Notes under the pieces: generated by a model
Seen by the model: only the letters and a program-made list of their open reading frames with translations
Databases searched by the model: none
Told to the model about the DNA's origin: nothing
In this document: positions 1 through 64,000 of the stretch, piece by piece
Layout of the letters: each line of letters begins with the position of its first letter
Numbering within the stretch: position 1 is the first letter of the stretch
Made by a program: the position numbers and the translations under genes
Assembly (NCBI GenBank): GCA_002328025.1
Contig: DCVE01000003.1
Location: 17,222 to 81,221 of the forward strand
Direction: 5' to 3'
From: Patescibacteria group bacterium UBA2196
GTDB lineage: Bacteria > Patescibacteriota > Patescibacteriia > UBA2196
Length of the DNA stretch: 64,000 bases

Positions 1-78
1 TACACGGCTATACATAAAACATGAATTACAATTAACCCCTGTCTTAATACAGCATTATCAATAAATAAAAAACTGGCA

Positions 79-327
79 TTGACAGCCATCGTCAACATAA
101 AATATGTCAACCAAAAACGAAGCGTGACTTTAAAACCCAAATTTTTTATGGCTAAAAAACCAACAAAAAACAAATTAAAAAATATCAATACACCAGCCAA
201 CACAAAAAATAAAGATGGCCACTTTAAAATAGCTTCCAAAAACGCCAAATTTAATACGGCAACTAAAAAAGGTGACAATCTTTTTAATAAAAACATATGT
301 GTTACTCCGTCTTCAGCCAAGTGTTAG
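79..327 (+). CDS. hypothetical small Lys-rich protein (possibly spurious)
   Basis: 82-aa low-complexity basic ORF from the track, opposite orientation to its neighbours; no recognisable domain. Confidence 0.2.
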   Translation: MTAIVNIKYVNQKRSVTLKPKFFMAKKPTKNKLKNINTPANTKNKDGHFKIASKNAKFNTATKKGDNLFNKNICVTPSSAKC

Positions 328-847
328 CTTGCATAATTTCATCCATTTTTTCTGCTGATTGTTGTAATAATTTTTGTCCCTCTGCTTTTTTACCAACCAC
401 ATAAGCTTCATAGCCTCTTTGAGCACCATCCAAAGCTAACACTAAATTTAAGTGTACATCTTTATAGATACCAGTTAAAGTTAATCCCATTATTGCATCC
501 ACAGCCTCTTTAACATTTATAATTTTAGCAGCATAATCATCCGCAACTAAATTAGCATCTTGAATTAAATATTTTTTTACTATTTCTACTGCTCTCTGAC
601 GATAGTTGCTGTCTAATGCAACTGTGTCTATTTTTAATTCCTGATTTTTATTATAATCCGTCAAAAATAACTTACCCATTATTTTGTTCTGATTATTATT
701 TTGCACCACACAAGAAACAGAAAATAAAGAAATTAATAATAAAAAAATTCCAACTAAAACAAAAATTAAAACCAATATCATTTTAGCCTGTATTGTCATT
801 TTATTTTTTTTTGGCATATATTTAATTTTTTTGACTATATTTTTCAA
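302..847 (-). CDS. hypothetical membrane-anchored protein
   Basis: N-terminal hydrophobic segment MILVLIFVLVGIFLLLISLF; overlaps the upstream SPFH gene by 26 nt, so the true start may be an internal Met near 799. Confidence 0.45.
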   Translation of the reverse strand: MKNIVKKIKYMPKKNKMTIQAKMILVLIFVLVGIFLLLISLFSVSCVVQNNNQNKIMGKLFLTDYNKNQELKIDTVALDSNYRQRAVEIVKKYLIQDANLVADDYAAKIINVKEAVDAIMGLTLTGIYKDVHLNLVLALDGAQRGYEAYVVGKKAEGQKLLQQSAEKMDEIMQANTWLKTE

Positions 848-1571
848 AAGCCCGCAAAACCTCTAAAGGAATCATAAATATCATGGTATTTGATTGGTCC
901 GAAGAAACATCGTTAATGGTCTGCAAAGTGCGTAAATGCAAAGCGCCTTGTGAGCCAGCCAAAATAGTCGCTGCTTTAGCCATATTATCCGCGGCAATGA
1001 CTTCGCCTTCGGCCTTAATAATCACCGCTCTTCTTTCTCTTTCTGCTTCTGCCTGCTTGGCAATCACCCGCTTCATATCTTCTGGCAAATTAATATCTTT
1101 CAATTCCACTGAATCAACTTTAACCCCCCACGGATCAGTGGCTGAATCTACCACTTGCTGGATTCTTTTGGAAACATCGTCACGATTAGACAATAATTGA
1201 TCCAAATCCACTTCGCCCACCGCGTTTCTCATGGTGGTTTGCGCCAATTGCGAAACCGCATAATAAAAATTTTCCACTTCAATTACTGCTTTGGCCGCGT
1301 CAGATACTTTGTAATAAATTACCGCGTTGACTTTAACGGAAATATTATCTTTGGTAATCGCTTCCTGGTCTGGCACATCCACGGCTTTAACGCGAATGTC
1401 CACTTTTTTCATAGATTGGAAAACCGGCCAGACAATTCTCCAGCCCGGATTTTTCATCCCCACATAACGACCCATAGTAAACATTACTCCGCGCTCGTAT
1501 TGATTAACTTGGCGCAGTGATGCTAAAACTAAAACCAACACCACAAATATAATCCAAAATAAAGTAATCAT
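822..1571 (-). CDS. SPFH/band-7 family protein (stomatin/prohibitin-like)
   Basis: N-terminal TM, then typical band-7 core (QYERGVMFTMGRY...AVDVPDQEAITKDNISVKVNAVIYYKV...AEAERERRAVIIKAEGE). Confidence 0.85.
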   Translation of the reverse strand: MITLFWIIFVVLVLVLASLRQVNQYERGVMFTMGRYVGMKNPGWRIVWPVFQSMKKVDIRVKAVDVPDQEAITKDNISVKVNAVIYYKVSDAAKAVIEVENFYYAVSQLAQTTMRNAVGEVDLDQLLSNRDDVSKRIQQVVDSATDPWGVKVDSVELKDINLPEDMKRVIAKQAEAERERRAVIIKAEGEVIAADNMAKAATILAGSQGALHLRTLQTINDVSSDQSNTMIFMIPLEVLRAFEKYSQKN

Positions 1572-1633
1572 ATGTTTTTCCTTTTATAATCCAAAAAAAT
1601 GGATTTAAATTATTATTAAAATATTATTTTAAA

Positions 1634-2968
1634 TTATTCTACTGTCAACTTACCAGGCCCTAATGGATTATATCCATTTTGTACTTCTTCACCATCCAGA
1701 TATCCATCATTATCAGAATCTGGATAATTAGGATCAGTTCCCCAAATTTTTTCTTCCACATCAGTCAAACCATCGCCATCAGAATCCAAATTTAAATTTT
1801 CATTTTCAAGTTGTGTATTCTCTTCATCAGTAAAACTGGTGTCAAAATTTAATTCTTCATCTAATTGAAGTTGATTATTATCTGTTTCAACCTGATCTTG
1901 AACTTGGTTTAAACTCGAAACTATTTTGTTATTAGGAAAAAATTTCATTAAATAATCTAACGAATCCATACTTAATGTCTCTGATTTAATTAAGAAAAAA
2001 GGTAAAATTCCAACCAATAAAATAGTTGGGATTAAAAATATTAACATCAGCGTCCATATTTTTTGCCACACTGTATATTTTTCTTCGCTCTCTATTTTAT
2101 TTTCTTTATTTAATAAAAGATTCTGATAAATATCACTATCATATATCGCACCAAATGATCTAAAAAGTAAAGAAATAAACATATTGGCCAAAGAAAGGCC
2201 AAGATATAACACAAAAGAAACTATGGTAAAGGCAGTGCCCAATCCGCCAAACAAATTAACCAAAAAGAACGCCAAAGCAAAAACAATTTGCACCAAGGGT
2301 TGAAAACCACTAAATAATATAACGCGTTTAAAAATTGCCCATCTATAACCCTTTGATAATTCGGCGCTTCTTTTTAAAGCTTTTCCACCACGCTTGCCTT
2401 CTATCAAAAAAGCATAGGGTGCTAGACCATATTTTATACCCCAGACAATGCCCGGGATTATTAAAAGTAATAAACCACCAAAAACAACTAATGATTTCAA
2501 TATTTCAACCCAAAAAAGTCCCCACACGTTTTTTCTACTCATTCTTAATGTTTCTTTTTTGCTAGCCGATGAATTAAATATAGTATAGACATAACAAGCC
2601 AGTGGCCAATTTAAAATATAAACAACAGCACCAATTAAAGATAAAACTCCAGCAATTCCTAAAATAACATTAATTACATTCAACGCAATCCCATCATTAT
2701 TTCTAAATATAAAATTTAGTATTGCATAAACCAAAAACGTTAATATCAATGGCAAAACGGCTAAAAAAGATGGCACTATGGCAAAAAAGATAAACCTCCA
2801 TTTTCTTGCCCAAGCACGAGCAATAGAATCTTTAAAAAGCTGCAACCAATTTTTAAGTGAAACATTAAAAACATCCGGCATTGGGTTCGTTGATATTTTT
2901 TCTGGTTGAACCGGCGTTGGGTTTGTTGCTGTAGACTGACTGTTTTGATTAAAATTTTGTTCCAACAT
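1634..2968 (-). CDS. polytopic membrane protein with C-terminal thrombospondin-type-3-like Ca-binding repeats
   Basis: multiple hydrophobic helices; C-terminus [34 protein letters not shown] (DxDxDG repeats). Confidence 0.55.
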
Positions 2969-3241
2969 AATTTTTTAACTAATAAAAAAATAAAACTCGC
3001 TTCTTATTTTGTTTAGCACAAATCTAAAAAATAAAATTATTCCATCCATTTTTTATTTTTCTTTAAAACCATACTTAAACCCAAAATTATCACCAAAACC
3101 GGCCAGATAAGCCCCCAAGTTGCCGCACTCAAAATATGCAAATTCTGTAATAAAAAAATTACACCCAACGCCACTAATAAAAGTCCAAAAAACATATATT
3201 TATTTTTTCTGACTTAAAAAATTAAGTCAAAAATTAATAGT

Positions 3242-3616
3242 TTAAACACCTCTTGTTCCTAAAATCAAAATAGCTATAAATAATAAAATTACCAACAAAG
3301 TCACAACTGTCACCAAAAGAGTTAGGACAGCTTCTTTAATTTTTTTCTCTAATAATAAAAAAGTTGGTCTACCAAAAACAAAAGCTGCTGTTAATACTGC
3401 GCTAAAGACAAAAAATAACAAAAATAAAATAAAGCCAAAACTAACCACTCCCAAAGATTGGCGCATTAAATCATTTAATACATTCAAAGAATAGACGGCT
3501 AAAATAATATAAGCGGCTTGTGCTATACCCGCAGCAATGCCCCAACGTGCGACATCATCTTTTATTATGTGATCGTTTTTTTGCTTTTCTTTTGTTTGTG
3601 TTTTTCTCATGGCCAT
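3242..3616 (-). CDS. hypothetical small membrane protein
   Basis: three or four hydrophobic helices; no recognisable motif. Confidence 0.4.
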   Translation of the reverse strand: MAMRKTQTKEKQKNDHIIKDDVARWGIAAGIAQAAYIILAVYSLNVLNDLMRQSLGVVSFGFILFLLFFVFSAVLTAAFVFGRPTFLLLEKKIKEAVLTLLVTVVTLLVILLFIAILILGTRGV

Positions 3617-3639
3617 AAGAATTAATAATAAATTAAAAC

Positions 3640-3975
3640 TTAAAAACTAAAAGTTTTTTCCATCTCCACTTCTTGCCAGTCACTTTTATTTACATCCCAC
3701 AAGTAGGCTTTTAAATAACTGACAAATTCATGCTCATCATAAACTTTATCAACTTTAACAAAAGAGCCTACCCGACCAGAATATAAAGTTTTTTCGCCCC
3801 GTAATTTAGCCTTTTTTGTCCACTCTAATTTTACTTTACCCAAATTTGGCAAGCCAAAAACCACCACTTCACGCATACCGGGCACATTATCAGGTAATTC
3901 TTCCTCTCGTTCTTCCAAAACAGAAAATTTTTGCTTTAAGTTAAAAATTGTGTCCAGCCATTTTTCTTTGGTCAT
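3640..3975 (-). CDS. hypothetical protein
   Basis: 111-aa soluble ORF in an operon-like arrangement; no motif recognised. Confidence 0.4.
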   Translation of the reverse strand: MTKEKWLDTIFNLKQKFSVLEEREEELPDNVPGMREVVVFGLPNLGKVKLEWTKKAKLRGEKTLYSGRVGSFVKVDKVYDEHEFVSYLKAYLWDVNKSDWQEVEMEKTFSF

Positions 3976-4010
3976 AAAAAATTAATAATAATATTATACC
4001 ACATTTACTA

Positions 4011-4568
4011 CTATCTGACAATTTTTAAACCCATGTAATATCCTTGCGGTTTTTGACACAACGGACATTTGCTTGGTGCGCTCTTACCTTTATGAATATA
4101 ACCACAGTTTAAACATTTCCATTCTGTTTCGTCTTCGCTTTGGAAAAGTTTATTCTGTTCCAATTTGTCCGCCAAAAGCGTATATCTTTCCGCATGTTTT
4201 TCCTCTACTTCACTAATTTCTTGAAATAAAATGGCAATTTTATCCTCGCCTTCCTCTTCGGCCACCTTTTTAAATTCTGGATACATGGTGCCAAACTCAT
4301 AGGTTTCACCTGCCGCTGCATTTCTCAAATTTTCCAAAGTTGAACCCAAAGGATGAATGTCATAAGTATTGGTCATTTCTGTTTTTTCAGTCAATTGCTC
4401 AAGTTCTTCTTGCGCATGTGCTCGTTCATTATCCGCGGTTTCTTCAAAAACTTTGGCAATCCACATTAAACCCTCTTTTTGCGCAATTTCAGCAAAATAG
4501 GTGTATTTATTGCGCGCCATTGATTCACCAGCAATGGCTTTTAATAAATTAGCAAATGTCTTTTTCAT
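4011..4568 (-). CDS. rbr: rubrerythrin
   Basis: ferritin-like diiron helices with ExxH motifs, plus a C-terminal rubredoxin-like CxxC...CxxC (KCLNCGYIHKG...SKCPLCQKP). Confidence 0.9.
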   Translation of the reverse strand: MKKTFANLLKAIAGESMARNKYTYFAEIAQKEGLMWIAKVFEETADNERAHAQEELEQLTEKTEMTNTYDIHPLGSTLENLRNAAAGETYEFGTMYPEFKKVAEEEGEDKIAILFQEISEVEEKHAERYTLLADKLEQNKLFQSEDETEWKCLNCGYIHKGKSAPSKCPLCQKPQGYYMGLKIVR

Positions 4569-4700
4569 ATTTTTTTATTTAATAATAATTCTAATAACAC
4601 CTTGGATTTATTATACCATAAAAATAGCTAAAACAAAGCCATATCCCAATTGTATATTTTTACTATCCAAAAAGCACACTTTAATGTATAATCTAAATAT

Positions 4701-5771
4701 ATGCGAATCTTAGATGACATAAAATTAGACTATCAAGATGTTCTACTGCGTCCCAAAAGGAGTACCCTTCAATCTAGAAAAGACGTTATTCTTGAACGTT
4801 CTTTTGTGTTTTATCATTCACCAAAAATCTGGACGGGCATTCCCATTATGTCAGCCAACATGGCCACTTGCGGCACTTTTGAAATAGCTAAAATTTTTTC
4901 CCACTACAAAATGATCACCGCTTTTCATAAATACTACACCATTAAAGATTACCAAAAATTTTTTAAAACTTTTAACAACCCAGACTACGTCTGTTACACC
5001 TTGGGTATACGTGATAAAGATATCAACCAATTAAAATTGATGAAAAAAAACGGTTTACTTAAAAAATTTTCTTTTATCTGTCTGGATGTACCCAACGGCT
5101 ATTTACAGTCTTTTCTTGAAGTTATAAAAAACGCCAGAAAAATGTGTCCGACACATATCATTATCGCCGGTAATGTGGTGACAAATGAAATCACCGAAGA
5201 AATTATCTTGGCTGGAGCAGATATTGTTAAAATCGGTATTGGCCCCGGCTCGGTCTGCACTACCAGAAAAATGACCGGCGTTGGCTATCCACAACTTTCA
5301 GCAGTTATTGAGTGTGCAGATTCAGCTCACGGCATTGCTAATACTAGAGGTGTGGGCAGAATCATTGCCGATGGCGGACAACAATATCCATCAGATGTGG
5401 CTAAGGCTTTTTGTGGCGGTGCGGATTTTAATATGTGTGGCTCATTATTTTCTGGTTTTGAACAAAACGCCGGAGAAACAGTTATTAAAGAAGGTAAAAA
5501 ATTTAAAGAATATTTTGGTTCATCTTCTAATAAAGCCATGCAAGATTTTTATGGCCAAAAAGACGCTCACCGTGCCAGTGAAGGACGTTACACACTTATT
5601 CCGCATAAGGGCGATATACACGAATTTATCCAAGACTTAATGGGTTCGCTTAGAAGTACTGCCACCTACATTGGCGCGCGACAACTTAAAGAATTTCCCA
5701 AGCGTGCCACTTTTTTAAAAGTCAATCGACAATTAACTACATATTTAGAAAAATACGACGAAGAAAAATAA
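4701..5771 (+). CDS. guaC: GMP reductase
   Basis: 356 aa; N-terminus LDYQDVLLRPKRSTLQSRKDV and GIGPGSVCTTR closely match E. coli GuaC (~346 aa); no CBS pair, so not IMPDH. TATAAT lies ~8 nt before the ATG, suggesting a leaderless or short-leader transcript. Confidence 0.9.
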   Translation: MRILDDIKLDYQDVLLRPKRSTLQSRKDVILERSFVFYHSPKIWTGIPIMSANMATCGTFEIAKIFSHYKMITAFHKYYTIKDYQKFFKTFNNPDYVCYTLGIRDKDINQLKLMKKNGLLKKFSFICLDVPNGYLQSFLEVIKNARKMCPTHIIIAGNVVTNEITEEIILAGADIVKIGIGPGSVCTTRKMTGVGYPQLSAVIECADSAHGIANTRGVGRIIADGGQQYPSDVAKAFCGGADFNMCGSLFSGFEQNAGETVIKEGKKFKEYFGSSSNKAMQDFYGQKDAHRASEGRYTLIPHKGDIHEFIQDLMGSLRSTATYIGARQLKEFPKRATFLKVNRQLTTYLEKYDEEK

Positions 5772-5792
5772 TCTTTTAAATTCTCACGAAAC

Positions 5793-5825
5793 AAAATCCC
5801 ATCAGTTGATGGGATTTTGTTTTTA
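5793..5825. terminator. bidirectional rho-independent terminator between convergent guaC and mscL
   Basis: AAAATCCCATC-AGTT-GATGGGATTTT hairpin with T-run on the + strand and A-run upstream. Confidence 0.6.
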
Positions 5826-5841
5826 ACTTTAAACCCTACAT

Positions 5842-6243
5842 TTATAAAATAACTTGAGCGCAATGTGAACAACGTTTAGCATCAATGGGAATTTCACTTA
5901 AACACTCTGGACATTTTTTGGTGGTTGGATCTGTGGGCGCTTCTTTTTTAGAGTGTGCAATGAGCAAATTCATTGGTTTAATCACAAAAAAGAAAACTGC
6001 CGCTGCAACCAAAACAAAAGCCATCAGGGCGTTAATAAAACGTCCAAACATAAACTTACTTCCATTAATTGTAAAAGCAAAACCGGAAAAATCTGGCACT
6101 TTAACAATGGCCGCAATTAATGGAGTTAATAAATCCGCTACAAACGCCGTAACTACTGTTCCAAAAGCAGCCCCAACCACAACACCAACAGCTAAATCAA
6201 CAACATTACCCCGCAATAAAAATTGTTTAAATTCTTTCATCAT
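5842..6243 (-). CDS. mscL: large-conductance mechanosensitive channel with C-terminal CxxC...CxxC zinc-ribbon tail
   Basis: MMKEFKQFLLRGNVVDLAVGVVVGAAFG is canonical MscL TM1. The ORF track extends to 6396 but homology starts at Met codon 6243. C-terminus CPECLSEIPIDAKRCSHCAQ. Confidence 0.8.
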   Translation of the reverse strand: MMKEFKQFLLRGNVVDLAVGVVVGAAFGTVVTAFVADLLTPLIAAIVKVPDFSGFAFTINGSKFMFGRFINALMAFVLVAAAVFFFVIKPMNLLIAHSKKEAPTDPTTKKCPECLSEIPIDAKRCSHCAQVIL

Positions 6244-6275
6244 AAATTTAAAGCCATTAATTATCTTGTTTTTAA

Positions 6276-6671
6276 TTATCTGTTTAAATAAGTTACTGTG
6301 AGTTGTAAAACTGTTGCAAAGCTTACCCACAACAAATATGGAATTTGCATATATGTAATCCAACGAGCATGTGGATAGATAGAAAACATTGCCCAAACCA
6401 ATGTAATCAAGACTAATAAAACATCAACAGCTGCTAAAAAATTATTCTTCAGTCCAAATTGGAGTGGTGTAAAAGCAAAATTAAATATCAAATTAAGCAC
6501 AAATGGCAAAGCGATCAAAAAGCTAATTTGTTTTTGCCATAACATTAAAAATACTTTGCCAAAAGAAATAGCAATTAAAATATAAAGAAACGTCCATACT
6601 GGTCCAAACAGCCACGCTGGTGGCGACCAGGTTGGTTTAATGAGTTGTGAGTACCAATTATAGCTAGTCAT
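6276..6671 (-). CDS. tspO: TspO/MBR tryptophan-rich sensory protein
   Basis: LIKPTWSPPAWLFGPVWTFLYILIAIS hallmark; five TM helices; Trp-rich. Confidence 0.8.
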   Translation of the reverse strand: MTSYNWYSQLIKPTWSPPAWLFGPVWTFLYILIAISFGKVFLMLWQKQISFLIALPFVLNLIFNFAFTPLQFGLKNNFLAAVDVLLVLITLVWAMFSIYPHARWITYMQIPYLLWVSFATVLQLTVTYLNR

Positions 6672-6679
6672 AATTTAGG

Positions 6680-7369
6680 TTATTTATTTTTTTTAAATTT
6701 TGTTTTAATAAACTCAATCACGATTGGAAAAATAGATAAAATAATAATAGCCATAATTACCAAAGAAAAATTCTCCTTAACACTGGGAATATTACCAAAA
6801 AAATAACCCAAACACGTAAATCCAAACACCCACGCAAATCCTCCGCTAATATTATAGTGGACAAATTTTTTATAATCCATTTTTCCAACACCCGCCACAA
6901 ATGGTGCAAATGTTCTAACAATTGGTATAAAGCGTGCCAAAAAAATTGTTTTACCGCCGTGTTTAGCGTAAAATTTATGAGTTTTATCTAAATGAACCTG
7001 ATTAATAGGAACTTTTGGATTATCAATTAACTTCTGACCAAAATAATACCCTATCCAATAATTAACCGTGTCACCCAAAAAAGCAGCGCCCCACAACAAC
7101 AAAGACAAAACAACAATATTAAAAGAACCAATCGCCGCAAAAGCTCCAGCTGCGAAAAGAAGTGAATCTCCGGGTAAAAATGGTACAACAACAAAACCCG
7201 TTTCAACAAATATAATTACAAACAAAATTATATAAGATAGTGTTCCATACTGAGTAATAATTTCGCCCAAATGAACATCGATATGAAATATAAATTCAAA
7301 AATACTTATAAATATTTGCATATATTTAATTTTCTCATATAGCACCAAACTTAGCAAATAATAGCACAC
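6680..7369 (-). CDS. DedA family membrane protein
   Basis: VPFLPGDSLLFAAGAFAA and FIPIVRTFAPFVAGVGKM motifs. Confidence 0.85.
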   Translation of the reverse strand: MCYYLLSLVLYEKIKYMQIFISIFEFIFHIDVHLGEIITQYGTLSYIILFVIIFVETGFVVVPFLPGDSLLFAAGAFAAIGSFNIVVLSLLLWGAAFLGDTVNYWIGYYFGQKLIDNPKVPINQVHLDKTHKFYAKHGGKTIFLARFIPIVRTFAPFVAGVGKMDYKKFVHYNISGGFAWVFGFTCLGYFFGNIPSVKENFSLVIMAIIILSIFPIVIEFIKTKFKKNK

Positions 7370-7447
7370 AAAGCTTTACAGACTTAACAATATACTGTAT
7401 AATATATATATAGACACTAAAATTTTATTTATAAATAAAACAAAACT

Positions 7448-7702
7448 ATGCCAAAAGCAAATTCCGCTTTTATGAAACCTTTGAATCTAAGTCCAGAGCT
7501 TGAAGCCGTAGTTGGCAAAGGTCCTTTGCCAAGATCGGAAGTTGTCAAAAAACTGTGGGACTACATCAAGAAAAACAATTTGCAGGACCCCAGCAACAAA
7601 CGCAACATCAATGCTGATGAAAAACTAAAAGTTGTTTTCGGAGGTAAGGCCGTGGTTAATATGTTTGAAATGACCAAATTGGTTTCTAAACATTTATCAT
7701 AA
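7448..7702 (+). CDS. SWIB/MDM2 domain protein
   Basis: 84 aa; LSPELEAVVGKGPLPRSEVVKKLWDYIKKNNLQDP...KLKVVFGG is the typical SWIB fold signature. Confidence 0.8.
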   Translation: MPKANSAFMKPLNLSPELEAVVGKGPLPRSEVVKKLWDYIKKNNLQDPSNKRNINADEKLKVVFGGKAVVNMFEMTKLVSKHLS

Positions 7703-7753
7703 CCGCAAACAAAAAAGGACCTGTTTTTACAAGTTCTTTTTTGTTTGAAAAAA

Positions 7754-8263
7754 TTATTTTTTACTCGTCTTTTTTACTGCCTTTTTAGCTTTAACAACCG
7801 GAACAGTTTTTATCACGTCTTTAACTTTTTCTTCAACAACCAAGGGTTTGTTTTTTGTCATACCCTCAACCGCCTTAATTAAACGATCCATTTTTACATT
7901 TAACGCTTCTAACTGCTTCTTTATTTCATCGTTGTTGCTCTTGCCAACATCGCCTCTAAAGTCTGGTTTGCTAGAAGCTTGATAATTGTCATAACTTTTA
8001 TGCGCAAATCTATTTCCACCTCTATCGTCGCTGGTTTCTCTTTTGTTTCTGAAACAAGCATTGCAATAGATTGGTTTATCACCAGTTGGTCTAAAAGGCA
8101 CTTCGCAAGGTTTATGGCATTGATCGCAAACCGCTTGATGCATAGTTGTTTGACCACGATCTCTACCACCACTAAAACCACCGCGATTTCCATCGTCTCG
8201 TTTGCCAAATCCGCCTCTCTGGCCACCAAAACGTTTTCCGCCGCCTCTTCTTGAATCTTCCAT
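7754..8263 (-). CDS. RGG/Gly-Arg-rich protein with CxxC...CxxC zinc ribbon
   Basis: GGGKRFGGQRGGFG low-complexity N-terminus; CDQCHKPCEVPF...YCNACF. Confidence 0.5.
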   Translation of the reverse strand: MEDSRRGGGKRFGGQRGGFGKRDDGNRGGFSGGRDRGQTTMHQAVCDQCHKPCEVPFRPTGDKPIYCNACFRNKRETSDDRGGNRFAHKSYDNYQASSKPDFRGDVGKSNNDEIKKQLEALNVKMDRLIKAVEGMTKNKPLVVEEKVKDVIKTVPVVKAKKAVKKTSKK

Positions 8264-8349
8264 AATTTTATATGTTATTTATTAAAGTAAATAGAGTATA
8301 CACTATTTACTTAAAAAAAACAAGGACGAAGTAAATTTAGAATTCAAAA

Positions 8350-8383
8350 ATAAAAAAACACGTTGTCTTAAAATGACAACGTG
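8350..8383 (-). terminator. rho-independent terminator after the P-loop kinase gene
   Basis: CACGTTGTC-TTAAAAT-GACAACGTG hairpin followed on the minus strand by a T-run. Confidence 0.45.
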
Positions 8384-8387
8384 AGGT

Positions 8388-8957
8388 TTATATCATCTCC
8401 ACTCCTGGCAATGTTAACTGAAGCGGATTAATTCGACGGATTATATCAAACTGCGCATCATAACAATACACGGTGTTATCTATGAAATAAAATTCGTCAT
8501 CGGGATAATTAATATCCACAGCCTCCCGATGATAAAGATTATAATCCCAGGCCATACCATCCTGAGAAATATCACCGTATCCGGGTTTTTGTCTTGCCCA
8601 TTTTAGGCTTTGGGGTAGCGGAGTAATAAAATACCAACACACAATTACTTCCACCCCCAGATCCCTGAGCAATTGGACATAATTTTGACGTGTTTTTTCA
8701 TATCCATTCCAGACGTCAAAAATTATTTTCGCATTTTCCCCAGCAGAGCCAACAACTTCTCTTATCTGCTGGTTAAAAAAATCGTGGGCTACATCGCCCA
8801 TGCCAGAATACGGGTCAAAACCGACAGTACCGTATTCTTTTAAAAATATTTCATCCCTGTCAAGCACCAAAACTTCTGGATTGGTGCTTTTAACTAACTC
8901 CACGTAGGTAGACTTTCCTGAACCTCGTGGACCGGATGTCAAATACACTATCTTCAT
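8388..8957 (-). CDS. P-loop NTPase, predicted kinase (AAA_33/Pnk-like)
   Basis: Walker A TSGPRGSGKST near the N-terminus, then LVLDRDE. Confidence 0.55.
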   Translation of the reverse strand: MKIVYLTSGPRGSGKSTYVELVKSTNPEVLVLDRDEIFLKEYGTVGFDPYSGMGDVAHDFFNQQIREVVGSAGENAKIIFDVWNGYEKTRQNYVQLLRDLGVEVIVCWYFITPLPQSLKWARQKPGYGDISQDGMAWDYNLYHREAVDINYPDDEFYFIDNTVYCYDAQFDIIRRINPLQLTLPGVEMI

Positions 8958-9245
8958 TATCTATCCCCCCTTTTTTTACTGTTTTTATAAAATAAAAAAT
9001 AATTTATCTATTTCACTATCATATACTTTTATCACAATTTTTTAAATAAAGCAAGTTATCAAACCAATTCAAATATCTACAAATTTTAATATAATCCAAA
9101 ACAAAAACTCCCCTAAAATTAGAGGAATTTTTGTTGGCTCCGAGGATAATATTTAAACTGCGGTCGGGTCTCTCAAAAGACGCTCATTCCCCGTCTTGGT
9201 TCTAATTCCTTTTTCGTAGACTTACAAAGATTGAGCAAGATTAGA

Positions 9246-9911
9246 TTATTGACCTTCTTTTGCTATTTTAAATTTTAAAACCCTAGTTTCATCTGAATAA
9301 AAAACCAGCCTTGATCCAATGTCTTCAAGTTTTAATGTTATACCTATCTCATCTTTGTTAATAATTTCTCCAACCAGCCGAGCTATACTACCCATATTAT
9401 CTAATCTATTATGGCCGACCGTTCCTCTTCGAACCGTCATTTGCTCACGCATTTTTGCCCTTTCTTCATCATTCATATTTTGCATCTTTTCAAAGCCGCC
9501 ACGCTGACCTTCAAAACCTGCGGGCAATTGCCTATCTGTATTATTTTTCATACCATCCGGATTAATTTCTTCCCTCTCCCTAAATGGAAAATTCCTGTCC
9601 ATTTCTCCAAAATCTATTTTTTTATCACCAATCACAATCTGATTGGCACTAATACTTCCGTCGCCGTTTTCAGTCCCCACTACTAAAACCTGTTGGCCTA
9701 TTTCTAAATTATCTAAGCTGACTTCATCAAAATTTTCATTCCATCTAGGTATTTGATTTTCTTGAGTTTGCTGTTCTTGATTTTGATTTTTTTGCTCATT
9801 ATTATTTTGTTCGTATTTTTTTGAGCAACCAGTAACTAAAAGCAAGACAATTAAAAATGTTGGCAGAATAAAATAATATCTTTTCATATAATTATTAGTT
9901 AATTTATTCAT
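9246..9911 (-). CDS. hypothetical lipoprotein
   Basis: signal peptide with lipobox LLLVTGC; Gln/Asn/Glu-rich mature part; last gene of the ABC efflux operon. Confidence 0.5.
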   Translation of the reverse strand: MNKLTNNYMKRYYFILPTFLIVLLLVTGCSKKYEQNNNEQKNQNQEQQTQENQIPRWNENFDEVSLDNLEIGQQVLVVGTENGDGSISANQIVIGDKKIDFGEMDRNFPFREREEINPDGMKNNTDRQLPAGFEGQRGGFEKMQNMNDEERAKMREQMTVRRGTVGHNRLDNMGSIARLVGEIINKDEIGITLKLEDIGSRLVFYSDETRVLKFKIAKEGQ

Positions 9912-11130
9912 ATCTCAAAGCGTCAATCGGATTCAATTTGGCGGCGCGCCGAGCCGGGTAATAACCGAAAATAATGCCAATGGCCGCTGATACGCCGAAG
10001 GCGAGCATAATTGAAAAGCCCGTAACTGAAGTAGTGGTGCCGCCAAATTTCGTAATTAAAAAAGATGCCAGCCAGCCGAAAATAATACCAATGGTGCCAC
10101 CAATAAAAGTTAGAGCTATTGATTCGCCTAAAAATTGGCTACTAATATCCTTGGCTTTGGCGCCCAAAGATTTGCGCAAACCGATTTCGCGAGTTCTTTC
10201 GGTAACAGTGGTCAGCATCATGTTCATAATGCCGATTCCGCCGACTAAAAGCGAAATGCCAGCAATGGCTCCTAAAAGCAAGGTCATTGTGTTGGTAACA
10301 GATGTCATCGCACTGATGGTATCTGCTTGGTTCATAATGCTAAAATCAGCGCTTAGCGGGTCGGCAATTTTGTGTCTGGCCAGCAATAAATTCGTAATTT
10401 GCTCTTGGGCTACTGCCATTAATTTTTCCTCCTTAACCTGAATATTGATATTGCTAACTGAATCACTGCCCGTCAAATATCTTTGCGCCGTGGAAATAGG
10501 AATGTAAATTAAGTCATCACTTGAGCTAAAACCAGTCCCTCCCTTAGCCGCAGTTATGCCAATAACCGTAAATTCCAAATTTTCAATACGAATTTTTTGC
10601 CCAACTGGATCAATGCCTTCACCAAAAAGATCATCGCGAGTTACCGGGCCGAGTACGGCCACTTTAGATGTTTTTGTCACCTGAATATCATTTATATTAC
10701 TGCCTATCTCAACCCCAATACTTTTTATTCGCGCGTAAGATTCCGTAACGCCATAAATACTGGTATTCGTATTGGTGCCTTTGGTTGTTTTAACTTGTTT
10801 TCGGGATGAAACGGTTGGCGCCACTTCTTCAGTATATTCAATTTGCTCGGCAATGGCCTTAGAATCCCCTAAGGTTAAAGTAGTCGCCGAGCCTATTCCG
10901 CCACGCACCATTTGTCCCGCACCTTGTCGCGAACCAGGCATCACCACCAATAAATTCGAGCCCAGAGACTCGATATTGGCTACAATATCGCTAGCGGCGC
11001 CTTGGCCGATAGAAATCATGGCAATTACTGAACCAATCCCAATCACAATACCAAGTGTGGTTAAAACTGACCGTGACTTATTGGCGGACAGGGCAAAATA
11101 TGTTTCTTGCAATAAATCTGAAAATAGCAT
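9904..11130 (-). CDS. ABC transporter permease, MacB/FtsX-like
   Basis: N-terminal TM, large periplasmic domain, C-terminal four-helix FtsX region ending ...NPIDALRYE. Confidence 0.85.
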   Translation of the reverse strand: MLFSDLLQETYFALSANKSRSVLTTLGIVIGIGSVIAMISIGQGAASDIVANIESLGSNLLVVMPGSRQGAGQMVRGGIGSATTLTLGDSKAIAEQIEYTEEVAPTVSSRKQVKTTKGTNTNTSIYGVTESYARIKSIGVEIGSNINDIQVTKTSKVAVLGPVTRDDLFGEGIDPVGQKIRIENLEFTVIGITAAKGGTGFSSSDDLIYIPISTAQRYLTGSDSVSNINIQVKEEKLMAVAQEQITNLLLARHKIADPLSADFSIMNQADTISAMTSVTNTMTLLLGAIAGISLLVGGIGIMNMMLTTVTERTREIGLRKSLGAKAKDISSQFLGESIALTFIGGTIGIIFGWLASFLITKFGGTTTSVTGFSIMLAFGVSAAIGIIFGYYPARRAAKLNPIDALRYE

Positions 11131-11134
11131 AAAT

Positions 11135-11842
11135 TTACTTGATTTTTAAACCGTCGTGATTAGAATTTTTATCTGAAATAATCCGGCCATCCTTTATTTC
11201 AATAATCTTGTTAGCATGATCTGCTACATATCTTTCATGAGTAATTAAAATAATGGTGTGTCCTTTTTCTTGGTTTAATTTTTTGAAAGTTTCCAAGACA
11301 ATGTCACCGGTTTTTGAATCAAGGTTTCCAGTTGGCTCATCGGCTAAAATTAAATCTGGTTCATTAACTAATGCCCGAGCAATGGCCACTCTCTGCATTT
11401 GTCCACCAGATAATTGATTTGATAGATGATGCCACCTTTCTTTTTCCAAACCAACTGCATTTAAAGAATTTTCAGCTCGCTCAATCCGTTCGCCCTTATT
11501 CACTTTACTGCCATATAAAAGCGGCATAATTACATTACGCAACACAGTAGCTCGTGATAACAAATTGAAGGATTGAAAAACAAAACCGATTTTCTGCGAA
11601 CGAATTTCTGCCAACTCATCATCAGATAATTCAGAAACATCTTGATTATTAAGAAAATATTTTCCACTGCTTGGTTTATCAAGCGCCCCCAGAATATGCA
11701 TTAAGGTTGATTTACCAGAACCGGAAGGACCAATAATTGCCACAAACTCACCTTTCTTAATTTCAAAACAAACGTCTTTTAATACGGTTAGAGAGGTTTC
11801 GCCGGTTTGATAAGTTTTACTTATATTTTCGCACTTAATCAT
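11135..11842 (-). CDS. ABC transporter ATP-binding protein (MacB/LolD-type)
   Basis: Walker A GPSGSGKST, signature LSGGQMQRVAIARAL, Walker B ILADEPTGNLD. Confidence 0.9.
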   Translation of the reverse strand: MIKCENISKTYQTGETSLTVLKDVCFEIKKGEFVAIIGPSGSGKSTLMHILGALDKPSSGKYFLNNQDVSELSDDELAEIRSQKIGFVFQSFNLLSRATVLRNVIMPLLYGSKVNKGERIERAENSLNAVGLEKERWHHLSNQLSGGQMQRVAIARALVNEPDLILADEPTGNLDSKTGDIVLETFKKLNQEKGHTIILITHERYVADHANKIIEIKDGRIISDKNSNHDGLKIK

Positions 11843-11879
11843 AATTTTTATAGCCTATGCAAATCAGTAACGGCTGACA

Positions 11880-13679
11880 CTATCGCATTGTTCTTTGTAT
11901 TTGTCGCATGGGGTCAGATTGCATACCACCCATTGGCACACTACCGCCAGTGCTTGTTTGAATAATACTGTTATTGTTTATGGTCCGGCTTATAACTTTC
12001 TCGCCCTCTTCAAGCCCACTAATGATTTCAATCATAATATCATTACTTGACCCAGTCACCACTGTTTTTCTTTGTGGCTGGCCACTAACTAAAACTTCAA
12101 CATAACTATTCTCTCCGATTCCTTTAACGGCGCTTGATGGAGCAAGTAGAATATTTTGTTTAGATTCAAGTATAATTGAAGTACTAACGGTCATGCCTGG
12201 CTTGATTCGTTCATCGTCAACATCAAAAGCGATCTTGACGCCATAGCTTACTACTCCCTGGTTAATAGTTCCCAAAGTATCAACTTCCACCACCTTGCCG
12301 GTAATTGACAAATTCTCTGCCGCGTCAAACTGCAAAGTGGCTTTTTGATCAACTTTAACCCGGGCTGCGTCAATTTCATTTAAGGTAACTTCCGCTATTT
12401 TTTGCTGAGTGATAATGCTTGCCAAAACAGTGCCCGAAGAAACAGAATCTCCTTTTATAATTTTAGAGTTAACAGCTGTTAGAATGCCGTCAAAGGGCGC
12501 GTAAATAAAATAGTCACTCCATTTTTCCTGCGCGTCCCAAAGCGCTTCTTGTTTTTGGACAACAGTATATTCTTGGGATTTGATATCATTTGGGTCAGTG
12601 CCAATTTTTACTTCTTCTAGCGCCAATTTTTTTTCGGCTAATTTTTCCTCTGCGGCTTGAATAGTGATTTTGGCGTCTTCAATTTTTTTCGGCGTCTCTT
12701 GCACTGTATCATCGATTGTTTCTATAATTCTTTGCAGAGAACTTACATTGGAGTAAGCGGCTGAGACATTGCTTTCAATTTTAGGTTGCATCTTGTCAAT
12801 ATGAGAAACTATATAAAGAGAACTACTATAACTCCTAACTTTAATCGCATCATACATATGACGCGCGCTTTCTAATGTTTGCGTAATGGACTTAGTTGTT
12901 TCAAGGGTTTCTTCAATAAGTTTGTAAATCACATCACGTTCCGCGTTGCTATATATTCCTCTAAAAAAAATAAAATTTTTGTTATATTTATCAAGAGCAT
13001 TATAATAGTCAGCTAAAAGTTTCTCAGTAAATATTGAGTTTTTTCCTAATATTAATTCATAAGCAGAAATATGCGCGTCTGACGCCGTTTCTGTGCCTAA
13101 TACATCTTTTAAATCTGCCATATAATCAGACAATTTAAAAAAAATATCTGAAACAGAACTATAGCCGTCTTCATATGCCTTAACTAAAGTTCTTTCGGTA
13201 TCTATTTCAATTACTTCATAATTTTCTTTTGCCTTGGTTAAATCGCGTTCGGCCTGAGCCACGGCATTTTCAGCTGTAAGCAAAGATTTCGCGTCTGGTC
13301 GGGATAGCAAATCTTCTAATTTTGTTTTAGCTAAATCTAAGGCAATCTGAGCATCGCGAATTGACTTACTGGCGTCACGACTGTCTATTTTGGCCAACAA
13401 ATCGCCCCTTTTAACTTCTTGGTCATTTTTTATATTAAAATAAATCAGATCGCCAGACACTCTGGGTTTAATATCAATTTGATTTTCAGCCGACACTTGG
13501 CCTGTGCCTGAAATTGAAGAAATTAACATTCCTTTCACAATTCCTTCAGTTACGTAACTAACTCCATTCTCTTTAGCATTAATTTTTTGATAACCAAAAT
13601 ATCCACCACTAATTATGATAGCTAAAATAATCAGAGAAATGATTTTATGTACCCGAATCAGGGTAATTATTTTTTTCAT
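11880..13679 (-). CDS. periplasmic adaptor/membrane-fusion protein (HlyD/MacA-like)
   Basis: N-terminal TM anchor, long coiled-coil hairpin, C-terminal beta domains; directly upstream of the ATPase-permease pair. Confidence 0.7.
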   Translation of the reverse strand: MKKIITLIRVHKIISLIILAIIISGGYFGYQKINAKENGVSYVTEGIVKGMLISSISGTGQVSAENQIDIKPRVSGDLIYFNIKNDQEVKRGDLLAKIDSRDASKSIRDAQIALDLAKTKLEDLLSRPDAKSLLTAENAVAQAERDLTKAKENYEVIEIDTERTLVKAYEDGYSSVSDIFFKLSDYMADLKDVLGTETASDAHISAYELILGKNSIFTEKLLADYYNALDKYNKNFIFFRGIYSNAERDVIYKLIEETLETTKSITQTLESARHMYDAIKVRSYSSSLYIVSHIDKMQPKIESNVSAAYSNVSSLQRIIETIDDTVQETPKKIEDAKITIQAAEEKLAEKKLALEEVKIGTDPNDIKSQEYTVVQKQEALWDAQEKWSDYFIYAPFDGILTAVNSKIIKGDSVSSGTVLASIITQQKIAEVTLNEIDAARVKVDQKATLQFDAAENLSITGKVVEVDTLGTINQGVVSYGVKIAFDVDDERIKPGMTVSTSIILESKQNILLAPSSAVKGIGENSYVEVLVSGQPQRKTVVTGSSNDIMIEIISGLEEGEKVISRTINNNSIIQTSTGGSVPMGGMQSDPMRQIQRTMR

Positions 13680-13773
13680 AACTTTTTACTTGAAAAATTT
13701 TACAAAATTTAAAACCTTCGTTCTGTTGCTCACCAACGAAACAAAGCGCTTCAAACTTCGCTCGCAAAAAATT

Positions 13774-14322
13774 TTATTCTCCAGAATCATGTGACATTTT
13801 AACTGCGGCTTCTTGAATTTTTTGCACAATTTCTGGATTGTCAGAAGTAATTGTCATTTGCACTCCATTTTCTAAATTAACAACCCTACGATTAACTTCA
13901 TCAGAAAAACCCATCAAACCCATGGGACCGAAAGAACATTCTATTTTACCCTTTCGTTGTCCATTTTTTTTAAATTCTTCCATTCTAGCTTTCATCTCTT
14001 CGGTTAGTTCAGGCCTATTAACTCTCATTTCTCCCATTTTAGCTTGTCTTTCTTCTTCGCTCATAATCTTCCACTCTTCCCTTTGAACTCCTCTTTCAGC
14101 TTTGCATTCTTCAATTTTTACCCGCCATTCTTCTGAACCTTTTTCAAGTCCTGTTAAGTCACATTGTTCACCGCCTCTAAAAAAACCGAACATACGCCCT
14201 CCACCAAAAGCATTTGCTTGGAGTGTATTAAAGGCAATTCCGCCAACAATAAATGACGCAACAATTAAGGTGCCTATGACTATTTTTGTTTTAGTAATCA
14301 TATTTTTTAAAAAGTTTTTCAA
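13774..14322 (-). CDS. hypothetical secreted/periplasmic helical protein
   Basis: signal peptide; Glu/Lys/Met-rich helical repeats (EEWK..EEMKARMEEFKK). Confidence 0.45.
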   Translation of the reverse strand: MKNFLKNMITKTKIVIGTLIVASFIVGGIAFNTLQANAFGGGRMFGFFRGGEQCDLTGLEKGSEEWRVKIEECKAERGVQREEWKIMSEEERQAKMGEMRVNRPELTEEMKARMEEFKKNGQRKGKIECSFGPMGLMGFSDEVNRRVVNLENGVQMTITSDNPEIVQKIQEAAVKMSHDSGE

Positions 14323-14339
14323 CTTTAGTTAATTTTTAA

Positions 14340-14530
14340 TATTAAACTGTTGGTCGACCTTTAAGCGACCAATCGAGCTGATCCGAGAGGATAAATCCGC
14401 TTAATATTGGCCTTTATCATTAATACAACCCTAACTCCAAATTTATTTCATTTTTATCCCAAAAGGTCAAATAAAGGGCCCGATTAAAAGCCCATAATCC
14501 TCTCGTTCGGCTCATTTTATCCAACCCTTA
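14340..14530. ncRNA. candidate structured RNA or palindromic-element cluster (uncertain)
   Basis: 290-bp non-coding gap with long-range complementarity (GATCCGAGAGGAT at ~14375 pairs with ATCCTCTCGTTCGG at ~14497) and short GC-rich hairpins (TTGGTCGAC-CTTTAAG-CGACCAA; GGGC-CCGATTAAAA-GCCC). Confidence 0.2.
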
Positions 14531-14628
14531 TAAATATTAATACCGGACTATCACCCCTTTTATTTCATTTTAAAAATTTAAAAACTACTCCATTTTTATG
14601 GAATAGTTTTTTGCAAATTTAACAAACA

Positions 14629-15549
14629 TTATTCAATACATTTATCAAAACACTCTCTGGGATGAATTCTATTCTTAAAACATTCTTTAATACATTCATT
14701 GGTTTGCTCATCAAAATTTAATAAATGCGATGGTAATGGTGGTGTAATAGTTGAATAATTTCTGGAAAAAGAAACAAACTGACGATGTATGCCTCGTCTA
14801 ATCATCGGTGGAAATCCTTTTTCACCTACAACGTGTATTTTTTCTGCCACAAAAACACTATCTTCTTTTTTACCAACAGCAATAATAAATTGGTCTATCG
14901 TAAATGGGTCTTGACAACCAGCTTCACTGAATCTATGCGAGTCAGAATTATCACAATCTAATTCTAATAAACTTACTTTTTCAAAACCACGCGGTGTTTC
15001 TAAAATTAAATAGTTATCATTTATTTCATAAATTTTGCCCGCTATGCCCCTACCTCTCGATTCTATCCCTCTGCCAATAAGTGGTTTGAGAAACATGCCA
15101 GGTACGCGATTTTTAAAAGCCTGTTCCTCTATGCTTTCCGTAACACCGCTGTAAGCTGCTGCACTGCCAACAATTAAAACCAAAGTCAATATACCCAAAG
15201 CAAAATACTTAAACGGTTTTTTATATGACCACTCAGTCTTTGTTATTAAATATCCAGTTGCAAATAAAAGTAAAATCAAGCTAACAACTAACAGATACGG
15301 AAATGATTCTAAAAAAGCCAAAATGCCTGCTTTGCCAAAACTTAAGTATTCTAAGCTGTCAGTAGTTCTCATATAGAATAAAACCAGACTAAAAAACAGG
15401 ATAGACAAAATAACCGTTAAAATAATGCCGCTATTCAATCCTAACTTTTTAGCTAAAAATACATATTTTGAACGCAACTTAACTCTGCCAGATTTAATCT
15501 CTGACATTATTTTGTCTTCTAATCCTTTAGATTTGTTATTATTTTTCAT
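14629..15549 (-). CDS. putative anti-sigma factor (membrane protein with Cys-rich C-terminus)
   Basis: start overlaps the stop of the upstream ECF sigma by 11 nt; multiple TM helices; C-terminal NECIKECFKNRIHPRECFDKC. Confidence 0.5.
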   Translation of the reverse strand: MKNNNKSKGLEDKIMSEIKSGRVKLRSKYVFLAKKLGLNSGIILTVILSILFFSLVLFYMRTTDSLEYLSFGKAGILAFLESFPYLLVVSLILLLFATGYLITKTEWSYKKPFKYFALGILTLVLIVGSAAAYSGVTESIEEQAFKNRVPGMFLKPLIGRGIESRGRGIAGKIYEINDNYLILETPRGFEKVSLLELDCDNSDSHRFSEAGCQDPFTIDQFIIAVGKKEDSVFVAEKIHVVGEKGFPPMIRRGIHRQFVSFSRNYSTITPPLPSHLLNFDEQTNECIKECFKNRIHPRECFDKCIE

Positions 15550-16105
15550 AATCTTTTTGTTGACTTATTTTTTCCTTTAGTATTTGTTTAGCTCTAGAAA
15601 TCAAGGTGCCAACTGTATTTTTAGGAATATGCAAAATATCACTAATTTCTTGATAAGACTTTTGTTCAAAATAAAATAGGATTAAAGGTTCACTATACTT
15701 TAAGTTAATATTAGTTAAAAGTTTGTCTACTTTTTCTTTTAATAAATTACCATCAATTTGACAATGCAAATTATTTTTTTCATCAACTATCTTATATTCT
15801 ACCTCTTCTAAAGAAATTTGTCCTCTGGAATTTTTTTTTAAATGATTAACAGCTTCATTATGAGCTATGCGATAAATCCATGATGAAAATTTTTTATTGA
15901 TATTGAAACCATATAAATTTCTATATGATTTAATAAAAACCACCTGAAGCACATCTTCAAGTTTGTCGGGATCATAAATAAATTTTCGCAGATAATGTAA
16001 CAACTTGGTTTGATAACGTTTAATTATTTCACTATACAATTCTTGATCTTTTTCCCTAATTATTTTAACAAGTTGTTCATCGGTCAATTGAGAGGAGGAT
16101 TGCAT
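15539..16105 (-). CDS. RNA polymerase sigma factor, ECF (sigma-70 region 2/4) family
   Basis: region 2 (VFIKSYRNLYGF...FSSWIYRIAHNEAVNHLKK) and region 4 HTH (SYQEISDILHIPKNTVGTLISRAKQ). Confidence 0.85.
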   Translation of the reverse strand: MQSSSQLTDEQLVKIIREKDQELYSEIIKRYQTKLLHYLRKFIYDPDKLEDVLQVVFIKSYRNLYGFNINKKFSSWIYRIAHNEAVNHLKKNSRGQISLEEVEYKIVDEKNNLHCQIDGNLLKEKVDKLLTNINLKYSEPLILFYFEQKSYQEISDILHIPKNTVGTLISRAKQILKEKISQQKDYEK

Positions 16106-16161
16106 ATATTATCAGTTTACCCCTAATATTAATACAATTCAATAAAGAAAAAAATTCAAAC

Positions 16162-16193
16162 AAAAAATACCTCAAAAATTGAGGTATTTTTTG
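16162..16193. terminator. bidirectional rho-independent terminator (downstream of tRNA-Asn)
   Basis: TACCTCAA-AAA-TTGAGGTA hairpin flanked by an A-run and a T-run. Confidence 0.6.
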
Positions 16194-16310
16194 TAATCTA
16201 CCGCGCATTCCAGTTCAATTCCATTTTCTAGGGAGGAAATAAAAAATCGAACCACCAATCAAATTTGGTTAATATTAGACGCATATTGACCTCTCGAAAC
16301 GCGCACTAGG

Positions 16311-16385
16311 TTGGCTCGGGGAGTGGGGCTCGAACCCACGACCAATTGATTAACAGTCAATTGCTCTACCACTGAGCTATCCCCG
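16311..16385 (-). tRNA. tRNA-Asn (GTT)
   Basis: reverse complement TCGGGGATAGCTCAGTGGTAGAGCAATTGACTGTTAATCAATTGGTCGTGGGTTCGAGCCCCACTCCCCGAGCCA; cloverleaf with anticodon loop CTGTTAA; CCA encoded. Confidence 0.9.
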
Positions 16386-16488
16386 AATAAATTTTCAAAA
16401 AAAGTATAGCAATTTTTATAATATCATGCAAATTTTAAAATTTAGACTAAATTATTATAACCTAACTATCAATTTAAAAAAATGACTT

Positions 16489-17049
16489 CTATTGGGTTGC
16501 AGTTTTATCAATTGAAATTAATTCAACTTCAAAAACTAAAGCACTGTTGGGGGGAATTACGTTTCCAGCCCCTTGTGCACCATAAGCTAAATCTGCCGGA
16601 ATGAACAATTTCCTTTTTTCACCAACCTGCATACCAATAATTCCTTTGTCCCAGCCCTGTATAACTTGACCCACACCAATAACAACCTGAAATGGTTGGC
16701 CACGATCCAAACTTGAATCAAATTTTGTACCATTGGTTAAATTGCCAACATAGTGCACGGTAATGGTATCGCCGGCTTGAACTTTTTGTTCGCCAGTACC
16801 TGGACTAATTATTTGCGCCTGCAGTTCATTGATTTCCTGCGCCGATGAATTGGAAACACTGGCCGGTTTGTTTTGATCGTCATTCATAGGAAGATTATTA
16901 TTTATTGATTCTTTTTTTGTCTCATCTTTTTGTTGCGTGATTAAAACTTTATCCTCAGATCCAATCTTTAAACTAGCTAAATTAAAAATCACATAACCCA
17001 GTAAAAAAAATACAACTATCAATAAAATAATGATAAAAAATGTCTTCAT
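16489..17049 (-). CDS. FKBP-type peptidyl-prolyl cis-trans isomerase, membrane-anchored
   Basis: N-terminal TM; canonical FKBP core GDTITVHYVGNLTNGTKFDSS...VIQGWDKGIIGMQVGEKRKLFIPADLAYG. Confidence 0.9.
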   Translation of the reverse strand: MKTFFIIILLIVVFFLLGYVIFNLASLKIGSEDKVLITQQKDETKKESINNNLPMNDDQNKPASVSNSSAQEINELQAQIISPGTGEQKVQAGDTITVHYVGNLTNGTKFDSSLDRGQPFQVVIGVGQVIQGWDKGIIGMQVGEKRKLFIPADLAYGAQGAGNVIPPNSALVFEVELISIDKTATQ

Positions 17050-17053
17050 AAAT

Positions 17054-18382
17054 TTAATAATCCAATAATTTTCTCATGCCCTCGCTTTCTTCAATTCTTT
17101 CCAAGGCTTTAGCTTCAATCTGACGAATACGTTCTCTGGTCACGCCAAATTCCAAACCCACTTCTTCCAGTGTATGTGCCACGCCATCTTCCAAACCAAA
17201 ACGCATTTTTAAAATCTTTTGTTCGCGCGGTGTTAGATCGGCAATAATTTCTTGAATATGATCGCGTAAAAGTTCTAGGGATGCGGCTTTGGATGGAGTA
17301 ATGGTTTTTAAATCTTCTAAAAAATCGCCCAGCTTAGAGTCATCATTATCATCGTTGCCCACCGAAGTTTCTAAAGAAACGGTCTCCTGAGAAATTTTAA
17401 TTATATGGCGAATTTTATCAACTTCCTCGCCCATTTCCGCGGCAATTTCTTCAGGTAGTGGTTCACGCCCCAAATCTTGAATCAAGCGCCGTTCAGCCTG
17501 TTGAAATTTATTAATTGTTTCCACCATATGCACTGGAATACGAATGGTGCGTGATTGATCGGCCAAAGCGCGAGTAATAGCCTGCCGAATCCACCAGGTG
17601 GCGTAGGTGGAAAATTTATACCCCTTACGATAATCAAACTTTTCTACCGCCCTAAACAAACCAATATTCCCTTCTTGAATTAAATCTAATAGAGTTAGAC
17701 CGCTACGACCGGCAAATTTTTTGGCAATCGAAACCACCAAACGCAAATTTGACTCGACCAATTTCCGAACTGCCTCTTTATCACCCTTTTCCTTACGTTT
17801 TGCTAGAACCGTTTCTTCGTCGCTTTTTAATAAAGGCACCTTACCAATTTCCCGCAAATACATCTGAATTGAGTCGGCTGAAATATCCGATAAATCCATT
17901 CGCCGTTGATCACTACCACCCAAGCCCATTTGTTGCAAAACATCTTTGCGTTCTTCTTTTTTACCTAAAACACTCAACTCTCTTTCAACAACTTGCACGC
18001 CTTGCCGTTCAAATTTTACTAGCAATGCTTCATAACGATCAACATACTCCTCCAAATCAGGTAAAGTATACAAAACTTCATCTTCAGTCACAAAACCACG
18101 CGAACGACCTTTTTTTAACAAAAGTTTAATTTTTTCCTCGTCGGCCACTGATTTAACCAAGGATTGACTCTTTTCAAGCTTCTTTTTTTTTATAACACTT
18201 TTTTTGGATTTTTTTTTCTTAGAAAAAACTTTCTTCTTAAATTTAAAGCTTGGGGATTTTTTTTTAAAAACCTTCTTCTTGACAATACTTTTTTTTGCAA
18301 CATTTCTTTTGTTTTTCTTAAAAATTTTTTTTGGCGTCACAAGACGTCGTTTAGCTAAATTTTTAATTCTTTTTTTTATCAT
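17054..18382 (-). CDS. rpoD: RNA polymerase primary sigma factor
   Basis: regions 1.2 to 4: [39 protein letters not shown], the [10 protein letters not shown] box and a C-terminal HTH; Lys-rich N-terminus. Confidence 0.9.
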
Positions 18383-18405
18383 AATAAAACTACCCTAAAA
18401 AAATA

Positions 18406-20184
18406 TTAATTAATTTTAGCAAATTCTATCAACAATTTATTTGCTAATTCCATATTATTATTTTGTTCAGCTACCTTAATCTGTTGCTGCAGGATTGTTC
18501 GTCGCCGCGACAAATCTTGATTTTTTAGATAAAAAGCGGCTGCATCAAATTCATGTGCCACCTCTCGTGGAGTCATTTCAGTAAATTCGGTTTCCGCCAA
18601 CAACACCAGTCCTTCAAAAAAGCTTTCTAGCACCTCATTTTTATTCATTTTCAAATCCGTACGTAAAAATTCCAGAGACACACATCTCTCTTTAGTATAG
18701 TAAATTATCAGCTTTTTGTAAAACTCACGTGCCAAGCCCTCAAAATAATTTTCTGATATCTGCGCAATAGCTTGCTCCAAAAGTCGCACATCAAAAAGCA
18801 TCAAAGCCAAAATTCTTTCCATAACCGACAGTTGGCGTGATTGTAAATTTTTTCCAACCGTAACCGCAGTGGTTGGATATTTTAATTTTTGGTTACTATT
18901 TTTTCCAACTTTAAGTTTAGTAATAGCCTGACGTAAAGCCCCTTCATCAACCGTCAATTTTTCAGCTAACTGCTTTAAATAATAATTTTCAGTCAAAGGA
19001 TCAGTTAATCTGGCAATCCACGGCAATAATGCTTTAGCCACTTTTCTTTTTTCTTCCAAAATTGTCACATCCCGATTGCTTAATTCTTTAATAAAAAAAT
19101 ACTCCATAATATCACGCGCACCATCAACGGCTGATAACCAAGCTGATAAATTTTGATGGATCAATTCATCTGGATCTTTAATGCCGGTCGGCAAAATAAT
19201 TACCTTAACATTCAGTTCTTCCTGCCACAATAAACTAATCCCCCGCATACCAGCGATTGCGCCAGCTGCATCAGCATCAAAACAAATGGCCACTGTATCG
19301 CAATAACGTTTGATTGTTTTTATCTGCTCCACGGTTAACGAAGTACCCGAAACAGCCACCACATTTTTTACACCAGCTTCAAAACAAGAGATGGCATCCA
19401 TGTTCCCCTCCACCAAAATCAAAAGATTATTTTTTTTGGTCATTTCTTTGGCCTTATCCAAAGCATATAAAACTTGCGACTTGTTATAGATTAAAGTTTG
19501 CGAACTATTAATGTATTTAGCGCTCTCGGTGGCGCTTATTGCCCGAGCCGTAAAACCAACTATGTTGCCATGATAATCACTAATGGGGAAAATGAGACGG
19601 GCACGAAAACGATCATAATAATTTGGACTGCCACCTGTTTTTTCTACCACCAAACCCGACTGCTTTAATTCATAATCATTAAAACCACGGCTTTTTAAAT
19701 ATTGACTAGTAGCTTGCCAACTGTCTGGAGCATAACCCAGTTTAAACTCTTGAATAGTTTCCATTTTCAATTTCCTTTTCTCCACTAAATATTTTAAAGC
19801 TGTGTTTCCAACTGGCTGACGCAGCTGCTCCATAAAAAATTCAGTTACAATTTTATGCAAATCCAAAAGCCTGGTTTTCAAATTGGTAATTCGCGGATCC
19901 TGCCTGACAATTTCTACCCCAGCTTTGGCGGCTAAAATTTTAAGCGCTTCGGGAAATTCAATATTTTCAATTTTTTCCAAAAAAGAAAACATATCACCAG
20001 ACTCACCGCAGCCAAAACATTTAAAAAACTGCTTTTCGCGTGAGACCATAAAAGACGGTGTTTTTTCATTATGAAATGGACACAAACCCTTAAAATTGGC
20101 CCCAGACTGTCTTAGGGGTACAAATTCACTAATGACATCCACAATGTCAAGCTTGGTTTTTATTTCTTCAGTTTGAGACATCAT
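18406..20184 (-). CDS. dnaG: DNA primase
   Basis: CHC2 zinc finger CPFHNEKTPSFMVS...FKCFGCGESGD; Toprim domain (ILVEGNMD...DAD); directly upstream of rpoD (conserved dnaG-rpoD operon). Confidence 0.9.
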   Translation of the reverse strand: MMSQTEEIKTKLDIVDVISEFVPLRQSGANFKGLCPFHNEKTPSFMVSREKQFFKCFGCGESGDMFSFLEKIENIEFPEALKILAAKAGVEIVRQDPRITNLKTRLLDLHKIVTEFFMEQLRQPVGNTALKYLVEKRKLKMETIQEFKLGYAPDSWQATSQYLKSRGFNDYELKQSGLVVEKTGGSPNYYDRFRARLIFPISDYHGNIVGFTARAISATESAKYINSSQTLIYNKSQVLYALDKAKEMTKKNNLLILVEGNMDAISCFEAGVKNVVAVSGTSLTVEQIKTIKRYCDTVAICFDADAAGAIAGMRGISLLWQEELNVKVIILPTGIKDPDELIHQNLSAWLSAVDGARDIMEYFFIKELSNRDVTILEEKRKVAKALLPWIARLTDPLTENYYLKQLAEKLTVDEGALRQAITKLKVGKNSNQKLKYPTTAVTVGKNLQSRQLSVMERILALMLFDVRLLEQAIAQISENYFEGLAREFYKKLIIYYTKERCVSLEFLRTDLKMNKNEVLESFFEGLVLLAETEFTEMTPREVAHEFDAAAFYLKNQDLSRRRTILQQQIKVAEQNNNMELANKLLIEFAKIN

Positions 20185-20261
20185 ATAGCATTACTTTAGC
20201 ACTCAAAACTTAAATTGACAACCAATTATTTTTTCAGTATAGTTAATGAATAATGCCAGAT

Positions 20262-20348
20262 GGAAGGGTGGCAGAGTGGTCTAACGCGACAGTCTTGAAA
20301 ACTGTTAGGGATGAAAGTCCCTCGTGAGTTCGAATCTCACCCCTTCCG
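20262..20348 (+). tRNA. tRNA-Ser (TGA)
   Basis: GGAAGGGTGGCAGAGTGGTCTAACGCGACAGTCTTGAAAACTGT... with long variable arm and T-arm GAGTTCGAATCTCAC; no CCA encoded. Confidence 0.85.
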
Positions 20349-20381
20349 TATTTAAAAAAAATAGAATTTAATAATGTTTAT

Positions 20382-20472
20382 GGAGAGATGGCCGAGTGGC
20401 TTAAGGCGGCAGGTTGCTAACCTGTTGTATGTCTTTTTGGGCATACCCAGGGTTCAAATCCCTGTCTCTCCG
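20382..20472 (+). tRNA. tRNA-Ser (GCT)
   Basis: GGAGAGATGGCCGAGTGGCTTAAGGCGGCAGGTTGCTAACCTGT... long variable arm, T-arm CAGGGTTCAAATCCCTG. Confidence 0.85.
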
Positions 20473-20555
20473 TTTCTAAAATCAACGCATAAAATATATC
20501 TTGCATTAATCATTTTTTTCAGTTAGAATAATTGTAATTAAAAATTGTATTCTAT

Positions 20556-20630
20556 GGCGCCATCGTCTAATGGTCAGGACACCAGGTTTTCATCCTGGTA
20601 ATCGGGGTTCGATTCCCCGTGGCGCTACCA
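20556..20630 (+). tRNA. tRNA-Glu (TTC)
   Basis: GGCGCCATCGTCTAATGGTCAGGACACCAGGTTTTCATCCTGGTAATCGGGGTTCGATTCCCCGTGGCGCTACCA; anticodon loop TTTTCAT; CCA encoded. Confidence 0.85.
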
Positions 20631-20655
20631 AAACAATAAGAATTATTATATTTAA

Positions 20656-20771
20656 TCTAACAGGTTTTTCCGCCTAAGGCGGACCCGCCTCTAGCGGGCA
20701 TCCTGGTAATCAGGGTTCTCCACCTAAGGTGGATCCGCCTCTAGCGGAAATTTCCACCCGTGGCGCTACCA
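20656..20771 (+). pseudogene. tRNA-Glu-derived pseudo-copy carrying two 30-nt GC-rich double-hairpin insertions
   Basis: 25 bp downstream of tRNA-Glu, the sequence TCTAA-CAGGTTTT[ins1]CATCCTGGTAATCAGGGTTC[ins2]AATTTCCACCCGTGGCGCTACCAAAAA reproduces the tRNA from the D-loop remnant to the CCA end. ins1 is TCCGCCTAAGGCGGACCCGCCTCTAGCGGG (20669-20698) and ins2 is TCCACCTAAGGTGGATCCGCCTCTAGCGGA (20719-20748). The acceptor 5' half and D-stem are missing. Confidence 0.5.
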
Positions 20772-20826
20772 AAAATATCCCTAACTAAATCAGGGGTATT
20801 TTTGTTTTATAAATATCTTTTATGTT

Positions 20827-21555
20827 TTATCCGCGCGCCAAAACCAAACCCCAGACTTCCTTTGTGCCAGCTGCTTTTAAGACTTTGGCCACCTCCAAAA
20901 TAGTCGCGCCGGTGGTGTATACATCATCAATTAATAAAATTTTTTTATTTTTTAATGAATCAATAAATTTCAAATCACACAAAAATGCTCCGCTAATATT
21001 TTTTTGACGTTGGTGTTGTTTTTGCCCCACTTGAGGCTTGGTATTTTTTATTCTCTTAACCGCCTCTGCCCAGACTGGAATTCTTAAATATTGCGTGGTT
21101 TGTTCAGCTAAAAGCTGGGCCTGGTTAAAACCACGCCACAACAGACGTTTTTGTGCCAATGGTATCGGAATTAATCCATCAAAAAATCCGCTATCCAAAG
21201 CTGGTGTAAAAAAATGATTTGCTTGCTGAATTTTTTTAATCAAAATTTTTCCCAAAGGAATTTTTAAATCTTGAACAAAATTATATTTTAATTTATGAAT
21301 TAATTGCCGTAAATTTTTATTTTTCCACTGACTTGCAATTAACAAACCATCTAGATAAAAATCACGTTGACAGTGAGCATGTGTCTCACCGCGCAAACTC
21401 TTTTGTTGACAAACCGCACAATAAAAAAATTCCTCCAGCGGAATTTTTTCCAAACATTCGTTGCACAACCACACATCTTCTTTGCCGCACCCCAAACAAG
21501 CCAGTGGAAATAAAATATCCAAAACTATTTTTTTTAATTTCAAAAAAAGTTTCAT
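20827..21555 (-). CDS. comFC: ComF-family protein (double zinc ribbon plus type-I phosphoribosyltransferase domain)
   Basis: N-terminal CLGCG...CNEC...CAVC zinc ribbons; C-terminal PRTase motif ILLIDDVYTTGATI. Confidence 0.8.
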   Translation of the reverse strand: MKLFLKLKKIVLDILFPLACLGCGKEDVWLCNECLEKIPLEEFFYCAVCQQKSLRGETHAHCQRDFYLDGLLIASQWKNKNLRQLIHKLKYNFVQDLKIPLGKILIKKIQQANHFFTPALDSGFFDGLIPIPLAQKRLLWRGFNQAQLLAEQTTQYLRIPVWAEAVKRIKNTKPQVGQKQHQRQKNISGAFLCDLKFIDSLKNKKILLIDDVYTTGATILEVAKVLKAAGTKEVWGLVLARG

Positions 21556-24123
21556 CTAATCACTAATTTTAAACACGAGGCTATTTTTATATAAATCAAT
21601 TTTTACACCCATGCCGCTTTTAATTTCACCCAATAAAATTTTATCAGTCAATGGATTTTCAACTTCTTTTTCCACCACGCGCCGCACTTCCCTGGCTCCA
21701 CCTTCTTCAACCAAACTTTGTTTAGCCAGCCAAGAAATTATTTTTGGGCTGCTGGAAAAATTAATTTTTTTGGATTTCAAACGCTCAGCTAATTGTTCTA
21801 AATAACTCTTAGTAATAGTTTCTAAAACTTCCAACCCCAATGGTTGGAAAAAAACCACTTTATCCACCCGACTCAAAAGCTCTGGTCTAAATTCACGCTT
21901 TAAAGCTTCGGTGGCCCTGTCTTTAAAAGTGACAAAATTTTTATTTGTTTCATCTTGGTTTGAAAAATTTGAATCAAAACCAAAATTTTTTGCACCCAAA
22001 TTCTGCAGACCTAAATTGGCCGTCATAACAATTAAAGCATTTTTAAAACTAACCTTCTTACCAGCCGCGTCAGTTAAAACACCGTCTTCCAAAATCTGTA
22101 ATAATATATTAAACACCTGCGGATGTGCTTTTTCCATCTCATCAAATAAAACTACTGAGTAAGGCTGGCGTCTAATGCTTTCTGTTAATTTGCCTCCTTC
22201 TTTAAAACCAATATAGCCGGGCGGTGAACCAATTAGACGCGAAACATTAAAACTTTCAGCAAATTCTGACATATCAATACGTATCAATTTATCAGTCGCA
22301 CCAAAAACCTCGCGCGCTAAAACTTTGGCAGTTTCTGTCTTCCCCACACCCGACGGACCTAAAAAAACAAATGAACCCAATGGTCTAAAACTAGAATTAA
22401 GCCCGGCTCTGGCGCGTTTGACAAAAAAAGCAATCTCAGACATGGCTACATTTTGACCAAAAATAAAATTATTTAATTTTTTCTCCAAATCTACTAAATT
22501 TTTTCCCTCAGCTAAAGACAGTTCTTCTAGTGGAATTTTTTTGATTTCACTTATTACCTGTACAATATCTTTTTCTGTAATCTCACCCAACCATTTTTCT
22601 TGTCTGTTTTCAACCAAATTTTTAGCAACAGCGATTTTATTTAATAATTTTTCTTCCTCTTTTTTAAAATCTAAAGCCAAAGGATAATTTTCATCTGTAA
22701 TGGCCTGTAATTTTTTTTCTTCTAAACTTGCCATTTTTTCTTCCAAAAATATAACTTCATTTAAAAATGGCGAACTGGGCTGGCGCACTTTAACCCGCGC
22801 CGCCGCCTCATCAATTAAATCAATGGCTTTATCTGGCAAAAACCGTTCGGTAACATGACGCGCTGATAAACGCGCAGCAGCTTCAATGGCTGAGAGAGAA
22901 ATTTTTACTAAATGATGTTGCTCATAATTTTTTTTAACACCTTTTAGAATTTCAATCGTTTCTTCCACACTGGGTTCATCAACCGACACGGGTTGAAAAC
23001 GTCGTTCTAAAGCTGGGTCTTCTTCAATGTATTTTTTGTAGTCTTCGTATGTTGTGGCGCCAATGCAACGAATTTCGCCACGCGCCAAAGCTGGTTTTAA
23101 AACATTTGCGGCATCCATAGCCCCGGTCACCGCTCCCGCACCCACAATGGTGTGAATTTCATCAATAAATAAAATTATATTTGGATCCTGACGCACCTCA
23201 TCCAAAACTTGTTTTAAACGACCTTCAAATTCACCACGCATCATGGCGCCAGCTAACAACATGTTCATATCCAAAGCATAAATTTTTTTATTTAATAAAA
23301 TATCCGGCACATCACTTTCGGTTATTTTTTTAGCCAATCCATCCACAATTGCTGTTTTACCAACTCCCGCATCACCCAAAAGCACTGGGTTATTTTTAGT
23401 TCGTCGCGCCAAAATTTGAATAATACGATTAATCTCATTTTCGCGACCAATAACCGGGTCAATGTTTTGCTGCACTTTTTTATCAGTCAAGTTGCGCGCA
23501 AAAAAATCCAAAAAACTGCGTTGATTCTTTTTATTTTCAACTATTCGCGCATCCAAACGACCGATTGGTTGTTTTTTTATCAACGTTTCATTATCAAAAA
23601 AATTATCGTCCGTGTTGTTTTCCATTTTATTCATTGCTCCCAAAAGCATCTTTTCCCAATCAAATTGATTGTTCTCCAAAAAAACAGTAATATCTGAAAA
23701 GGTTTTTCCAGTTCTTAACACAACTTCCAAATGTTCAATTAATTTGGTGGTTTTAATTTTATTATTAACTAAAAAATCCTGCACCTTTTTACTGGGGTTA
23801 GAAATTAAAGCGTATAAAACATGTTCTGTTCCTACATATTTACTTTGGCTGGCCATAGCATAGACAACACTTTTTTCTAAAATTTTTTTAGTTTCCAAAT
23901 CCCAAACCAAATTTTTATTATTTTTTTTGGTTTCCTTCTTAACTTCCAATTTCTCAAATTTTAAACCAGCTTTTATAAGCACTTCGCGCGCCAAAGCGCC
24001 TTTTTCCTGCAATAGCGAAAAAAGCACATCTTCTGGTTCGATGTGTTTTTTAAATTTAAGCCCAGCTAATTGTTCAGCGCGTTCCAAAACATTTTGTAAA
24101 TGCGCGGTAAACTTTGTGTACAT
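21556..24123 (-). CDS. clpC: ATP-dependent Clp protease ATP-binding subunit (ClpC-like class I AAA+)
   Basis: Clp_N repeats; NBD1 Walker [14 protein letters not shown]; short UVR-like middle region; NBD2 Walker [18 protein letters not shown] with sensor RIDMSEF. Confidence 0.85.
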
Positions 24124-24127
24124 AAAA

Positions 24128-24856
24128 TTATCTTATTTCACTCACCGCTTGTTCTAATTCAGTAAAACTATCCTTTTCCAGCCTTTTAGAACCGACAAAA
24201 ACATATGGCAAGCCGTCAATATATAGCTTTTGAGCGTCTTCCATGTCATAGCCGATTGATTCTAACATTTTACCAGAACTTAGACAAGTTTCGAAATTTT
24301 CTTTATTTAAACCCAATTCAGATGCCCATTGAAATATATTTTTTTCATTAATTTTTTCTTGATTATTAAACAACAAGTCACCATATTGCCAAAACTTACC
24401 CTGCTCTTTGGCACACAGCACCGCCTCGGCCGCCAATCTTGAATTAATGTTAGTTGACACTAAAAAATTCTTCCAAGCTAAAACCAACTTATCGTTCAAC
24501 AATTCTGGCTGATCAGATCGTATTTTGGCCAGAACCGACCACACCTGTTGGCAAGCTGGCAATGTAAAATCACAAAAAACTATCACCGGTGTTTCGCCTT
24601 GACCTAAATAGGCGTTATGCTGACGAATATATCTTTTATAAAAATCACTTGCCTTTTCTATTAAAGGATCACCCGCTGTGCTGGTTAAAGCCGAACTATT
24701 GTTTATAGTTGAATTATTATTGTTATTTTTATTAACTAAAAAATTTAACAAACTATATTTAAAATTTAAAAAAATAACCGCAAACAAAATCAACGCCATT
24801 AATGAAATGGCAATAAAAAAATAACGACCAACTTTTTTTTGCTTTTTATCTAACAT
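24128..24856 (-). CDS. membrane-anchored thioredoxin-fold/DsbA-like protein (putative)
   Basis: N-terminal TM; Cys pair VFCDFTLPACQQVW in a DsbA-like context; last gene of the T4SS-like operon, which fits disulfide formation in Cys-rich secreted partners. Confidence 0.4.
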   Translation of the reverse strand: MLDKKQKKVGRYFFIAISLMALILFAVIFLNFKYSLLNFLVNKNNNNNSTINNSSALTSTAGDPLIEKASDFYKRYIRQHNAYLGQGETPVIVFCDFTLPACQQVWSVLAKIRSDQPELLNDKLVLAWKNFLVSTNINSRLAAEAVLCAKEQGKFWQYGDLLFNNQEKINEKNIFQWASELGLNKENFETCLSSGKMLESIGYDMEDAQKLYIDGLPYVFVGSKRLEKDSFTELEQAVSEIR

Positions 24857-24859
24857 AAT

Positions 24860-26143
24860 TTATTTTAATTTTAAACTATAAATCTGTTCATTGTTTTCAT
24901 TCCAGAAAAAAAGACTTCGTCCATCACCCGCCAAAGATAAGTGGCTAATTTTAAAATTGTCATTACCATTTTGTTCCACGGGTAAAGCCAATAAGCGAGT
25001 TTGCCCCGTGCCCAAATCCACACGATAAATATCATCACCACCCTCATATGAAAGCTCTGGATATAACCCACTGCCTTGCGGTAAATTTTTTGGTACTGCA
25101 CAATAAATTTCATTAGTGCTGGCAAAAACGCATTTATCCACCCAAGTGTTTAGTTTTAAAGCTATATTATTATTGCCAATATTATCGCCACGCGCATCAG
25201 TTAGCCATAAAGCGGGGTTATAATTGGTGTCTTGCGAAACAATTTGATAAATTATTTTTTCACCACTTGGCGCCCACAAAGCTTTAAAACGCGTGCCTTG
25301 AATTTTTAATGATTTATAATTTTCACTCTCTTGGCCAATAAAAAAAACTTCTGACGAATTTAAACCTGAGGGTTTGGCATAAAACGCCACCACTTCTTCT
25401 TTGGGTGAAAAAACTGTTTGCACCTTATTTCCCTCTTCACCCAAATCCTCAATGTATTTGACTTTATTACCATCCGGATTGGCAATGGCCACAAAATTAT
25501 TTTCTGCATTAGCGCCTTCGTATTTAAAAGCAATTTCCGAACCAGACAAATTAAAAACTGGTTCTTTTACTTCTTTGGGTAAGGTGGTCTTTTTCTTGGT
25601 GGCAAAATTATAATAAACTTTTATACCATCTGGAAAAGTCATAATGGCCTGAGTGGAATCCGCTGACCAAACCACGTTTTCAACTGCAAAAAATTTTTCA
25701 TCCGACAATAATAATTTTTCCTTACCATCAGCCGAAAGCCGATAAAATTGACTGGAATTTTTATCATAATAAACCACACCCTGTTTATTGGGGCTCAAAG
25801 CCACGCCAACTGTCTTGTCGGCCGATAGTGGTAAAACATAAGTCGTGTTTCCTCTGGCAAAACTATCAGGTTGTTGAGCAACCGCCTGTCCACCAGTATT
25901 TGTTGCTGGCAAATTACCCGTTTGTGGTAGTTGTCCACCAGTCCCCAGCTGACCAGCGTTAAATCCACTTCCTGCTTCTGGTAACTGACCGGTAATTCCA
26001 GGTGGTAAATATCCCGGCTCTCCCGGCTGTGGTGCTGCGGTTCTAAAAAACATCCAGTAGATTAAAAATAGCAAAGCCAAACACACCACCACAAAACCCA
26101 TGACTAAAAATATTTTTTTATAATTAAATTTTTCTAAATACAT
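24860..26143 (-). CDS. secreted beta-propeller protein (TolB/PD40-like repeats)
   Basis: TM anchor, Gly/Pro/Gln-rich linker, then repeated WSADS.., SPKEEVVAF, WAPSGEKIIY, LSLAGDGRSLFF blades. Confidence 0.5.
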   Translation of the reverse strand: MYLEKFNYKKIFLVMGFVVVCLALLFLIYWMFFRTAAPQPGEPGYLPPGITGQLPEAGSGFNAGQLGTGGQLPQTGNLPATNTGGQAVAQQPDSFARGNTTYVLPLSADKTVGVALSPNKQGVVYYDKNSSQFYRLSADGKEKLLLSDEKFFAVENVVWSADSTQAIMTFPDGIKVYYNFATKKKTTLPKEVKEPVFNLSGSEIAFKYEGANAENNFVAIANPDGNKVKYIEDLGEEGNKVQTVFSPKEEVVAFYAKPSGLNSSEVFFIGQESENYKSLKIQGTRFKALWAPSGEKIIYQIVSQDTNYNPALWLTDARGDNIGNNNIALKLNTWVDKCVFASTNEIYCAVPKNLPQGSGLYPELSYEGGDDIYRVDLGTGQTRLLALPVEQNGNDNFKISHLSLAGDGRSLFFWNENNEQIYSLKLK

Positions 26144-26159
26144 ATTCTCATTTTTTTAA

Positions 26160-27533
26160 TTATGGACACACATGACATGGATCGTTTTGATAGGCGTCTT
26201 GTGAATTATACTGATCAGTTCCCGCACCCACTTCACATTTAGTTATGTTTTCACAATTTGGTTTATAAGCATTATTACCATCATATACACGATAGGTGTC
26301 ATCCGTACTAACACAACATATCAAGTTAGCCTCTTCATTGGCATAATTATCATCTATACAATATGTTAACTGATCTCCTGTTTCTCTGTGTTCGAAAGCT
26401 TTTCTTTTTCCACCGTCATCTGTCCAACAACCAACCGTACCATTTCCATCATTTTTAGGACCAGTCAGACAAGAAACCCTAGTCGTCGCAGCTGGACAGA
26501 ATATTCTTTTGGCCCACGCACATTCATCTGGATTTAAAAAACTATAGTCATTTCTAAACATACAAGAATATCCTAAAATTTTTTCGTCTTTATTATTATT
26601 TAAAGTTAAAGTTTGATCCATCATTTCATTAGCTTGGGTGCATCTCGTTTTATAACTATCCTTACACATTTTTGCCGGATCAGAACAATAAGAATAACCA
26701 CCATCAGTAAAACACGCTTCTTCGTGGGATTGGCAATAATTGCCCAAACAATAACTACCCATACTTAATTCTTTCTTGTTTGCGATATTTAATTCGTCTT
26801 CATAACCATATGAATATTTTTTACCACAAAGAAAAGCAATATTTGTACCACTAATTCCCTGTCCAACGGTTCCAAAAGGAATCTCAGCTGGATAATAAAC
26901 ATATCTTAATGTATGGCCAGTCGCCGGATCTGTACCATATGTACGAGGAAAATCATTGCACCAAATACTTGTTGGTTGTTCAATCTTTTCAATTCTAGTT
27001 ACGCCCGGCAAACTCAAATTCACTAAACGCGGGTTGATATTATATAAAATTACATACGAAGTTAAAGCTAAAACCAGTCCGGTAATCGCTGCATAGATTG
27101 TGGATTTGGCTTCACTCACACTACCCATATTACCAGCTGCAAAAATCCAACGCAGTCCGCCAATCATAATCATGAGCACGGCAATAATAGCAATAATACC
27201 AATTGAAAAATTATAAAATTTTTGCACATAAAACGGCAACGAATCAACCCAATAACATGTTTTTTCCACAACTTTAGTTGTGCCATTGACTATTACCACG
27301 TCATTACTATCAGTATATTTACACGCATCACTAATTCCCGGAATCGGGACTTGCACTCTAATTTTACCCACTGGCGGACAAATTGGATTTTTAGTAGCTG
27401 TGTCTATGTCGCACGCCTTGACACCACTTTGTGCCTTAACCACATTAGTCAACACAAAAAGCGCCACAATTAAATTCAATACAAATAACACCATTACAAC
27501 CATTAAAAATATTCTATTAATTTTTTTAATCAT
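26160..27533 (-). CDS. Cys-rich membrane/surface protein (T4SS-operon member)
   Basis: signal/TM, a central pair of hydrophobic helices (GIIAIIAVLMIMIGG...ITGLVLALTSYVILY), and a long C-terminal region with more than 30 Cys. Confidence 0.45.
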   Translation of the reverse strand: MIKKINRIFLMVVMVLFVLNLIVALFVLTNVVKAQSGVKACDIDTATKNPICPPVGKIRVQVPIPGISDACKYTDSNDVVIVNGTTKVVEKTCYWVDSLPFYVQKFYNFSIGIIAIIAVLMIMIGGLRWIFAAGNMGSVSEAKSTIYAAITGLVLALTSYVILYNINPRLVNLSLPGVTRIEKIEQPTSIWCNDFPRTYGTDPATGHTLRYVYYPAEIPFGTVGQGISGTNIAFLCGKKYSYGYEDELNIANKKELSMGSYCLGNYCQSHEEACFTDGGYSYCSDPAKMCKDSYKTRCTQANEMMDQTLTLNNNKDEKILGYSCMFRNDYSFLNPDECAWAKRIFCPAATTRVSCLTGPKNDGNGTVGCWTDDGGKRKAFEHRETGDQLTYCIDDNYANEEANLICCVSTDDTYRVYDGNNAYKPNCENITKCEVGAGTDQYNSQDAYQNDPCHVCP

Positions 27534-27541
27534 AAATTATA

Positions 27542-28072
27542 TTATGTTGAACATTCAAAACCAAAATATTGTGCCAAAGGGTTTAAAGCGGCCGGCGCCA
27601 AACTAACAATATCACAACTATAAGCATAAATTGCCGCAACTATAAAAATCATAATTAATAAAATCAGCCAAAACCACCAAGTCGCCACAAAAAAAGTACC
27701 CACGGCTTCCAAAACTGGCAAAATAACACTTTTGAAAAACATTTTTTTTGCCTTTTTTTCAACTGTTTTTTCTATTTCTGTCTTTGCTTGTTGTCTAGCC
27801 AGCTCTTGTATCTGCTGAAATTGACTGCGCGCAGTTTGCTCTTCCTCTTCACCGGCCAAGATATCGTTTTCCTCTTCTAATTGCTCTTGTTGGTCATCAT
27901 ATTCTTCCTCTTCGTCTTCATCATCATCATTTTGCACACCATCTCCCTGTTCTTCTTTAAAACGCGTGGCAACTAATTCTTGTTGTCTTTCGCGTTCCAA
28001 CTTAGCTCTTTCATAAGACGAAAGTGTATTGGTTTCATTTTTTTCATTTGGATTTTGAGTTTGATTTGTCAT
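27542..28072 (-). CDS. hypothetical membrane protein with highly acidic N-terminus
   Basis: DDDEDEEEEYDDQQEQLEEEND followed by C-terminal TM helices. Confidence 0.4.
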   Translation of the reverse strand: MTNQTQNPNEKNETNTLSSYERAKLERERQQELVATRFKEEQGDGVQNDDDEDEEEEYDDQQEQLEEENDILAGEEEEQTARSQFQQIQELARQQAKTEIEKTVEKKAKKMFFKSVILPVLEAVGTFFVATWWFWLILLIMIFIVAAIYAYSCDIVSLAPAALNPLAQYFGFECST

Positions 28073-28101
28073 TTAAAATTTGAATTTTGATATTTACGCT
28101 T

Positions 28102-28707
28102 CTACTGCCAACGTGCTTCGTCAATCTGCCACACTCCGCTGTCTTTAAGAAATACAATCTGTAAATCTTGATAATAAACACGCGAATTAGCTTCCGCACC
28201 AACCGATTCCTGTCGCTGCGTTGAAACAATTACTTGCGCATTTTTACTTTCTAAAATTTTTAGATTGGTGTTCAATGCGCGCGTGGTAATCCCATAATAG
28301 ACTGTTGGTAAAGGCCCCTGTTTTTTACTGACAACCAAAGAATCAATCCAGGTCTGCATCTTTAGGGTCATTAAAATCTTAACATCCAAAAGATTTTCAT
28401 AATTTGACTGATTTGAATAAGAGCCAAATCTTTCCGCAAAAGCCGCCGCTGTTTTGATTAAAAAACTTCTTTCTTTTTCTTCTGCCGTCAACTCTTTAAC
28501 CACTGGCGCGACTACCTTTACATTATTAATATCCGGCTGAGTGGTAGGTAACTTTTGTGTCACCTGGTTTTCATCAACTGGTGGTAAAACAATTGGTTCG
28601 GTTGATTCATTTTTACGTGCGCCAAAAATTGAAATTAATGCTAAAACAAGCACGGCAATCAACAGTATAATAACCACTATGGTAATAACAAGTCTGGTAC
28701 GGGACAT
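28102..28707 (-). CDS. bitopic membrane protein with NTF2-like C-terminal domain (VirB8/TcpC-like candidate)
   Basis: single N-terminal TM; C-terminus QDLQIVFLKDSGVWQIDEARW resembles NTF2-like folds; sits immediately downstream of VirB4. Confidence 0.35.
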   Translation of the reverse strand: MSRTRLVITIVVIILLIAVLVLALISIFGARKNESTEPIVLPPVDENQVTQKLPTTQPDINNVKVVAPVVKELTAEEKERSFLIKTAAAFAERFGSYSNQSNYENLLDVKILMTLKMQTWIDSLVVSKKQGPLPTVYYGITTRALNTNLKILESKNAQVIVSTQRQESVGAEANSRVYYQDLQIVFLKDSGVWQIDEARWQ

Positions 28708-28716
28708 AGAATAATA

Positions 28717-28839
28717 AATTTCTAATTTTCAATTTCTAATTTTCAAACAATTTTCAATAACTTAATTTCTAATGATTGAAACATTGAAAATTATAACATT
28801 AGAAATTGTCTAGAAATTGAAAACTAGAAATTAGAAATT
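28717..28839. repeat. large imperfect palindrome built from the AATTTCT/GAAATT motif
   Basis: left arm AATTTCTAATTTTCAATTTCTAATTTTCAA (28717-28746) and right arm TAGAAATTGAAAACTAGAAATTAGAAATT (28811-28839) are reverse complements; lies between the VirB4 stop and the next gene start. Confidence 0.5.
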
Positions 28840-28859
28840 AAATTAATATCTGTCACTTC

Positions 28860-30746
28860 TCACTTCTGCTCTTCTCCCAGCGAAGCATCAAATTCTTTTT
28901 TGGCTTCTTCAATTTCCAAAATCTGTCGCGGATCAGAGGTTATAATTTGGTCTTCAGTATAAGAAGCCACAATTTTTATGGCCGCATGTTTGGCACCGGC
29001 AAAAAATATACCTTCACCCACGCCCGATTCCAATAATAAATATTTTTCCCCTTGTGTCAAACGAAAAGTATTAGACACCACATCAATGGCCGAAGCGGTT
29101 TGTTTCAACAGAAACTGCAAAGCTGAATTATTTAAAATTGCCTGTCCATACGGTGAAGCCAAAAAATCATTTACATCCTGTGTGATGGTAGTGACACCCA
29201 AATAATACTTGCGACATCTTTTGACTAAAGCAAAAATAAATTTAGCCGAATCTTCGTGTTGCATCAACCACCACGCCTCATCAATAACCAAAATTCTTTT
29301 CTTTAAAACCGACCGTACTTTATTCCAAATATAATTTACAATGGTATAAATGGCCATTGGCCTAAGTTCGTCTTCCAAATCCCGCACACTATAAACCACC
29401 AACTGATTATTCACATCCACGTTGGTCGGATAATTTAATAAACCAGCAAAGGTGCCATTGGTATATTTGTCCAATTTTTGCGCTAATAAATCACCGCCTT
29501 CCATGTTGGCCAACACTTCCTGCAAATCCGACATAATAGGAAATTGAACACCTTCAACCAAAAGATTAGTATCGGGCGTAATATCTTTTTTGGCGTAAGT
29601 TTCAAGCAAAGCTCGGTCTAAAACCGAATCTTCAACATGCGACACCTCACCAATCATAATTCGTAATAAACCCTTTAGGGTAATAACGGCCGAACGAATG
29701 ATATCACCTGTACTGGTTTCTTCATCCATTGGTTTGGGTAGGTCAAAAGGATTAATTTTGGAATCAGAATTTAAAGAAATATTAACATATGTACCCCCGA
29801 CCGCCTCGGCCAAATATTGATATTCCCGTTCTGGGTCAATTACAATTACATCCGTACCCAACATTAAACTGCGCAAAACTTCCAATTTTATGGCATAACT
29901 TTTACCCGCTCCCGAAGTGGCAAAAACCACGGAATTGGCATTTTGCAAACTAAAACGATCAAACAAAATTAAAGAATTATTATGCCGGTTTATACCATAT
30001 AAAACTCCCGAATCAGAAGACAATTCGGCTGAGACAAAAGGAAAAGAAGAGGCGCACGGCGAAGACTGCATGTTAAACCCCACACTTAACTGATCTAAAG
30101 CCATGGGCAAAGTAGAATTGAAACCCTGTTCGGCTTGCCAATAAGCACGGCGCGAATACACCATCTTGGAACCAATTAAACTTTCAATTCTTTCCGTTAG
30201 CAAATTTAAATCTTTTTGATTATCAGCATACATGGTAATATACAGACCAAAATGGAAAAAATGTTCCACGCCCTGAGTCAGATCATCGCGCAATTGTTCG
30301 ATATCTCTAAGCGCCGTCTCGGTGTGCGGATCTCGCGGAGCGCCTTTTTCTGCATCGCCAGAAAGTTGCGCTTCTAAAACACCCACCTTGTCACGCAACT
30401 GTTTTAAAATTATTTTTGATTCCATGGGATAAAAATACATGGCAATGTCCAGAGTGGCTGAAAAATCAATAATTGGTTCAAACCAACCTACGTCAATATA
30501 ACGCGGGTAAGTGGTCACAAAAACAGTCCGCGTCCATTTGCCGCCCAGTTGTAAATAATTAGGCGCGACTTTAAATGAGGTTGGTGAAATTAAATCCAAA
30601 ATAGAAGCCGCCCCTTGACGATAGGCTTGTTCTGCCATCAAAAGTTCTTTTTCTGAAACCACCTTTTCAGTTTCGCTAGCCAGCTTCTTTTCCTCAGAAA
30701 CCTGTGGTGTTAAAGTTTGAATTTTGGGTAATTCTTTACCAAACAT
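28860..30746 (-). CDS. type IV secretion ATPase, VirB4/TrbE/PrgJ-like
   Basis: Walker A SGAGKSY, Walker B ILVIDEAWW; N-terminal membrane-proximal VirB4 region (FKVAPNYLQLGGKWTRTVFVTTYP). Confidence 0.85.
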   Translation of the reverse strand: MFGKELPKIQTLTPQVSEEKKLASETEKVVSEKELLMAEQAYRQGAASILDLISPTSFKVAPNYLQLGGKWTRTVFVTTYPRYIDVGWFEPIIDFSATLDIAMYFYPMESKIILKQLRDKVGVLEAQLSGDAEKGAPRDPHTETALRDIEQLRDDLTQGVEHFFHFGLYITMYADNQKDLNLLTERIESLIGSKMVYSRRAYWQAEQGFNSTLPMALDQLSVGFNMQSSPCASSFPFVSAELSSDSGVLYGINRHNNSLILFDRFSLQNANSVVFATSGAGKSYAIKLEVLRSLMLGTDVIVIDPEREYQYLAEAVGGTYVNISLNSDSKINPFDLPKPMDEETSTGDIIRSAVITLKGLLRIMIGEVSHVEDSVLDRALLETYAKKDITPDTNLLVEGVQFPIMSDLQEVLANMEGGDLLAQKLDKYTNGTFAGLLNYPTNVDVNNQLVVYSVRDLEDELRPMAIYTIVNYIWNKVRSVLKKRILVIDEAWWLMQHEDSAKFIFALVKRCRKYYLGVTTITQDVNDFLASPYGQAILNNSALQFLLKQTASAIDVVSNTFRLTQGEKYLLLESGVGEGIFFAGAKHAAIKIVASYTEDQIITSDPRQILEIEEAKKEFDASLGEEQK

Positions 30747-30800
30747 ACAAGATAATTTATAGTGTCTTAATTTTAAAAATTAATTCATTGGAAATTGTTT

Positions 30801-30829
30801 AAAAATTAGAAATTAGAAATTGAAAATTT
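30801..30829 (-). promoter_or_regulatory. AATTTCT direct-repeat motif upstream of the VirB4 gene
   Basis: on the coding strand TTTTCAATTTCTAATTTCTAATTTTT lies ~55-80 nt upstream of the ATG, followed by TATAAAT. Confidence 0.4.
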
Positions 30830-30832
30830 ACT

Positions 30833-31546
30833 CTACTCTTCCACCTGCATTAAATCTGTGGACAACATTTTTTGCTGACTATAGACTTCCAAATTGTAAG
30901 TGTTATAAAACAATTCAATTAAACTTTGAGTATCTAATTGCACAGCCGAAACACCCATGGATGATAAACCAGAAACCACTCGATCAACCCTTTTTTCAAT
31001 CTGTTTTTTATAATCAAATAAAACTTTTTCACTCATTCGAATGGCAGAAACTGGCGACAGAGCATGACCCAAACGCACAAAAAAATTCTCTTTGGTTTCT
31101 CCGCCCGGAATATACGGCACCACAACATAAAACTTTTTTGACATAATATCCCCCAGTTCCACCAATTCTTTTATGTATTGTACATATTCCTTGGTTTGGA
31201 TACGCAGCAATTCGTTGGTTTGGACTTTTTCTTTAACTGCAATATCAGCCAAATATTTATCAATGTTTAATTTTCTGGACTGCACCACAATCTGCAATGG
31301 AAAATCAATAAAATTTAAAAAGTTAACATATTGGCTCACAATGCCTTCCTGCTCCTCCGCTGATTTTAAGGAAAAATTAATTGACGAAGCCAGTAATACT
31401 ACGCGGATAGAACCGTCCTTCATCAACAACATATCGGAACGAATTTCCGCTATTTCCATATATTGTTGGGTGGACGGTAATGTTGATTTTTGTTGAATTT
31501 CTTTGCCAGACATAATAAAAATTAATTTACAATTTATAATTTTCAA
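30833..31546 (-). CDS. stand-alone protein resembling the VirB4/CagE/TrbE N-terminal domain
   Basis: LLMKDGSIRVVLLASSINFSLKSAEEQEGIVSQYVNFLNFIDFPLQIVVQSRK follows the PF03135-like pattern (kDGs...l.g.d...eE.e...n.L..L...q...r); no Walker motifs. Confidence 0.4.
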   Translation of the reverse strand: MKIINCKLIFIMSGKEIQQKSTLPSTQQYMEIAEIRSDMLLMKDGSIRVVLLASSINFSLKSAEEQEGIVSQYVNFLNFIDFPLQIVVQSRKLNIDKYLADIAVKEKVQTNELLRIQTKEYVQYIKELVELGDIMSKKFYVVVPYIPGGETKENFFVRLGHALSPVSAIRMSEKVLFDYKKQIEKRVDRVVSGLSSMGVSAVQLDTQSLIELFYNTYNLEVYSQQKMLSTDLMQVEE

Positions 31547-31617
31547 TTTCTAGATAATGTATTAATTATTTAATTTTCCATGTCTAAATTTTATAATATT
31601 AAAAATTAGAAATTATC
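31530..31617 (-). promoter_or_regulatory. AATTTCT-motif copies upstream of the 237-aa gene
   Basis: AATTTATAATTTTCAATTTCTAGA and AAAAATTAGAAATTA. Confidence 0.35.
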
Positions 31618-32052
31618 TCACTCTCCTTTATACATTCCGCCAGTATCTACGATCAAAGCCAACTCAATTAAACGCGATGAAACTGGTCTAGCCTTAAAAG
31701 CCAGTTTCTCAATTGGCTTTCTTTGAGCGTTTTTTTCTCTTTCCAGTTGAAATTTTATTTCATCCAAAGAAATATTCTTATTCCAGACTCGCAAATTAGG
31801 CCTTTTAAAACTTTGAATTATATTTAACAAAAAAAGATGAAATGGTTGACCATTAATTCTTACAAAAGCCAAAACCAATGCCGGTGCAAAAAAAATGAAA
31901 ATAGACACAATAAAAGCTGAGGTTGAAATTCTAAAAACTATTATTTCCACCACCACCGCAATAATAACAATTAAAAACTGCCTAGTCGTAACAGACAGAA
32001 AAATTTTATTTTCTTCTTCAATAAATTGTGGCACCACAAATCTTGATGGCAT
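31618..32052 (-). CDS. PrgI/VirB3-like small two-TM T4SS protein
   Basis: VPQFIEEENKIFLSVTTRQFLIVIIAVVVEI matches the PrgI-family pattern (p.d..e.ki.g.lt.rQ); two TM helices; positioned before VirB4 as in Gram-positive T4SS. Confidence 0.5.
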   Translation of the reverse strand: MPSRFVVPQFIEEENKIFLSVTTRQFLIVIIAVVVEIIVFRISTSAFIVSIFIFFAPALVLAFVRINGQPFHLFLLNIIQSFKRPNLRVWNKNISLDEIKFQLEREKNAQRKPIEKLAFKARPVSSRLIELALIVDTGGMYKGE

Positions 32053-32059
32053 AAAAAAG

Positions 32060-32140
32060 GTGTGGGGAATTTTGATGCCTTCGGCATATCAAAGTTCCCG
32101 TTTTTGCTACAAAAATCCAAGCAGTTGGATTTTTGCCTAA
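32060..32140 (-). terminator. tandem hairpins (terminator-like) downstream of the 401-aa gene
   Basis: GATGCC-TTCG-GCATATC and ATCCAAGCAGTTGGAT hairpins with T-runs on the minus strand; probable transcription-unit boundary. Confidence 0.4.
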
Positions 32141-32149
32141 CGCAAAAAC

Positions 32150-33355
32150 TTAAAAATTTAACTGTTCGTTTAGATCGGCAATAGCTTCAAACTCTTCAGC
32201 CGAAAGCTGGTGGTGTCTTTGTAAAACCACTGCCACCCTCTCACTAGAAACCAAGGCCTCATTACCCACTGCTACATATTCTTGATAAATTGGCGATCTT
32301 TTCCACGCCATAATACCCTTGACCTTCTCTTCTACAGAATCGTGTTCTAAAATATTTATTTTTTCATAAATTTTATTTACCGCTTCTTTTGGCACGCGAC
32401 CCAAAACTCTAAACTCATTCAAAGAAATATTGGCCAGTTCCTCCAGCGGACCGACTAATTTGCGATCACCTGGCTGACGAACAGCAAAATATGCATCAGC
32501 GACTGGCACTTTAATTTTTGCTTCCGCAGATTTACTTTGTGGCGGAATAATTTCCTGCATTTTATTTGCCGGCTGCTGAAATATGGGTGATCTAACTGGC
32601 ATTGCTGACTTGGGTAAATAAATTTCAGGTTGATTTTCTTTTTCTTCTAATGGTGGTTTTTTAATATTCGTCACCATACTGCTGATAAACATTTTATCCA
32701 AAGCAACAATCTGTTCCTGAATTTTACTAGGATTAAGTTCGCCCAAAACCACGGCTTCTTTTTCAATTAGTTTGACCAACTCTTCTGCTTCGTTTATCAA
32801 AAAATTAAGACCGCCCTTGTCAACTTTTTTTACTAACGCTTCCTTGGTTTCCAACGTACTGCGCACAGCCCTAAGGCGTGAAATAATAATTTTTTTTAAA
32901 CGCAAACGGTCTTCAACAGATAAATTATTAACCGTCCCCTGTTTTAAGGCCAGCTCATTAATTATTTTCTCCGCCAGTAATCCGGCCAACTTATCTAAAT
33001 TATTTTTTAATTCATCTTTTTTATCATTTTGGTACTGTTGGGCCTCTTCCTCATCTTTAACATCAAAATAAAAAGCCGGCGCCGTTGATTTTTTTGTTTC
33101 TTGAGCCATGGGTGGCAAAACCTCTTCTTTTTTAATCACCGCAGCATTAACATTGGTATTTTTCTGCTGTACAAAAGCATTAACCGCCACCTCATCGGCT
33201 TTTTCCATTATAATTTTATTTTCCTGTTCAGCTGATACTTTATTATTTTCTTTAATTTCAAACTGTTTATCATTTAATGTTGAACCACCCGATGCAACCC
33301 CGACTGCCACGTTCTTAAAAGCTCCTGTTTTTGTTTTTATTAAAATGTTATCCAT
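32150..33355 (-). CDS. hypothetical Lys/Glu-rich coiled-coil protein
   Basis: 401 aa, no TM, no known motif. Confidence 0.45.
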   Translation of the reverse strand: MDNILIKTKTGAFKNVAVGVASGGSTLNDKQFEIKENNKVSAEQENKIIMEKADEVAVNAFVQQKNTNVNAAVIKKEEVLPPMAQETKKSTAPAFYFDVKDEEEAQQYQNDKKDELKNNLDKLAGLLAEKIINELALKQGTVNNLSVEDRLRLKKIIISRLRAVRSTLETKEALVKKVDKGGLNFLINEAEELVKLIEKEAVVLGELNPSKIQEQIVALDKMFISSMVTNIKKPPLEEKENQPEIYLPKSAMPVRSPIFQQPANKMQEIIPPQSKSAEAKIKVPVADAYFAVRQPGDRKLVGPLEELANISLNEFRVLGRVPKEAVNKIYEKINILEHDSVEEKVKGIMAWKRSPIYQEYVAVGNEALVSSERVAVVLQRHHQLSAEEFEAIADLNEQLNF

Positions 33356-33419
33356 ATTCTATAATTATATCACACAAAACGCCTTTTTGTGTATTTATCA
33401 CCCGAAACTAATAAAATTA

Positions 33420-34235
33420 TTATTCGCTCCACACAAATTTATTCTGTTCCTCATCCCCATACGCAATTTCCGCGTATTCCAACTCATTGTTTTTAGCAGC
33501 CAAAGCCGCCAAACCAGTTCCTATCATCGCCGAGTCTTGAGAAGCAACCCCCATTTTTTTCTCCGCAATCAAACGGATAAATAAAATAATAAATTTTTTC
33601 TGTGCCGGATTGGTTTTAAATTCTTCCCAGTCTTTTTTATCTGGTCGGTTATTTAAAAAATTTTGCATAAAAGAACCGTAACGTTGATCCGCACTAAAAA
33701 ATTTACGCACACCAGAATTAAATATTTGTCGCGACATACCACAAAAACGAATTTTATCACCACCATTAATGGCTTGGTAAAACAAATCTTTAAATTTAAC
33801 TTCATCACCAGAGGCTTCTTCCGTCACTCTTTTTTCCGCTGCCAAAATATTTTGAAAAAAAGACGAGGCTGTAAAAGCTTGATAAGCTGTTGGTAGATCA
33901 GTAATGGTTTTTAATTCTTCTTTTATTACTTTTTCTTCTACGTTTTTATGTTTAGCCCGATAAAGTTCGTCAATTTCATCATAAATTTCAATTAAAACAT
34001 TTTCAAAAAGTTCGTCATCAACCCTTTCTGCTTTATCCATATCATCATGAGAAATAAATAATAAAAATTTATGCCAATCCCTCACGTCAAACTCTAAGTC
34101 TTTCATTTGTTGCCAAACTTTTAAACAATTTTCTTTTTGGGCAACAGAAAAATTCTCGTCCAAAATGGTAATTACTTTGGCTTCAACCTCATCAGAATTC
34201 AAATAATTTAAAACTTGTTGATATTTTTCTTCCAT
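33420..34235 (-). CDS. hypothetical acidic cytoplasmic protein
   Basis: 271 aa; no TM; follows VirB6-like gene after a 19-nt gap. Confidence 0.45.
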   Translation of the reverse strand: MEEKYQQVLNYLNSDEVEAKVITILDENFSVAQKENCLKVWQQMKDLEFDVRDWHKFLLFISHDDMDKAERVDDELFENVLIEIYDEIDELYRAKHKNVEEKVIKEELKTITDLPTAYQAFTASSFFQNILAAEKRVTEEASGDEVKFKDLFYQAINGGDKIRFCGMSRQIFNSGVRKFFSADQRYGSFMQNFLNNRPDKKDWEEFKTNPAQKKFIILFIRLIAEKKMGVASQDSAMIGTGLAALAAKNNELEYAEIAYGDEEQNKFVWSE

Positions 34236-34254
34236 AAAGCTTGTTCTTATTATT

Positions 34255-37200
34255 TTATGTTAAAGGCTCAAAGCGTCCCAGCACTCGCTTGGCAATGGTT
34301 TCCATGGCTGTACGTGCGGCTGTTCTCTCTAAATCAGTTGATTTTGTTTTGTATTCCTCAAACTGTGCATCAAATTCATTTAAATCATTCAAGTATGTTT
34401 GATCATTAATCAAGCCCGCATAATCACCCAACTGTCGCATTGATTTAGCCAACCGCTTAATTTCTTTGGTTGTAGTGAGTTGAACACTTGTCGGTGCGCC
34501 AACTAGGTTTGGTATCGCAGCCTGATGTTGCGGACCTTTTAAAGCACCCAGATTTGTTTTCACCTTACTTGCAACTTTCATTGTCTTTTGTCTCACTTTT
34601 TGTCGTGCTGCAGGAGTATTTCTGTAACCCTTCTCCTCATTAATCAAAAATTGTTTGAATGTTTTTTTCCAATTGGAAGAATCTTGAATATCCATAATTA
34701 TACTATCTGTAGTGTTTATAACATCAGAACCTTGAGCATACATTAAATCATTAAATGCCTTATACATTTTTGACTTCTCAAACTCTTCTACTAATTCAGT
34801 GCCAGCATATTTTTGTCCGGTATCACTATTAATAAGGTTAATTTTAGAACTTTCTACTTTTTTTTCTATAGAATCAACTAATTCTGAAACTTTATTTTTT
34901 AAAATATCAGTGTTGGCTTGCGTTAAATTTTTAGCAGCTTCTTGTCTTGCTTCATAAATAAGATCTAAGGCTGGTTGTAAATCCATATCAGCAATTATTT
35001 GCTTTTTAACAGCCTCACCAACTTCTGTTTCTTCGTGAATACCCAAAACTCTTTCTTCTTTATCTTTTTGTGCCTCAGCTGTAATTATTTTCTTTCTTTT
35101 ATTCACTAAGTAACCAGGATCTTCTCTTTTTCCAACTCCGTTTGTAACACTAGCATTCAAGAAACCACTACTCCCAGTCCCAGGGGCTACCCTTGCCCTT
35201 CCCATTGTGTCAGACTCAGAAGCAACGTCAGCCCTAATTTCTCTTGTTTGAGGATTATAATTTTTCGCATCTTTCATTGCCACCAGTTCGTTTCTTAGTT
35301 TAACCATCTTTGCTCTTCTGGTGCTATCTTCTTCATTAGTACCAATAATTGTCTGATTATTAGCTTCATCATCAGCTAAAATATTATCTATCTGGTCTAT
35401 TATTTGGTTACGTTCAGTTGTACTCAAATAACCCAAATCTGTTCTATCAGCCGCCATACTGTAAAACTCATGCACAGCCTTATTATTACGCGGCAAAGAA
35501 GCCATGGCTTTAAGTTTACTACCATCAATTAAATCTTGGGTTTTAACATTTTTATATCCTTTTTTAACATTGGCCATTCTATCATCCTCGGTCAACTCCA
35601 CATATTCTCCCGACTTATTTATGCCAAAATTCCTCTTTAAAGGCACTGATTTATCACCAGCTTTTTCCTGTGTGTCCCAAGCTGTACTTAGATAACCCCT
35701 AAGGCGTTCTTTTCCAGCTTCTGTTTTCATTGTGCCCTCAAATTTTTCAAAGAATTTCTTGGTTTCTTCTGCTGTTAATTCCTGGCTTTTTGCCATTTCC
35801 ATCATGGCCGCAACAGCACGTGACAAATCTCCTTTATCGCGCGCTGCACCCAAAGCGTCTTTTCTTGTTTTTGAATTCTTGAAATCACCCGCATCTTCCA
35901 TATCTTTTTTCGCTTTCATTGCTTTTTGCCATTCAAATCTTTCTATCGCACCTTTACGACCACCCAAATATTCTTGCATTCTGGCCTTTTTCTTAGCTTC
36001 CTGCATTTCCGTGTGTTCCTTGTCTAAACCAATGGTACGACCAACCCAAGTTCTAGATCCACGTTGTGCTAATGCTGTTACACCCTGACCAACATAGCTT
36101 GCCTTTGTTTTTTTCCATGCTTTTCTTCCTAACGCCTGTGGTCGTCTTTGAATCCACTTACCCGCCCCTTCCAATTTCCCAAACGCTGTACCAGCAAAAG
36201 ACGCGCCAGCCACGCCCGATTGTGAGGCAATTTTCAAAGTTAAAAGTAACAAACCGCAAGTAACCAAATAGTCCACCAAATTTTGTGTACCCGAAGCCTT
36301 GCTGGCAAACGCCTGCCAAGACGGATCACTGGCTTGCACATTACCTTGGCTAACCGCACTCTTAAATTGTAAAGCCACAATATGTTTTTCTGCTGTCATT
36401 TCTGAAATAACCGCCAACGATAACCACAACATAAAAGCAACAATTGGACCTTGAATAAGATATTTAATAAATGTTGACCACCATTCTTTAACTTTTGATT
36501 CACCTTCACCGGGTAAAACTCCAGCCATAAAAGCTATAGGTGACAACATAACCAAAAACCATAAATACAAAATACGCCACAAAAGCATCATGACTAAAGA
36601 AATCACCACTAAAAAAGCCACCAAAACCATCAGCGCGCCCAAAGCCAATGCCCCCAAAACCGACCAATTATCCACACTACTTTCCAATCCGGCTCCCGCG
36701 CCTACACCACCGCGAGCTGTATTACGCACCGAGATAATGTCATTAATACCAAAACCATAGGTTAAATTGCCAGCCGCGGCCTCACGAAAAGCATTCACAA
36801 AAGTCATCATGAACACCTGCGCCAAATCAATACACAAACCAGCAATGGTTTTGGAAAAATTAATCAAAATTGCGGCCAATAAAAGTTTGGGCAACAGTGT
36901 TTGATATTGGTACGACTTGGCTCTCAGCACTGTATAAAAAGCCATCAATAAAAGCACTATAGTAATGGCAATATTACACACATCACGAATTACCACCCAA
37001 CCCTTATTGACAATTGGTGAATTTATAAAATCAGTATAGCTGGCCACCTGAATTAAAATTTCAATCGCCTTAACCAACAAATTACCCATGATATAGACGA
37101 AACTTTGAAACAACCAACTTAAAAGCGAAACCAAAATTGAACCCAGTGTGTTACTGGTATCGGCAAAAACAGAACGTGGAAACAAAATTAATATAAAGAC

Positions 37201-37257
37201 ACTTACCAAGTAGGGAAAGTATTTTTTATAATTATATTTTTTTAGAGTCAAAAACAT
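34255..37257 (-). CDS. VirB6/TrbL-like polytopic T4SS channel protein with long C-terminal extension
   Basis: signal peptide, about eight TM helices in the first ~400 aa (Trp/Leu-rich TrbL-like region), then ~600 aa of Lys/Glu-rich coiled coil. Size and topology resemble PrgH/ConG/TcpH. Confidence 0.65.
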   Translation of the reverse strand: MFLTLKKYNYKKYFPYLVSVFILILFPRSVFADTSNTLGSILVSLLSWLFQSFVYIMGNLLVKAIEILIQVASYTDFINSPIVNKGWVVIRDVCNIAITIVLLLMAFYTVLRAKSYQYQTLLPKLLLAAILINFSKTIAGLCIDLAQVFMMTFVNAFREAAAGNLTYGFGINDIISVRNTARGGVGAGAGLESSVDNWSVLGALALGALMVLVAFLVVISLVMMLLWRILYLWFLVMLSPIAFMAGVLPGEGESKVKEWWSTFIKYLIQGPIVAFMLWLSLAVISEMTAEKHIVALQFKSAVSQGNVQASDPSWQAFASKASGTQNLVDYLVTCGLLLLTLKIASQSGVAGASFAGTAFGKLEGAGKWIQRRPQALGRKAWKKTKASYVGQGVTALAQRGSRTWVGRTIGLDKEHTEMQEAKKKARMQEYLGGRKGAIERFEWQKAMKAKKDMEDAGDFKNSKTRKDALGAARDKGDLSRAVAAMMEMAKSQELTAEETKKFFEKFEGTMKTEAGKERLRGYLSTAWDTQEKAGDKSVPLKRNFGINKSGEYVELTEDDRMANVKKGYKNVKTQDLIDGSKLKAMASLPRNNKAVHEFYSMAADRTDLGYLSTTERNQIIDQIDNILADDEANNQTIIGTNEEDSTRRAKMVKLRNELVAMKDAKNYNPQTREIRADVASESDTMGRARVAPGTGSSGFLNASVTNGVGKREDPGYLVNKRKKIITAEAQKDKEERVLGIHEETEVGEAVKKQIIADMDLQPALDLIYEARQEAAKNLTQANTDILKNKVSELVDSIEKKVESSKINLINSDTGQKYAGTELVEEFEKSKMYKAFNDLMYAQGSDVINTTDSIIMDIQDSSNWKKTFKQFLINEEKGYRNTPAARQKVRQKTMKVASKVKTNLGALKGPQHQAAIPNLVGAPTSVQLTTTKEIKRLAKSMRQLGDYAGLINDQTYLNDLNEFDAQFEEYKTKSTDLERTAARTAMETIAKRVLGRFEPLT

Positions 37258-37346
37258 TTTTTAAATATCAAATTACAAATTTCCAACGTTAAACTAATGC
37301 TAAATTTCAAATGTAAAAACTTTTCAACCTTTGATATTTAATCATT

Positions 37347-37397
37347 TGAAATTGATTGAAAATTTGGCATTTGGATTTTTAAATTTCTAATTTTTTG
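37347..37397 (-). promoter_or_regulatory. AATTTCT-motif copies upstream of the VirB6-like gene
   Basis: GAAATTGATTGAAAATTT and TTAAATTTCTAATTTTTTG in the 140-nt gap before the start. Confidence 0.35.
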
Positions 37398-37399
37398 TT

Positions 37400-40300
37400 T
37401 TATCTTGGAAAAACCATAACTTCCACTCCGCTATTTTGCCAACTGGCCGGACATATACTACTGTTGGTGCCCCGCACACCATTATTGCACCAGCCCCAAT
37501 TATCTTTAATTTGCACCCGTGGTTCAAACAAACACGACCCATCACGAGCACTCCACCCCACACCGCCCTCTTGGCAAGTATATGTATGTGTCATAATATG
37601 CGGATCATTGAGTGTTGGATTGCTATTATATACATGCGGCGCAATACGCAAATTCACAATGTCATTAATCTTTCCATCACCCCAATCAACCGAAATACCA
37701 GTTAAAGGCAACTGATTAATATTGACATTAGAATTAAATTTGATGGTCACACCAATATTACCAGTCCCCACAACCCGACCTCTGGTTTGATTGTTGACAG
37801 TTAAATGATCAATGCCAGGTGCTGTGCCTTTGGTCGCCCGTGCATCCCAACAAGCATCACGTAAAGCCACACAAGTTGCATAATTTCGATCACTTGGACT
37901 GCCACAATCAACGCCAGAATTATACGAGCAAATTTGCGAATATTTATTATCATCAGCATACCAATACCAAACATTTAAACCGCGCGCAAAAAGATTAGAC
38001 AGTCTTTCTGTACCTTGTTTATAATCCCCAGCAATTTTTTGCTTTTGTCCCTCGCTCAATTTTATACCCATACAGGTGCCGGTTTGACCACTCAAACCAA
38101 AACCACAATCATAATCTTCAGTACAAGCCTTACCTAAACTTTCGCTATCGCCGGCTATACAGGTGGGCTCATAATTAATACCAGATTTGCCAACCACCAC
38201 AGCACACGCTCCTATCTGACTGTTTGTACTACAATCACCACTATTACTACATGGTTGATCCAATTTACCTGAATTAGTACAATATTTTTGCACCTTTTGA
38301 TCAATAGCAAACGGTGAACCAGCCCGCACTTGATACGGCGCCATATAACTGGAAGAAACTGCGGGTGGCTGTACAAATAATGGATCCGTCCATCTATCAG
38401 GAAAATTAGTATCTTTAGCCGGCGGCACTGCCGCGCCATACGGCGCATAATCCTGATTATAATTATAATTTAAAATATTAGAAGCATCATTCCAACCATT
38501 AGCCAAAATTTTATTTGACCACGCATAACCCTGACCATATGGATCAATAACTTGAGCTATAACATTGCAAGGTTCGCGTAGATAATAGGTCACACCATAT
38601 CTAACAAAACCAACATATCCGCCATGATTACACAGCCCTGCTTGCAAACCTCCATATTTACCAGCTTCAAAAACAGCGTGTACACCAAAAAAATCACTCG
38701 AAGTGCTAGTACAATTACCTAATATGCTTCTTATTTTATTCCAATCATCAAGATTGCTTTTTCCACCCAAAGACAGACTTGCAGACCAATTATTTTTTCT
38801 ATCCAAAACAAGATAAGCGTTATCATTATCTTTTTTACTGAAACAATGTCTATCCTTACCACCCTCTTCACATAATGGCGTCAAAACAATTCTTTCAATA
38901 TCAACTAAACGTAAATTAGCTTCTTCTACAGTAGCAATAGTAGTAATTCGACCACTACCACCTGTCCAACCGCAATGTGCTATGTCTGAAGGATTACTAG
39001 AATCACATTGATCATCCCAATTTTTATACATCAAATTCCAGGCTGCCGGTCTACCGGTCCCTAGCTCAGAATCTTTTATACCATCAGATATCGTCCCTGG
39101 ATTTCTGTGTCTTACAAACGGATAATTACCCGCCGCTTCCAAACAATAATACAGTGGTTTACGATCTTTGTAGCCCACCTGTGGATCGTTTCCAAACACA
39201 TCACTTTCGCCCGGAATAATATCCACCGGCCACCAATTTAAACATTGACTGGGTTTACCAGGATCAGGTTCCACACAAAATCCCTGCCAGCCATTATAAA
39301 GTTTACCACCCGACCAATCTGTGTATTGACAAGCCGGCGCACTGGAAGATGGATACAGACGGCACATACGCGCCACGTAACTCCCTTCTGCATTCGTACT
39401 CACAGTATTTTGCACATGCAAAACCGACTGTGCAGAGACATTATCAATATAAAACGCCTTGGAAAAACTGTCAGCCGCTGAATTATCGCTTCTAAGTTGG
39501 TTAAAAATAAGTTCAGTGTAACCAGCTGGCAAACGCACATCAATTTTTTTAACCGTACTAGTCCCCGCTCCACCAATTGAAAAAGCAGTATTATATAAAT
39601 TACGATAACTTACATTTCCAGAACCCACCTCAGTCGTGCGCGCTGCCAGCCGAATAGCTTTTGTTTCACCAGCCGTGCCAGCATTAAAAGCAATAACCAC
39701 ATCATTGGTGGCTTTAATTTCGCCCAACGGCACCATGGCGCCGGCATAAGCGTCACCGGTTCCCGTTAAGGCCGCCAACTGTTCTTTTTCTACTGCCACC
39801 TGTAAAAAATTATTGCCCGCATGCAAAATATCTTTCATTAAACCAATTTCGCCTAAACTGTTATTTTTCCACGGCCAGACATCACTTAATTCAAAATTAC
39901 CATTCGGCACATTAAAATTCTCGCCCATCGTATTCATTAAGGCATAATGTTTATAACCCTCAACCACCTTTATTCCACCCCAATCCATACCAACTTTTGA
40001 ATAGCCAGATAAATTTTTAAACTTTTTTTCGGCCGCCACAGCAGCCTGTTCTTTTTCAGTTGCAACTACGGTGTTTCCATAAACCAAATTTGGACTTGGA
40101 AAGGTCTGATTGGCGCTGGTTATGCCCAGCTGTCCTAAATTGGCCGCTACTTCACAGTCTTTGGTTTTGGGGTTTAAACGATTGCACAGACCTACATCAA
40201 AACACAAACTTTGATTTTGGTTAAGCGCGCTTTTAACTGTCACTGCACTACGACAATACAACCAAGTATCACACACTCGATCGCGTTCCACTTTTAACAC

Positions 40301-42058
40301 CACATTGGTATTCTTAGCTGCCGATAACGGCAAAGTAACGAACGAGGCGCTGGCTACCGCAACCTGATTAGGTGTGCCATTATCGTTTGCTTGGACTGTA
40401 ATTTGATATTTTGTATTTGGAGTTAAACTGCTTAAATTAAATTGATGTAAATTTCTAGGGGTGGCTTCTGGAACAATCCCTCCCGCTCCAGCATCAACAT
40501 TAGTCACAGTATTTATTAAATGTATCACTTGTCCAACTGCTTTGCCTTGCTCTGCGCCACCCGTGGTAATAAAAGACGCCACAGCAACGTTAGATTGCGG
40601 CGTTACCACCAAGTCTTTAATCTCCAGTTTAGTGGTTATTGCCTGGCAATCATAGTAAACATTCGCAGCTGTTGCAGTCCTGACTGGAGTTTGTTGTGAA
40701 TGACTGGTGATGGTATAAGAACCACTGGCTGCCACCCCAGTCGCTGTCAATGAGTGATTCAATTCATACAATGCTTTGGTGGCTGTGACTGCCGGTGATC
40801 CGACAACCGTTCCGACAACTCTTAAATTACTATCTGCAGCAAAATTAGTCAGCCAAGAAACAGTTAAATCATAACTACCAGTTGTGTTGCGCTTACAGTT
40901 AATATTTTTTTCAGTGATAAGTTCTATCTTACTCAATGGTGGTATTTCCCGCACTGTATAGGTACCACCAATTCCACTGGCGTTAGTAATAGTTCCCTGT
41001 CCATCATCTAAAACAAATTGCGAACCCGCCACATTAATAGCCGTCGTCGGACTGGTTAAATTAACACCTGTCACAGTTAAATAAGCAATGATAGTATCCC
41101 CTCTCAAACCACGCGTATCTGTTTGCGGCGTGATGGTGCCATTATTAATATCGCCATCGCCATACGTCCCGCGCACCAAAGTCAACTGCCCAGTTGACCG
41201 ATTGTGCGTTTCGCTGGAGTCGGCCGCCACAGGAAAACTTGGTGCGTCGCTAATTTCAACATTTAAATATTGTGGGTCATATTTAATCTGTGCTCCAACC
41301 GCCACAATATCTTGCGTATTGGTTTTAGCTCTAACTTCTATTTGTGTTTCACCGCCCAAGTTAACCGTACCTGTGACTGGCATTAAATAAACTCCATCTG
41401 TATTTTGCGGGCTGGAAACAATATTATAAGTAGCGTTATCCAAAGCAAAAGACACACCGCTGTTATAAGTGGTGTAGTTTAAATCCACCAGACTTGTAAC
41501 TGAAGCAACAAATTTAAAAGCTAATGTGTTGCCAATAGAACTGGCCGGCGGCGTGAAATTAAGTGAGGCTATGGAATAATGACCAGAGCCACCAGCTGCA
41601 ATTATTTCTGGACCGAGTGGATCTGTTTTTGTAATTCTTATTACTCCAGCAATAGCGTCGACACTACAACTTAAATCATTTACATACAACGGATCAATAG
41701 TACAAGCAATCGAACCCGTGGGAACGCCAGTATACTGAAACTCTATTCGCATATTTGAAACCCCCAACGTCGATGAACTTGAATTATCTAACATTAAATG
41801 AACTGTGTTAGTGCTACCAGCATTTACATCTCCAGAGTCTGGATCAAAATATACACGGAAGATTGGGCTTTGTCCAAAAACAAAATAAATTATCAAACTC
41901 ATCGCCAATAAAACCAAGATCAAACCCAGCACTAAAAAAATCTTCTTTTTGGGTGTCGAAAACGCAAACCACCGTTTAAGCCGTAAAAATAAAGCCTGCC
42001 GGCCCTGCGGGGCGGGTTTAAAATTTTGGTTTTGATTAGTTGCTTCTGGAAAAACCAT
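37400..42058 (-). CDS. giant (1552 aa) membrane-anchored Cys-rich surface protein
   Basis: N-terminal TM anchor; long Thr/Ser/Asn/Gly-rich beta-type extracellular region; C-terminal third with dense Cys spacing (CTNSGKLDQPCSNSGDCSTNSQIGAC...). Confidence 0.6.
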   Translation of the reverse strand: MVFPEATNQNQNFKPAPQGRQALFLRLKRWFAFSTPKKKIFLVLGLILVLLAMSLIIYFVFGQSPIFRVYFDPDSGDVNAGSTNTVHLMLDNSSSSTLGVSNMRIEFQYTGVPTGSIACTIDPLYVNDLSCSVDAIAGVIRITKTDPLGPEIIAAGGSGHYSIASLNFTPPASSIGNTLAFKFVASVTSLVDLNYTTYNSGVSFALDNATYNIVSSPQNTDGVYLMPVTGTVNLGGETQIEVRAKTNTQDIVAVGAQIKYDPQYLNVEISDAPSFPVAADSSETHNRSTGQLTLVRGTYGDGDINNGTITPQTDTRGLRGDTIIAYLTVTGVNLTSPTTAINVAGSQFVLDDGQGTITNASGIGGTYTVREIPPLSKIELITEKNINCKRNTTGSYDLTVSWLTNFAADSNLRVVGTVVGSPAVTATKALYELNHSLTATGVAASGSYTITSHSQQTPVRTATAANVYYDCQAITTKLEIKDLVVTPQSNVAVASFITTGGAEQGKAVGQVIHLINTVTNVDAGAGGIVPEATPRNLHQFNLSSLTPNTKYQITVQANDNGTPNQVAVASASFVTLPLSAAKNTNVVLKVERDRVCDTWLYCRSAVTVKSALNQNQSLCFDVGLCNRLNPKTKDCEVAANLGQLGITSANQTFPSPNLVYGNTVVATEKEQAAVAAEKKFKNLSGYSKVGMDWGGIKVVEGYKHYALMNTMGENFNVPNGNFELSDVWPWKNNSLGEIGLMKDILHAGNNFLQVAVEKEQLAALTGTGDAYAGAMVPLGEIKATNDVVIAFNAGTAGETKAIRLAARTTEVGSGNVSYRNLYNTAFSIGGAGTSTVKKIDVRLPAGYTELIFNQLRSDNSAADSFSKAFYIDNVSAQSVLHVQNTVSTNAEGSYVARMCRLYPSSSAPACQYTDWSGGKLYNGWQGFCVEPDPGKPSQCLNWWPVDIIPGESDVFGNDPQVGYKDRKPLYYCLEAAGNYPFVRHRNPGTISDGIKDSELGTGRPAAWNLMYKNWDDQCDSSNPSDIAHCGWTGGSGRITTIATVEEANLRLVDIERIVLTPLCEEGGKDRHCFSKKDNDNAYLVLDRKNNWSASLSLGGKSNLDDWNKIRSILGNCTSTSSDFFGVHAVFEAGKYGGLQAGLCNHGGYVGFVRYGVTYYLREPCNVIAQVIDPYGQGYAWSNKILANGWNDASNILNYNYNQDYAPYGAAVPPAKDTNFPDRWTDPLFVQPPAVSSSYMAPYQVRAGSPFAIDQKVQKYCTNSGKLDQPCSNSGDCSTNSQIGACAVVVGKSGINYEPTCIAGDSESLGKACTEDYDCGFGLSGQTGTCMGIKLSEGQKQKIAGDYKQGTERLSNLFARGLNVWYWYADDNKYSQICSYNSGVDCGSPSDRNYATCVALRDACWDARATKGTAPGIDHLTVNNQTRGRVVGTGNIGVTIKFNSNVNINQLPLTGISVDWGDGKINDIVNLRIAPHVYNSNPTLNDPHIMTHTYTCQEGGVGWSARDGSCLFEPRVQIKDNWGWCNNGVRGTNSSICPASWQNSGVEVMVFPR

Positions 42059-42064
42059 AAAAAA

Positions 42065-42733
42065 TTATTTGATATTTAAAGTCAGATTATTTAAAGTTAA
42101 TTTCATCTCGGTTGCCAGTCCATTGTCCAAAAACATTTTAGCTTGCTCGGGAATTAATTTCATTTCTACGGTCCCAACCTGTAACGCCTTAAAAGTCAAA
42201 ACTGCTAAAATTCCATTAGTTCCAGTGTAGCCGTCATCACTATCTTGATAATTTGCATCACCCGGCTTACCGCGCGTGACTTCCAAACTATTTTTTTTAA
42301 CTTCATTCACAATACCCATATTTAAAACTGAATTTTTCGTCTCAGCAATGTTATTTTTACCTGCAAAAGACACAAGTTTATCATCAAAGCTTACGACTGC
42401 TTTGGCCAAAACAATATTTGCGCCCTGAGTGTCCAAAACAATATTGACCTTAAATTCATCGCCTAAAGCAACCTCTTTTTTATCGCTTATTAAACTGATT
42501 GTACCCCGCCGTTCGAGTGGTAAAACTTCTTTTTGCACTACCGGTTTGGTATTTAATTGTTGTAAAGCATTTTGAACGTTGTTATTTTGAATTTGTTCTG
42601 TGGGTTTGATAAAAATAAACACCAAAACAATCACTAGCATCAAAACCGCCGCCATAACTGCTGCCAAAAACCACATTTTTTTATGATTTTTATTAATTGG
42701 ATTATTGTTTGTTGGTAAAATGTTTTCGGTCAT
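42065..42733 (-). CDS. membrane-anchored cohesin-like domain protein (putative)
   Basis: N-terminal TM; mature domain ISLISDKKEVALGDEFKVNIVLDTQGANIVLAKAVVSFDDKLVSF...GILAVLTFKALQVGTVEMKL matches the cohesin beta-sandwich pattern. Confidence 0.35.
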   Translation of the reverse strand: MTENILPTNNNPINKNHKKMWFLAAVMAAVLMLVIVLVFIFIKPTEQIQNNNVQNALQQLNTKPVVQKEVLPLERRGTISLISDKKEVALGDEFKVNIVLDTQGANIVLAKAVVSFDDKLVSFAGKNNIAETKNSVLNMGIVNEVKKNSLEVTRGKPGDANYQDSDDGYTGTNGILAVLTFKALQVGTVEMKLIPEQAKMFLDNGLATEMKLTLNNLTLNIK

Positions 42734-42759
42734 AAAATTATTTTTAATTATTTATTATT

Positions 42760-45700
42760 TTATCTTTCTCCGGTTCTTAAAAAGCAATGCTTGGTGGGAT
42801 CAATATTTTCCAAATCGCAAGCTGTGCCGCTTTCGTTACCGACTGACTCAACATTTTTATACCAATAATATTCACAGGCCGGTGTTTGATTGGCGCCATA
42901 AACGTTATAAAGTGAAGAATATTGATAAGGCAACAAAGATGCATCGCACAATTCCGGCACATACGGATCTTGATATTCCTGACAACCACTTTCTGCACCG
43001 TCACATAAAGCGCTCCAGCTGGTACAAATACCACTCTGCGCAAAAGTAATATAATCTATGCAGTCATTATTGCCATTACAAATATTACTATCTGGGTGAG
43101 TTGCAGATCGTCCACCTAAACAGTATTTTTGTTCGCCACTTAATTCTTTGGAACTGACACAAAAATCTCCAGTCCCACAGTTTGCATCGCTAACACAGTT
43201 TTTACTGGTATTATTATAACAATAACCATTTGTAGTCACACAAAAATCACCAGTTCCAGTCACGCAGTTTGTATTGACGGTGCATTTTACACTTGTATTA
43301 TTATAACAATAACCATTGGAACTGGGGCAAGTCTTACCTTCTTCACCAGCAATCCACCAACCAAATTGACCGTTATAGTCTTTAAACTCACACACTCTTT
43401 TGCTTGGATTTTTATACAAAGCCGCACCACCAGTATATTTATAATTCACACAACTTTCATTTTCATTTGTACAGGTTTGGTTTTGTTTAATTACGGTTAA
43501 AGTATCAGTGAAGCTAAATTTAGCGGTGTCGGTTGGATTAAAACGATTACGCGCCAAAAGACCCAGCTTGGCGCAACCGGGAGTTTGACATAGTTTATTA
43601 CGATCATAAACATAATAGACTGGTTGCAAAACTCCGGCTGTATTTTTTTGACCAAAGACCTCACAACCCACTACTTCTTCCAAACACAGCTTAGAAAACT
43701 TTTGTAAATTCCACACCCTGCCAGTATTGTCTTTATATGCTTCACAAGAACTCATACCGATGATGTTGTCACACACAGGCGCGGCAGTCCAGGAATTTTT
43801 AATAAACAAAATATTATCAATTTTTTTCAACACCACATTATCAAGATACAAATCACCCATATTTTCAATTCTTAAAATTGAATCTGTATAATCACCGGCT
43901 GGTAATTCACCAAAATTAACTGCCGCTTGTCCATCAAACAATTGCCATTCGTTTGTAATGGTACCACTCACTGTGCCTGATATAACATTGGTTCCACTAG
44001 CCAAAGAAAAGGCAAAGGTGGCTGATCCTGTACCTTTGGCCAAAAATGATAACACATAGCTACCGCCGGCCACTAAATCACCGTTATTTAATTTGTGTTC
44101 AGTATTATCAGCCAAGTGTAAAGAGTGTCCACCACGCCGCACAGATTCATTACTGATGGTTCCCGCTGTCCAACCTTCTACAGATCCACCTTCAAAATCA
44201 TCACTTAAAATTACTTGATAATTATAACTGGAATTATCACGATATAACCGACAACCAGCATTATTGGCTTGACAACGCGTAGACAACGATGGCATAGCCA
44301 TATAAAGACACTGCCCAGTCGTCCATTTACCATTGGTTGTTTCGCAATCAGTTTGATTAGCGATTGTGCGCCTGTAAGGATGACAATCTTCGGCGGCAAA
44401 AATAACTGTAGCAAAATCTACCGCATAATATTGATTAGTCGTTGAATTATAAACTTCGCGACAATCAATTCCCGCCGCACCAAAATTGCACACTGTACCC
44501 ACCGGCGTATTACCACTGGCTTGCAGTTGCCACTTTTTCAACTGAAAACCAGATGTATCAGAACCTTCCCAGGTATAAAAAGTTTGCACATCTGGATCCG
44601 TCGGGTTAACACACATTCTTAAATAAGAAAAATATTCTCGTCCTTCACCGCCTCTGGCCACTTCATCTAAATTAGTAAATTCATCACAACCAGCTTCAGT
44701 ACACTTTGTGGCTGTGGTGGATAAAAAAGATTCAGCCGCCACTCCAGCTTCAAAATTGGTTTCTTTTTGTGTATAGGTTCTAAAACCAACGCACACGGCC
44801 GGACACTCATCATTCCAATTACCAGTTAACACATCGGCATCAGTGCAAGAATTAGTACCATCAGTACATTTACGTTGATTAATTACTGCAGACACCACTG
44901 GAGATTTAATAGTGACTGGTGTATACAAGCGACACGAAACATCGTCTTCTGCACACGACAAAGCAAAATTAGCACAATATTTATTGCCACTTAAAACGCA
45001 TTGTTTAATATCTTCACGCCAATAGTGACCATCAGCTACACAAGCGGCCTGATTTAAACCAAATTCAATAGTCGTATAGCCAGCACAACCGTTAATTGCT
45101 GGGTTAGCATACTCTGGCGCTAATTTTAAATTAACATCAGTCGCTAAATAACCAGCCGCATTTGGGTTATTAAAACCACCACTTACCAAAGCACTCGCCT
45201 GCTGTTGCGACAATGGTGTCTGATTGGGATTTAAAATTCTAGTTAAAGCCTGGCAACCTTCTTCTCTGGCATCACAAGCCTGTTCACTGGCGTAATATCT
45301 TAAACTTGTTTCTGTTGGGCATGCCCAAGTATCGTCTGTTGGATTTAAATTTTTACAATATGCATTACAACCAGCCGCTCCACAACTTTCCAATGTGTTG
45401 GTTAGATAAGCTGCCTCTTCCAAACCAGTTGAGGTTAGACTTTGGCAAGAATTAAAATATGAAGGACATGAACTACCCTGAATTCTCCAAATTGGTTTTT
45501 CAGCCACGCAATAACCAAATTCATTGCAATCCTTACCATTATCGCTTTCTGCAATACAACTTCGCTCCTTGGCACAATATGTGTTGCGCACAATGTAAGT
45601 GGAAAATTCATCGGGCGGACACTCTATTTTATCATTAAAAGAAGTATCTCGATCACAAACCTCGTTTGTTGACACCACGTCTGGACCCGGACCTTCCAAA

Positions 45701-47196
45701 TCACACACCGTAATTGGAGCTTTTAGTTGCCAATTGGGATCAACTAATCTATAAAAAGGTGACTCTGGATTGTCATAAGCATCCAATAAATCTTGCAAAG
45801 TCATTTTTACACCGGCTCCGGCCGCATCTTTATTAAAATTTTTAATATACTCTGCCGCCAATTCCCACCCGACTGGCACAATCCGATATTTACGTAAAAT
45901 CAAAATTGAACGCATAGGAAATCCGTCTCTAAAACTCGGCTCAGTTTGGCTGGTTGGATTAAAACCAAAAACAGCGTTGGGCTTTTTTTTGGCCAGTTCG
46001 GCCACAGTATTTTTTTGCTCAATCGCGGTGGCAAAAGTCGTATCAATGGTGTTGCAATATTGCGCGCCGCCATATTCAGATGTACCACAACTGGCTGAAA
46101 GTTCATTCACCACATTAATCTCTCCGCCGACGTTATAATCCGGTTTTAAAAGTTCGGCAAACTGATCTGTAGCTGCTGGCCCACTAGAAAGACTGCCAAA
46201 TAAATTTAAAACAATTGTTCTGTTTGTGTCAGCCGCCGGATTCATGCCTTTTGTAAAGGCCCGATTCAAAAGTTTTGAAACCAAAGTGTTGGTAAAAAGA
46301 CCAATTGCATCAGCCGCAGCTTCACCTGTATAAACACCATAGGGTTTTAAAGAATCACTAATCATACCAGCCGCATAGCCACTATAAAAAGCAGCCGGAG
46401 TTTTTATTTTCCCAGTAATGGTACTTTCTAAGTTTTTAAAACCTTGATTAGCCTGTTGGTTAATCTTGGCTGTTTCTTTTTGTAAAATCTGTTTTTGTCT
46501 AGCTTGATCCACCATGGTTAAATAAATTCCAAAATCATTCGCCCCAGGATGAAAAGCTGTGGACACTCCAAACAGATCATTAAATTGTATTTTTTTTAAA
46601 TCACCAACATTTTTTTTGATGTCCACCCAATCACATGGTGGACGTTGCGGTTCAAAAGCCGAGCGAGCATAGATATCAAGTTGAGCTTTTAAAAACGGAC
46701 GATCAATTGGTTGACAAAAATTCACCCCCCAGGTTTTTCCTATTTCAACAAAGGCCACACCCAAAGCTTCATCGCCAACTTTTTGCAAATACTTATCAAA
46801 GGGCAAATCCACATACAAAGGTTGCTGACCTTTGCCGCCTGTAGCCAGCTTAGTGGCATAATCATAAGCCACACGATTAAATAAATATTTAATACCGTTT
46901 GTGTAAGTCAACGCTGCTGCATTTTCTCCATATATTTTAATTGTCTCCCAGACCGTTTTTAAAATTGTCATTAAACGTGCACCAATATCAGCTGTTACCA
47001 AACCCGGGGCTGCTACAGATCTTAGAGTTGGAATCGAATCTAATGACTTAGTTCTTGTGCTATTTAATTGTTGAGAAATCGGTATTGCCTCCTGTGCTTT
47101 CTGTGCTTTAACATTTTCTGGCCACAAAAAAACCACAGCTGTCAAAGAAAACAACATGGAAAAAAGTGTGACTGAGATTAAAAGTTTTTTGAGCAT
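42760..47196 (-). CDS. giant (about 1478 aa) secreted Cys-rich protein
   Basis: the ORF-track start at 47220 is a TTG; the in-frame ATG at 47196 begins a proper signal peptide MLKKLLISVTLFSMLFSLTAVVFLWP. More than 90 Cys; tandem ~84-bp repeats at 43158-43326 encode NGYCYNNTS.KC..NC.TG.GDFCV. Confidence 0.6.
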   Translation of the reverse strand: MLKKLLISVTLFSMLFSLTAVVFLWPENVKAQKAQEAIPISQQLNSTRTKSLDSIPTLRSVAAPGLVTADIGARLMTILKTVWETIKIYGENAAALTYTNGIKYLFNRVAYDYATKLATGGKGQQPLYVDLPFDKYLQKVGDEALGVAFVEIGKTWGVNFCQPIDRPFLKAQLDIYARSAFEPQRPPCDWVDIKKNVGDLKKIQFNDLFGVSTAFHPGANDFGIYLTMVDQARQKQILQKETAKINQQANQGFKNLESTITGKIKTPAAFYSGYAAGMISDSLKPYGVYTGEAAADAIGLFTNTLVSKLLNRAFTKGMNPAADTNRTIVLNLFGSLSSGPAATDQFAELLKPDYNVGGEINVVNELSASCGTSEYGGAQYCNTIDTTFATAIEQKNTVAELAKKKPNAVFGFNPTSQTEPSFRDGFPMRSILILRKYRIVPVGWELAAEYIKNFNKDAAGAGVKMTLQDLLDAYDNPESPFYRLVDPNWQLKAPITVCDLEGPGPDVVSTNEVCDRDTSFNDKIECPPDEFSTYIVRNTYCAKERSCIAESDNGKDCNEFGYCVAEKPIWRIQGSSCPSYFNSCQSLTSTGLEEAAYLTNTLESCGAAGCNAYCKNLNPTDDTWACPTETSLRYYASEQACDAREEGCQALTRILNPNQTPLSQQQASALVSGGFNNPNAAGYLATDVNLKLAPEYANPAINGCAGYTTIEFGLNQAACVADGHYWREDIKQCVLSGNKYCANFALSCAEDDVSCRLYTPVTIKSPVVSAVINQRKCTDGTNSCTDADVLTGNWNDECPAVCVGFRTYTQKETNFEAGVAAESFLSTTATKCTEAGCDEFTNLDEVARGGEGREYFSYLRMCVNPTDPDVQTFYTWEGSDTSGFQLKKWQLQASGNTPVGTVCNFGAAGIDCREVYNSTTNQYYAVDFATVIFAAEDCHPYRRTIANQTDCETTNGKWTTGQCLYMAMPSLSTRCQANNAGCRLYRDNSSYNYQVILSDDFEGGSVEGWTAGTISNESVRRGGHSLHLADNTEHKLNNGDLVAGGSYVLSFLAKGTGSATFAFSLASGTNVISGTVSGTITNEWQLFDGQAAVNFGELPAGDYTDSILRIENMGDLYLDNVVLKKIDNILFIKNSWTAAPVCDNIIGMSSCEAYKDNTGRVWNLQKFSKLCLEEVVGCEVFGQKNTAGVLQPVYYVYDRNKLCQTPGCAKLGLLARNRFNPTDTAKFSFTDTLTVIKQNQTCTNENESCVNYKYTGGAALYKNPSKRVCEFKDYNGQFGWWIAGEEGKTCPSSNGYCYNNTSVKCTVNTNCVTGTGDFCVTTNGYCYNNTSKNCVSDANCGTGDFCVSSKELSGEQKYCLGGRSATHPDSNICNGNNDCIDYITFAQSGICTSWSALCDGAESGCQEYQDPYVPELCDASLLPYQYSSLYNVYGANQTPACEYYWYKNVESVGNESGTACDLENIDPTKHCFLRTGER

Positions 47197-47204
47197 GGGG
47201 AGAT

Positions 47205-47230
47205 AATTTTCAATTTCCAATTTCTAATTT
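47205..47230 (-). promoter_or_regulatory. AATTTCT-motif copy upstream of the 1486-aa gene
   Basis: AATTTTCAATTTCCAATTTCTAATTT immediately 5' of the start region. Confidence 0.4.
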
Positions 47231-47264
47231 AAAAACAATTTACAATTAACCAATAATTTAATTT

Positions 47265-47615
47265 CTAATATGTTTTTCTCAAGGTTGAAGAAATTCTGTT
47301 AAAAATAAGAACTAATTCATGAGCTTCTTTCCACAAAACTCTCAACTTGTCTTTTATTTCTATATTAGTTGTCACTAAAAGCTCAATCCAATATTCTGTT
47401 TCTTGAGCCTCTCGACGACAAATGAAAATTTTACTGGAAAAATCTTTTCTGGATGATGCGCCATTTACTTCTCTATAGTTTGCCCCAATACTGGTTGCTG
47501 AACGCAACAATTGATTGATTATGTTTCTATTTAAATCTGATATTTTTATTTTTGAAATTTCTTCAATCACCGCTTTACCAAATCTCTTTGTCCTTTCTTC
47601 CAAATCATAATTCAT
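47265..47615 (-). CDS. four-helix-bundle protein (TIGR02436, 23S rRNA intervening-sequence protein family)
   Basis: LRSATSIGANYREVNGASSRKDFSSKIFICRREAQETEYWIELL matches the family signature (RAavSi.aNIaEG..r.s.kdf..fl.iArgS..E...wl.l). Confidence 0.8.
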   Translation of the reverse strand: MNYDLEERTKRFGKAVIEEISKIKISDLNRNIINQLLRSATSIGANYREVNGASSRKDFSSKIFICRREAQETEYWIELLVTTNIEIKDKLRVLWKEAHELVLIFNRISSTLRKTY

Positions 47616-47619
47616 AATT

Positions 47620-47668
47620 GAAAAATTAGAAATTGATCATTGTTTAGAAATTAGAAATTGAAAATTTT
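47620..47668 (-). promoter_or_regulatory. AATTTCT-motif copies upstream of the four-helix-bundle gene
   Basis: GAAAAATTAGAAATTGA and TTTAGAAATTAGAAATTGAAAATTTT. Confidence 0.4.
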
Positions 47669-47672
47669 AAAT

Positions 47673-48464
47673 TTACTTGAGTGATTCCTGAAAAACCCGC
47701 ATCAAAGTTGTGTCATCAATTTGATTCAACTGTTCTTCCGTCATCTGTCCGCTGGAAAGTAATAACTCTCTAACTTGCGCCACAGTCAATTGTTTTAATT
47801 GTGCTTTTTCCTCGTCAGTCAAATCAACCGTCGTGGTAACCGCAGACCCTTGATTTAAATTTTCTATATCCAGCGGTGAAGCAATAATGTTTTCTACCGT
47901 CGTTACGGTTGTTGTGTCAATGGCACGACAATTTTCTCCAGTTGGACACAACGGATCATGTTCTGAATCAATTTCCTGTTTGTCGGTATAACCATCCGAA
48001 TCAGTATCGGCTAAATAGGGCGAAGTGCCATAAACAAATTCTTCATCAAAATCACTCAAGCCATCCTGATCTGTATCAATGTTTTTTTTATCCACCAAAG
48101 CCTGTTCGGTTATGGTGCTATTTGTAGTATTAACAACTGTATTTTGCTGTTGCGCCAAAAAAGGGCTGGAGATGCTGTGAAATAAATTTAAAAAAGCATA
48201 CCCAAGCGTCCCAAAACCCAAAATAACCAAAACCAAAAACATAACCTTGTGATTTCTGCTATTTTTAACATTCATTTGGACATTGGCGCCACCATCTTCG
48301 TGCCACTCATCATCATTATTATTTATTTTATCATATATACCGTCATTCATCATATTTTTTTCAGCCAAAGCAAAATTTTGAACGCCGTTTTCATCGCTCT
48401 TCAGTCTTTGGTTTTCCATTTTGTCCAAGACACTATTTTCTTGCTCAAAATCTTGATAAGCCAT
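47673..48464 (-). CDS. bitopic membrane protein with thrombospondin-type-3-like Ca-binding repeats
   Basis: central TM; DTDQDGLSDFDEEFVYGTSPYLADTDSDGYTDKQEID repeats, similar to the C-terminus of the 1634-2968 product. Confidence 0.55.
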   Translation of the reverse strand: MAYQDFEQENSVLDKMENQRLKSDENGVQNFALAEKNMMNDGIYDKINNNDDEWHEDGGANVQMNVKNSRNHKVMFLVLVILGFGTLGYAFLNLFHSISSPFLAQQQNTVVNTTNSTITEQALVDKKNIDTDQDGLSDFDEEFVYGTSPYLADTDSDGYTDKQEIDSEHDPLCPTGENCRAIDTTTVTTVENIIASPLDIENLNQGSAVTTTVDLTDEEKAQLKQLTVAQVRELLLSSGQMTEEQLNQIDDTTLMRVFQESLK

Positions 48465-48537
48465 GAAAATATTTATTCACTTTTACAACTATATTATACC
48501 AGAAAATAAACAAAGCGCCAAAACTTATATCAAAGGC

Positions 48538-49485
48538 TTAAAATATAATTTCCCGCGTCAGATCCACCCAATTTTTAACAGTCAAATTTTGCGCCCGAAC
48601 TTTTTCATCCAAACCAATTTTTTGTAAAATTTCTACCACCTTCTGCATCTCAATTTGCAAACCATTGGCCAAATTATTTTTCAACATTTTTCTCTTGGCG
48701 CTAAAACCAATTTTTACTAATCTCATGAATTCTTTGTTTTCATCCCCTCCTTTATAAGGAGGGGTCTCATGCCCTGCTAAGGGCAGAGGGGGAGGTATTT
48801 TTTTAACTTTGAGTTTTATTATCACACTATCCACTTCTGGCGCTGGCCAAAAACAATTTCTAGAAACCTGAGCCACAATTTCACAATCAGCATAAAACTG
48901 ACACAGCACAGACAAAATACTCATCTGACCAACTTTGGTACAAATTCTTTCACCCACTTCTTTTTGCAACATCAAAACCATCAAATCGGGCCGCACCAGT
49001 CTCCCTCTTGATAAGGGAGAGATACAGAGGGTGTCAGTATGTAAAAATTTCCACAAAACTTGGGTGGAAATTGAATAAGGTAAATTGGCAATAATTTTAT
49101 AATTTTTTTGCGCCACCTTCTCCTCTCTCCCCCTTAATAAAGGAGCGAGCGAGAGGGGGTCAATTTTCAAGGCATCTGCGTTAATAATTTCCAGATTATC
49201 CCTAGTTGTCAGTTGTTTTTTATTTAATGTTAAATATTCTGCCAAACGCTTATCTTTTTCTATAACGACCACCTGACCGGCATGTTTAAGTAATTCTTGA
49301 GTTAAAATTCCCAAACCCGGTCCAATTTCTAAAATCAAATCGTCTTCTTTAATTTCTCCAGCAGTAACCACCTTCTGCAAGACATTTTTATCAATCAAAA
49401 AATTTTGCCCCATTTGTCTGCTGGGCTTAACATTTAACTTTTCACAAACTTTTTTAATCTCCGGAGCTGTAAAATTCATAGACAA
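48538..49485 (-). CDS. rsmA: 16S rRNA (adenine1518/1519-N6)-dimethyltransferase with three short in-frame insertions
   Basis: GQNFLIDKNVL, SAM-binding ILEIGPGLG, NLPYSIST, C-terminal FSAKRK. About 315 aa against ~270 typical; the extra peptides coincide with GC-rich palindromic DNA. Confidence 0.85.
   Translation of the reverse strand: MSMNFTAPEIKKVCEKLNVKPSRQMGQNFLIDKNVLQKVVTAGEIKEDDLILEIGPGLGILTQELLKHAGQVVVIEKDKRLAEYLTLNKKQLTTRDNLEIINADALKIDPLSLAPLLRGREEKVAQKNYKIIANLPYSISTQVLWKFLHTDTLCISPLSRGRLVRPDLMVLMLQKEVGERICTKVGQMSILSVLCQFYADCEIVAQVSRNCFWPAPEVDSVIIKLKVKKIPPPLPLAGHETPPYKGGDENKEFMRLVKIGFSAKRKMLKNNLANGLQIEMQKVVEILQKIGLDEKVRAQNLTVKNWVDLTREIIF
48744..48795. repeat. GC-rich palindromic insertion 1 inside rsmA/ksgA
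   Basis: CCCCTCC-TTTATAA-GGAGGGG and GCCCT-GCTA-AGGGC hairpins; encodes PPPLPLAGHETPPYKGG in frame. Confidence 0.5.
48988..49035. repeat. GC-rich palindromic insertion 2 inside rsmA/ksgA
   Basis: TCTCCCT-CTTGATA-AGGGAGA hairpin; encodes ISPLSRGRLVRPD in frame. Confidence 0.5.
49111..49161. repeat. GC-rich insertion 3 inside rsmA/ksgA
   Basis: CTCCTCTCTCCCCCTTAATAAAGGAGCGAGCGAGAGGGGG; encodes DPLSLAPLLRGREEK in frame. Confidence 0.45.
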
Positions 49486-49547
49486 ATTGCTTATTTTATT
49501 TAAATAAAATATACTATAGATAAAATTAAATATTTAATCATACAAAT

Positions 49548-49886
49548 ATGAATTGGCCAATTATTATTCTCATAATTACTCAATTACTTTTTACAACCAG
49601 TGATCTCTTGGCTAGAAATTATATGCCTAAACAGGGTTTTGCATTAACAACTTTTTTAAGTAGTTGGTTTCTAGCATATTTTTTTATAAGAATTATTGCC
49701 ATGTTCGGCCAACTTTATGTTTTTACCCACATAGAGCTAGGCAAAACCATGGCTCTCTTTGGTGCTGTTTCAATTATTTTGGCTAATCTTTTAGGTTTTT
49801 TATTATTAAAAGAATCTATGTCTGTTGGTGCCTACATAGGTATAATGCTAGCAGTTAGTGCTTTTATTGTTTTGGCATTAAATTAA
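49548..49886 (+). CDS. small four-TM membrane protein (DMT/EamA- or SMR-like)
   Basis: 112 aa, four hydrophobic helices. Confidence 0.45.
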   Translation: MNWPIIILIITQLLFTTSDLLARNYMPKQGFALTTFLSSWFLAYFFIRIIAMFGQLYVFTHIELGKTMALFGAVSIILANLLGFLLLKESMSVGAYIGIMLAVSAFIVLALN

Positions 49887-49890
49887 AAAT

Positions 49891-50565
49891 TTAAAATTTT
49901 ATCTCTATTTCTCCTTGTCTTAAAATCTTTACTTCTTTACCTTCAACCTTTACAATGGTTGAGGGTTTTTTGGTTTTTAATTTGCCAGCATCTAAAATAA
50001 AATCTGGTTTAAATTTTCTGTTTTTAAATTGATTAAACACCGCTCGACCGCTTAGACATTCTTTTTTACCAGACAAATTTGCCGAAGCTGAAGTAATAAG
50101 ACCACCACATTCTTTTGCCAATTCCCGCATTACTTTATTACCAGATACTCTCACTGCCACGCCGTTATCACCTCCCTCTAACGGGGATGAAACATTGTAA
50201 ATATTAGATTGATTACAAACTTTTATTTTTGCCTTTTGACTTTTTTCTTTTATTCTTAACACTATTGTTAAAGCTCCTGGCCAATATTTCTCCGCTAACT
50301 CCCTCTCTTTTTTATTTAACTTAAATTTTTTTTTGACAGTTACATAACTATCAGCGATCAAAAGCAAAAGTTTTTTAAAATTTCTGCCTTTAATTTTATA
50401 AATTTTTTCAACCGCTTTTTGATTACTAGGGTCGCAGGAAAAACCATAAACCGTTTCTGTGGCCACAGCAATTACCGCGCCGACTTTTAATTCATCCGCA
50501 ACTTTTTTAAAATTTAAATTTTTCACCAATAATGTTTTCATAAGTACAGTTTTAGAAATAGACAA
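49891..50565 (-). CDS. tsaC: L-threonylcarbamoyladenylate synthase (YrdC/Sua5 family)
   Basis: AVIAVATETVYGFSCDPSNQKAVEKIYKIKGR matches the YrdC signature. Confidence 0.85.
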   Translation of the reverse strand: MSISKTVLMKTLLVKNLNFKKVADELKVGAVIAVATETVYGFSCDPSNQKAVEKIYKIKGRNFKKLLLLIADSYVTVKKKFKLNKKERELAEKYWPGALTIVLRIKEKSQKAKIKVCNQSNIYNVSSPLEGGDNGVAVRVSGNKVMRELAKECGGLITSASANLSGKKECLSGRAVFNQFKNRKFKPDFILDAGKLKTKKPSTIVKVEGKEVKILRQGEIEIKF

Positions 50566-50619
50566 GCGTACCAGCCTGCCTATTTTTTAAATTAAAAACT
50601 AACAAACCCAACTCTCATA

Positions 50620-53600
50620 TTATGGAGTGGTACCGTAACAGACGGCCTGAGAAACTGAATCTGGCGTGCCCCAACAAGTCAACAAACTCGCCATGTCACC
50701 AGATTCAATTATACTATCACCCGCCGCCACAGGAAAAATATCTAAACTTTTGGTTGCATCACACATAGCGTGCTTATAATTTATAATGCCAGTTGTTTTT
50801 CGCCAAAAAGATAATAAAATACCAAAATCAATTATATCAATCCGACCATCGCAGTTAAAATCCGCTTTCATAACTGGCGGTACCCAACAAATATCAGCCC
50901 CTTCCACACTGACTAGATAGCTATTATAACTCAAATTATTGGCATTATCTTCAAAGACCACATAAATACCTTGATTTCTGGCTGCTGTGGGTATGGGATT
51001 GGTTGACTTCTTACCCTGATTATTATTACTTTCAGTTGGAGTTAAACGGAACGCTGCTTCTCCACTGTAAACACCACTTTGATCCACGGTAAAATAATAG
51101 CCAAAATGACCACAATCTTGCGGACAGTATAGTTTGTTAACTATACCATTTTCAAAATGTTCAAAATCATAGTCACACACATTATCACCACAGTTGGCTG
51201 CGGTATTTGTACCTTCACCTTCCCCAATATTAGGTTTTAGATTAGTACCAGCAAAAGTTACGTAAGAAATATTACGTGCATCAACAACCGTTTCTACATT
51301 TAAATTATCACCATCATCAATCAAGCTAACTTCCGTACCAAAATTATAAGCGCCCAATCTTTCACCACCATTTACACTAGTACCTAAATTTCCATAAAAT
51401 AAATAACCATGGTGTGGATTACTTGGATTATCAACATTTCCTGGCTGTGCCACATACACAATATCATTTGTAGTTTTATTAATATTTAAACTTGTAAAAT
51501 CACTAGTCGCTTGCCAGCCCAATCCTTGAGTCACGCGGTTAACCGCATCAAAAGAATGGCTGGTAAAATTATATTTTCTATAATAAGCACCTTCTGGAAA
51601 ATGAGACCAAGAAAAATGTACACCGCCCTGGCCATCTGCAACAATGCCTCCCTGACGCGTTCCTTTATCGTCACTGTCTGGAACACTGTCAACCTTTATT
51701 AATTGCTGACCACTAAAAACCCGCACATCCTCATCAATACCAAAATAAAGATAAGAAATGTGAGGCAGGTGTTGGAAAGAAACGTGTACTTGTCCAGATG
51801 CGCTAACAGCTATTCTTGGCTTTTCAAGTTCTCTGGTATTGTCTGTATTAATATACAACGGGCGACCATTGGCCCAAGCCACTGTGTTATTAATAATTCT
51901 ATTATACATAATTTGTTGGCCACCACTAACCAACTGTGACCAAACAATGTGTGAATTATTATTTCCATCAACAGCAATTCTTGTGTCAGCTCCGTTACCC
52001 AAAAGAATGGGTGTTCCCAATCCAGCACAAGTATATTTAACATACCAAACCTCACAAGAAACTAATTCTCCGGTGTTATTCTTTATTCTACAATTTTTAT
52101 CATAAGCTATGTGCACATTACCTTGCCTATCGGTTGCGGCCGAAGGGTTGCGCGAACCAGTAGCAATCAAAACAGGGGTGCCCACACTACCAGGACCGCC
52201 GCCGGCACAACCAGTGTCAACGACACATTGAGTTGTTTGACAACCAACCGGACAACCGCTTCTGGTTTGTGCCCTCTGAGTCGCGCTACAACCACTAGTT
52301 CCACAACTGCTCGCAGGTTGCCAGACACCACAAGTGCTGCAATTAACACCAGTTCCGCCACTACAAGTTAATTTAAAATTAGAAAAAGTAATACTCGGCA
52401 CCGTGCCATAATCAGATCTGCCCAGACGCAAATAGGGTAATATTGGATTATACTCTTTTCCACTAGCAGAATAATCATATTGCCCAATTTGGTAATAATT
52501 ACTAGTTGGGCTTGTCCTAAAATAATAAATCATCTGACCATTACCCCAAACTATCCGAAAGCCATAGGTTTGCGATGCATTCCAATTATAAGCCACAGCG
52601 GTTGTTGAATCACCACTGATTGAGTTTGAACTAAAGTCAAAAGTCCCTTCAAAATTATCATGTGTTGCAGTACCAACTATATTACCGTCCACACCATCAA
52701 TAGTATTATTTACTTTCAACCTAGGTCTCATTTTACCAGTATAAGCACCAGCACCTTTTGCATCACCAAAAATCATTAATAAAGACTTTGATCGATTATT
52801 ATAAACCGCATTGTTGGCGACATTATCAGAATCGGCGTTATCCCACATGGTAAAAATATCGTAAGTCTCGCCAGTTAATTTGGCGTCTTCAAGACCACGA
52901 ATTTCAAATTCTAATTGACCACTTTCAAAAGGTTGCGTAAAATGATATTCAATATAATTACTAGCAGCCGTAGTTGTCCAACCATTAGTAGAAAAATTGC
53001 CACCACTCACAACCATCCCACTGCCAGGATTACTGGTTAGAGGGGTGTCAACAGATACACCACCATTACAATTACCCACGCCACTCAACTGATCGGAACC
53101 ACATTGTTGTGCTGCAATACCGATATCTGTCACCAGCTGTCGACCATTAGTACCCAAATTATCTCTCAAATTTTTGCCATTTTTTAAATCTAGACCAGCA
53201 AGATTATGAAAAATCCAACCAGCCGCACCAGCCTCACAAGCACTTCTAACTGCCTGAATAAAATGAGTGGCATTTGAATCATCGGGATACACCTGTTCTT
53301 CCTGCAAATAAATTGGCTTATTGACATTAATACTGTTTAAATAATTTTTTACTAAATTGATGCGATTCGCCGTTGCAGAATACCAATCACTACTTCGATC
53401 AAAATGTGGGGTTAAAAAATCAACCGCAAAGGGCGGCGACACCTCTTCGTTAATTGCTGTTCGATTAAGAGAAGTTAGAGTATTACCATCAACAATATGA
53501 CGACTAGTGCCGGAAACGGTTAACTTACGACTGGAATCAGCATTTCTTACAGCCTCCACAATCGGTAATAACGCAATATGCTGCAAAGGGTAAAAATAGG

Positions 53601-54312
53601 CACTACTGGAACCACCGGTGTTATCATGCTCATTATAAATATCAAAAATAACATTATCATAAGTTGATAAAGCCGCAGCAATACGAGAAGCGGCTAACTC
53701 TAATTCGTGCGGATCGGGGTTTTGTGTCGTACCATTCAAATCACCATAAAACGAAGGATTGGTGTCTAAAATTGTAACATCTACAATCATAGCCCTCTCG
53801 GCTGCTCTTTCAATAATAAATCGCAATTTGTTAATAAAACCGTTCAAAGTGGCATCCAGATTATAGACCGTACTGTTGCGATCGCGTATGGAAGAATAAA
53901 TATTTTCTGCCTTATTCTGGGCACTCCAATCCGCCCAAACACGGATTAAATTATAGTGATTGCTAGCCAAAAAATTCAAATCAGCGATTATGTTTTCTTC
54001 TGTTTCATTAATGGCATCGAACAATGATATTCCCAACAAAAAAGTTGGTGAACCGTTGATAATAAAATCATCCCCAGAAATAGAAAAATTTTCAATGCTA
54101 CTTTGCGCCATTTTGACACTATATTCTCCGGCTACTTCTCCGGTTGGAGGTACATAAAAAATTTTAGACACTTCTTCGGTTATACCACTTTGCGCTGCCA
54201 CAAGATTACCAATAAACACAAAGACAACAATCAATAAAAATGATTTTATCCAAAAGAAATAATTCATTTTTTTTAATCTATTTTTTATTTTTTCACTTAG
54301 TTTCATAATCAT
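50620..54312 (-). CDS. giant (1230 aa) secreted protein with possible clan GH-A TIM-barrel domain and C-terminal dockerin-like module
   Basis: signal peptide; N-terminal ~400 aa with NLIRVWADW...DIYNEHD resembling GH5/GH-A motifs (weak); C-terminus ADFNCDGRIDIIDFGILLSFWRK plus a second D..S.I...D.A.LL.CW repeat (dockerin-like, 50650-50870). Confidence 0.55.
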   Translation of the reverse strand: MIMKLSEKIKNRLKKMNYFFWIKSFLLIVVFVFIGNLVAAQSGITEEVSKIFYVPPTGEVAGEYSVKMAQSSIENFSISGDDFIINGSPTFLLGISLFDAINETEENIIADLNFLASNHYNLIRVWADWSAQNKAENIYSSIRDRNSTVYNLDATLNGFINKLRFIIERAAERAMIVDVTILDTNPSFYGDLNGTTQNPDPHELELAASRIAAALSTYDNVIFDIYNEHDNTGGSSSAYFYPLQHIALLPIVEAVRNADSSRKLTVSGTSRHIVDGNTLTSLNRTAINEEVSPPFAVDFLTPHFDRSSDWYSATANRINLVKNYLNSINVNKPIYLQEEQVYPDDSNATHFIQAVRSACEAGAAGWIFHNLAGLDLKNGKNLRDNLGTNGRQLVTDIGIAAQQCGSDQLSGVGNCNGGVSVDTPLTSNPGSGMVVSGGNFSTNGWTTTAASNYIEYHFTQPFESGQLEFEIRGLEDAKLTGETYDIFTMWDNADSDNVANNAVYNNRSKSLLMIFGDAKGAGAYTGKMRPRLKVNNTIDGVDGNIVGTATHDNFEGTFDFSSNSISGDSTTAVAYNWNASQTYGFRIVWGNGQMIYYFRTSPTSNYYQIGQYDYSASGKEYNPILPYLRLGRSDYGTVPSITFSNFKLTCSGGTGVNCSTCGVWQPASSCGTSGCSATQRAQTRSGCPVGCQTTQCVVDTGCAGGGPGSVGTPVLIATGSRNPSAATDRQGNVHIAYDKNCRIKNNTGELVSCEVWYVKYTCAGLGTPILLGNGADTRIAVDGNNNSHIVWSQLVSGGQQIMYNRIINNTVAWANGRPLYINTDNTRELEKPRIAVSASGQVHVSFQHLPHISYLYFGIDEDVRVFSGQQLIKVDSVPDSDDKGTRQGGIVADGQGGVHFSWSHFPEGAYYRKYNFTSHSFDAVNRVTQGLGWQATSDFTSLNINKTTNDIVYVAQPGNVDNPSNPHHGYLFYGNLGTSVNGGERLGAYNFGTEVSLIDDGDNLNVETVVDARNISYVTFAGTNLKPNIGEGEGTNTAANCGDNVCDYDFEHFENGIVNKLYCPQDCGHFGYYFTVDQSGVYSGEAAFRLTPTESNNNQGKKSTNPIPTAARNQGIYVVFEDNANNLSYNSYLVSVEGADICWVPPVMKADFNCDGRIDIIDFGILLSFWRKTTGIINYKHAMCDATKSLDIFPVAAGDSIIESGDMASLLTCWGTPDSVSQAVCYGTTP

Positions 54313-54325
54313 TAATCATAGCAAA

Positions 54326-57300
54326 TTAAAAACCAAAATCATACAGGTCAGTCCCGCGTTGATTCATAGTGCTTTTAAAAACGATGCGACTGCCTTGCCA
54401 ATTGACAGAAAAATCTGGTTGAGCAATCAACAAAGACCCCATGGCTGGTAAAAATCCACTCCGATTGTGTATTAAACGCCTGACACCACCCGACCCATCC
54501 GTGTTAACCGCAAAAATCTCAAAGGACATCGGATACCATTCCGAAGGATTGATTAAACTTAAATTAGAAAACGAAGACACAAAAATATTTTGATAATGGT
54601 TAGTTTGCCAATTAGGAGCTGAAAATACCACCTTTTCGGAACCGGTTCGGTGTAATAATAAAGTTACTACGCGACTACTTGAATTAAGTGTAATCTTAAT
54701 AATATCAGCCTGATTGGTTATACCGCTCATGGGGTGAATGGATAAATAATAATTACCAGCTGTGGTAAACATAACTTCTGTGCCAGTTGTATCAAGACCA
54801 GTTTCAAAATTAACTGCTTCGCTGTGCATTTGACGAATAAAATTCATATTCTCACTAAATAACTCTACACCATAATTGCGCTCTTCACGATCATTTTTAC
54901 GCCACTGGACAATCACAAAATTACCACCCGCCGAAATGGTATGACCAGCCACACCTTGAGTTGCATCATTAAACTGGCTGACAGTCCACGAACTGGTCGG
55001 GATATAATTTATATCATTTACAAAATCATATACAAAAATAAATATGTTTCCACCCAAAGTACCAGTCAAACTAGCTCGGCTACGACTGTCATTTAAATCG
55101 CCACCAGTTCCCCAACTTACTTCAGTATATGTACCGCTAAAATCTCTGACCAAAGTGCAAACTAAAGTAGTGACATTGCAACGTTGTATTGTTTGACCAT
55201 TTACTTTATAAACAAAATTAGAATCATTGGTCCATCGTATCTGAGCTTCGGGTAAAACTGTCTCCAATAAACCCAAATCTGTCCCGTCACTTCTAAACAA
55301 ACGCGTACCATCGTGTCGCCGCGCATAAAACATTGAACCATCGCTGTTCCAGTGCGCCACCGCGCTATAATTTAATGAAACACCCGTATCACTGCCACCA
55401 GTATCTACACCGGCCGCGCCAGTTAAGCGATTAACCTGTGTTCCAAAAACCGTATCACAATAATTTCCCCCCACCAGTGGTGGTAAGGCCTGTGCATCAA
55501 GCATATTTAAAACACCGCTTGAAAATTGGTTTGCAACATTGGCTGCACAAACACCGGCACTTACTTGACAAGCAGTGGCAGCTGCATTTCTTTCGTAACC
55601 CAAAAAACATTGCCAAGACTGACAATCTGCAGCACACACCGCATTGGCTGGTGTTCCACTAATAATCGCACTGCTATCACATTGTTCTTGATCGGCAGTA
55701 AAAATTCCATCACCACAAGATGTTGCTGTGATCGTAGTATTACTAATCAGACAGCTGCCGCTTGTTGGTGTACCCCAACAATTAAGTAAACGAGCAAAAT
55801 CGCTTTCATTAATAACACCATCGCCCGTTGCGCTGGTTGTATCAAGACCAATCGGTGCAATATCTAAATTTTTATGTTCATCACCACAACCATTATTTAA
55901 ATAATTTTTTATACCATCAGTTGTAACTTTTTTCCAATAAGAAAGCAAAATACCAAAATCTTTTATATCCACTACCCTGTCGCAATTAAAATCTGCCACA
56001 ATGCTTTGGGCTGGAGGTGGGGGTGGCGTAACAGAATTACCAGTAAAAACAAATTTTATAACATCCGCAATTACTGTACCATTGGCACTATTAGCAAAAA
56101 TTTTTACATAACTACGCGTACTGCTTGTACTTCGTGGAAAGTAATAACTAACTGTACCAAGACGATTCCATTGGCCCGCGTTAACACTCTGATTAATAGT
56201 ACCACTTGCCACAACCGAACCACCGCTATTAATCTCATATGGCACGTTGGTAGCTTCAGTAACTGTATTGGCTGTATTACCACGCCAGCCATGCCATTCA
56301 TAAACATCATAATTGCCAGCCACGCCAATTGTGGGCTTAAAAGTCGCTGTTGCACCAGAACTACCGTCTGTATAAAAAGCACCATAACCTTCAAAGCTCG
56401 CTTGTGGGTATCTCCACCCACTGGTATCAGGATCGCCGTAGTCCCACTGGCTCCAATATGGATTACTATCATTCTCCGGCTCTTTATCCCAATTACCAGT
56501 CAACTGAACTGGCTCACTCCCTGGCGAAGTGTCGTTATTAGGATAATTACCAACCATAATATCAGAAACAACATTATAATCTCGGGTGGTAAAAAGTAAT
56601 ATACCATCACCAGTATCATCGTCGTCTCTAGCAGAATTTGTTCCCAGAGTTCCACTCAATGTAACGCTGGTAAAAGTCGAACCATTATTAAAATTTGGAT
56701 CCTGCCCACCCCGAAAACGATAATATGTTGTTCCTGGGGTATAGCCAGACAAAGCAGCAATCTCGCTTTGAGTAATTGTTTGATTAATAAAAGTCGGATT
56801 AACAATAACCAATCCATTATCAAAAAAACGCGCAGTAACACATCGGTGTCCATTGGTTTCAGAACAATGTCCAGTTAATTCTTGTGGGGCACCTTTTGGA
56901 TAACCCAAATTAGTTTCATATTCGTCATACCACAAACCTAATTGAAACCACGAGCCAAAATTCCGACCATAAAAGGCATTGCCCATCAAAGCTGTGGCTA
57001 AACCATATCGCATATCACTAAACCTATCCTTCCAATATCTCCAATAATTTTCGGACATAGCCTCCACTGCTTTTAATGCCCCGTCTTGAGCAACAACATA
57101 TTTATCATCGCGATCCCATAATCGTAATTTACTGTAATAATTTGGCCAACTATATTGACCCAGAATTCCATACTCTAGAAAAAAACCTTGATTCCAAACA
57201 ACAGTTGAATCTCCTGGAAAACTATTGCCGTTGTTTGCTATAACAATTGTTTTGGCTCCCCCTTTTAAAGCAGATAATTTTTGATTTTCATAATTCCACA

Positions 57301-58363
57301 TATACTGTAAACCCTGATGCCACTGATCACTAATCCAATTAAGACCGTGTTCGTCATAATCTCTTTTCCAATTTAAATCAAAATCAACATTATTAGCCAA
57401 ACTAACTTCACCACCTTCACTATTTAACGGCCAATCAGTTCGATAGGTTGCATAATGCGAACCATCATAAGGCGCAAAATTGGTTGCATCAACAACGGCC
57501 AATCTATCGTGATCAATAAAATATCTAGCTGCTTCTTGACCACTATAAGGATTGGCTGGAGTAATGTTTGGTACCCAATCAGCAGCTTTAATTGGTTGAC
57601 GTAAATATGAACCCGCTGGGTGATGACCATCAATGCCGCTAAGTTCAACCAAAACACTATTTGTTTCATCAACAGAACCATAAGAAATACGATCTGGCTT
57701 ATAACTGCCAAGGTCGGGTATGTTTCTATTATTGACAACAAAAAAACTTGAGCCATTGCTGGCATATGGAAAATTATTTGTATCAGGCGGAACCGACCAA
57801 CGTGGAAAACCATCACCAATAGTATTTTTGACCCTAACACTATAACTTGCGGGTGTTAGATCTTCGGCTAATTGTGGATCAAAATAACGAAACGTGTGAT
57901 ATTGAAAATTGCTATTACTAGACATCATATCTTGTAGTGTTGCCAAAAGAATCATGTTAGGATTAGCCCGCTTAATGGCCGGAGCGCATCTTGCATCAGT
58001 ACTAAAATTTAGACCGACCATGTCAAACTTGGAACGAAACTGACTACAACCAGTAGGATGTGCTTCATTCTTTGGCCAAAAAAAAGCCACTCGCGGATAA
58101 GGTGGGTTCCATTTAGGATCTATTGTCTGCGTTATCTGGACTGTAAATTCACCAGCCACCGCGCCGCTATCAAATGCGTAAAATTTATTATACAAAATTT
58201 GACTGACTAAATTAGTAACCTTAAAAAAACTCAGCCAACTTAAACCAAAAAAAATAAAAAGCGCCGTTAAGACAGCGGCACTTAAAAAAAAATTTATACC
58301 AAAAACTTTTGCAGTTTTTTTCTTTCTGCTGGCCTTTTTACTTCTGTTGATAATTCTAATCAT
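54326..58363 (-). CDS. giant (1345 aa) secreted paralog with internal dockerin-like module
   Basis: N-terminus similar to the 1230-aa neighbour; ADFNCDRVVDIKDFGILLSYWKK...ATGDGVINESDFARLLNCW at about 55760-56000; C-terminal ~480 aa beta-rich. Confidence 0.55.
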   Translation of the reverse strand: MIRIINRSKKASRKKKTAKVFGINFFLSAAVLTALFIFFGLSWLSFFKVTNLVSQILYNKFYAFDSGAVAGEFTVQITQTIDPKWNPPYPRVAFFWPKNEAHPTGCSQFRSKFDMVGLNFSTDARCAPAIKRANPNMILLATLQDMMSSNSNFQYHTFRYFDPQLAEDLTPASYSVRVKNTIGDGFPRWSVPPDTNNFPYASNGSSFFVVNNRNIPDLGSYKPDRISYGSVDETNSVLVELSGIDGHHPAGSYLRQPIKAADWVPNITPANPYSGQEAARYFIDHDRLAVVDATNFAPYDGSHYATYRTDWPLNSEGGEVSLANNVDFDLNWKRDYDEHGLNWISDQWHQGLQYMWNYENQKLSALKGGAKTIVIANNGNSFPGDSTVVWNQGFFLEYGILGQYSWPNYYSKLRLWDRDDKYVVAQDGALKAVEAMSENYWRYWKDRFSDMRYGLATALMGNAFYGRNFGSWFQLGLWYDEYETNLGYPKGAPQELTGHCSETNGHRCVTARFFDNGLVIVNPTFINQTITQSEIAALSGYTPGTTYYRFRGGQDPNFNNGSTFTSVTLSGTLGTNSARDDDDTGDGILLFTTRDYNVVSDIMVGNYPNNDTSPGSEPVQLTGNWDKEPENDSNPYWSQWDYGDPDTSGWRYPQASFEGYGAFYTDGSSGATATFKPTIGVAGNYDVYEWHGWRGNTANTVTEATNVPYEINSGGSVVASGTINQSVNAGQWNRLGTVSYYFPRSTSSTRSYVKIFANSANGTVIADVIKFVFTGNSVTPPPPPAQSIVADFNCDRVVDIKDFGILLSYWKKVTTDGIKNYLNNGCGDEHKNLDIAPIGLDTTSATGDGVINESDFARLLNCWGTPTSGSCLISNTTITATSCGDGIFTADQEQCDSSAIISGTPANAVCAADCQSWQCFLGYERNAAATACQVSAGVCAANVANQFSSGVLNMLDAQALPPLVGGNYCDTVFGTQVNRLTGAAGVDTGGSDTGVSLNYSAVAHWNSDGSMFYARRHDGTRLFRSDGTDLGLLETVLPEAQIRWTNDSNFVYKVNGQTIQRCNVTTLVCTLVRDFSGTYTEVSWGTGGDLNDSRSRASLTGTLGGNIFIFVYDFVNDINYIPTSSWTVSQFNDATQGVAGHTISAGGNFVIVQWRKNDREERNYGVELFSENMNFIRQMHSEAVNFETGLDTTGTEVMFTTAGNYYLSIHPMSGITNQADIIKITLNSSSRVVTLLLHRTGSEKVVFSAPNWQTNHYQNIFVSSFSNLSLINPSEWYPMSFEIFAVNTDGSGGVRRLIHNRSGFLPAMGSLLIAQPDFSVNWQGSRIVFKSTMNQRGTDLYDFGF

Positions 58364-58427
58364 ACAGCTTTATTATACAACAAAAAACTTACAACTAAAA
58401 GTCAAGTTATAAATTACGCATGTAAAA

Positions 58428-59021
58428 TTATTTTTTACTCTCCAGATACACGGCCGTGGTCTCTTTAAAATTTAAAAACAAATGCATGTTATTTTTCTGC
58501 CAGTTATAAAAAAGAGGTTTTAAAAACTTAATAACAACAAAAGCATAGAGAGATTTTTTTACTTGCGCCTCCAATTGAGCGACCCGAGGCGCATAAAAAT
58601 TATCCAGCCAATCAGCATCCTGCATAATTTTATGATAAATAGATAAATTACTTTTACCCAAAAAACGCAATTCTTTCATGGTGTGTCTAATGGCATTATC
58701 CGCTACTAAAAATTTTTCACTTTCTTTAACATTGGCAGTTGAAAAAAATTCATTAATTATCTTAGCGCTTCTTCTGCCTTCTAAAAATTTTTGGATAAAT
58801 CCAGGAGCACAACTTGCGTGACTAACATCATGCCAAGCACAACAAAGAATTAGAAGTTTCTCATCAACTTTTTCTTGAATATCAAGTGGCAATTTTTTTA
58901 AAATTTCTTGGGCGTTTTTTATCACTCTTTGAATATGCCCCCAATTATGTACTGGATCCTTGCTGGTGAGCATGATTTCTTTGGCTTTATTAAATAAAAT
59001 ATCAAATTGTTCTTGGGTCAT
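58428..59021 (-). CDS. HD-domain phosphohydrolase
   Basis: NWGHIQRV...CCAWHDVSH (His...HD metal-binding residues). Confidence 0.65.
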   Translation of the reverse strand: MTQEQFDILFNKAKEIMLTSKDPVHNWGHIQRVIKNAQEILKKLPLDIQEKVDEKLLILCCAWHDVSHASCAPGFIQKFLEGRRSAKIINEFFSTANVKESEKFLVADNAIRHTMKELRFLGKSNLSIYHKIMQDADWLDNFYAPRVAQLEAQVKKSLYAFVVIKFLKPLFYNWQKNNMHLFLNFKETTAVYLESKK

Positions 59022-59028
59022 AGAAGAT

Positions 59029-59073
59029 AATTTCTAATTTATAATTTTACAATTTTGAAATAATTTTGAATGA
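59029..59073 (-). promoter_or_regulatory. AATTTCT-motif copy upstream of the HD-domain gene
   Basis: TAATTTCTAATTTATAATTTTACAATTTTGAAATAATTTTGAATG. Confidence 0.35.
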
Positions 59074-59106
59074 TAAAATTTTGAAATAAAAATTAAAAAT
59101 TCAAAA

Positions 59107-62100
59107 TTATAAAACAATACTCACCAATTTTCCTTTTATATAAATAATTTTCTTAGGCTCTTGTCCATTTAGCCATCTCAAAACTTTTTCATTTTCCAAA
59201 ACTAATTTTTTAACTTCTGCTTCACTAATTTCTGTTGGCACTAGAATTTTCTCACGCACCTTACCATTAATTTGAACAACCAATTCAAATTCATCAGCTT
59301 GAATTAATTGCGGATCATATTCTGGCCAGTTTTCAAAAGTAATTGATTTCTCATGCCCCAAAATTTGCCACAATTCTTCAGCGATGTGTGGCGCAAAGGG
59401 CGACAAGAGAATAATGAATAATGAATAATGAATTATGGAAATCTCTTCTTGTTTTTCCAACTCATTTAATAAAATCATTAATTGGCTAACAGCTGTATTA
59501 AATTTCATCTCTTCAATATCTTCGCCAACTTTTTTTATGGTCTGATTTAAAATAATTTCTAAATTTCCATTTTTGTGTTCTGTTGTTTGAGTATTGAATT
59601 TTTCCTGTAAATTCCAAACTCTATTCAAAAACCGATACATTCCATTAACACTTTTATCTTCCCAAGCAATTGGTTGATCAAATGGTCCCATAAACATTTC
59701 ATAAATTCGCAAAGTATCAGCCCCATATTTTTTTACATACTCGTCGGGGTTAATAACATTGCCCTTGGACTTACTCATCTTGACTCCACCTTCGCCCAAA
59801 ATCATGCCGTGCGCTGTGCGCTTAGCATATGGTTCCACTCCACATTCTTTTGGTACTGCGCCAATATCATACAAAAATTTCCACACAAATCTGGAATACA
59901 AAAGATGCAGAGTGGTATGTTCCATCCCACCATTATACCAATCTACTGGCAACCAATATTTGGCACGCTCCGGATCAACCATCTGTTTGTTATTTTTTGG
60001 ATCAGTATAGCGAATAAAATACCAATTTGACCCAGCCCAATTAGGCATGACATCAGTTTCTCTTCTGGCTTCACCACCACAGACCGGACATTTTGTCTTT
60101 ATCCAACTTTCTACTTTAGCCAATGGTGAATCGCCTTCGTCTGTTGGTAGATAATCATCAATGTCTGGCAACACAATTGGCAAATTTTCATCCACATGCC
60201 AACCATAATTTAAAATCTCTCCCATATTTGATTCTTCAATAATTTTATTTAACAATTCAGGAAATTCATTCGTGCCCATATCATCAAAAACAAAGTGTCC
60301 TTTATGAAATTCAATTATTTCACCGCCCAAAGTTTCGTGCACTTTTTTTGCACTATTAATAATGTACTCGTCATCATTGTCTGAATAAAAAACCACCAGA
60401 TCATTAAAATAATTTTTCAATGATGAATCGAATTCAAAGTCTTTCAAATGACTATCAGACTCATATTTACCCGATTTTATTATTGATGGCGCCAACAAAA
60501 TCACCTTACCAACTTTTTTCTTATTTTCGACCAGCCAACGCAAAATAAAAGCAGTGCCAGCACTGTGACCGATTAAAATAGTATTTTCATTTATTTCATT
60601 TTTTTCAAAAACACTCTTCCATGCCTCATAATCGGGCATCCAGTCATTTGGGTAAAGTTCATTCGATGTTTTTATGCCAGTCTTTTCCAAATTCTCTTTA
60701 AGCCACGGTTTCCAATGTCGCAAATTTTCCGCCGGTTCTTCTTTTGCTTCTTCTTCTGACGTATTTGAACCATGCACAATTATACAATTCTTATTTGATT
60801 TTTTAATAGCATTTTCAATTAATTCACTCTCCTCTGCACATTTCTCACAATACACCATCGGGATCGGCTCACCCCAATATCTTTGCCTGGAAAAAATCCA
60901 GTCATGCAGTTTGTATTGAATTTGTTTTTTACCAATGTTTTTTTCTTCCAACCATTTTGTCATTTTAATAATCGCCTCGCTCGGTTTTAATCCATTTAAA
61001 AATTCCGAATTAACCATCACGCTAAAAGCGGTATCCACAAAAGCATAATTTTTTCGCAAAAATCTTTCTATGCCGATGGTGTTATAGGAATGGGTCATCT
61101 GTTTAATGGCCTCGTTCCTGTCCAGCCAAATAACTTCATGTTTTACATCTTCCGCTTCATCAAGCTCTTCTTTATTTTCATCAATTAACTCCAACAATAC
61201 CGGCTGATCAAATCGTTCGCGCCAGACATTTTTATTATCAGCGAAAAAATGCGACTCAACTTCTCCACCTAATCTTTCTAACGCCCTAACTCTGTATCCT
61301 GTTTCTTCAAAAACTTCTCTTTCAGCAGCCTGTTCTGGCGTCTCGTCGCCATCAATACCGCCTATAACTGGGGCAATCCAATTAAATTTTTTCCATTTAA
61401 TCAACAAAAATTTTTCATCTTTTTCATTATAAACAATGGCAGAAATAGTCCTTCGTGATTCCTCGTCATCATGCGGTTCACCAAATACAGGTCGAATTAC
61501 ATCAACGACCGGCAACGAATATTTATGCGCAAATTCAAAATCTCTTTCATCATGTGCCGGCACAGCCATAATGGCGCCTGTGCCATAACTCATCATCACA
61601 TAATCCGCCACAAAAATGGGAATTTCTTTATTATTGACAGGATTAATGGCTTTTATACCTTTCAATTCAACGCCAGTTTTTTCTTTATTCAAATCAGTTC
61701 TTTCTAATTCGTTTTTCTTCTGCGCTTCAATAATATATTCTTCGATTTCCTTACTATTTGTTATTTGCATTTTGAGTTTTGTCAGCAATTCATGTTCTGG
61801 CGCCACCACCATAAATGTCGCTCCAAACAAAGTATCTGGCCGCGTGGTAAATACAACCAGTTTATCGTCATCCCGAGGGAGTGCAACGACCGATGGGATC
61901 CCCCCGCTCTTCTCATTAATATCAGAATTGCCCGGAATAACAGAAAAAACAACTTCTGCTCCAACAGACTTTCCTATCCAATTCACCTGTTGTGTTTTTA
62001 TTCTGTCCAAATAATTTACTGTATCCAAATCTTCAATCAATCTATCCGCGTATTTAGTAATTTTTAAAACCCACTGCTCTTTTATTTTTTTCACCACCTC

Positions 62101-62643
62101 ACCGCCGCATCTTTCACACACACCATTGACCACTTCTTCATTAGCCAAACCAATTTTGCAACTGGTGCACCAATTAATAGTTTCTTTTTTCTTTTCAGCT
62201 AGTCCGTGCTTAAACATCTGCACAAAAATCCACTGTGTCCATTTGTAATACTCTTCATTAGTTGTAGAAAAAGATCGACTCCAATCAAAAGAAAAACCAG
62301 CTTCTTTGAGTTGTTTGGTAAAAGTAGCAATATTTTTGGCTGTGGCTTCTTGTGGTTTTATTTTTTTCTTAATCGCATAATTTTCTGTGGGTAAACCAAA
62401 AGCGTCAAAACCAATAGGGTATAAAACATTATAGCCCCGCATTCTCCTTTTACGACAAATAATATCCATGGCTGTATTGGAACGCAAATGCCCAGTGTGC
62501 AAGCCATCGCCCGATGGATAGGGAAATTCAATCAACCCATAAAACTTTTTTTTATTTATGTCCTCTCTCACTCTAAAAACTCGCTGGTCATCCCAGATTT
62601 TTTGCCATTTAGGCTCTATTTCTTGTGGTTTATATTTTATCAT
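59107..62643 (-). CDS. leuS: leucyl-tRNA synthetase with two inserted accessory domains (Nudix hydrolase; YdeN/RBBP9-type serine hydrolase)
   Basis: class I motifs (HTGHLRS, CP1 editing VPAHDERDFEFA, SRQRYWGEPIP, KMSKSKGN, C-terminal anticodon-binding region). 1178 aa against ~820 typical. Residues ~392-535 contain a perfect Nudix box GGIDGDETPEQAAEREVFEETGY. Residues ~618-815 contain a GHSAG nucleophile elbow in an alpha/beta-hydrolase segment (IIVHG...LIGHSAG...VILLAPS...FYSDNDD...GHF), inserted between CEKC and CPVCGG of the Zn domain. Confidence 0.9.
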   Translation of the reverse strand: MIKYKPQEIEPKWQKIWDDQRVFRVREDINKKKFYGLIEFPYPSGDGLHTGHLRSNTAMDIICRKRRMRGYNVLYPIGFDAFGLPTENYAIKKKIKPQEATAKNIATFTKQLKEAGFSFDWSRSFSTTNEEYYKWTQWIFVQMFKHGLAEKKKETINWCTSCKIGLANEEVVNGVCERCGGEVVKKIKEQWVLKITKYADRLIEDLDTVNYLDRIKTQQVNWIGKSVGAEVVFSVIPGNSDINEKSGGIPSVVALPRDDDKLVVFTTRPDTLFGATFMVVAPEHELLTKLKMQITNSKEIEEYIIEAQKKNELERTDLNKEKTGVELKGIKAINPVNNKEIPIFVADYVMMSYGTGAIMAVPAHDERDFEFAHKYSLPVVDVIRPVFGEPHDDEESRRTISAIVYNEKDEKFLLIKWKKFNWIAPVIGGIDGDETPEQAAEREVFEETGYRVRALERLGGEVESHFFADNKNVWRERFDQPVLLELIDENKEELDEAEDVKHEVIWLDRNEAIKQMTHSYNTIGIERFLRKNYAFVDTAFSVMVNSEFLNGLKPSEAIIKMTKWLEEKNIGKKQIQYKLHDWIFSRQRYWGEPIPMVYCEKCAEESELIENAIKKSNKNCIIVHGSNTSEEEAKEEPAENLRHWKPWLKENLEKTGIKTSNELYPNDWMPDYEAWKSVFEKNEINENTILIGHSAGTAFILRWLVENKKKVGKVILLAPSIIKSGKYESDSHLKDFEFDSSLKNYFNDLVVFYSDNDDEYIINSAKKVHETLGGEIIEFHKGHFVFDDMGTNEFPELLNKIIEESNMGEILNYGWHVDENLPIVLPDIDDYLPTDEGDSPLAKVESWIKTKCPVCGGEARRETDVMPNWAGSNWYFIRYTDPKNNKQMVDPERAKYWLPVDWYNGGMEHTTLHLLYSRFVWKFLYDIGAVPKECGVEPYAKRTAHGMILGEGGVKMSKSKGNVINPDEYVKKYGADTLRIYEMFMGPFDQPIAWEDKSVNGMYRFLNRVWNLQEKFNTQTTEHKNGNLEIILNQTIKKVGEDIEEMKFNTAVSQLMILLNELEKQEEISIIHYSLFIILLSPFAPHIAEELWQILGHEKSITFENWPEYDPQLIQADEFELVVQINGKVREKILVPTEISEAEVKKLVLENEKVLRWLNGQEPKKIIYIKGKLVSIVL

Positions 62644-62972
62644 ATATATGTTCTTATTTTATCTAATTCAAGCTATTTTGGCAAATATTTTCTTCTTGAT
62701 AATTGAAATTTAACCTAAAAAATGATACCATAAAAAAGACAGTTATTGTTATAAACCATATTTCTAATTACCTCAAAAAAATAACCCTCTCCTTCTTTAA
62801 CTCCTTCACCCGGAGTATAATTTTTGTTTTTAAGCTTTCAAAGCCGCTCTTTCATTTTTTTGCAACTCCTTTTAAGCATATCAGCCACTTTTTATTTAAA
62901 ATTACCATCTTGCCGGCTTATAAACTCTATTTAAAAATAAAAAACAAAAAAAAGACTGAAACCAGTTTACGC

Positions 62973-64000
62973 TTGGTGTTTTTAAACCTATTGCTTCACA
63001 AAAATCTCATTCATGTTTTAATCTTTTTTTTGGGTTTAATTGTTCTGATTAATAATATCAACACCCAATCGGTCTTGGCAGGAGATTTAGGTAAGGGTAG
63101 TGTTATTTTCTCTTTAGCGCGGGGTGATGAATTTGCTAACATCACCGACCATGCTATTACCACCACAGAAAATGCTAACAAAAAAAAACCTGCTCCTTTT
63201 AATTCAAACACCCCTCCCCAACCCTCTGTAGTCATAAACAAACTTACCACCTCCACTCCTGGCAGTATTTTTGATTCAGCTATCACCAAAAATACCCAAA
63301 TCATTGGACAAAGCGATTTTTTTGATTCCATGTTGGCACAAAACAATAATATCAACTCTGATGCACTTTCTAAAAAACTATCACCTGACACTATCAACAC
63401 ACCACCCACTCGACATTCGGTGGTTACTTACAGCATTGTTTCGGGTGACACAATTTCTTCCATTGCCCACCAGTTTAATATTTCCGTCAACACTATTTTA
63501 TGGGAAAACAACTTAACCGCCAACAGTATTTTAAAACTTGGTGCAACTTTACGTATTTTACCAACTAGCGGAATTAGTCACAAAGTCGTTAAAAACGAAA
63601 CTCTGGCTAGTATTGCCAAAAAATATTCAGTCAATCAGGAAGACATTATCACTACAAACAAATTATCTGCCACCGATACTTTAAAAATTGGCCAAGCATT
63701 AATTATTCCCGGCGGCCGGGCCATCACTACACCTAAAAAAACCACCAGTTTGGCTTCAGTCTTTAGCAAGAACACGACTGTTGCAGATTCTACAACGCGC
63801 AATACCAGCGGTTTTATCTGGCCAACTGTGTCTAAACACATTACCCAATATTATGGCTGGCGTCATAGCGGTCTAGATGTTGGTTCTAAACAAGGTTTAG
63901 CAATTTATGCCTCCCTGGATGGTAAAGTAATCACCGCCGGATGGACCAACACTGGTTATGGTAATTATGTTGTCATTGATCATGGTAGTGGTATAAAAAC
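62973..64000 (+). CDS. LysM-domain M23 (LytM-type) peptidoglycan endopeptidase, 3' end beyond the window
   Basis: absent from the ORF track (no stop within the window). Frame 0 mod 3 is open from 62703. Hydrophobic signal-anchor HVLIFFLGLIVLI; two LysM repeats (YSIVSGDTISSIAHQF..., HKVVKNETLASIAKKY...); M23 core YYGWRHSGLDVG...YGNYVVIDHG. The first in-frame ATG is far downstream (63330), so the start is probably TTG/GTG (62973/62976/62991) and remains uncertain. Confidence 0.7.
   Translation, partial: MVFLNLLLHKNLIHVLIFFLGLIVLINNINTQSVLAGDLGKGSVIFSLARGDEFANITDHAITTTENANKKKPAPFNSNTPPQPSVVINKLTTSTPGSIFDSAITKNTQIIGQSDFFDSMLAQNNNINSDALSKKLSPDTINTPPTRHSVVTYSIVSGDTISSIAHQFNISVNTILWENNLTANSILKLGATLRILPTSGISHKVVKNETLASIAKKYSVNQEDIITTNKLSATDTLKIGQALIIPGGRAITTPKKTTSLASVFSKNTTVADSTTRNTSGFIWPTVSKHITQYYGWRHSGLDVGSKQGLAIYASLDGKVITAGWTNTGYGNYVVIDHGSGIK

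Follow-up and report, generated by a model that had tools for sequence, protein, structure and literature searches.

Among the described systems closest in form to the structure reported here are the REP/REPIN sequences: small GC-rich palindromes of 20–40 bp whose doublets fold as a long hairpin or a clover, and which are presumed to be non-autonomous (PMC3116915, PMC3733652). One end of a REP sequence carries an unpaired tag, GTAG or CGTC (PMC3733652). PMC7218506 cites double-hairpin elements of Allomyces mitochondria, and PMC3116915 mentions the small dispersed repeats (SDR) of Nostoc. The locus set beside these systems here lies within a stretch of 64,000 nucleotides from the Patescibacteria group bacterium UBA2196 (hereafter, the window), and consists of a tRNA-Glu gene followed by a partial copy of itself that contains two hairpin-forming inserts.

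Mitochondrial double-hairpin elements are said to be optional between close relatives and to occupy intergenic DNA and the variable parts of structural RNA genes; both they and the GC clusters of yeast and Neurospora are regarded as mobile, and we know of no enzyme for either. SDR, found in Nostoc and other cyanobacteria, are reportedly hairpin-forming sequences of 21–27 nt, thought to be mobile, that extend the hairpins of structural RNAs; we know of no description of a double-hairpin palindrome or a protein-linker frame among them. Rickettsia palindromic elements (RPE) are reportedly repeats that lie in frame in proteins and are translated, occurring also in RNA genes. Partial 3′ tRNA copies that end in CCA, downstream of the gene and in the same transcription unit, are familiar from tRNA att duplications and the tyrT/rtT repeats of E. 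coli. IS200/IS605-derived elements are inserted strand-specifically by TnpA (Y1), next to the 3′ end of a fixed tetra- or pentanucleotide, and make no duplication.

Set against this background, the structure in the window is probably a decayed tandem tRNA duplicate that was invaded by REPIN-like mobile palindromes, with both their mobility and the mechanism behind it proposed from comparison.

A partial tRNA-Glu copy in the tRNA operon

The tRNA operon lies on the forward strand behind a promoter-like site, TTGACA-17-TATAGT (20215–20243; 11/12 matches in a consensus scan), which is kept in the alignment with the sister species. Its first two genes, tRNA-Ser(UGA) (20261–20349) and tRNA-Ser(GCU) (20381–20473), are found by ARAGORN and Rfam, and are followed by an intact, functional-looking tRNA-Glu(UUC) with an encoded CCA (20556–20630), called by ARAGORN and matched over its full length by the Rfam tRNA model (66.2 bits). 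The 5′ flank of this gene is continuous with the ancestral flank of the sister species. An AT-rich, lineage-specific spacer of 25 nt (20631–20655), missing at the sister locus, separates it from a 5′-truncated, decayed copy on the same strand (20656–20771). A terminator-like hairpin (20779–20808) then divides the operon from a comFC-type phosphoribosyltransferase gene on the minus strand (20827–21555; Pfam Pribosyltran and DZR_2, homologues named ComF/ComFC in their sources), a conserved neighbour used to locate orthologous loci.

The terminator-like hairpin was called on the minus strand by the terminator scan; it has A and T runs at both sides, forms a strong hairpin in the fold and is kept in both informative relatives, and it could act in either direction. 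The partial copy lies upstream of this hairpin and, hence, inside the predicted tRNA transcript, where it is probably co-transcribed as a trailer of the operon without tRNA function.

The partial copy begins with a D-loop remnant, TCTAA; the anticodon arm, the variable region, the T arm and the 3′ acceptor strand follow, and the copy ends in ACCA. Local alignment of the tRNA with the downstream DNA matches TCTAA, CAGGTTTT, CATCCTGGTAATC(G>A)GGGTTC and CCCGTGGCGCTACCA, with two gaps of about 30 nt between them; removal of the two 30-nt inserts leaves tRNA-Glu from the D-loop to CCA. The preliminary description had read the locus in this way, and a repeat search bears it out alongside the alignment, with repeats D2 (19/20 identical) and D3 (18/18 identical) linking the two tRNA copies and D1, of 37 nt at a spacing of 50 nt, linking the inserts. 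The two tRNA copies share an identical 3′ end of 18 nt that includes 3 nt past CCA. The downstream copy has neither the 5′ acceptor strand nor the D stem, and its T stem carries the G>A change and extra bases. It thus does not form a cloverleaf with a paired acceptor, and neither ARAGORN nor Rfam calls a tRNA at 20656–20771, even at E ≤ 10; no Rfam family matches it, and BLAST of the copy against GenBank phages and PLSDB plasmids returned nothing relevant. It folds well in comparison with shuffled sequences (z = −4.1 alone; z = −6.9 together with the tRNA). The sequence of the locus is identical in three independent assemblies from the same species (ENA, JGI and Logan) and is therefore not an assembly artefact.

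In the sister genome GCA_964505965.1 (locus L012; DnaG 92% identical at the protein level), which has the same order dsbA-clpB-comFC / Glu-Ser-Ser / dnaG-rpoD, tRNA-Glu directly abuts the terminator: the partial copy is absent and all 141 extra bases are missing. A second relative (L007) has the same arrangement as the sister genome. Thus, the structure is recent and lineage-specific. In both relatives, the flank AAAAATATCC and the terminator follow the single tRNA-Glu just as they follow the partial copy in the window, which places the latter at the ancestral tRNA 3′ end. As read from these sequences, the ancestor had a single tRNA-Glu(UUC) followed directly by the terminator and comFC, and the 141 bases that lie between tRNA body and terminator in the window lineage are a second, partial tRNA-Glu copy. 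Among close strains, no presence/absence polymorphism of the 30-mer alone was observed.

Several other leads at the locus were set aside. Derivation of the 25-nt spacer from the DNA upstream of the tRNA is at chance level (a 17/22 match, equalled by 59 of 500 shuffles), and the spacer has no significant similarity to any DNA in the window. A weak inverted repeat around the tRNA is likewise at chance level, and a 10/11 match between the insert and the D-arm of tRNA-Ser (GCTTAAGGCGG) lies within the estimated chance expectation. More distant relatives (L008–L011 and L018, 55%–61% protein identity) do not conserve the gene order and are uninformative. Contig breaks inside tRNA-Glu in Logan assemblies (L013–L017 and L007) were rejected as polymorphism because tRNA sequences common to several species in a sample break k-mer assemblies.

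The 30-nt double-hairpin element

The first insert (copy 1, 20669–20698, +) is an exact 30-nt gap in the tRNA alignment that splits the anticodon between positions 35 and 36, and reads TCCGCC-TAA-GGCGGA followed by CCCGCC-TCT-AGCGGG. The second (copy 2, 20719–20748, +), placed by the tRNA alignment and the repeat search, lies after TTC of the T-loop and reads TCCACC-TAA-GGTGGA followed by TCCGCC-TCT-AGCGGA, thus carrying the compensated stem variant CCACC/GGTGG. These positions make exact the earlier statement that one element of about 30 nt occurs in the anticodon loop and the T-loop. Its four differences between copies resolve into two compensated pairs, an outcome with a chance probability of around 2e-4: G:C against A:T in hairpin 1 (30-mer positions 4 and 12), a change that the preliminary description had noticed and that is real, and the outer pair of hairpin 2 (positions 16 and 30), C:G in copy 1 and T:A in copy 2, which it had missed. 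Both copies fold as two hairpins, whether as RNA or as DNA. They do not form a CRISPR array, which would need at least three repeats at regular intervals and unique spacers of some 26–40 nt: there are two copies only, 50 nt apart from start to start, and the intervening 20 nt are tRNA sequence. Two 13-mers of the element each occur at this locus only within the 64-kb window, where 0.24 and 0.17 occurrences are expected by chance, and a scan of the window for GC-rich hairpins found no comparable cluster elsewhere.

Beyond the window, a search pattern with fixed stems and relaxed loops finds the element at a minimum of 131 sites in at least 119 loci of species-representative genomes, with up to three elements per 8-kb locus; among the matches listed, the hosts are mostly Patescibacteria, followed by Omnitrophota and PVC phyla. 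The same relaxed pattern finds it in viral contigs. A strict pattern (CCNCCTAAGGNGGANCCGCCTCTAGCGG) has zero matches in the genome, viral and metagenome collections, an outcome that says only that these collections lack the source genome. A BLAST search with the consensus turned up nothing relevant among GenBank phages or PLSDB plasmids. The consensus is tt-T-CCGCC-NNA-GGCGG-A / (T or C)-CCGCC-TNN-GGCGG-(A or G)-aa, of which the element proper comprises 30 nt, and its logo separates two subtypes, AT and AC, according to whether positions 16 and 30, which covary, are T:A or C:G. Copy 1 is of the AC-type and copy 2 of the AT-type; both keep the loop positions A9 and T22, and they differ from the consensus core at one and three positions, respectively, two of the latter forming a compensated pair. 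Literature searches by sequence, peptide and keywords found no description of the element, and the family is apparently undescribed so far.

Covariation was assessed on an alignment assembled by hand from the variants returned by a mismatch-tolerant search. The two-hairpin model leaves 96% of cells paired, with both sides changed in 7 of 12 pairs, a value reached by none of 500 shuffles and contrasting with 0–1 in slid controls; a single long-hairpin model, with 87.5% paired, falls below it. Stem substitutions across the family are thus mostly compensated, which supports the earlier suggestion of selection on hairpin structure. The predicted fold differs between subtypes, the AT-type consensus preferring the long hairpin, and the AC-type and both window copies preferring two hairpins. 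In the flank logo, a run of T precedes the element and a run of A follows it; the 5′ preference, T-Y-T, is T-rich only. At individual loci, elements are seen at hairpin tips; overall, complementarity between the two flanks of an element is not above control.

The element recurs in tRNA genes. At 15 or more other loci, damaged tRNA copies carry it in a D, anticodon or T loop; most of these copies have an intact tRNA next to them, of the same type where this is readable (tRNA-associated loci L041, L062, L068, L098, L099, L121, L128 and L140, with ten further D-loop cases from metagenomes, L151–L160). The architecture of a decorated copy beside an intact tRNA is the same in several phyla, and the extent of the tRNA remnant differs at every locus, which may hold 5′ parts, 3′ parts or tandem arrays, as at L151. 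L155 and L158 hold 5′-truncated copies with D-loop and T-loop insertions, resembling the window; within one such copy, the subtype varies with the loop. T-loop insertions at or adjoining the position of copy 2 are found at L099, L155, L158 and L160, and a tRNA-Glu(CUC)-like copy in Saccharibacteria (L041) matches copy 1 in both insertion position and subtype. Where invaded and intact tRNA copies can be compared (L121, L068 and copy 1 of the window), they differ by exactly 30 nt, and the target is not duplicated. In tRNA contexts, the AC-type is over-represented (7/31 against 1/96, P = 2e-4), and all seven such copies have the orientation of the tRNA. L154, a candidate for a functional decorated tRNA, was rejected: in its 'anticodon arm', a stem of 6 bp closes a loop of 3 nt.

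The element also occurs in protein genes. Among the matches listed, long ORFs account for 69 of 131 sites, far below the prediction from coding density; 43 of the 69 are in the frame that reads SAxGGSAxGG (P = 8e-7). In-frame copies occur in Mfd, PheT, ValRS and the ribosomal proteins S3 and L5. Those in Mfd are confirmed as insertions against PDB homologues: Mfd of a Giovannonibacteria genome aligned to that of M. smegmatis has two gaps of about 10 residues, located exactly at the elements. The PheT alignment is too fragmented to demonstrate an insertion.

Origin of the decorated copy

The preliminary description had raised a family of tiny palindromic mobile elements that target structured loci. 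The family itself and its recurrence in damaged tRNA loops are now documented across its many loci; its mobility is proposed from this distribution together with the exact 30-nt presence/absence, and no transposase, recombinase or integrase was found among the window ORFs scanned, nor a recurrent transposase family among 125 ORFs within 700 nt of elements or between element pairs. Two suggested kinships within the window fell away: the hairpin inserts in ksgA exist and differ from one relative to another, but have another sequence and geometry, and the region of the 14.3-kb intergenic hairpins showed nothing. The same description had also stated that an element unique in its genome and belonging to a conserved ncRNA would speak against it; the element is not unique, and the sister species does without the whole segment.

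Under the reading of an invaded tandem duplicate, the element would be selfish, non-autonomous mobile DNA of the REP/REPIN kind, recognised by the clover of hairpins into which it folds; it would be copied to T-rich sites, and the hairpin loops of tRNA genes would be favoured. Events would likely have begun with the tandem duplication of tRNA-Glu; the spare copy downstream would then have received two insertions and later decayed through 5′ deletion and T-stem damage. Duplication is placed at the start because tRNA-Glu(UUC) is probably single-copy and essential, so that an invaded copy would persist only where a duplicate exists; this survival argument, and only this, would account for the intact copy beside the invaded one. 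The leading guess for the mobiliser is a hairpin-recognising single-strand DNA transposase (RAYT/IS200-like). Counted against the invasion reading is that 42 kb of the sister genome contain no element copies and the 64-kb window contains only two. The window copies are each other's closest relatives, yet stand two fully compensated pairs apart, which suggests descent from hairpin-competent source copies elsewhere in the same genome, outside the window.

A remnant att site, the other option in the preliminary description, is unlikely. An element bearing a tRNA-Glu 3′ segment would have integrated, rebuilt the gene and displaced its original 3′ part before nearly all of it was deleted, the hairpins being recombinase-binding sites or later additions. 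Such a history agrees with the junctions, the intact tRNA having the ancestral 5′ flank and a new 3′ flank and the partial copy having the ancestral 3′ flank, and with the shared 18-nt 3′ end that runs past CCA; the anticodon loop and T-loop, moreover, are reportedly the classical crossover sublocations of tRNA-targeting integrases. However, a 3′ repeat separated by 25 nt only, with no integrase or recombinase in the window ORFs scanned, homology that extends back to the D-loop, and stems of 5–6 bp that are too short for typical tyrosine-recombinase core sites do not amount to an att remnant. The same 30-mer occurs, furthermore, in proteins and intergenic DNA, at 119 or more loci of other genomes, and tRNA-gene integration duplicates the 3′ part of the gene, so the 5′ partial copies upstream of tRNAs and the tandem arrays at comparable loci are not its products. 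Local origin is just as improbable: here one insert would have arisen in the anticodon loop and been copied to the T-loop by slippage or template switching between CAGGTTTT and CAGGGTTC, with no mobile family active in this genome. Both copies do share a TAA loop seen in 0 of 127 other copies and an AGCGG arm seen in 2 of 127, their similarity reaches 9 nt upstream of the inserts (repeat D1), and the window holds no further copy. The flanks that follow the inserts nevertheless continue the tRNA and not each other, excluding a tandem duplication; the copies represent both subtypes and two compensated pairs, which is unexpected of a recent local copy in a pseudogene; L155 and L158 likewise combine subtypes in one tRNA copy; and the first insert must still come from the family.

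That the decorated trailer is a functional structured RNA, selected, for instance, as a decoy or sponge that takes up a tRNA-binding enzyme or nuclease, or as a processing or stability element with the hairpins as protein-binding modules, seems a little less probable again. Its place between promoter-like site and terminator-like hairpin in a tRNA operon, a fold far better than that of shuffles, the compensated differences between copies and the decorated copies beside intact tRNAs in several phyla would all suit such a role; yet the segment is missing in the sister species and in L007, the remnant varies in extent at every locus, the copy has a damaged T stem and lacks the 5′ acceptor strand, no Rfam family matches, and the same 30-mer lies in frame in Mfd, PheT, ValRS and ribosomal proteins. 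Least credible by far is that the inserts are tRNA introns, removed from the RNA of what is or was a working split or intron-containing tRNA-Glu. They sit exactly in loops, their removal restores tRNA sequence, and the Thermoproteales archaea, with small introns of related sequence at several tRNA positions, provide a precedent. Excision here, however, gives an incomplete tRNA in which the 5′ acceptor strand and D stem are lacking and the T stem is damaged, and the missing 5′ part already largely refutes introns at this locus; the anticodon insert, moreover, is at 35/36 instead of the canonical 37/38, the DNA between the junctions forms two closed hairpins and no bulge-helix-bulge, and the host is bacterial. 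Copies in proteins are frame-biased and read through as codons and, hence, are not spliced there, and the full-length-looking L154 has its short stem and 3-nt loop in place of an anticodon arm.

A broader proposal, advanced tentatively and with less confidence than the account of the window itself, is that of a 30-nt double-hairpin mobile family shared across phyla (Patescibacteria, Omnitrophota, PVC, Ignavibacteria and Chloroflexota), without end tag, target duplication or recognisable transposase. It would prefer the D, anticodon and T loops of tRNAs, leading to tRNA gene duplication, pseudogenisation and turnover, and would write a ready-made, flexible 10-residue linker, SAxGGSAxGG, into conserved proteins, by a mobilisation mechanism not yet characterised. 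If so, it would rank among the smallest known mobile DNA units, with near-identical sequence in many uncultured, reduced-genome phyla, and would account for some of the unusual tRNA gene fragments and small insertions in proteins of CPR and Omnitrophota genomes. There are consequences for annotation as well: invaded copies escape tRNA finders, and proteins such as Mfd, PheT, ValRS and the ribosomal proteins S3 and L5 are lengthened by 10 residues. As a natural marker, the element could also trace the DNA that co-occurring ultra-small bacteria exchange. Its preference for tRNA loops and the intact copy close by at most such loci would make it possible to ask how RNA genes that are essential and single-copy withstand selfish DNA. 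The question then raised would be what recognises the 30-nt clover and inserts it without target duplication.

Comparison with known systems

IS200/IS605-derived elements agree with the 30-nt element in the lack of duplication, but the latter has a T-rich flank in place of a fixed target, and no TnpA was seen among the 125 adjoining ORFs. As to strand specificity, AC-type copies have no bias relative to local genes (12 against 14 overall), which argues against a simple IS200/IS605-like lagging-strand mechanism; set beside this are the 7/7 in tRNA contexts with tRNA orientation. MITE, in turn, are matched in the inverted-repeat ends but not in target-site duplication, absent at L121, L068 and copy 1 of the window, and the element does not belong with them.

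Like att duplications and the tyrT/rtT repeats, the partial 3′ copy in the window ends in CCA downstream of an intact tRNA; unlike them, it comes with no integrase or element body, comparable loci have 5′ partial copies and arrays, and the copies are riddled with 30-nt palindromes. RPE resemble the element in lying in frame in protein genes and also in RNA genes, but are about 100–150 bp long and confined to Rickettsia, against 30 nt, a 10-residue Gly/Ser/Ala linker and many phyla here. SDR are likewise very small, hairpin-forming dispersed repeats thought to be mobile and found in structural RNA genes; they differ in sequence and taxa, and in being single hairpins or tandem heptamers. Mitochondrial double-hairpin elements and GC clusters share the short, G+C-rich two-hairpin fold, theirs within AT-rich genomes, but the mitochondrial elements have organelle hosts, no sequence relationship to the present element, a variable size of 26–79 bp, and neither a known in-frame linker use nor a systematic link to duplicated tRNA genes.

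From REP/REPIN, the element departs in having no GTAG or CGTC tag at its end (flank logo), in a whole doublet of only 30 nt, in a sequence that is the same across phyla and not species-specific, and in its preference for tRNA loops. Half of its copies lie in ORFs (69/131, among the matches listed), whereas REP/REPIN are predominantly extragenic; and these have a cognate RAYT (IS200-like) gene with the repeats at its sides, whereas no RAYT-like gene was found beside the element among 125 ORFs within 700 nt. In number, the element has no fewer than 131 sites across genomes, and two copies are visible in 64 kb of this genome. The likeness lies in the form: a small GC-rich palindromic doublet that folds as a long hairpin or as a two-hairpin 'clover', akin to REP/REPIN also in that these nest with other repeats and occasionally lie inside genes.

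The tRNA-Glu locus and its decorated copy

This segment of a Patescibacteria (CPR) genome is low in GC (36.6%). Downstream of a promoter-like site (20215–20243, +), tRNA-Ser(UGA) and tRNA-Ser(GCU) are followed by an intact tRNA-Glu(UUC) (20556–20630, +), an AT-rich spacer of 25 nt, and a pseudo-copy (20656–20771, +) in which the tRNA-Glu sequence is repeated piecewise. The pieces are TCTAA, a remnant of the D-loop; CAGGTTTT, which matches tRNA-Glu; CATCCTGGTAATCAGGGTTC, identical to it at 19/20 positions; and CCCGTGGCGCTACCAAAA, identical at 18/18. Two 30-nt inserts, each composed of two adjacent hairpins, interrupt the copy: the first (20669–20698) falls within the anticodon, between positions 35 and 36, and the second (20719–20748) comes after the TTC of the T-loop. 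The preliminary description of this DNA, in which tRNA-Glu is followed by a copy carrying two such inserts, is confirmed; the locus is identical across three independent assemblies of the same species. The compensated change from G:C to A:T reported there between the inserts is also correct, and a second compensated pair stands beside it, the outer pair of hairpin 2 being C:G in copy 1 and T:A in copy 2. All differences between the copies (4/4) therefore fall into two compensated pairs (chance probability ~2e-4). The 13-mer cores of the inserts do not recur in the 64-kb window (~0.2 chance matches expected), and a general scan for GC-rich hairpins found no similar cluster elsewhere in it.

Besides lacking the 5′ acceptor strand and the D stem, the pseudo-copy has a damaged T stem, and neither ARAGORN nor Rfam calls a tRNA on it; hence, it cannot be a tRNA and is a non-functional, recent pseudo-tRNA. 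Its fold has a z-score of −4.1. Since it is located upstream of a terminator-like hairpin, the pseudo-copy is probably transcribed together with the tRNA operon, as a structured trailer.

The sister species (GCA_964505965.1, L012; DnaG protein 92% identical, DNA ~80–87% identical to the window) shares the gene order dsbA, clpB, comFC / tRNA-Glu, Ser, Ser / dnaG, rpoD, FKBP, tRNA-Asn. It possesses a single tRNA-Glu, with AAAAATATCC and the terminator-like hairpin immediately behind it, and a second relative (L007) has the same arrangement. Relative to L012, the window contains 141 extra bases: the ancestral 3′ flank now lies after the pseudo-copy, and the ancestral 5′ flank still precedes the intact tRNA-Glu. 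Judged by these flank positions, the extra DNA is younger than the split from the sister species and sits between the tRNA body and the old 3′ flank.

Other differences between the two genomes were observed. A region at 47219–47646, with an ORF (47265–47615, −) for a 23S_rRNA_IVP-family protein (PF05635), has no counterpart at this position in the sister genome, which also lacks a window-specific, AT-rich segment of 381 nt (49481–49861) between ksgA and the Sua5/YrdC gene, which includes an ORF of 112 aa (49548–49886, +). At the equivalent of window ~28048–28102, L012 carries its own GC-rich intergenic insertions, among them two copies of a REP-like hairpin motif, CATCCCGAGCGTAGCGATGGGAT, that does not occur in the window. 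Downstream of dsbA, a type IV secretion/conjugation-like gene cluster (24860–32052, −) contains a T4SS pilin-like gene (26160–27533, −), a TraG/VirB4-like P-loop ATPase (28860–30746, −), and a PrgI-family gene (31618–32052, −); since it is kept in the sister genome, it is not a tRNA-bounded island.

A family of 30-nt double hairpins

The strict element pattern gave zero matches in the genome, viral, and metagenome collections, the source genome being absent from those scanned. With the loops relaxed, near-identical 30-mers were found in two viral contigs, in an intergenic leader (L027) and in a group II intron (L028), whose reverse transcriptase has the 30-mer as its final ten codons. The L028 intron (384–1820, −; 217–374; 1962–2194) matches Rfam D1–D4 and domain V/VI, and its reverse-transcriptase ORF ends in SALGGSASGG-K-stop, which is the element, immediately 5′ of domain V. 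A scan of species-representative genomes with the discovery pattern CCGCCNNNGGCGGAYCCGCCNNNNGCGG yielded at least 119 loci and at least 131 sites. Among the matches listed, hosts are mostly Patescibacteria (Saccharibacteria, Kaiser-, Magasanik-, Doudna-, Lipton-, Giovannoni-, and Moranbacteria, and others), followed by many Omnitrophota, one single-cell genome among them, and by Kiritimatiellae, Planctomycetota, Verrucomicrobiota, Lentisphaerae, Ignavibacteria, and Chloroflexota. No copy was found in GenBank phages or PLSDB plasmids.

The consensus is tt-T-CCGCC-N-R-A-GGCGG-A / [T or C]-CCGCC-T-Y-N-GGCGG-[A or G]-aa. Among the matches listed, 96 sites are of the AT-type, which over its full length forms a near-perfect palindrome with GGATCC at the centre, and 31 are of the asymmetric AC-type, with C:G in place of T:A as the outer pair of hairpin 2. 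Of the window copies, the first is AC-type and the second AT-type. Both have a TAA loop (0/127 other copies listed) and an AGCGG arm (2/127); these rare features make them each other's nearest relatives by sequence among the matches listed, which suggests a genome-specific sub-lineage.

A structure-blind, mismatch-tolerant search gathered compensated stem variants: CCTCC/GGAGG (L105), CAGCC/GGCTG in both hairpins (L143), CCGCT/AGCGG (L062), and CCACC/GGTGG in the window. The few uncompensated copies that it returned are apparently decaying. Further compensated variants, CAGCC/GGCTG and GCGCC/GGCGC, occur in L155. In a hand-assembled alignment of 27 sequences, with stems fixed in the discovery pattern, a two-hairpin model pairs 96% of cells, versus 87.5% for a single long hairpin; both sides change in 7/12 pairs, a level reached by 0/500 shuffles (slid controls, 0–1). 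Predicted folding energies favour the long hairpin for the AT-type and a two-hairpin clover for the AC-type and both window copies.

Lone single hairpins of 15 nt, [T/C]CCGCC-N3-GGCGG[A/G], were seen 30 times outside perfect doublets in the collected loci (L038:543, L041:369 and 639, L045:4340, L145:6367, L146:1799, and others), and thus half-units may exist or move alone. The L146 example lies in an apparent tRNA D-loop, on the opposite strand, beside a masked stretch. In Omnitrophota BS750m-G21 (L109, L133), inverted element pairs 1.3–1.7 kb apart surround ordinary genes (UppS, CdsA-like) and sit within heptamer repeats such as CAGGTTT/ACAGGTT; the flanks, ACAGGTTT before and AAACCTGT after the element, have the same stem sequence as the window tRNA-Glu anticodon arm.

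The pseudo-tRNA is of less interest in itself than for the family it brings to light. These 30-nt double-hairpin insertions are widespread and apparently undescribed; they show a marked affinity for the loops of tRNA genes and are tolerated in proteins in a frame that encodes a linker. Searches of the literature by sequence, peptide, and keywords found no prior description, although coverage was incomplete and an earlier one is possible. The preliminary proposal of a family of tiny palindromic elements at structured loci holds, given the number of sites and the recurrent tRNA-loop insertions, but two suggested kin do not belong. The hairpins of ksgA/rsmA (48538–49485, −) are unlike the family in sequence and geometry: they make up three in-frame extra segments, the hairpins being GC-rich with AT-rich loops (such as TCTCCCT-TATCAAG-AGGGAGA, TGCCCT-TAGC-AGGGCA, CCCCTCC-TTATAAA-GGAGGGG), whose presence varies among close relatives, and KsgA is only 77% identical to that of the sister species, versus 92% for DnaG. 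The intergenic hairpins near 14.3 kb (14322–14629) gave no Rfam match at E ≤ 1 and a fold z-score of −0.96, not above shuffles.

Insertions in tRNA loops and in proteins

Partial tRNA copies recur around the element. In L140, an intact tRNA-Arg is preceded by two 5′ partial copies in tandem that carry the element in the D-loop; 5′ partial copies lie upstream of tRNA-Ser (L068) and tRNA-Arg (L121); and in L062 one immediately precedes tRNA-Val, and another element lies 13 nt downstream of tRNA-Ile. In a Saccharibacteria genome (L041), a tRNA-Glu(CUC)-like copy carries the double hairpin at anticodon-loop position 35/36, exactly as in the window, and single hairpins elsewhere. A dedicated metagenome scan for D-loop insertions added ten loci. 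In L151, decorated copies, at least two of them, stand in tandem behind an intact tRNA-Val. L158, L160, and L155 reproduce the window architecture: their copies are 5′-truncated and, besides the element in the D-loop, have a second one with variant stems in the T-loop, after GGGTTC. In L099, the T-loop of an old tRNA-Ile copy holds the 30-mer, and its D arm a different hairpin.

The AC-type is strongly enriched in tRNA contexts (7/31 versus 1/96 for the AT-type among the matches listed, P = 2e-4), and there follows the tRNA's own orientation in 7/7 cases. Nearly every insertion in a D-loop or anticodon loop is AC-type; those in T-loops, window copy 2 included, are AT-type.

Two of these loci have further features. 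In L099 (2040–2480, −; Parcubacteria FeB_17), the older copy, whose 32-nt D-arm hairpin is unrelated to the 30-mer, encloses an intact new tRNA-Ile(GAU) with perfect inverted repeats of 18 nt (ATCTTTCAGAATACTCGC / GCGAGTATTCTGAAAGAT) on either side. A metagenome contig of 68% GC (L154) holds two full-length-looking tRNA-like copies (8–54, 364–410) with the element in the D-loop; ARAGORN calls tRNA(UCA) only once the element is excised, and the 'anticodon arm' GTCGCC-TCA-GGCGAC, a 6-bp hairpin with a 3-nt loop, resembles one element unit.

Where invaded and intact tRNA copies adjoin (L121, L068, window copy 1), they differ by exactly the 30-mer, with no target duplication. The preferred 5′ flank is T-Y-T and the preferred 3′ flank A-N-A. 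Among the matches listed, 69/131 sites lie within long ORFs—about half, far below coding density—and 43/69 of these use the frame S-A-x-G-G-S-A-x-G-G (P = 8e-7). Giovannonibacteria Mfd, aligned with M. smegmatis Mfd, shows two ~10-residue gaps exactly at elements; ValRS has the element within a variable N-terminal loop, PheT has two insertions, and ribosomal proteins S3 and L5 carry it as a C-terminal tail. This ORF pattern is that expected from selection-filtered insertions, not a conserved domain. A Patescibacteria ribosomal protein operon (L061, 1–4400) holds three elements inside 3.4 kb, in S3 (..VF[SAEGGSARGG]EGH), in L5 (..PI[SAKGGPASGG]K), and just downstream of L18. Three Ignavibacteria proteins from different genomes (L071:6022, L090:391, L131:2839) share one insertion point for the element, between ...VQF/IEF and (N/D)A..(A/S)SG(V/I)YFY, in what looks by sequence like a putative T9SS C-terminal sorting domain; the common position suggests a sequence-specific hot spot or spread among paralogues.

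Origin of the insertions and known systems

We infer, as the best-supported reading, that the palindromic element is selfish and non-autonomous, akin to REP/REPIN repeats. Its hairpins would serve for recognition, and new copies would enter T-rich sites, preferably in the loops of tRNA genes. Insertions into an essential, probably single-copy tRNA would survive only in a spare copy, from which it would follow that invaded copies are partial or damaged and mostly lie beside an intact tRNA (of the same type where readable). At this locus, tandem duplication of tRNA-Glu would have been followed by two insertions into the downstream copy and then by decay. No integrase or transposase was found among the window ORFs scanned, and no recurring transposase family in 125 ORFs adjoining elements or between element pairs. 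The AC-type has no strand bias relative to genes, which weakens a simple IS200/IS605-like model; template switching via T/A-run microhomologies is a possible alternative mechanism.

An att-site remnant at tRNA-Glu would account for the polarity of the flanks. It does not explain why only 25 nt separate the copies, why the window ORFs scanned include no integrase, why other loci have 5′ partial copies and tandem arrays, or why the element occurs within proteins. Copies in coding sequence are also hard to reconcile with the pseudo-copy being a selected ncRNA, as are a sister species without the structure and tRNA remnants of varying extent. The flanks, and the fact that the window copies are of different subtypes, contradict a purely local duplication of one insert, but such an origin is possible for the second copy, given the rare features common to both. 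A tRNA intron model fails, as there is no 5′ half.

In its working, the proposed palindromic element is most like REP/REPIN repeats (PMC3116915, PMC3733652). It differs from them in having no GTAG or CGTC tag, in not being extragenic, in having no RAYT found adjoining it, and in that one element sequence is common to several phyla. With Rickettsia palindromic elements it shares in-frame translation; with mitochondrial double-hairpin elements and GC clusters (PMC7218506), its shape and its GC-richness in AT-rich surroundings; and with cyanobacterial SDRs, its size.

Follow-up and report, generated by a model that had tools for sequence, protein, structure and literature searches.

The T4SS of Patescibacteria has been described by Wang et al. 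2023 (PMC10633639), surveyed by Quiñonero-Coronel et al. 2025 (PMC12102498) and treated in a 2025 review (PMC12857230); the statement in the original prediction for this locus that such systems are only sketchily described is therefore outdated. In the literature, TrsD is the most abundant component of the Patescibacteria T4SS. The T4SS of Southlakia epibionticum (SEML1_0006-0019) is essential, and the function of the Saccharibacteria system has been called 'completely unknown'. In the window, the whole 64-kb stretch of DNA analysed here, we describe a locus that we read, with a probability of roughly 0.7, as a chromosomal, non-conjugative T4SS typical of Patescibacteria (CPR) with a giant Cys-rich, CBM-bearing module upstream. 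The core is of the same kind as in the two primary papers and is in that sense already known. The relatives that carry this T4SS suggest an ABY1-class-like lineage.

The locus shares with the described Patescibacteria systems a chromosomal location in a monoderm, an MPF_FATA-related VirB4 with a TrsD-like protein beside it, PrgI/VirB3, a VirB6-like protein and a VirB2-like pilin domain (PF18895). No relaxase lies nearby, and the neighbours include KsgA and comF, which are recorded near T4SS loci in Patescibacteria and in the class ABY1, respectively. The Saccharibacteria locus has six small pilins in an array and essential peptidase/lysozyme genes, whereas in the window a single long pilin-domain protein carries a Cys-rich ectodomain, a hydrolase is lacking, and a giant gene and the gene ac263 lie upstream. 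In addition, the window has a clear VirB8-fold protein, whereas a structure-based screen of the Saccharibacteria proteome did not turn up any VirB8 homologue.

With the MPF_FATA systems (pCF10 Prg/Pcf, pIP501 Tra, CTn2 CD1110, pGO1 Trs), the locus has in common a VirB4 above the CD1110 equivalog cutoff, PrgI and TrsD homologues, a VirB8-like fold (PrgL, TraM/TraH, TcpC) and the lack of outer-membrane components. Unlike these systems, the cluster is set among housekeeping genes without a relaxase, T4CP, VirB1-type hydrolase or PrgB-type adhesin, and it has a pilin domain, which is normally absent there. The same local order of pilin-like, polytopic, PrgI-like, TrsD-like and VirB4 genes is found in the mini-T4SS of the Mycoplasma-ICE type and of a Pontibacillus megaplasmid (Mbov_0397 VirB4, Mbov_0395 pilin-like). 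Our HMMs for G, H, I (Table 1) and the pilin domain all match the Pontibacillus locus, and H and L are weakly similar to Mbov models in NCBIfam. However, the Pontibacillus-type system has pilins of ~150 aa without an ectodomain and a 1,050-aa M23 peptidase after VirB4, and at that locus the D and J profiles gave no match and the giant Cys-rich protein is absent.

Results

A T4SS core of Gram-positive type

All 14 predicted open reading frames (A to N) were found at their claimed coordinates on the minus strand, and the proposed Gram-positive-type (MPF_FATA-like) core is supported by HMM matches for PrgI/VirB3, a split VirB4 and a pilin, and by fold for VirB8. G matches Pfam PrgI well above its cutoff (5.4e-11, 43.3 bits against 27), confirming the earlier assignment, and is present in 56 of 82 loci. 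H aligns with VirB4 models only over their N-terminal part (Mbov_0397/VirB4_plasma positions 83-233 of 894, 1.1e-8; CD1110 positions 27-106 of 752) and also matches TrsD (1.8e-3); its orthologues carry the TraC-like PF26593, and a homologue adjoins VirB4 on the Pontibacillus megaplasmid (2.9e-38). I matches NCBIfam conju_CD1110 over model positions 145-729 of 752 (3.9e-103, 346 bits with the cutoff at 325), P-loop_TraG (1.4e-29) and AAA_10, and its best plasmid homologues, from Bacillota and Actinobacteria, reach 36% identity. I lacks the VirB4 N-terminal domain, which H supplies in a split VirB4 motor. The VirB8-like reading of J gains support from its fold, which matches PrgL, TraM/TraH and TcpC.

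Table 1. Genes and repeats of the locus, with window coordinates
Feature	Positions	Strand	Length	Description
ComF-like gene	20827-21555			
N	24128-24856	-	242 aa	Membrane-anchored DsbA-fold protein
M	24860-26143	-	427 aa	Bitopic; Pro/Gly-rich linker, β-propeller-like ectodomain
L	26160-27533	-	457 aa	VirB2-like pilin-domain protein
K	27542-28072	-	176 aa	Small acidic membrane protein; two-TM hairpin at C-terminus
J	28102-28707	-	201 aa	Bitopic VirB8-like; N-terminal TM, linker, NTF2-like domain 75-200
Repeat, largest copy	28708-28859	-		Palindromic AT-rich intergenic repeat, I-J gap
I	28860-30746	-	628 aa	VirB4 ATPase, CD1110 / MPF_FATA type
H	30833-31546	-	237 aa	Free-standing VirB4 N-terminal-domain protein (TrsD/TraC-like)
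G	31618-32052	-	144 aa	PrgI/VirB3-like two-TM protein
F	32150-33355	-	401 aa	TM-less core protein; helical middle, conserved ~105-aa C-terminal domain
E	33420-34235	-	271 aa	TM-less conserved protein; always directly after VirB6-like gene
D	34255-37257	-	1000 aa	Extended VirB6/TrbL-like polytopic membrane protein
C	37400-42058	-	1552 aa	C-terminal half of split giant
B	42065-42733	-	222 aa	Membrane-anchored cohesin-like, between giant halves; N-terminal TM
A	42760-47220	-	1486 aa (from TTG)	N-terminal half of split giant
ac263	47673-48464	-	263 aa	Acidic bitopic protein; TSP3-like Ca-binding repeats
Related repeat copies	30773-30832, 31565-31615, 37330-37389, 47205-47246, 47618-47677			

D consists of ~350 aa with at least six TM segments, to which its conservation is confined, and a ~650-aa charged hydrophilic C-terminal region. 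Its 249 homologues are all from Patescibacteria or from metagenome sequences without a name. Among 33 D homologues, 8 match Pfam TrbL; the best reaches 24.6 bits (cutoff 25.9; model positions 9-182 of 215), and the three that were examined one by one all fall below the gathering cutoff; D itself has no match in Pfam, NCBIfam, PDB or plasmids. We retain the predicted VirB6 identity tentatively, with the TrbL matches among homologues on its side and the sub-threshold scores and lack of a match for D itself against it.

Three further genes, E, F and K, encode conserved proteins specific to the lineage. E is probably cytoplasmic and has no Pfam or NCBIfam match; it was found in 11 loci by phmmer and at D+1 in 64 loci by an iterated profile, and its first-round HMM matches the gene after D in all five loci anchored on the giant gene (2e-16 to 7e-54). 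F lies between E and PrgI in 58 of 82 loci, with no PDB relative in a profile search and no kinship to E by hhalign. K has a very acidic N-terminal region (Asp+Glu 20%) and TM segments at 111-161. Its family was placed at D-1 in 46 loci by an iterated profile, a tentative count because low-complexity sequence could inflate the matches, and in most relatives a K equivalent may lie between the giant and the VirB6-like gene. The order D-E-F-G-H-I-J recurs in 80 genome loci from Falkow-, Kerfeld-, Kuenen-, Uhr- and Veblenbacteria, and the full 14-gene order is the same in three loci (L001-L003).

The giant Cys-rich protein

A has a signal/TM segment and a conserved N-domain poor in Cys, and further contains a Cys-rich region and a CBM_4_9-like β-sandwich (~1003-1135), with 67 Cys in total (4.5%). 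Its true start is likely the ATG at 47196, since the Met at residue 9 is invariant in homologues; the interval of the original prediction ends at this same ATG. C has a TM segment, clade-specific cohesin-like and Fn3-like modules (1 to ~580, the fn3 match being weak) and a conserved Cys-rich part (~580-1552), with 37 Cys (2.4%), compared to 0-0.7% Cys in the TM-less proteins of the cluster. At other loci, single giants of 2,200-3,200 aa are collinear with A over their first ~1,300-1,800 residues, and their C-terminal third, right behind the A-like part, aligns with C 580-1530. A and C therefore correspond to the two halves of a single giant protein, which in the window clade is split by inserted cohesin-like modules (B and the N-terminus of C).

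The giant family counts 1,389 cluster representatives, with members of 2,200-3,600 aa, ~3.8% Cys, CBM_4_9 and sometimes a dockerin; PA14 is also present among the domains of its members, besides CBM_4_9 and Dockerin_1. CBM_4_9 scores 18.7 bits in A and matched in 11 of 16 family members (best 1.3e-14). None of the ~1,400 representatives has a functional name, and domain searches of A, C and their homologues recovered no known T4SS domain.

B resembles C residues 214-360 and is clade-specific, occurring in only four loci (L001-L003 and L018). Several features recall cohesin-dockerin assemblies such as cellulosome-type scaffolds: B spans nearly the full Pfam Cohesin model (positions 6-138 of 139, 6e-5), two-segment dockerin-like modules are present in two upstream products (G1345 and G1230), and Dockerin_1 is strong (6e-17) in three giant homologues. 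However, the cohesin and dockerin scores in the window lie just under the Pfam cutoffs (23.7 bits against 24.1 and 22.8 against 22.9, respectively), and no evidence points to polysaccharide degradation as their purpose.

Directly 5' of the giant, outside the originally predicted interval, lies the conserved gene ac263. Its product has one TM segment at 72-96 and 18% Asp+Glu, and a faint TSP3_bac match was recorded for the orthologue at locus L093. Homologues adjoin the giant gene on its 5' side in 21 of 82 loci, sometimes overlapping its start. The conserved extracellular module directly upstream of the T4SS is ac263 followed by the CBM-bearing giant.

Linkage of the giant to the T4SS

A same-strand ORF of at least 1,200 aa lies upstream of D in 45 of the 55 informative loci (those with at least 8 kb upstream of D), and 43 of these 45 are A/C homologues. 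The mean Cys content of the large upstream ORFs is 3.8%, compared to 0.74% for other ORFs. It is possible, though in our view unlikely, that A, B, C and ac263 are surface adhesins or envelope proteins in their own right, lying beside the T4SS by chance in a rarely rearranged part of the chromosome. The giant is absent upstream of D in 10 of the 55 loci, as such a chance arrangement would allow, no T4SS domain ties A, C or their homologues to the machine, and synteny holds even for unrelated housekeeping genes, the order of LeuRS, Sua5 and KsgA being kept as well. However, the adjacency is found from both directions, in the 45 D-anchored loci and in all five giant-anchored loci, which have ac263 upstream and D then E downstream. 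The giant also ends less than 100 bp from the start of D in 14 loci, and pilin-domain genes lie between giant and D in two (L018 and L039).

An intergenic motif common to the A flank and the core genes likewise argues against chance. The palindromic repeat has copies 5' of A and within the G-H, H-I and I-J gaps; its CAATTTCTAATTTCTA motif has 10 copies (at most two mismatches) where 0.23 are expected, all intergenic, and the I-J gap folds as a ~115-nt hairpin (-36.7 kcal/mol, z = -4.9). L001 also has the motif in its G-H and M-N gaps, and L003 in its G-H gap. Synteny strengthens the proposed giant-T4SS link but is not proof of a functional one, since KsgA and LeuRS are equally syntenic with the giant gene. 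The single 23-kb operon of the original prediction cannot be inferred: throughout the window the genes run in one direction with short gaps between them, and promoter and terminator scans performed at chance level. ClpB starts 4 nt past N, and in relatives the housekeeping genes MetK, AhcY and RadA are interposed among the T4SS genes.

Proximity to comF

The neighbourhood raises the question of a competence-type, ComB-like T4SS for DNA uptake, one that would feed DNA to ComF and RadA rather than translocate effectors or nutrients. The second gene downstream is ComF-like, in several relatives the VirB8-like gene is immediately followed by ComF or RadA, the 2025 survey records comF, recG and radA in ABY1 T4SS loci (PMC12102498), and a perspective article lists DNA or nucleotide import as a candidate role. 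The Helicobacter pylori ComB system is likewise a T4SS in non-conjugative use without a relaxase or coupling protein; however, it is a diderm VirB2-4/6-10 DNA-uptake system, and the window offers no evidence of DNA uptake. We consider this function improbable. ClpB separates N from ComF in the window, the adjacency could be plain synteny, and ComEC or a DNA-binding component is absent from the cluster. Moreover, Southlakia needs type IV pili and ComEC for competence, and deletion of ComEC leaves the Saccharibacteria T4SS essential.

Pilin-domain, propeller and DsbA-fold proteins

L begins with a signal peptide and a Cys-containing stretch of ~60 aa, followed by a two-helix pilin hairpin (97-166) and, at the C-terminus, a Cys-rich ectodomain of ~290 aa; it has 24 Cys (5.3%). 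Both features of the Cys-rich two-helix membrane protein first described were recovered, but its pilin identity had been missed: T4SS_pilin PF18895 matches residues 97-165 at 28.9 bits (cutoff 26.6). The structural model is of low confidence, and the ectodomain gave no structural match. The presence of L could suggest purely an adhesion or pilus organelle, in which VirB4 powers a pilin fibre with Cys-rich ectodomains and no substrate is secreted. Carbohydrate-binding modules in the giant family would suit this function, as would the tubular structures at a CPR-host interface that a 2026 preprint describes and that may be T4SS pili. This is nevertheless quite improbable, as the 457-aa L with its bulky ectodomain fits poorly into a tightly packed VirB2 helical fibre, and the window has a single pilin-like gene, from a family present in only nine loci. 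The D-J core is far more widespread, so it is possible without a pilin-domain gene nearby.

M is a clade-restricted accessory (three loci plus L094 and L095); its NCBIfam TolB propeller match (4.9e-6) is far under the cutoff, and a faint Tricorn_N match was recorded for an orthologue. N matches Pfam DSBA (5.7e-12) and Thioredoxin_4 (6.5e-11) above cutoff. Its active site reads LPAC, without CxxC, and DVAS and SPDC in the two closest orthologues; distant orthologues have CPYC or CSFC, and two others have no Cys at the active-site column. This degenerate motif indicates that N is not a canonical disulfide oxidase, and its thioredoxin fold cannot carry the earlier argument that a DsbA-like oxidoreductase implies disulfides.

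Chromosomal setting

As predicted, no relaxase, VirD4/T4CP or peptidoglycan hydrolase, and also no integrase, was found among the scanned ORFs of at least 100 aa in the 64-kb window. The flanks hold the housekeeping genes LeuRS, Sua5, KsgA, ClpB, ComF, DnaG and RpoD. GC content is 0.36-0.42 inside the region and 0.31-0.40 elsewhere in the window, which is close and no clear anomaly, and no flanking att-like direct repeats were found. The lack of DNA-processing machinery, the housekeeping neighbours and the order kept across genera argue that this is not a conjugative element, and gene order kept across class-level relatives rules out an ICE. Since the window covers 64 kb of the genome, a T4CP or relaxase may lie elsewhere, and many VirD4 homologues are encoded far from virB4 (PMC12102498). 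A decayed or domesticated, no longer working remnant of a Firmicutes-type integrated conjugative element, which the CD1110 / MPF_FATA-type VirB4, its plasmid-borne nearest non-CPR homologues and the missing relaxase, T4CP and VirB1 could recall, is highly implausible given that every gene is intact, that integrase, att-like repeats and a GC anomaly are lacking, that the related Saccharibacteria system is essential, and that the order is kept across many genera in families whose members now share 20-50% identity, implying purifying selection over a long time.

Discussion

In the Patescibacteria-typical T4SS that we favour, the membrane core consists of the VirB6-like channel protein D, G, the VirB4 motor split into H and the ATPase I, and the bitopic VirB8-like J. 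The VirB4/VirB3/VirB6/VirB8 complex may form an ATP-driven translocon in a single membrane, and the pilin-domain protein and CBM-bearing giant may form or decorate an extracellular part that touches the host cell wall. The many conserved Cys imply disulfide-stabilised ectodomains, as proposed, although the adjacent DsbA-fold N is not a canonical oxidase.

A comparable arrangement is described in a preprint on Omnitrophota (West-Roberts et al. 2023): in this lineage of small cells, which may be predatory or epibiotic, a conserved very large extracellular multidomain protein adjoins a multi-subunit secretion/pilus system. The likeness is one of arrangement; Omnitrophota are another phylum with a type II / type IV-pilus-like system and much larger proteins. 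Full-text keyword searches returned seemingly no prior link of a giant Cys-rich protein to the Patescibacteria T4SS, and term searches within the two primary T4SS papers found no mention of the giant/ac263 module. What is possibly new is therefore that a giant Cys-rich, carbohydrate-binding surface protein almost always precedes the T4SS in this lineage. We infer that the machine serves contact-dependent transport and may move macromolecules between epibiont and host.

Results

Core components of the secretion system

All 14 minus-strand open reading frames (ORFs) of the original prediction, genes A to N, were recovered with matching coordinates, in a window of ~36% GC that carries nearly all of its genes on that strand. 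The products of A, B, C, J, L, M and N each begin with a hydrophobic segment, indicating that they are probably extracytoplasmic. Cysteine is strongly enriched in A (67 residues, 4.5%), C (37, 2.4%) and L (24, 5.3%), and makes up 0-0.7% of E, F, H and I, which are free of transmembrane (TM) segments. The proposed PrgI/VirB3-like and VirB4 assignments hold: G matches Pfam PrgI at 43.3 bits (cutoff 27), and I matches NCBIfam conju_CD1110 at 346.1 bits (cutoff 325) and Pfam P-loop_TraG at 1.4e-29, which places I in the MPF_FATA/CD1110 type of VirB4. Its orthologous loci come from Patescibacteria metagenome-assembled genomes, and its best plasmid homologue outside the CPR is 36% identical. The conju_CD1110 match of I is confined to model positions 145-729 of 752. 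Adjacent H aligns to the Mbov_0397 VirB4 model at positions 83-233 (1e-8) and to CD1110 at 27-106, that is, the VirB4 N-terminal region missing from I, so the prediction of a free-standing VirB4 N-domain was correct. H is the TrsD component, with a weak NCBIfam TrsD match of its own and PF26593 (TraC-like) in its orthologues; phmmer of H against the PDB found nothing.

Gene L had been described as a Cys-rich two-helix membrane protein; the Cys-richness stands, and the protein carries in addition a VirB2-like T4SS_pilin domain (Pfam PF18895, residues 97-165, 28.9 bits, cutoff 26.6). The same domain is present in 23 of 26 L homologues, two of which are named "pilin" by NCBI. At 457 aa, L is atypically long, and the ~290-aa ectodomain C-terminal to its hairpin contains 13 invariant cysteines and four more kept in at least 90% of sequences. 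Remoter pilin-domain proteins are fused instead to SLT, M23, VanY or C39/C70 peptidase domains.

The suggestion that J is VirB8-like is supported by a predicted structure. An AlphaFold2 model built from a 59-sequence alignment (pLDDT 89.2) has a helix at residues 3-29, a linker and an α+β cone at residues 75-200, predicting a bitopic protein with an N-terminal TM segment (residues 1-33) and an extracytoplasmic NTF2-like domain. The closest structural similarities of the model are to VirB8-family proteins, with scores of 13.3 for DotI, 13.1 for Bartonella VirB8, 13.0 for Agrobacterium VirB8, 12.7 for a Rickettsia VirB8-like protein, 12.4 each for an IcmL-like protein and TraE, 12.2 for TrwG, 12.0 for R64 TraM and 11.5 for TcpC. 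No VirB8 or PrgL sequence match to J was found in Pfam or NCBIfam, and PDB profile searches with J (TM noise), the C-domain of F, the N-domain of the giant protein discussed below and D returned noise alone. On the structural similarity of the model, the bitopic topology and the position directly after virB4, we assign J as VirB8-like.

The product of D opens with ~350 residues that include six or more hydrophobic segments and continues with ~650 charged residues, an architecture that agrees with the "extended VirB6" type described in a 2025 review (PMC12857230). D itself has no match in Pfam, NCBIfam, the PDB (phmmer or profile) or plasmids, including a tblastn search of its TM domain against 72,556 plasmids. 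D has 249 homologues, the best of them 46% identical, all from Patescibacteria or from metagenome sequences without a name, and conservation is limited to the TM core. Pfam TrbL/VirB6 is matched by 8 of 33 D homologues; in three homologues re-scanned singly, scores ranged from 16.7 to 24.6 bits (cutoff 25.9), with the match spanning positions 9-182 of 215. We rate a VirB6-like identity for D as probable. Directly after D lie E and F, both conserved and TM-less. These two were considered as paralogues and rejected, with an hhalign probability between their families of 0.07, which also identifies as profile drift the D+2 genes caught by an iterated E profile.

The DsbA-like oxidoreductase proposed at the end of the cluster fares differently. 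The fold of N is clear (Pfam DSBA, 46.2 bits, and Thioredoxin_4, 43.1 bits, both over cutoff), but LPAC replaces the catalytic CxxC. At this position the two nearest orthologues of N have DVAS and SPDC, and CPYC or CSFC occurs in distant homologues alone. A second pair, C148 and C191, is invariant in the N clade. The loss of CxxC alongside an invariant second pair suggests a non-catalytic or non-canonical role, and N cannot be cited as the oxidase of the system. The conserved cysteines of A, C and L nevertheless argue for disulfide-rich ectodomains.

Chromosomal context and conservation

The cluster lies between housekeeping genes, with LeuRS, an HD protein, Sua5/TsaC and KsgA upstream and ClpB (beginning 4 nt past N), a ComF-like gene, three tRNAs, DnaG and RpoD downstream. 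LeuRS, at 1,178 aa, contains inserted NUDIX and Ser_hydrolase domains; among three relatives, one has the same pair, one NUDIX alone and one a Ham1p-like (ITPase) insert, indicating a lineage-variable enzymatic insertion as judged from domain content. The 405-nt gap between Sua5 and KsgA holds the sole sizeable plus-strand ORF of the region (112 aa), which has no Pfam match.

An integrative element or plasmid transfer module would be expected to bring its own mobility genes, and the original prediction had argued against such an origin. The scanned ORFs of the 64-kb window contain no relaxase, coupling protein (VirD4/TcpA), integrase or transposase domain, which together with the housekeeping flanks bears that view out. 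No long direct repeats flanking the region were found, the tRNA cluster adjoins no integrase, and GC is 0.36-0.42 inside the region vs 0.31-0.40 in the flanks. The 14-gene order is identical in three other assemblies (L001-L003), and the run D-E-F-G-H-I-J is preserved at 80 genome loci, which belong to Falkow-, Kerfeld-, Kuenen-, Uhr- and Veblenbacteria and to unnamed Patescibacteria. In relatives L014, L055, L092 and L093, housekeeping genes lie between D/E and F; those between E and F include SAM synthetase (MetK) and a probable SAH hydrolase (AhcY, by its N-terminal sequence). RadA, recognized by its zinc-finger N-terminus, comes after the VirB8-like gene in relatives, and L090 has five consecutive PEP-utilizers-domain genes behind E. 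Such interleaving of housekeeping and secretion genes indicates that the cluster is neither one mobile element nor one operon. Taken together, we consider the locus to be a Patescibacteria-type non-conjugative type IV secretion system (T4SS), with a probability of about 0.9.

A single 23-kb operon in the window is neither supported nor excluded, as the 3-152-nt gaps within the cluster are matched among neighbouring housekeeping genes, and consensus scans for promoters (79 vs 63±9 expected) and terminators (20 vs 16±5) gave chance-level counts. The larger gaps hold a palindromic AT-rich repeat of 7-nt TAATTTC units, laid out as direct runs followed 50-100 nt on by inverted runs. The motif CAATTTCTAATTTCTA occurs in 10 copies (0.23 expected), all intergenic and 9 of them within or at the edge of the cluster; it also lies in the matching gaps of L001 and L003, and the gap between I and J folds into a ~115-nt hairpin (z = -4.9). 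The only cis-feature that the core genes share with the sequence upstream of A is this repeat, which could be a REP/MITE-like element, a signal for RNA processing or stability, or an operator. Between the giant gene and ac263, a gene for a 263-aa acidic protein, lies a 116-aa member of the 23S_rRNA_IVP family (PF05635, which includes the Avd proteins of diversity-generating retroelements), with repeats on either side. Genes of this family also occur in L040 (four copies), L048, L070, L082 and L095, scattered among differing T4SS genes as if mobile. A diversity-generating retroelement, prompted as a candidate by this Avd-family gene directly upstream of A, was rejected, with no TR/VR pair and no reverse transcriptase in the window.

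Coordinates of features in the window and in homologous loci
Feature	Sequence	Coordinates	Strand
TSP3-repeat protein, 444 aa	window	1634-2968	-
tRNA cluster	window	20261-20630	
ComF-like gene	window	20827-21555	
Genes A-N	window	47220 down to 24128	-
Palindromic repeat	window	28708-28859	
Palindromic repeat	window	30773-30832	
Palindromic repeat	window	31565-31615	
Palindromic repeat	window	37330-37389	
Palindromic repeat	window	47205-47246	
PF05635-family gene, 116 aa	window	47265-47615	-
Palindromic repeat	window	47618-47677	
ac263	window	47673-48464	-
KsgA	window	48538-49485	
Sua5-KsgA gap	window	49486-49890	
ORF, 112 aa	window	49548-49886	+
G1230	window	50620-54312	-
G1345	window	54326-58363	-
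Palindromic repeat	window	59022-59106	
LeuRS	window	59107-62643	-
Palindromic repeat	L001	15052-15172	
Palindromic repeat	L001	21949-22048	
Palindromic repeat	L003	15562-15624	
Interleaved region	L005	19034-20380	
Pontibacillus sp. ALD_SL1 locus	L088 (NZ_CP062975.1)	351801-361354	
LeuRS with insert	L089	3087-6263	
LeuRS with insert	L090	1868-5305	
Five PEP-utilizers-domain genes	L090	24342-30041	
LeuRS with insert	L091	2979-5840	
N orthologue	L094	8745-9446	
PF05635-family gene	L095	3322-3702	
N orthologue	L095	7726-8439	

A giant Cys-rich protein accompanies the VirB6-like gene

The two large Cys-rich proteins, A and C, show no mutual similarity and are rejected as paralogues; they correspond instead to adjoining stretches of a single ancestral protein. 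More than 20 loci encode one protein of 2,200-3,200 aa that aligns with A (~70-1330) and, after it, with C (~580-1530), so that the clade of the window has a split version of the giant. Inside the split lie B, which is cohesin-like (Pfam Cohesin, 23.7 bits, just under the cutoff of 24.1), and the cohesin-like, Fn3-like N-terminus of C, residues 214-360 of which B resembles. For A itself, the ORF finder uses a TTG at 47220; residue 9 is a Met (ATG at 47196) that is invariant across 30 homologues, making 47196 probably the true start, with a product of 1,478 aa.

At least 8 kb of sequence precedes the VirB6-like gene in 55 loci; in 45 of these, the upstream stretch contains an ORF of at least 1,200 aa on the same strand, homologous to A/C in 43. 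These large ORFs average 3.8% Cys, vs 0.74% in other ORFs, and 14 of the giants stop at most 100 bp from where D begins. All five giant-anchored loci share the order LeuRS-(Sua5)-KsgA-ac263-giant-D-E, with F, G, H, I and J next wherever the fetched DNA reaches, barring inserted housekeeping genes. This makes ac263, which lies outside the interval originally predicted, the constant gene upstream of the giant, and acidic two-TM proteins resembling K appear to lie mostly between the giant and D. The family comprises 1,389 representatives at 50% clustering (1,098 at E≤1e-30), for which the available names are "hypothetical protein" or "dockerin type I domain-containing protein". CBM_4_9 is found in 11/16 members (best 1.3e-14), PA14 in 1/16 and Dockerin_1 (6e-17) in 3/16, all three among the 14 scanned giants that other loci encode full-length in a single gene. 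The conserved N-terminal domain of the giant has no PDB relative by profile search.

Two further membrane-anchored giants are encoded upstream in the window, one of 1,230 aa with a GH5 cellulase-like domain (G1230) and one of 1,345 aa with Golvesin_C (G1345). They have in common a two-segment dockerin-like module, exemplified by DFNCDGRIDIIDFGILLSFW, that scores 22.8 bits against Dockerin_1 in G1345 (cutoff 22.9) and 15.9 in G1230. Together with cohesin-like B and the N-terminus of C, these modules hint at a cohesin-dockerin surface assembly. A 444-aa protein elsewhere in the window has bacterial TSP3 repeats (PF18884), similar to the Ca-binding-type repeats of ac263, and may be a further surface protein in the style of ac263.

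Discussion

The original prediction described systems of this shape as only sketchily known. The T4SS of Southlakia has been reported to be essential, to have pilins and to lack a coupling protein and relaxase (Wang et al. 2023, PMC10633639). A survey of the phylum placed the Patescibacteria VirB4 clade near MPF_FATA, identified TrsD as the most abundant component, recorded PrgI, VirB6 and PF18895 pilins with relaxases almost absent, and noted KsgA adjoining these loci, with comF, recG and radA nearby in class ABY1 (Quiñonero-Coronel 2025, PMC12102498). Our window fits this description in its CD1110-type VirB4, the TrsD-like gene beside virB4, PrgI, a PF18895 pilin, the missing relaxase and the proximity of KsgA and comF. 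This point-by-point agreement indicates that the core was already known, and the prediction, confirmed as an observation and largely right in interpretation, is outdated on novelty as well as wrong on the DsbA inference. The nearest relative of the window's VirB4 outside the CPR (36% identity) lies in a locus of the same local order on a Pontibacillus megaplasmid, where two pilin-like genes are followed by a 779-aa polytopic protein, a PrgI-like gene, a TrsD-like gene, a CD1110-type virB4 and a 1,050-aa M23 peptidase. Profiles for G, H, I and the pilin domain match the Pontibacillus locus, whereas those for D and J do not. This locus (Pontibacillus sp. ALD_SL1) lies beside flagellar genes on an 898-kb plasmid typed non-mobilizable.

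Our analysis provides the component inventory, topologies, chromosomal context and conservation of the system. Three additions are modest but real, namely the conserved giant partner with its many cysteines, a clear VirB8 fold and the long pilin-domain protein, likewise Cys-rich; they would gain importance should the giant prove to be the element that contacts the host. No account of an association between the giant and a T4SS turned up in literature searches, and the survey states that it detected no adhesins (PMC12102498). Published descriptions of the Patescibacteria T4SS appear not to cover this association. By analogy with established T4SS biology, the VirB4 pair (H and I) would be docked by VirB3-like G to a translocon of VirB6-like D and VirB8-like J in a single membrane. 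Outside the cell, the pilin-domain protein would form a structure in contact with the host envelope, and on the reading we prefer the giant CBM-bearing protein would be part of it, together with ac263 and K. Transport through such a machine might involve protein export, nucleic-acid import or nutrient import, and DNA uptake as its specific role seems to us improbable.

That the giant is a functional part of the T4SS machine we rate at slightly short of an even chance. We further propose, at below even odds, that the ABY1-type T4SS includes an undescribed extracellular module, in which a giant disulfide-rich protein of 2,200-3,600 aa, encoded directly upstream of the VirB6-like gene and bearing carbohydrate-binding and in some cases dockerin modules, would serve with ac263 and K as host contact or conduit. 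Such a module would stand in for the adhesins and pilus tips that other T4SSs use, the clade of the window would have split the giant and rebuilt it with cohesin-like modules, and the Cys-rich ectodomain of L would be a further piece of that surface structure.

A single species has been tested for its dependence on the Patescibacteria T4SS, and there the system is essential; it is widespread in the phylum, and its function has been described as completely unknown. Our results leave that picture unchanged but offer three handles on this system. The first is a VirB8-fold component, predicted with high confidence, in a phylum whose VirB8 had been considered largely absent or undetectable, and the second is a pilin-domain protein with a large Cys-rich ectodomain. 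The third is the giant protein, Cys-rich and CBM-bearing, whose very large and unannotated family counts ~1,400 cluster representatives and shows tight synteny with the VirB6-like gene. Should the giant indeed belong to the machine, it would be the obvious candidate for host-surface recognition, and as a host-recognition element it would offer a route to both the host range and the transported substrate.

Follow-up and report, generated by a model that had tools for sequence, protein, structure and literature searches.

In the 64,000-nucleotide stretch of patescibacterial DNA analysed here (the window), we found a small membrane protein with a genuine cohesin domain, encoded in a conserved cassette adjacent to a T4SS, and two putative glycosidases that each bear, judging from sequence, a real dockerin-family module. 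Cohesin-dockerin pairing in this genome is plausible but unproven. We tentatively propose, as a little short of an even chance, a non-cellulosomal cohesin-dockerin system that tethers enzymes at the cell surface.

Table 1. Coordinates of the features discussed in the text (nucleotide positions are those of the window).
Feature	Residues	Nucleotides	Strand	Basis or remark
222-aa bitopic cohesin protein		42065-42733	-	ORF call, Pfam, AF2, Foldseek
TM helix of 222-aa protein	18-41	42611-42682	-	AF2 model
Cohesin beta-sandwich of 222-aa protein	76-221	42071-42508	-	
1552-aa giant surface protein		37400-42058	-	starts 6 nt downstream of the small cohesin gene
Cohesin-like domain of 1552-aa giant	222-364	40967-41395	-	family HMM, hhalign
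1486-aa exported Cys-rich giant (67 Cys)		42760-47220	-	directly upstream of the cohesin gene; cassette position kept
263-aa TM protein		47673-48464	-	two TSP3-like Ca-binding loops, DTDQDGLSDFDE and DTDSDGYTDKQE
1230-aa exported putative glycosidase		50620-54312	-	N-terminal signal/anchor ~16-45
GH5-like domain of 1230-aa protein	86-309+	53386-54057	-	Pfam
Dockerin-family module of 1230-aa protein	1142-1230	50623-50889	-	C-terminal
1345-aa exported protein		54326-58363	-	N-terminal anchor
Golvesin_C of 1345-aa protein	647-772	56048-56425	-	47.6 bits
Dockerin-family module of 1345-aa protein	783-878	55730-56017	-	internal
Patescibacteria-type T4SS cluster		24128-37257	-	adjoins the cohesin cassette
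Polytopic 1000-aa protein		34255-37257	-	VirB6-like, judging from topology and position
PrgI/VirB3		31618-32052	-	PrgI at 43.3 bits
TrsD, 237 aa		30833-31546	-	TrsD/VirB4-N matches
VirB4, 628 aa		28860-30746	-	PF19044/AAA_10
T4SS_pilin-domain protein		26160-27533	-	T4SS_pilin at 28.9 bits
DsbA		24128-24856	-	part of the T4SS cluster

Cohesin domains on two membrane-anchored proteins

The 222-aa protein consists of a basic N-terminus, a TM helix, a linker of ~35 residues and a cohesin domain that is predicted to lie outside the cell. That the cohesin is genuine follows from family-level Pfam matches, the confident AF2 model and the cohesins that head its fold matches. Against PF00963 the single sequence scores 23.7 bits (E 6e-5), just below the gathering cut-off (GA) of 24.1, with a match covering model positions 6-138 of 139; in its family 58 of the 72 members match Cohesin (best E 5.6e-12), and the family profile finds solved cohesins (e.g., 3l8q at 4e-10). 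The AF2 model has a pLDDT of 90 overall and ~98 across residues 76-221, where the domain is all-beta. Its top 49 PDB matches in Foldseek are cohesin or cohesin-like modules (E down to 4.6e-9), with target-normalised TM values mostly of 0.5-0.77 and at most 0.77. NCBI labels a 75%-identical homolog as a cohesin domain-containing protein. An acidic loop, RGxPGDxDYxDSDDGYTG, is specific to the family of this domain. When a genome collection was scanned with a 12-sequence cohesin alignment, only two loci were returned, and the family was absent from the viral contigs scanned. The cohesin-like beta-sandwich that the first-pass annotation had proposed for this TM-anchored protein is thus borne out, and its reading frame, like those of the two dockerin proteins, was recovered on the minus strand with the same ends as before (Table 1).

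A second cohesin-like domain was found in the neighboring 1552-aa giant. This domain is homologous to the small-cohesin family according to both the family HMM (domain E 3.4e-12) and hhalign (prob 97.3, E 2.5e-11), and the orthologs of the giant in seven lineages (L001, L003, L007, L008, L022, L023 and L024) likewise match the small-cohesin HMM. The giant has an N-terminal TM segment, 37 Cys and weak fn3 matches, and its orthologs have weak CBM_4_9 matches. Two membrane-anchored proteins, the 222-aa protein and the 1552-aa giant, therefore carry cohesin domains that their predicted topology places outside the cell.

Dockerin-family modules on two putative glycosidases

Dockerins were defined by two tandem F-hand repeats, each with a Ca loop of 12 residues (pattern D-x-[ND]-x-D-G-x-x-[DN]-x-x-D) and then a helix. 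Across all six reading frames of the window, the dockerin-type motif is matched only by ADFNCDGRIDIIDFGILLSFW and ADFNCDRVVDIKDFGILLSYW; the modules, of ~90 aa with four invariant Cys, occur once each in the 1230-aa and the 1345-aa protein. The duplicated Ca loops previously claimed for both proteins hold for the first repeat, whose loop is fully canonical in both modules. The second repeat is degenerate in both, with positions 5, 9 and 12 kept and positions 1 and 3 lost (V-A-A-G-D-S-I-I-E-S-G-D and S-A-T-G-D-G-V-I-N-E-S-D). Both loops fit the canonical pattern in the L009 and L011 orthologs of the modules (DLNCDHKVDIID/DLNSDNKVDMVD and DLNCDGRVDVID/DINIDGAVNIVD).

Family-level searches agree with this assignment. 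Module homologs were gathered through the full-length 1230-aa query; a word-index search with the modules gave a single 121-aa fragment. Dockerin_1 (PF00404, GA 22.9) is matched by all eight module family members (best E 6.2e-7), and one orthologous full-length protein passes the gathering cut-off with 23.1 bits. Taken alone, the module of the 1230-aa protein stays below it (16.7 bits), and that of the 1345-aa protein scores 24.5 bits when isolated and 15.0 bits within the whole protein. At E<0.01 the module profile matches four PDB entries, all of them dockerins (2y3n_B at 2.7e-4, 5n5p_B at 7e-4, 1daq_A and 2mte_A), and the weaker matches are dockerins for the most part. Four weak generic dockerin matches were also seen when viral contigs were scanned with the module.

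Could both module types be spurious, arising by chance from acidic or low-complexity stretches? Single-sequence Pfam scores at or just under the curated cut-offs would be in keeping with this, but the family-profile matches, the confident cohesin fold and PDB matches that are themselves cohesins or dockerins make it highly improbable, and for the cohesin such an explanation is effectively refuted.

Many non-cellulosomal dockerin-like sequences are orphan Ca-binding, disulfide-stabilised modules with a structural or glycan-proximal role, and the modules described here may belong among them, with no cohesin partner. The degenerate second loop and the four invariant Cys fit this possibility, as does the low confidence of the AF2 model (pLDDT 46 from a six-sequence alignment), in which helices 19-28 and 63-73 directly follow each loop; a fold search with this low-confidence model gave no significant match. 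In L009-L012, moreover, no cohesin lies near the dockerin pair, over ~10 kb on the upstream and 2.5-10 kb on the downstream side, and the literature describes dockerins and cohesins as often having no obvious partner. However, the helix after loop 1 (DFGILLSxW) is almost invariant across lineages and in both enzymes while the rest of the proteins diverges, a pattern expected of a binding surface, and cohesins are encoded by the same genome. We consider orphan modules unlikely.

The two dockerin proteins had been described as giant paralogs, which we reject: in BLASTP the two align over the 88-aa module (52% identity) and over 56 N-terminal residues but nowhere else, so that the dockerin and the N-terminal anchor motif are all they have in common. 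The conserved gene pair encodes two different putative glycosidases, one GHL15-like with Golvesin_C, a carbohydrate-binding-like domain, and one GH5-like. The weak GH-A (GH5-like) signature noticed earlier in the 1230-aa protein was confirmed at 24.8 bits (GA 23.5); its homologs P0101-P0103 reach 37-40 bits, and NCBI labels P0102 as a GH5 protein. In six homologs, N227-E228-H229 (NEH) and E338-E339 (EE) are invariant, and their glutamates are the putative GH5 acid/base and nucleophile, assigned by position alone. Sequence search with the domain gave no PDB match. One homolog, P0104, is fused to PG_binding_1, which hints at a cell-wall-associated substrate. Lectin-like and propeller-like regions were noticed by inspection after the GH5-like domain.

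In the 1345-aa protein, a domain of ~550 aa is assigned through a 40%-identical ortholog with a weak GHL15 match (E 8.5e-5). The N-terminal domain has no PDB match by sequence search, and NCBIfam adds nothing for the giants. After the module, this protein has a Cys-rich, propeller-like extension of ~470 aa, whereas its orthologs lack the extension.

A conserved cassette beside a Patescibacteria-type T4SS

The cohesin gene forms part of a conserved T4SS-adjacent cassette, in which a giant, the small cohesin and the giant with the cohesin-like domain are followed by the polytopic protein, PrgI, TrsD and VirB4. VirB4, PrgI/VirB3, TrsD and a VirB2-like pilin lie close together, as in a Patescibacteria-type (MPF-FATA-like) T4SS, and the cassette abuts such a system in at least five lineages. 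In the window the gaps between cassette genes are tight (6-26 nt); promoter and terminator counts in the window were near shuffle expectation and gave no operon boundaries. The 263-aa TM protein keeps its conserved place ahead of the upstream cassette giant, and four housekeeping-type genes separate the cassette from the dockerin pair.

Both module types occur together in the window and in its close relatives L001 and L007, and among the lineages compared, the lineage of the window is alone in having the dockerin pair near the cohesin cassette. The cassette order is kept at 34-41% cohesin identity in L008, L022, L023 and L024, where no dockerin was detected in the ~6-10 kb that flank the cohesin gene on either side; dockerins farther off are possible in these genomes. 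No dockerin was detected in the 1486-aa giant, nor a hidden one in the cassette giants of any lineage by HMM and regex. In L020, a distant member of the small-cohesin family adjoins a T4SS_pilin gene. Judged by these neighborhoods, the link of the cohesin with the T4SS cassette is closer than that with the dockerin enzymes.

The cohesins may serve the cassette itself as adhesin or scaffold parts of the patescibacterial T4SS, either by anchoring or assembling the Cys-rich giants or by binding structures on the host surface, with the dockerins binding something else or nothing. Besides the conserved order in L008, L022, L023 and L024, the tight gaps, the L020 gene pair and the lack of dockerins in cassette proteins and flanks, this would fill vacant roles, as in a survey of patescibacterial T4SSs PrgB-type adhesins were missing and VirB8 homologues scarce (PMC12102498). 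We regard this alternative as possible but rather unlikely. It leaves aside the dockerin modules of the same genome, with their strongly conserved helix-1 surface, and the flanks of ~6-10 kb that argue for it allow dockerins elsewhere in those genomes. To our knowledge, moreover, every experimentally characterised cohesin ligand is a dockerin.

Possible tethering of enzymes at the cell surface

A membrane-anchored cohesin and dockerins on two putative glycoside hydrolases are what a minimal anchoring system would consist of, and this interpretation is partly supported by our results. In the tethering that we propose, the canonical first F-hand and the conserved helix DFGILLSxW would dock onto one or both cohesins, thereby holding or clustering the enzymes on the cell surface near the T4SS and host-contact apparatus. 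The tethered enzymes would presumably act on envelope or extracellular glycans, and possible disulfides may be made with the help of the nearby DsbA. In both cohesin proteins and both dockerin proteins, a single hydrophobic helix comes after a basic N-terminus, and the dockerin proteins are rich in Cys. If this N-terminal anchor is left uncleaved in the dockerin proteins, a tether is less obviously needed.

A further version of this proposal, which we consider quite improbable, is that the T4SS-side cohesins are missing extracellular parts of the secretion system that recruit dockerin-tagged glycosidases to the site of host contact, so that a modular unit for breaching the envelope, assembled through cohesins and dockerins, would replace VirB1 or adhesin functions; the small cohesin might then replace the VirB8-like assembly factor, which is rarely detected.

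Comparison with known systems

The arrangement in the window is not that of a scaffoldin-based cellulosome, as there is one cohesin-type domain per protein on two proteins and two dockerin modules in 64 kb. It is closer to the single-cohesin anchoring proteins of cellulosomal clostridia, OlpA and OlpC of Acetivibrio/Clostridium thermocellum (complexes 3ul4 and 4dh2), which are cell-bound and tether individual dockerin-bearing glycoside hydrolases through their cohesin; cohesins of this type are among the Foldseek matches of the 222-aa model. In contrast to the SLH repeats or sortase of OlpA/OlpC-type anchoring, the 222-aa protein is anchored by a TM helix at its N-terminus. There is also no multi-cohesin scaffoldin as in clostridial anchoring, the cohesin has an acidic loop, the genes lie beside a T4SS, and the pairing is putative.

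Non-cellulosomal modules, which have no part in the degradation of plant cell walls, are likewise found on assorted surface proteins and glycosidases (e.g., Archaeoglobus fulgidus 2xdh, the Clostridium perfringens GH84 toxin complex 2jh2/2ozn, and ANME archaea), and 2jh2, 2xdh and 2vo8 are among the fold matches of the 222-aa model. Binding is known for non-cellulosomal cohesin-dockerin pairs, according to PMC9012536, which cites Peer 2009 and Haimovitz 2008. The modules described here differ from these in their T4SS-adjacent cassette, in a four-Cys dockerin with a degenerate second loop and in taxon. The only PDB match that aligns both module halves is 5n5p_B, the type III scaffoldin dockerin of Ruminococcus flavefaciens, in which, as here, the fourth residue of the first loop (DVNCDGDVNVAD) is a Cys and another Cys occurs farther on; with E 7e-4 the match is modest, and that dockerin has a cellulosomal role in a different organism.

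Within the Patescibacteria, SEML1_0315 of Southlakia epibionticum (Saccharibacteria) is a dockerin-domain envelope protein that is essential in Tn-seq, with host glycans as its suggested target; this species also has an essential T4SS (PMC10633639). We liken it to our proteins by the dockerin domain as described there, but the paper describes no cohesin partner and the patescibacterial class is probably different. Patescibacterial T4SSs are related to monoderm MPF-FATA conjugation systems (PMC12102498), and the clustering of PrgI/VirB3, TrsD, VirB4 and a VirB2-like pilin on the chromosome here resembles the layout described in that survey. Adhesins are not reported in the survey, nor is cohesin mentioned there, and the giant/cohesin cassette upstream of the T4SS is absent from the repertoire that it describes.

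Significance for patescibacterial biology

Patescibacteria are ultrasmall and depend on host bacteria. In the one patescibacterial species tested genetically, neither the T4SS nor a dockerin-domain envelope protein is dispensable (PMC10633639). If the modules described here do not bind each other, they would be one more case of non-cellulosomal cohesin and dockerin modules, which have been known since 2009. The membrane-anchored cohesins beside T4SS genes are candidates for missing surface components of the patescibacterial T4SS, and if dockerin-tagged enzymes are indeed recruited to that system, cohesin-dockerin assembly would here have been turned to epibiotic parasitism in place of plant-biomass degradation.

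A membrane-anchored cohesin encoded beside a T4SS cluster

We found that the 222-aa protein, in which the first-pass annotation had seen a cohesin-like signature, carries a real cohesin. By itself it scored 23.7 bits with Pfam Cohesin (E 6e-5, positions 6-138 of the 139-position model), the curated gathering cut-off (GA) being 24.1. An exhaustive search placed its family in 93 representative clusters, 68 of them with E<1e-10; nearly all members are 190-240 aa long with the same layout, and 58 of 72 relatives match Pfam Cohesin (best E 5.6e-12). The family profile matches solved cohesins (e.g., 3l8q, 4e-10), and a 75%-identical homolog is named "cohesin domain-containing protein" at NCBI. The AF2 model from the family alignment (pLDDT 90 overall, ~98 over residues 76-221) has a TM helix at residues 18-41 and an all-beta domain, and the 49 best Foldseek matches in the PDB are all cohesins or cohesin-like modules, covering types I, II and III and non-cellulosomal ones (best E 4.6e-9, target TM up to 0.77). 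Because a basic N-terminus precedes the helix, we infer an N-in topology, which would make the domain extracellular. A strongly acidic loop, RGxPGDxDYxDSDDGYTG, is almost invariant across the family and sits in the portion unaligned to canonical cohesins.

The small cohesin gene lies 26 nt after that of an exported, 1486-aa giant with 67 cysteines and 6 nt before that of a 1552-aa giant. The family HMM also matches residues 222-364 of the latter (domain E 3.4e-12), and therefore two adjacent membrane-anchored cohesin-bearing proteins are encoded; hhalign gave a probability of 97.3% (E 2.5e-11), and the motifs RGxxGDxD and LDDGxGT are common to both domains. The next genes downstream encode a polytopic 1000-aa protein, two unknown proteins, PrgI (VirB3), TrsD, VirB4, a T4SS_pilin-domain protein (457 aa, 24 Cys) and, directly after it, DsbA. 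TrsD (VirB4-N-like, 237 aa) is a separate protein ahead of VirB4, and the layout agrees with the Patescibacteria-type T4SS of PMC12102498; the proteins scanned included no relaxase or coupling protein.

The order TSP3-repeat TM protein, giant, small cohesin, giant with TM and cohesin, polytopic protein is conserved. It recurs in related genomes at loci L001/L007 (75% cohesin identity) and L008, L022, L023 and L024 (34-41%), with PrgI farther downstream in L001, L008 and L022, the loci whose sequence reaches that far, and at L020 a still more distant cohesin-family member adjoins a T4SS_pilin gene. In L008 and L024, the 263-aa TSP3-repeat TM protein is conserved right next to the cassette giant, on its upstream side, and its duplicated DTDxDG loops make it another candidate Ca-dependent ligand for cassette proteins. 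The MAG contig of L008 (CAYSXS010000002.1) has both the cohesin/T4SS cassette and the Sua5-RsmA synteny, yet its record bears the title 'uncultured Gammaproteobacteria bacterium', probably through a classification or binning error. A gene for a 23S rRNA intervening-sequence protein (PF05635) stands inside or beside the cassette at positions that differ among lineages, which suggests a mobile small gene.

Coordinates of features in the window and, where named, in loci of related genomes
Feature	Position	Strand	Remark
TSP3-type Ca-binding repeat protein	1634-2968	-	bacterial TSP3 repeats
MacB/FtsX permease, ABC ATPase, HlyD-like adaptor	9904-13679	-	tripartite-efflux-like gene set
Patescibacteria-type T4SS cluster	24128-37257	-	complete-looking
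222-aa protein ORF	42065-42733	-	matches first-pass coordinates
PF05635 gene	47265-47615	-	small gene
PF05635 gene, L022	14675-15031		small gene
PF05635 gene, L024	3186-3566		small gene
TSP3-type Ca-binding repeat protein, 263-aa TM	47673-48464	-	bacterial TSP3 repeats
1230-aa protein ORF	50620-54312	-	matches first-pass coordinates
Module of 1230-aa protein	50623-50889	-	four invariant cysteines
1345-aa protein ORF	54326-58363	-	matches first-pass coordinates
Module of 1345-aa protein	55730-56017	-	four invariant cysteines
Leucyl-tRNA synthetase, 1178 aa	59107-62643	-	inserted NUDIX and serine-hydrolase domains

Dockerin-family modules on two putative enzymes

A six-frame regular expression for the F-hand dockerin loop had only two matches in the 64 kb, the same two segments that had been read as dockerins at first pass. 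The isolated modules scored 24.5 bits (1345-aa protein) and 16.7 bits (1230-aa protein) with Pfam Dockerin_1 (GA 22.9). The C-terminal module of the 1230-aa protein is also found in its homologs P0100, P0101 and P0102 (the last from Candidatus Kuenenbacteria), as well as in the proteins encoded directly upstream of these, where each of the two repeats is a textbook F-hand (DLNCDHKVDIID/DLNSDNKVDMVD and DLNCDGRVDVID/DINIDGAVNIVD). All eight aligned modules match Dockerin_1 (best E 6.2e-7), and the four PDB matches of the family profile with E<0.01 are all dockerins (top 2y3n_B, 2.7e-4, and 5n5p_B, 7e-4), as are most of the weaker ones. Judged by sequence, the dockerin-like modules are real at the family level, with the caveat that only the first loop is canonical in the window proteins (D-F-N-C-D-G/R-x-[IV]-D-I-x-D), the second being degenerate, with positions 5, 9 and 12 alone retained. 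An AF2 model from six aligned sequences (pLDDT 46) places helices right after each loop and had no significant fold match.

Four cysteines are invariant in all eight modules, one of them being residue 4 of the first Ca loop, where 5n5p_B, the best full-length PDB match, also has a cysteine. They may form two disulfides, and the module may be a disulfide-clasped dockerin variant; a DsbA gene is present in the neighbouring cluster.

The three ORFs had been positioned exactly in the first-pass annotation, which also called the two dockerin-bearing giants paralogs. Paralogy was rejected, since the BLASTP alignment of the two is limited to the 88-aa module (52% identity, 3e-19) and 56 aa at the N-terminus. 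This N-terminal stretch comprises a hydrophobic anchor directly followed by the motif G-x-V-A-G-E-[YF]-x-V, which is common to both proteins and their homologs (L009-L012) and may act as a signal for processing or sorting.

The GH5-like signature proposed for the 1230-aa protein was borne out (24.8 bits against a GA of 23.5; homologs, 37-40 bits), and this putative domain has invariant NEH and EE; by inspection only, lectin-like and propeller-like regions come after it. Residues 67-873 of the 1345-aa protein are 40% identical to an 821-aa ortholog from another lineage, which has a weak GHL15 match (8.5e-5), Golvesin_C and a C-terminal dockerin above the Pfam cut-off; the window protein has ~470 extra residues beyond the dockerin. 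The pair [GHL15-like/Golvesin_C-dockerin][GH5-like-dockerin] is kept in three lineages (the window, L009/L010 and L011/L012). P0104, a relative of the GH5-like domain, is fused to a peptidoglycan-binding domain, a hint that the substrate may lie in the bacterial envelope.

Other genes in the window

The minus strand carries nearly all of the genes, and each 2-kb bin has a negative GC skew (cumulative -6.4), consistent with one replichore and genes co-oriented with replication. In the leucyl-tRNA synthetase (LeuRS), NUDIX (residues 397-516) and serine-hydrolase (642-797) domains are inserted after the editing domain, ahead of the second half of the catalytic core; neither domain occurs in the syntenic LeuRS of L023 (846 aa) or L024 (816 aa). 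Several public sources contain the identical sequence, so the 1178-aa form is not a local assembly artefact. The T4SS layout and the Kuenenbacteria homolog would place the organism in the Patescibacteria; the tripartite-efflux-like set would be unusual if it is a monoderm-like Patescibacterium.

Possible pairing of cohesin and dockerins

The housekeeping block LeuRS-HD-Sua5-RsmA stands ahead of the cassette in several lineages, and only the lineage of the window has the dockerin-enzyme pair as an insertion between HD and Sua5. In L008, L022, L023 and L024, the roughly 6-10 kb flanking the cohesin gene on either side contained no dockerin module, and in L009-L012 no cohesin was found across ~10 kb upstream of the dockerin pair or 2.5-10 kb downstream of it. 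Thus, the neighbourhood ties the cohesin to the T4SS cassette and not specifically to the dockerin enzymes. In the main rival explanation, somewhat unlikely in our judgement, the cohesins would serve the cassette or the T4SS and bind another ligand. Pairing is still compatible with these data, because the flanks covered were about 6-10 kb on each side.

Pairing would be favoured by the occurrence of both module types in one genome and by the near-invariant helix after loop 1 (DFGILLSxW), which both enzymes keep across all lineages, in contrast to the diverging remainder. To our knowledge, every characterised cohesin ligand is a dockerin, which would point the same way. The separate N-terminal anchor of each dockerin protein and the degenerate second repeat would argue against it.

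It is well established that both bacteria and archaea have cohesin and dockerin modules outside cellulosomes (Peer 2009, as cited in PMC9012536), and our literature search found no paper on cohesin-dockerin pairs in Patescibacteria/CPR. A survey of patescibacterial T4SS (PMC12102498) leaves cohesin unmentioned and reports no adhesins. In Southlakia epibionticum, a dockerin-domain envelope protein and the T4SS are both reported to be essential, in a paper that describes no cohesin partner (Wang et al. 2023, PMC10633639).

The surface-tethering interpretation of the first-pass annotation is supported in part: it keeps its modules and its enzyme cargo and loses its paralogs. The most likely picture, which we put forward tentatively, is that the modules make up a non-cellulosomal cohesin-dockerin surface system, with the cohesin side encoded in a T4SS-adjacent cassette.
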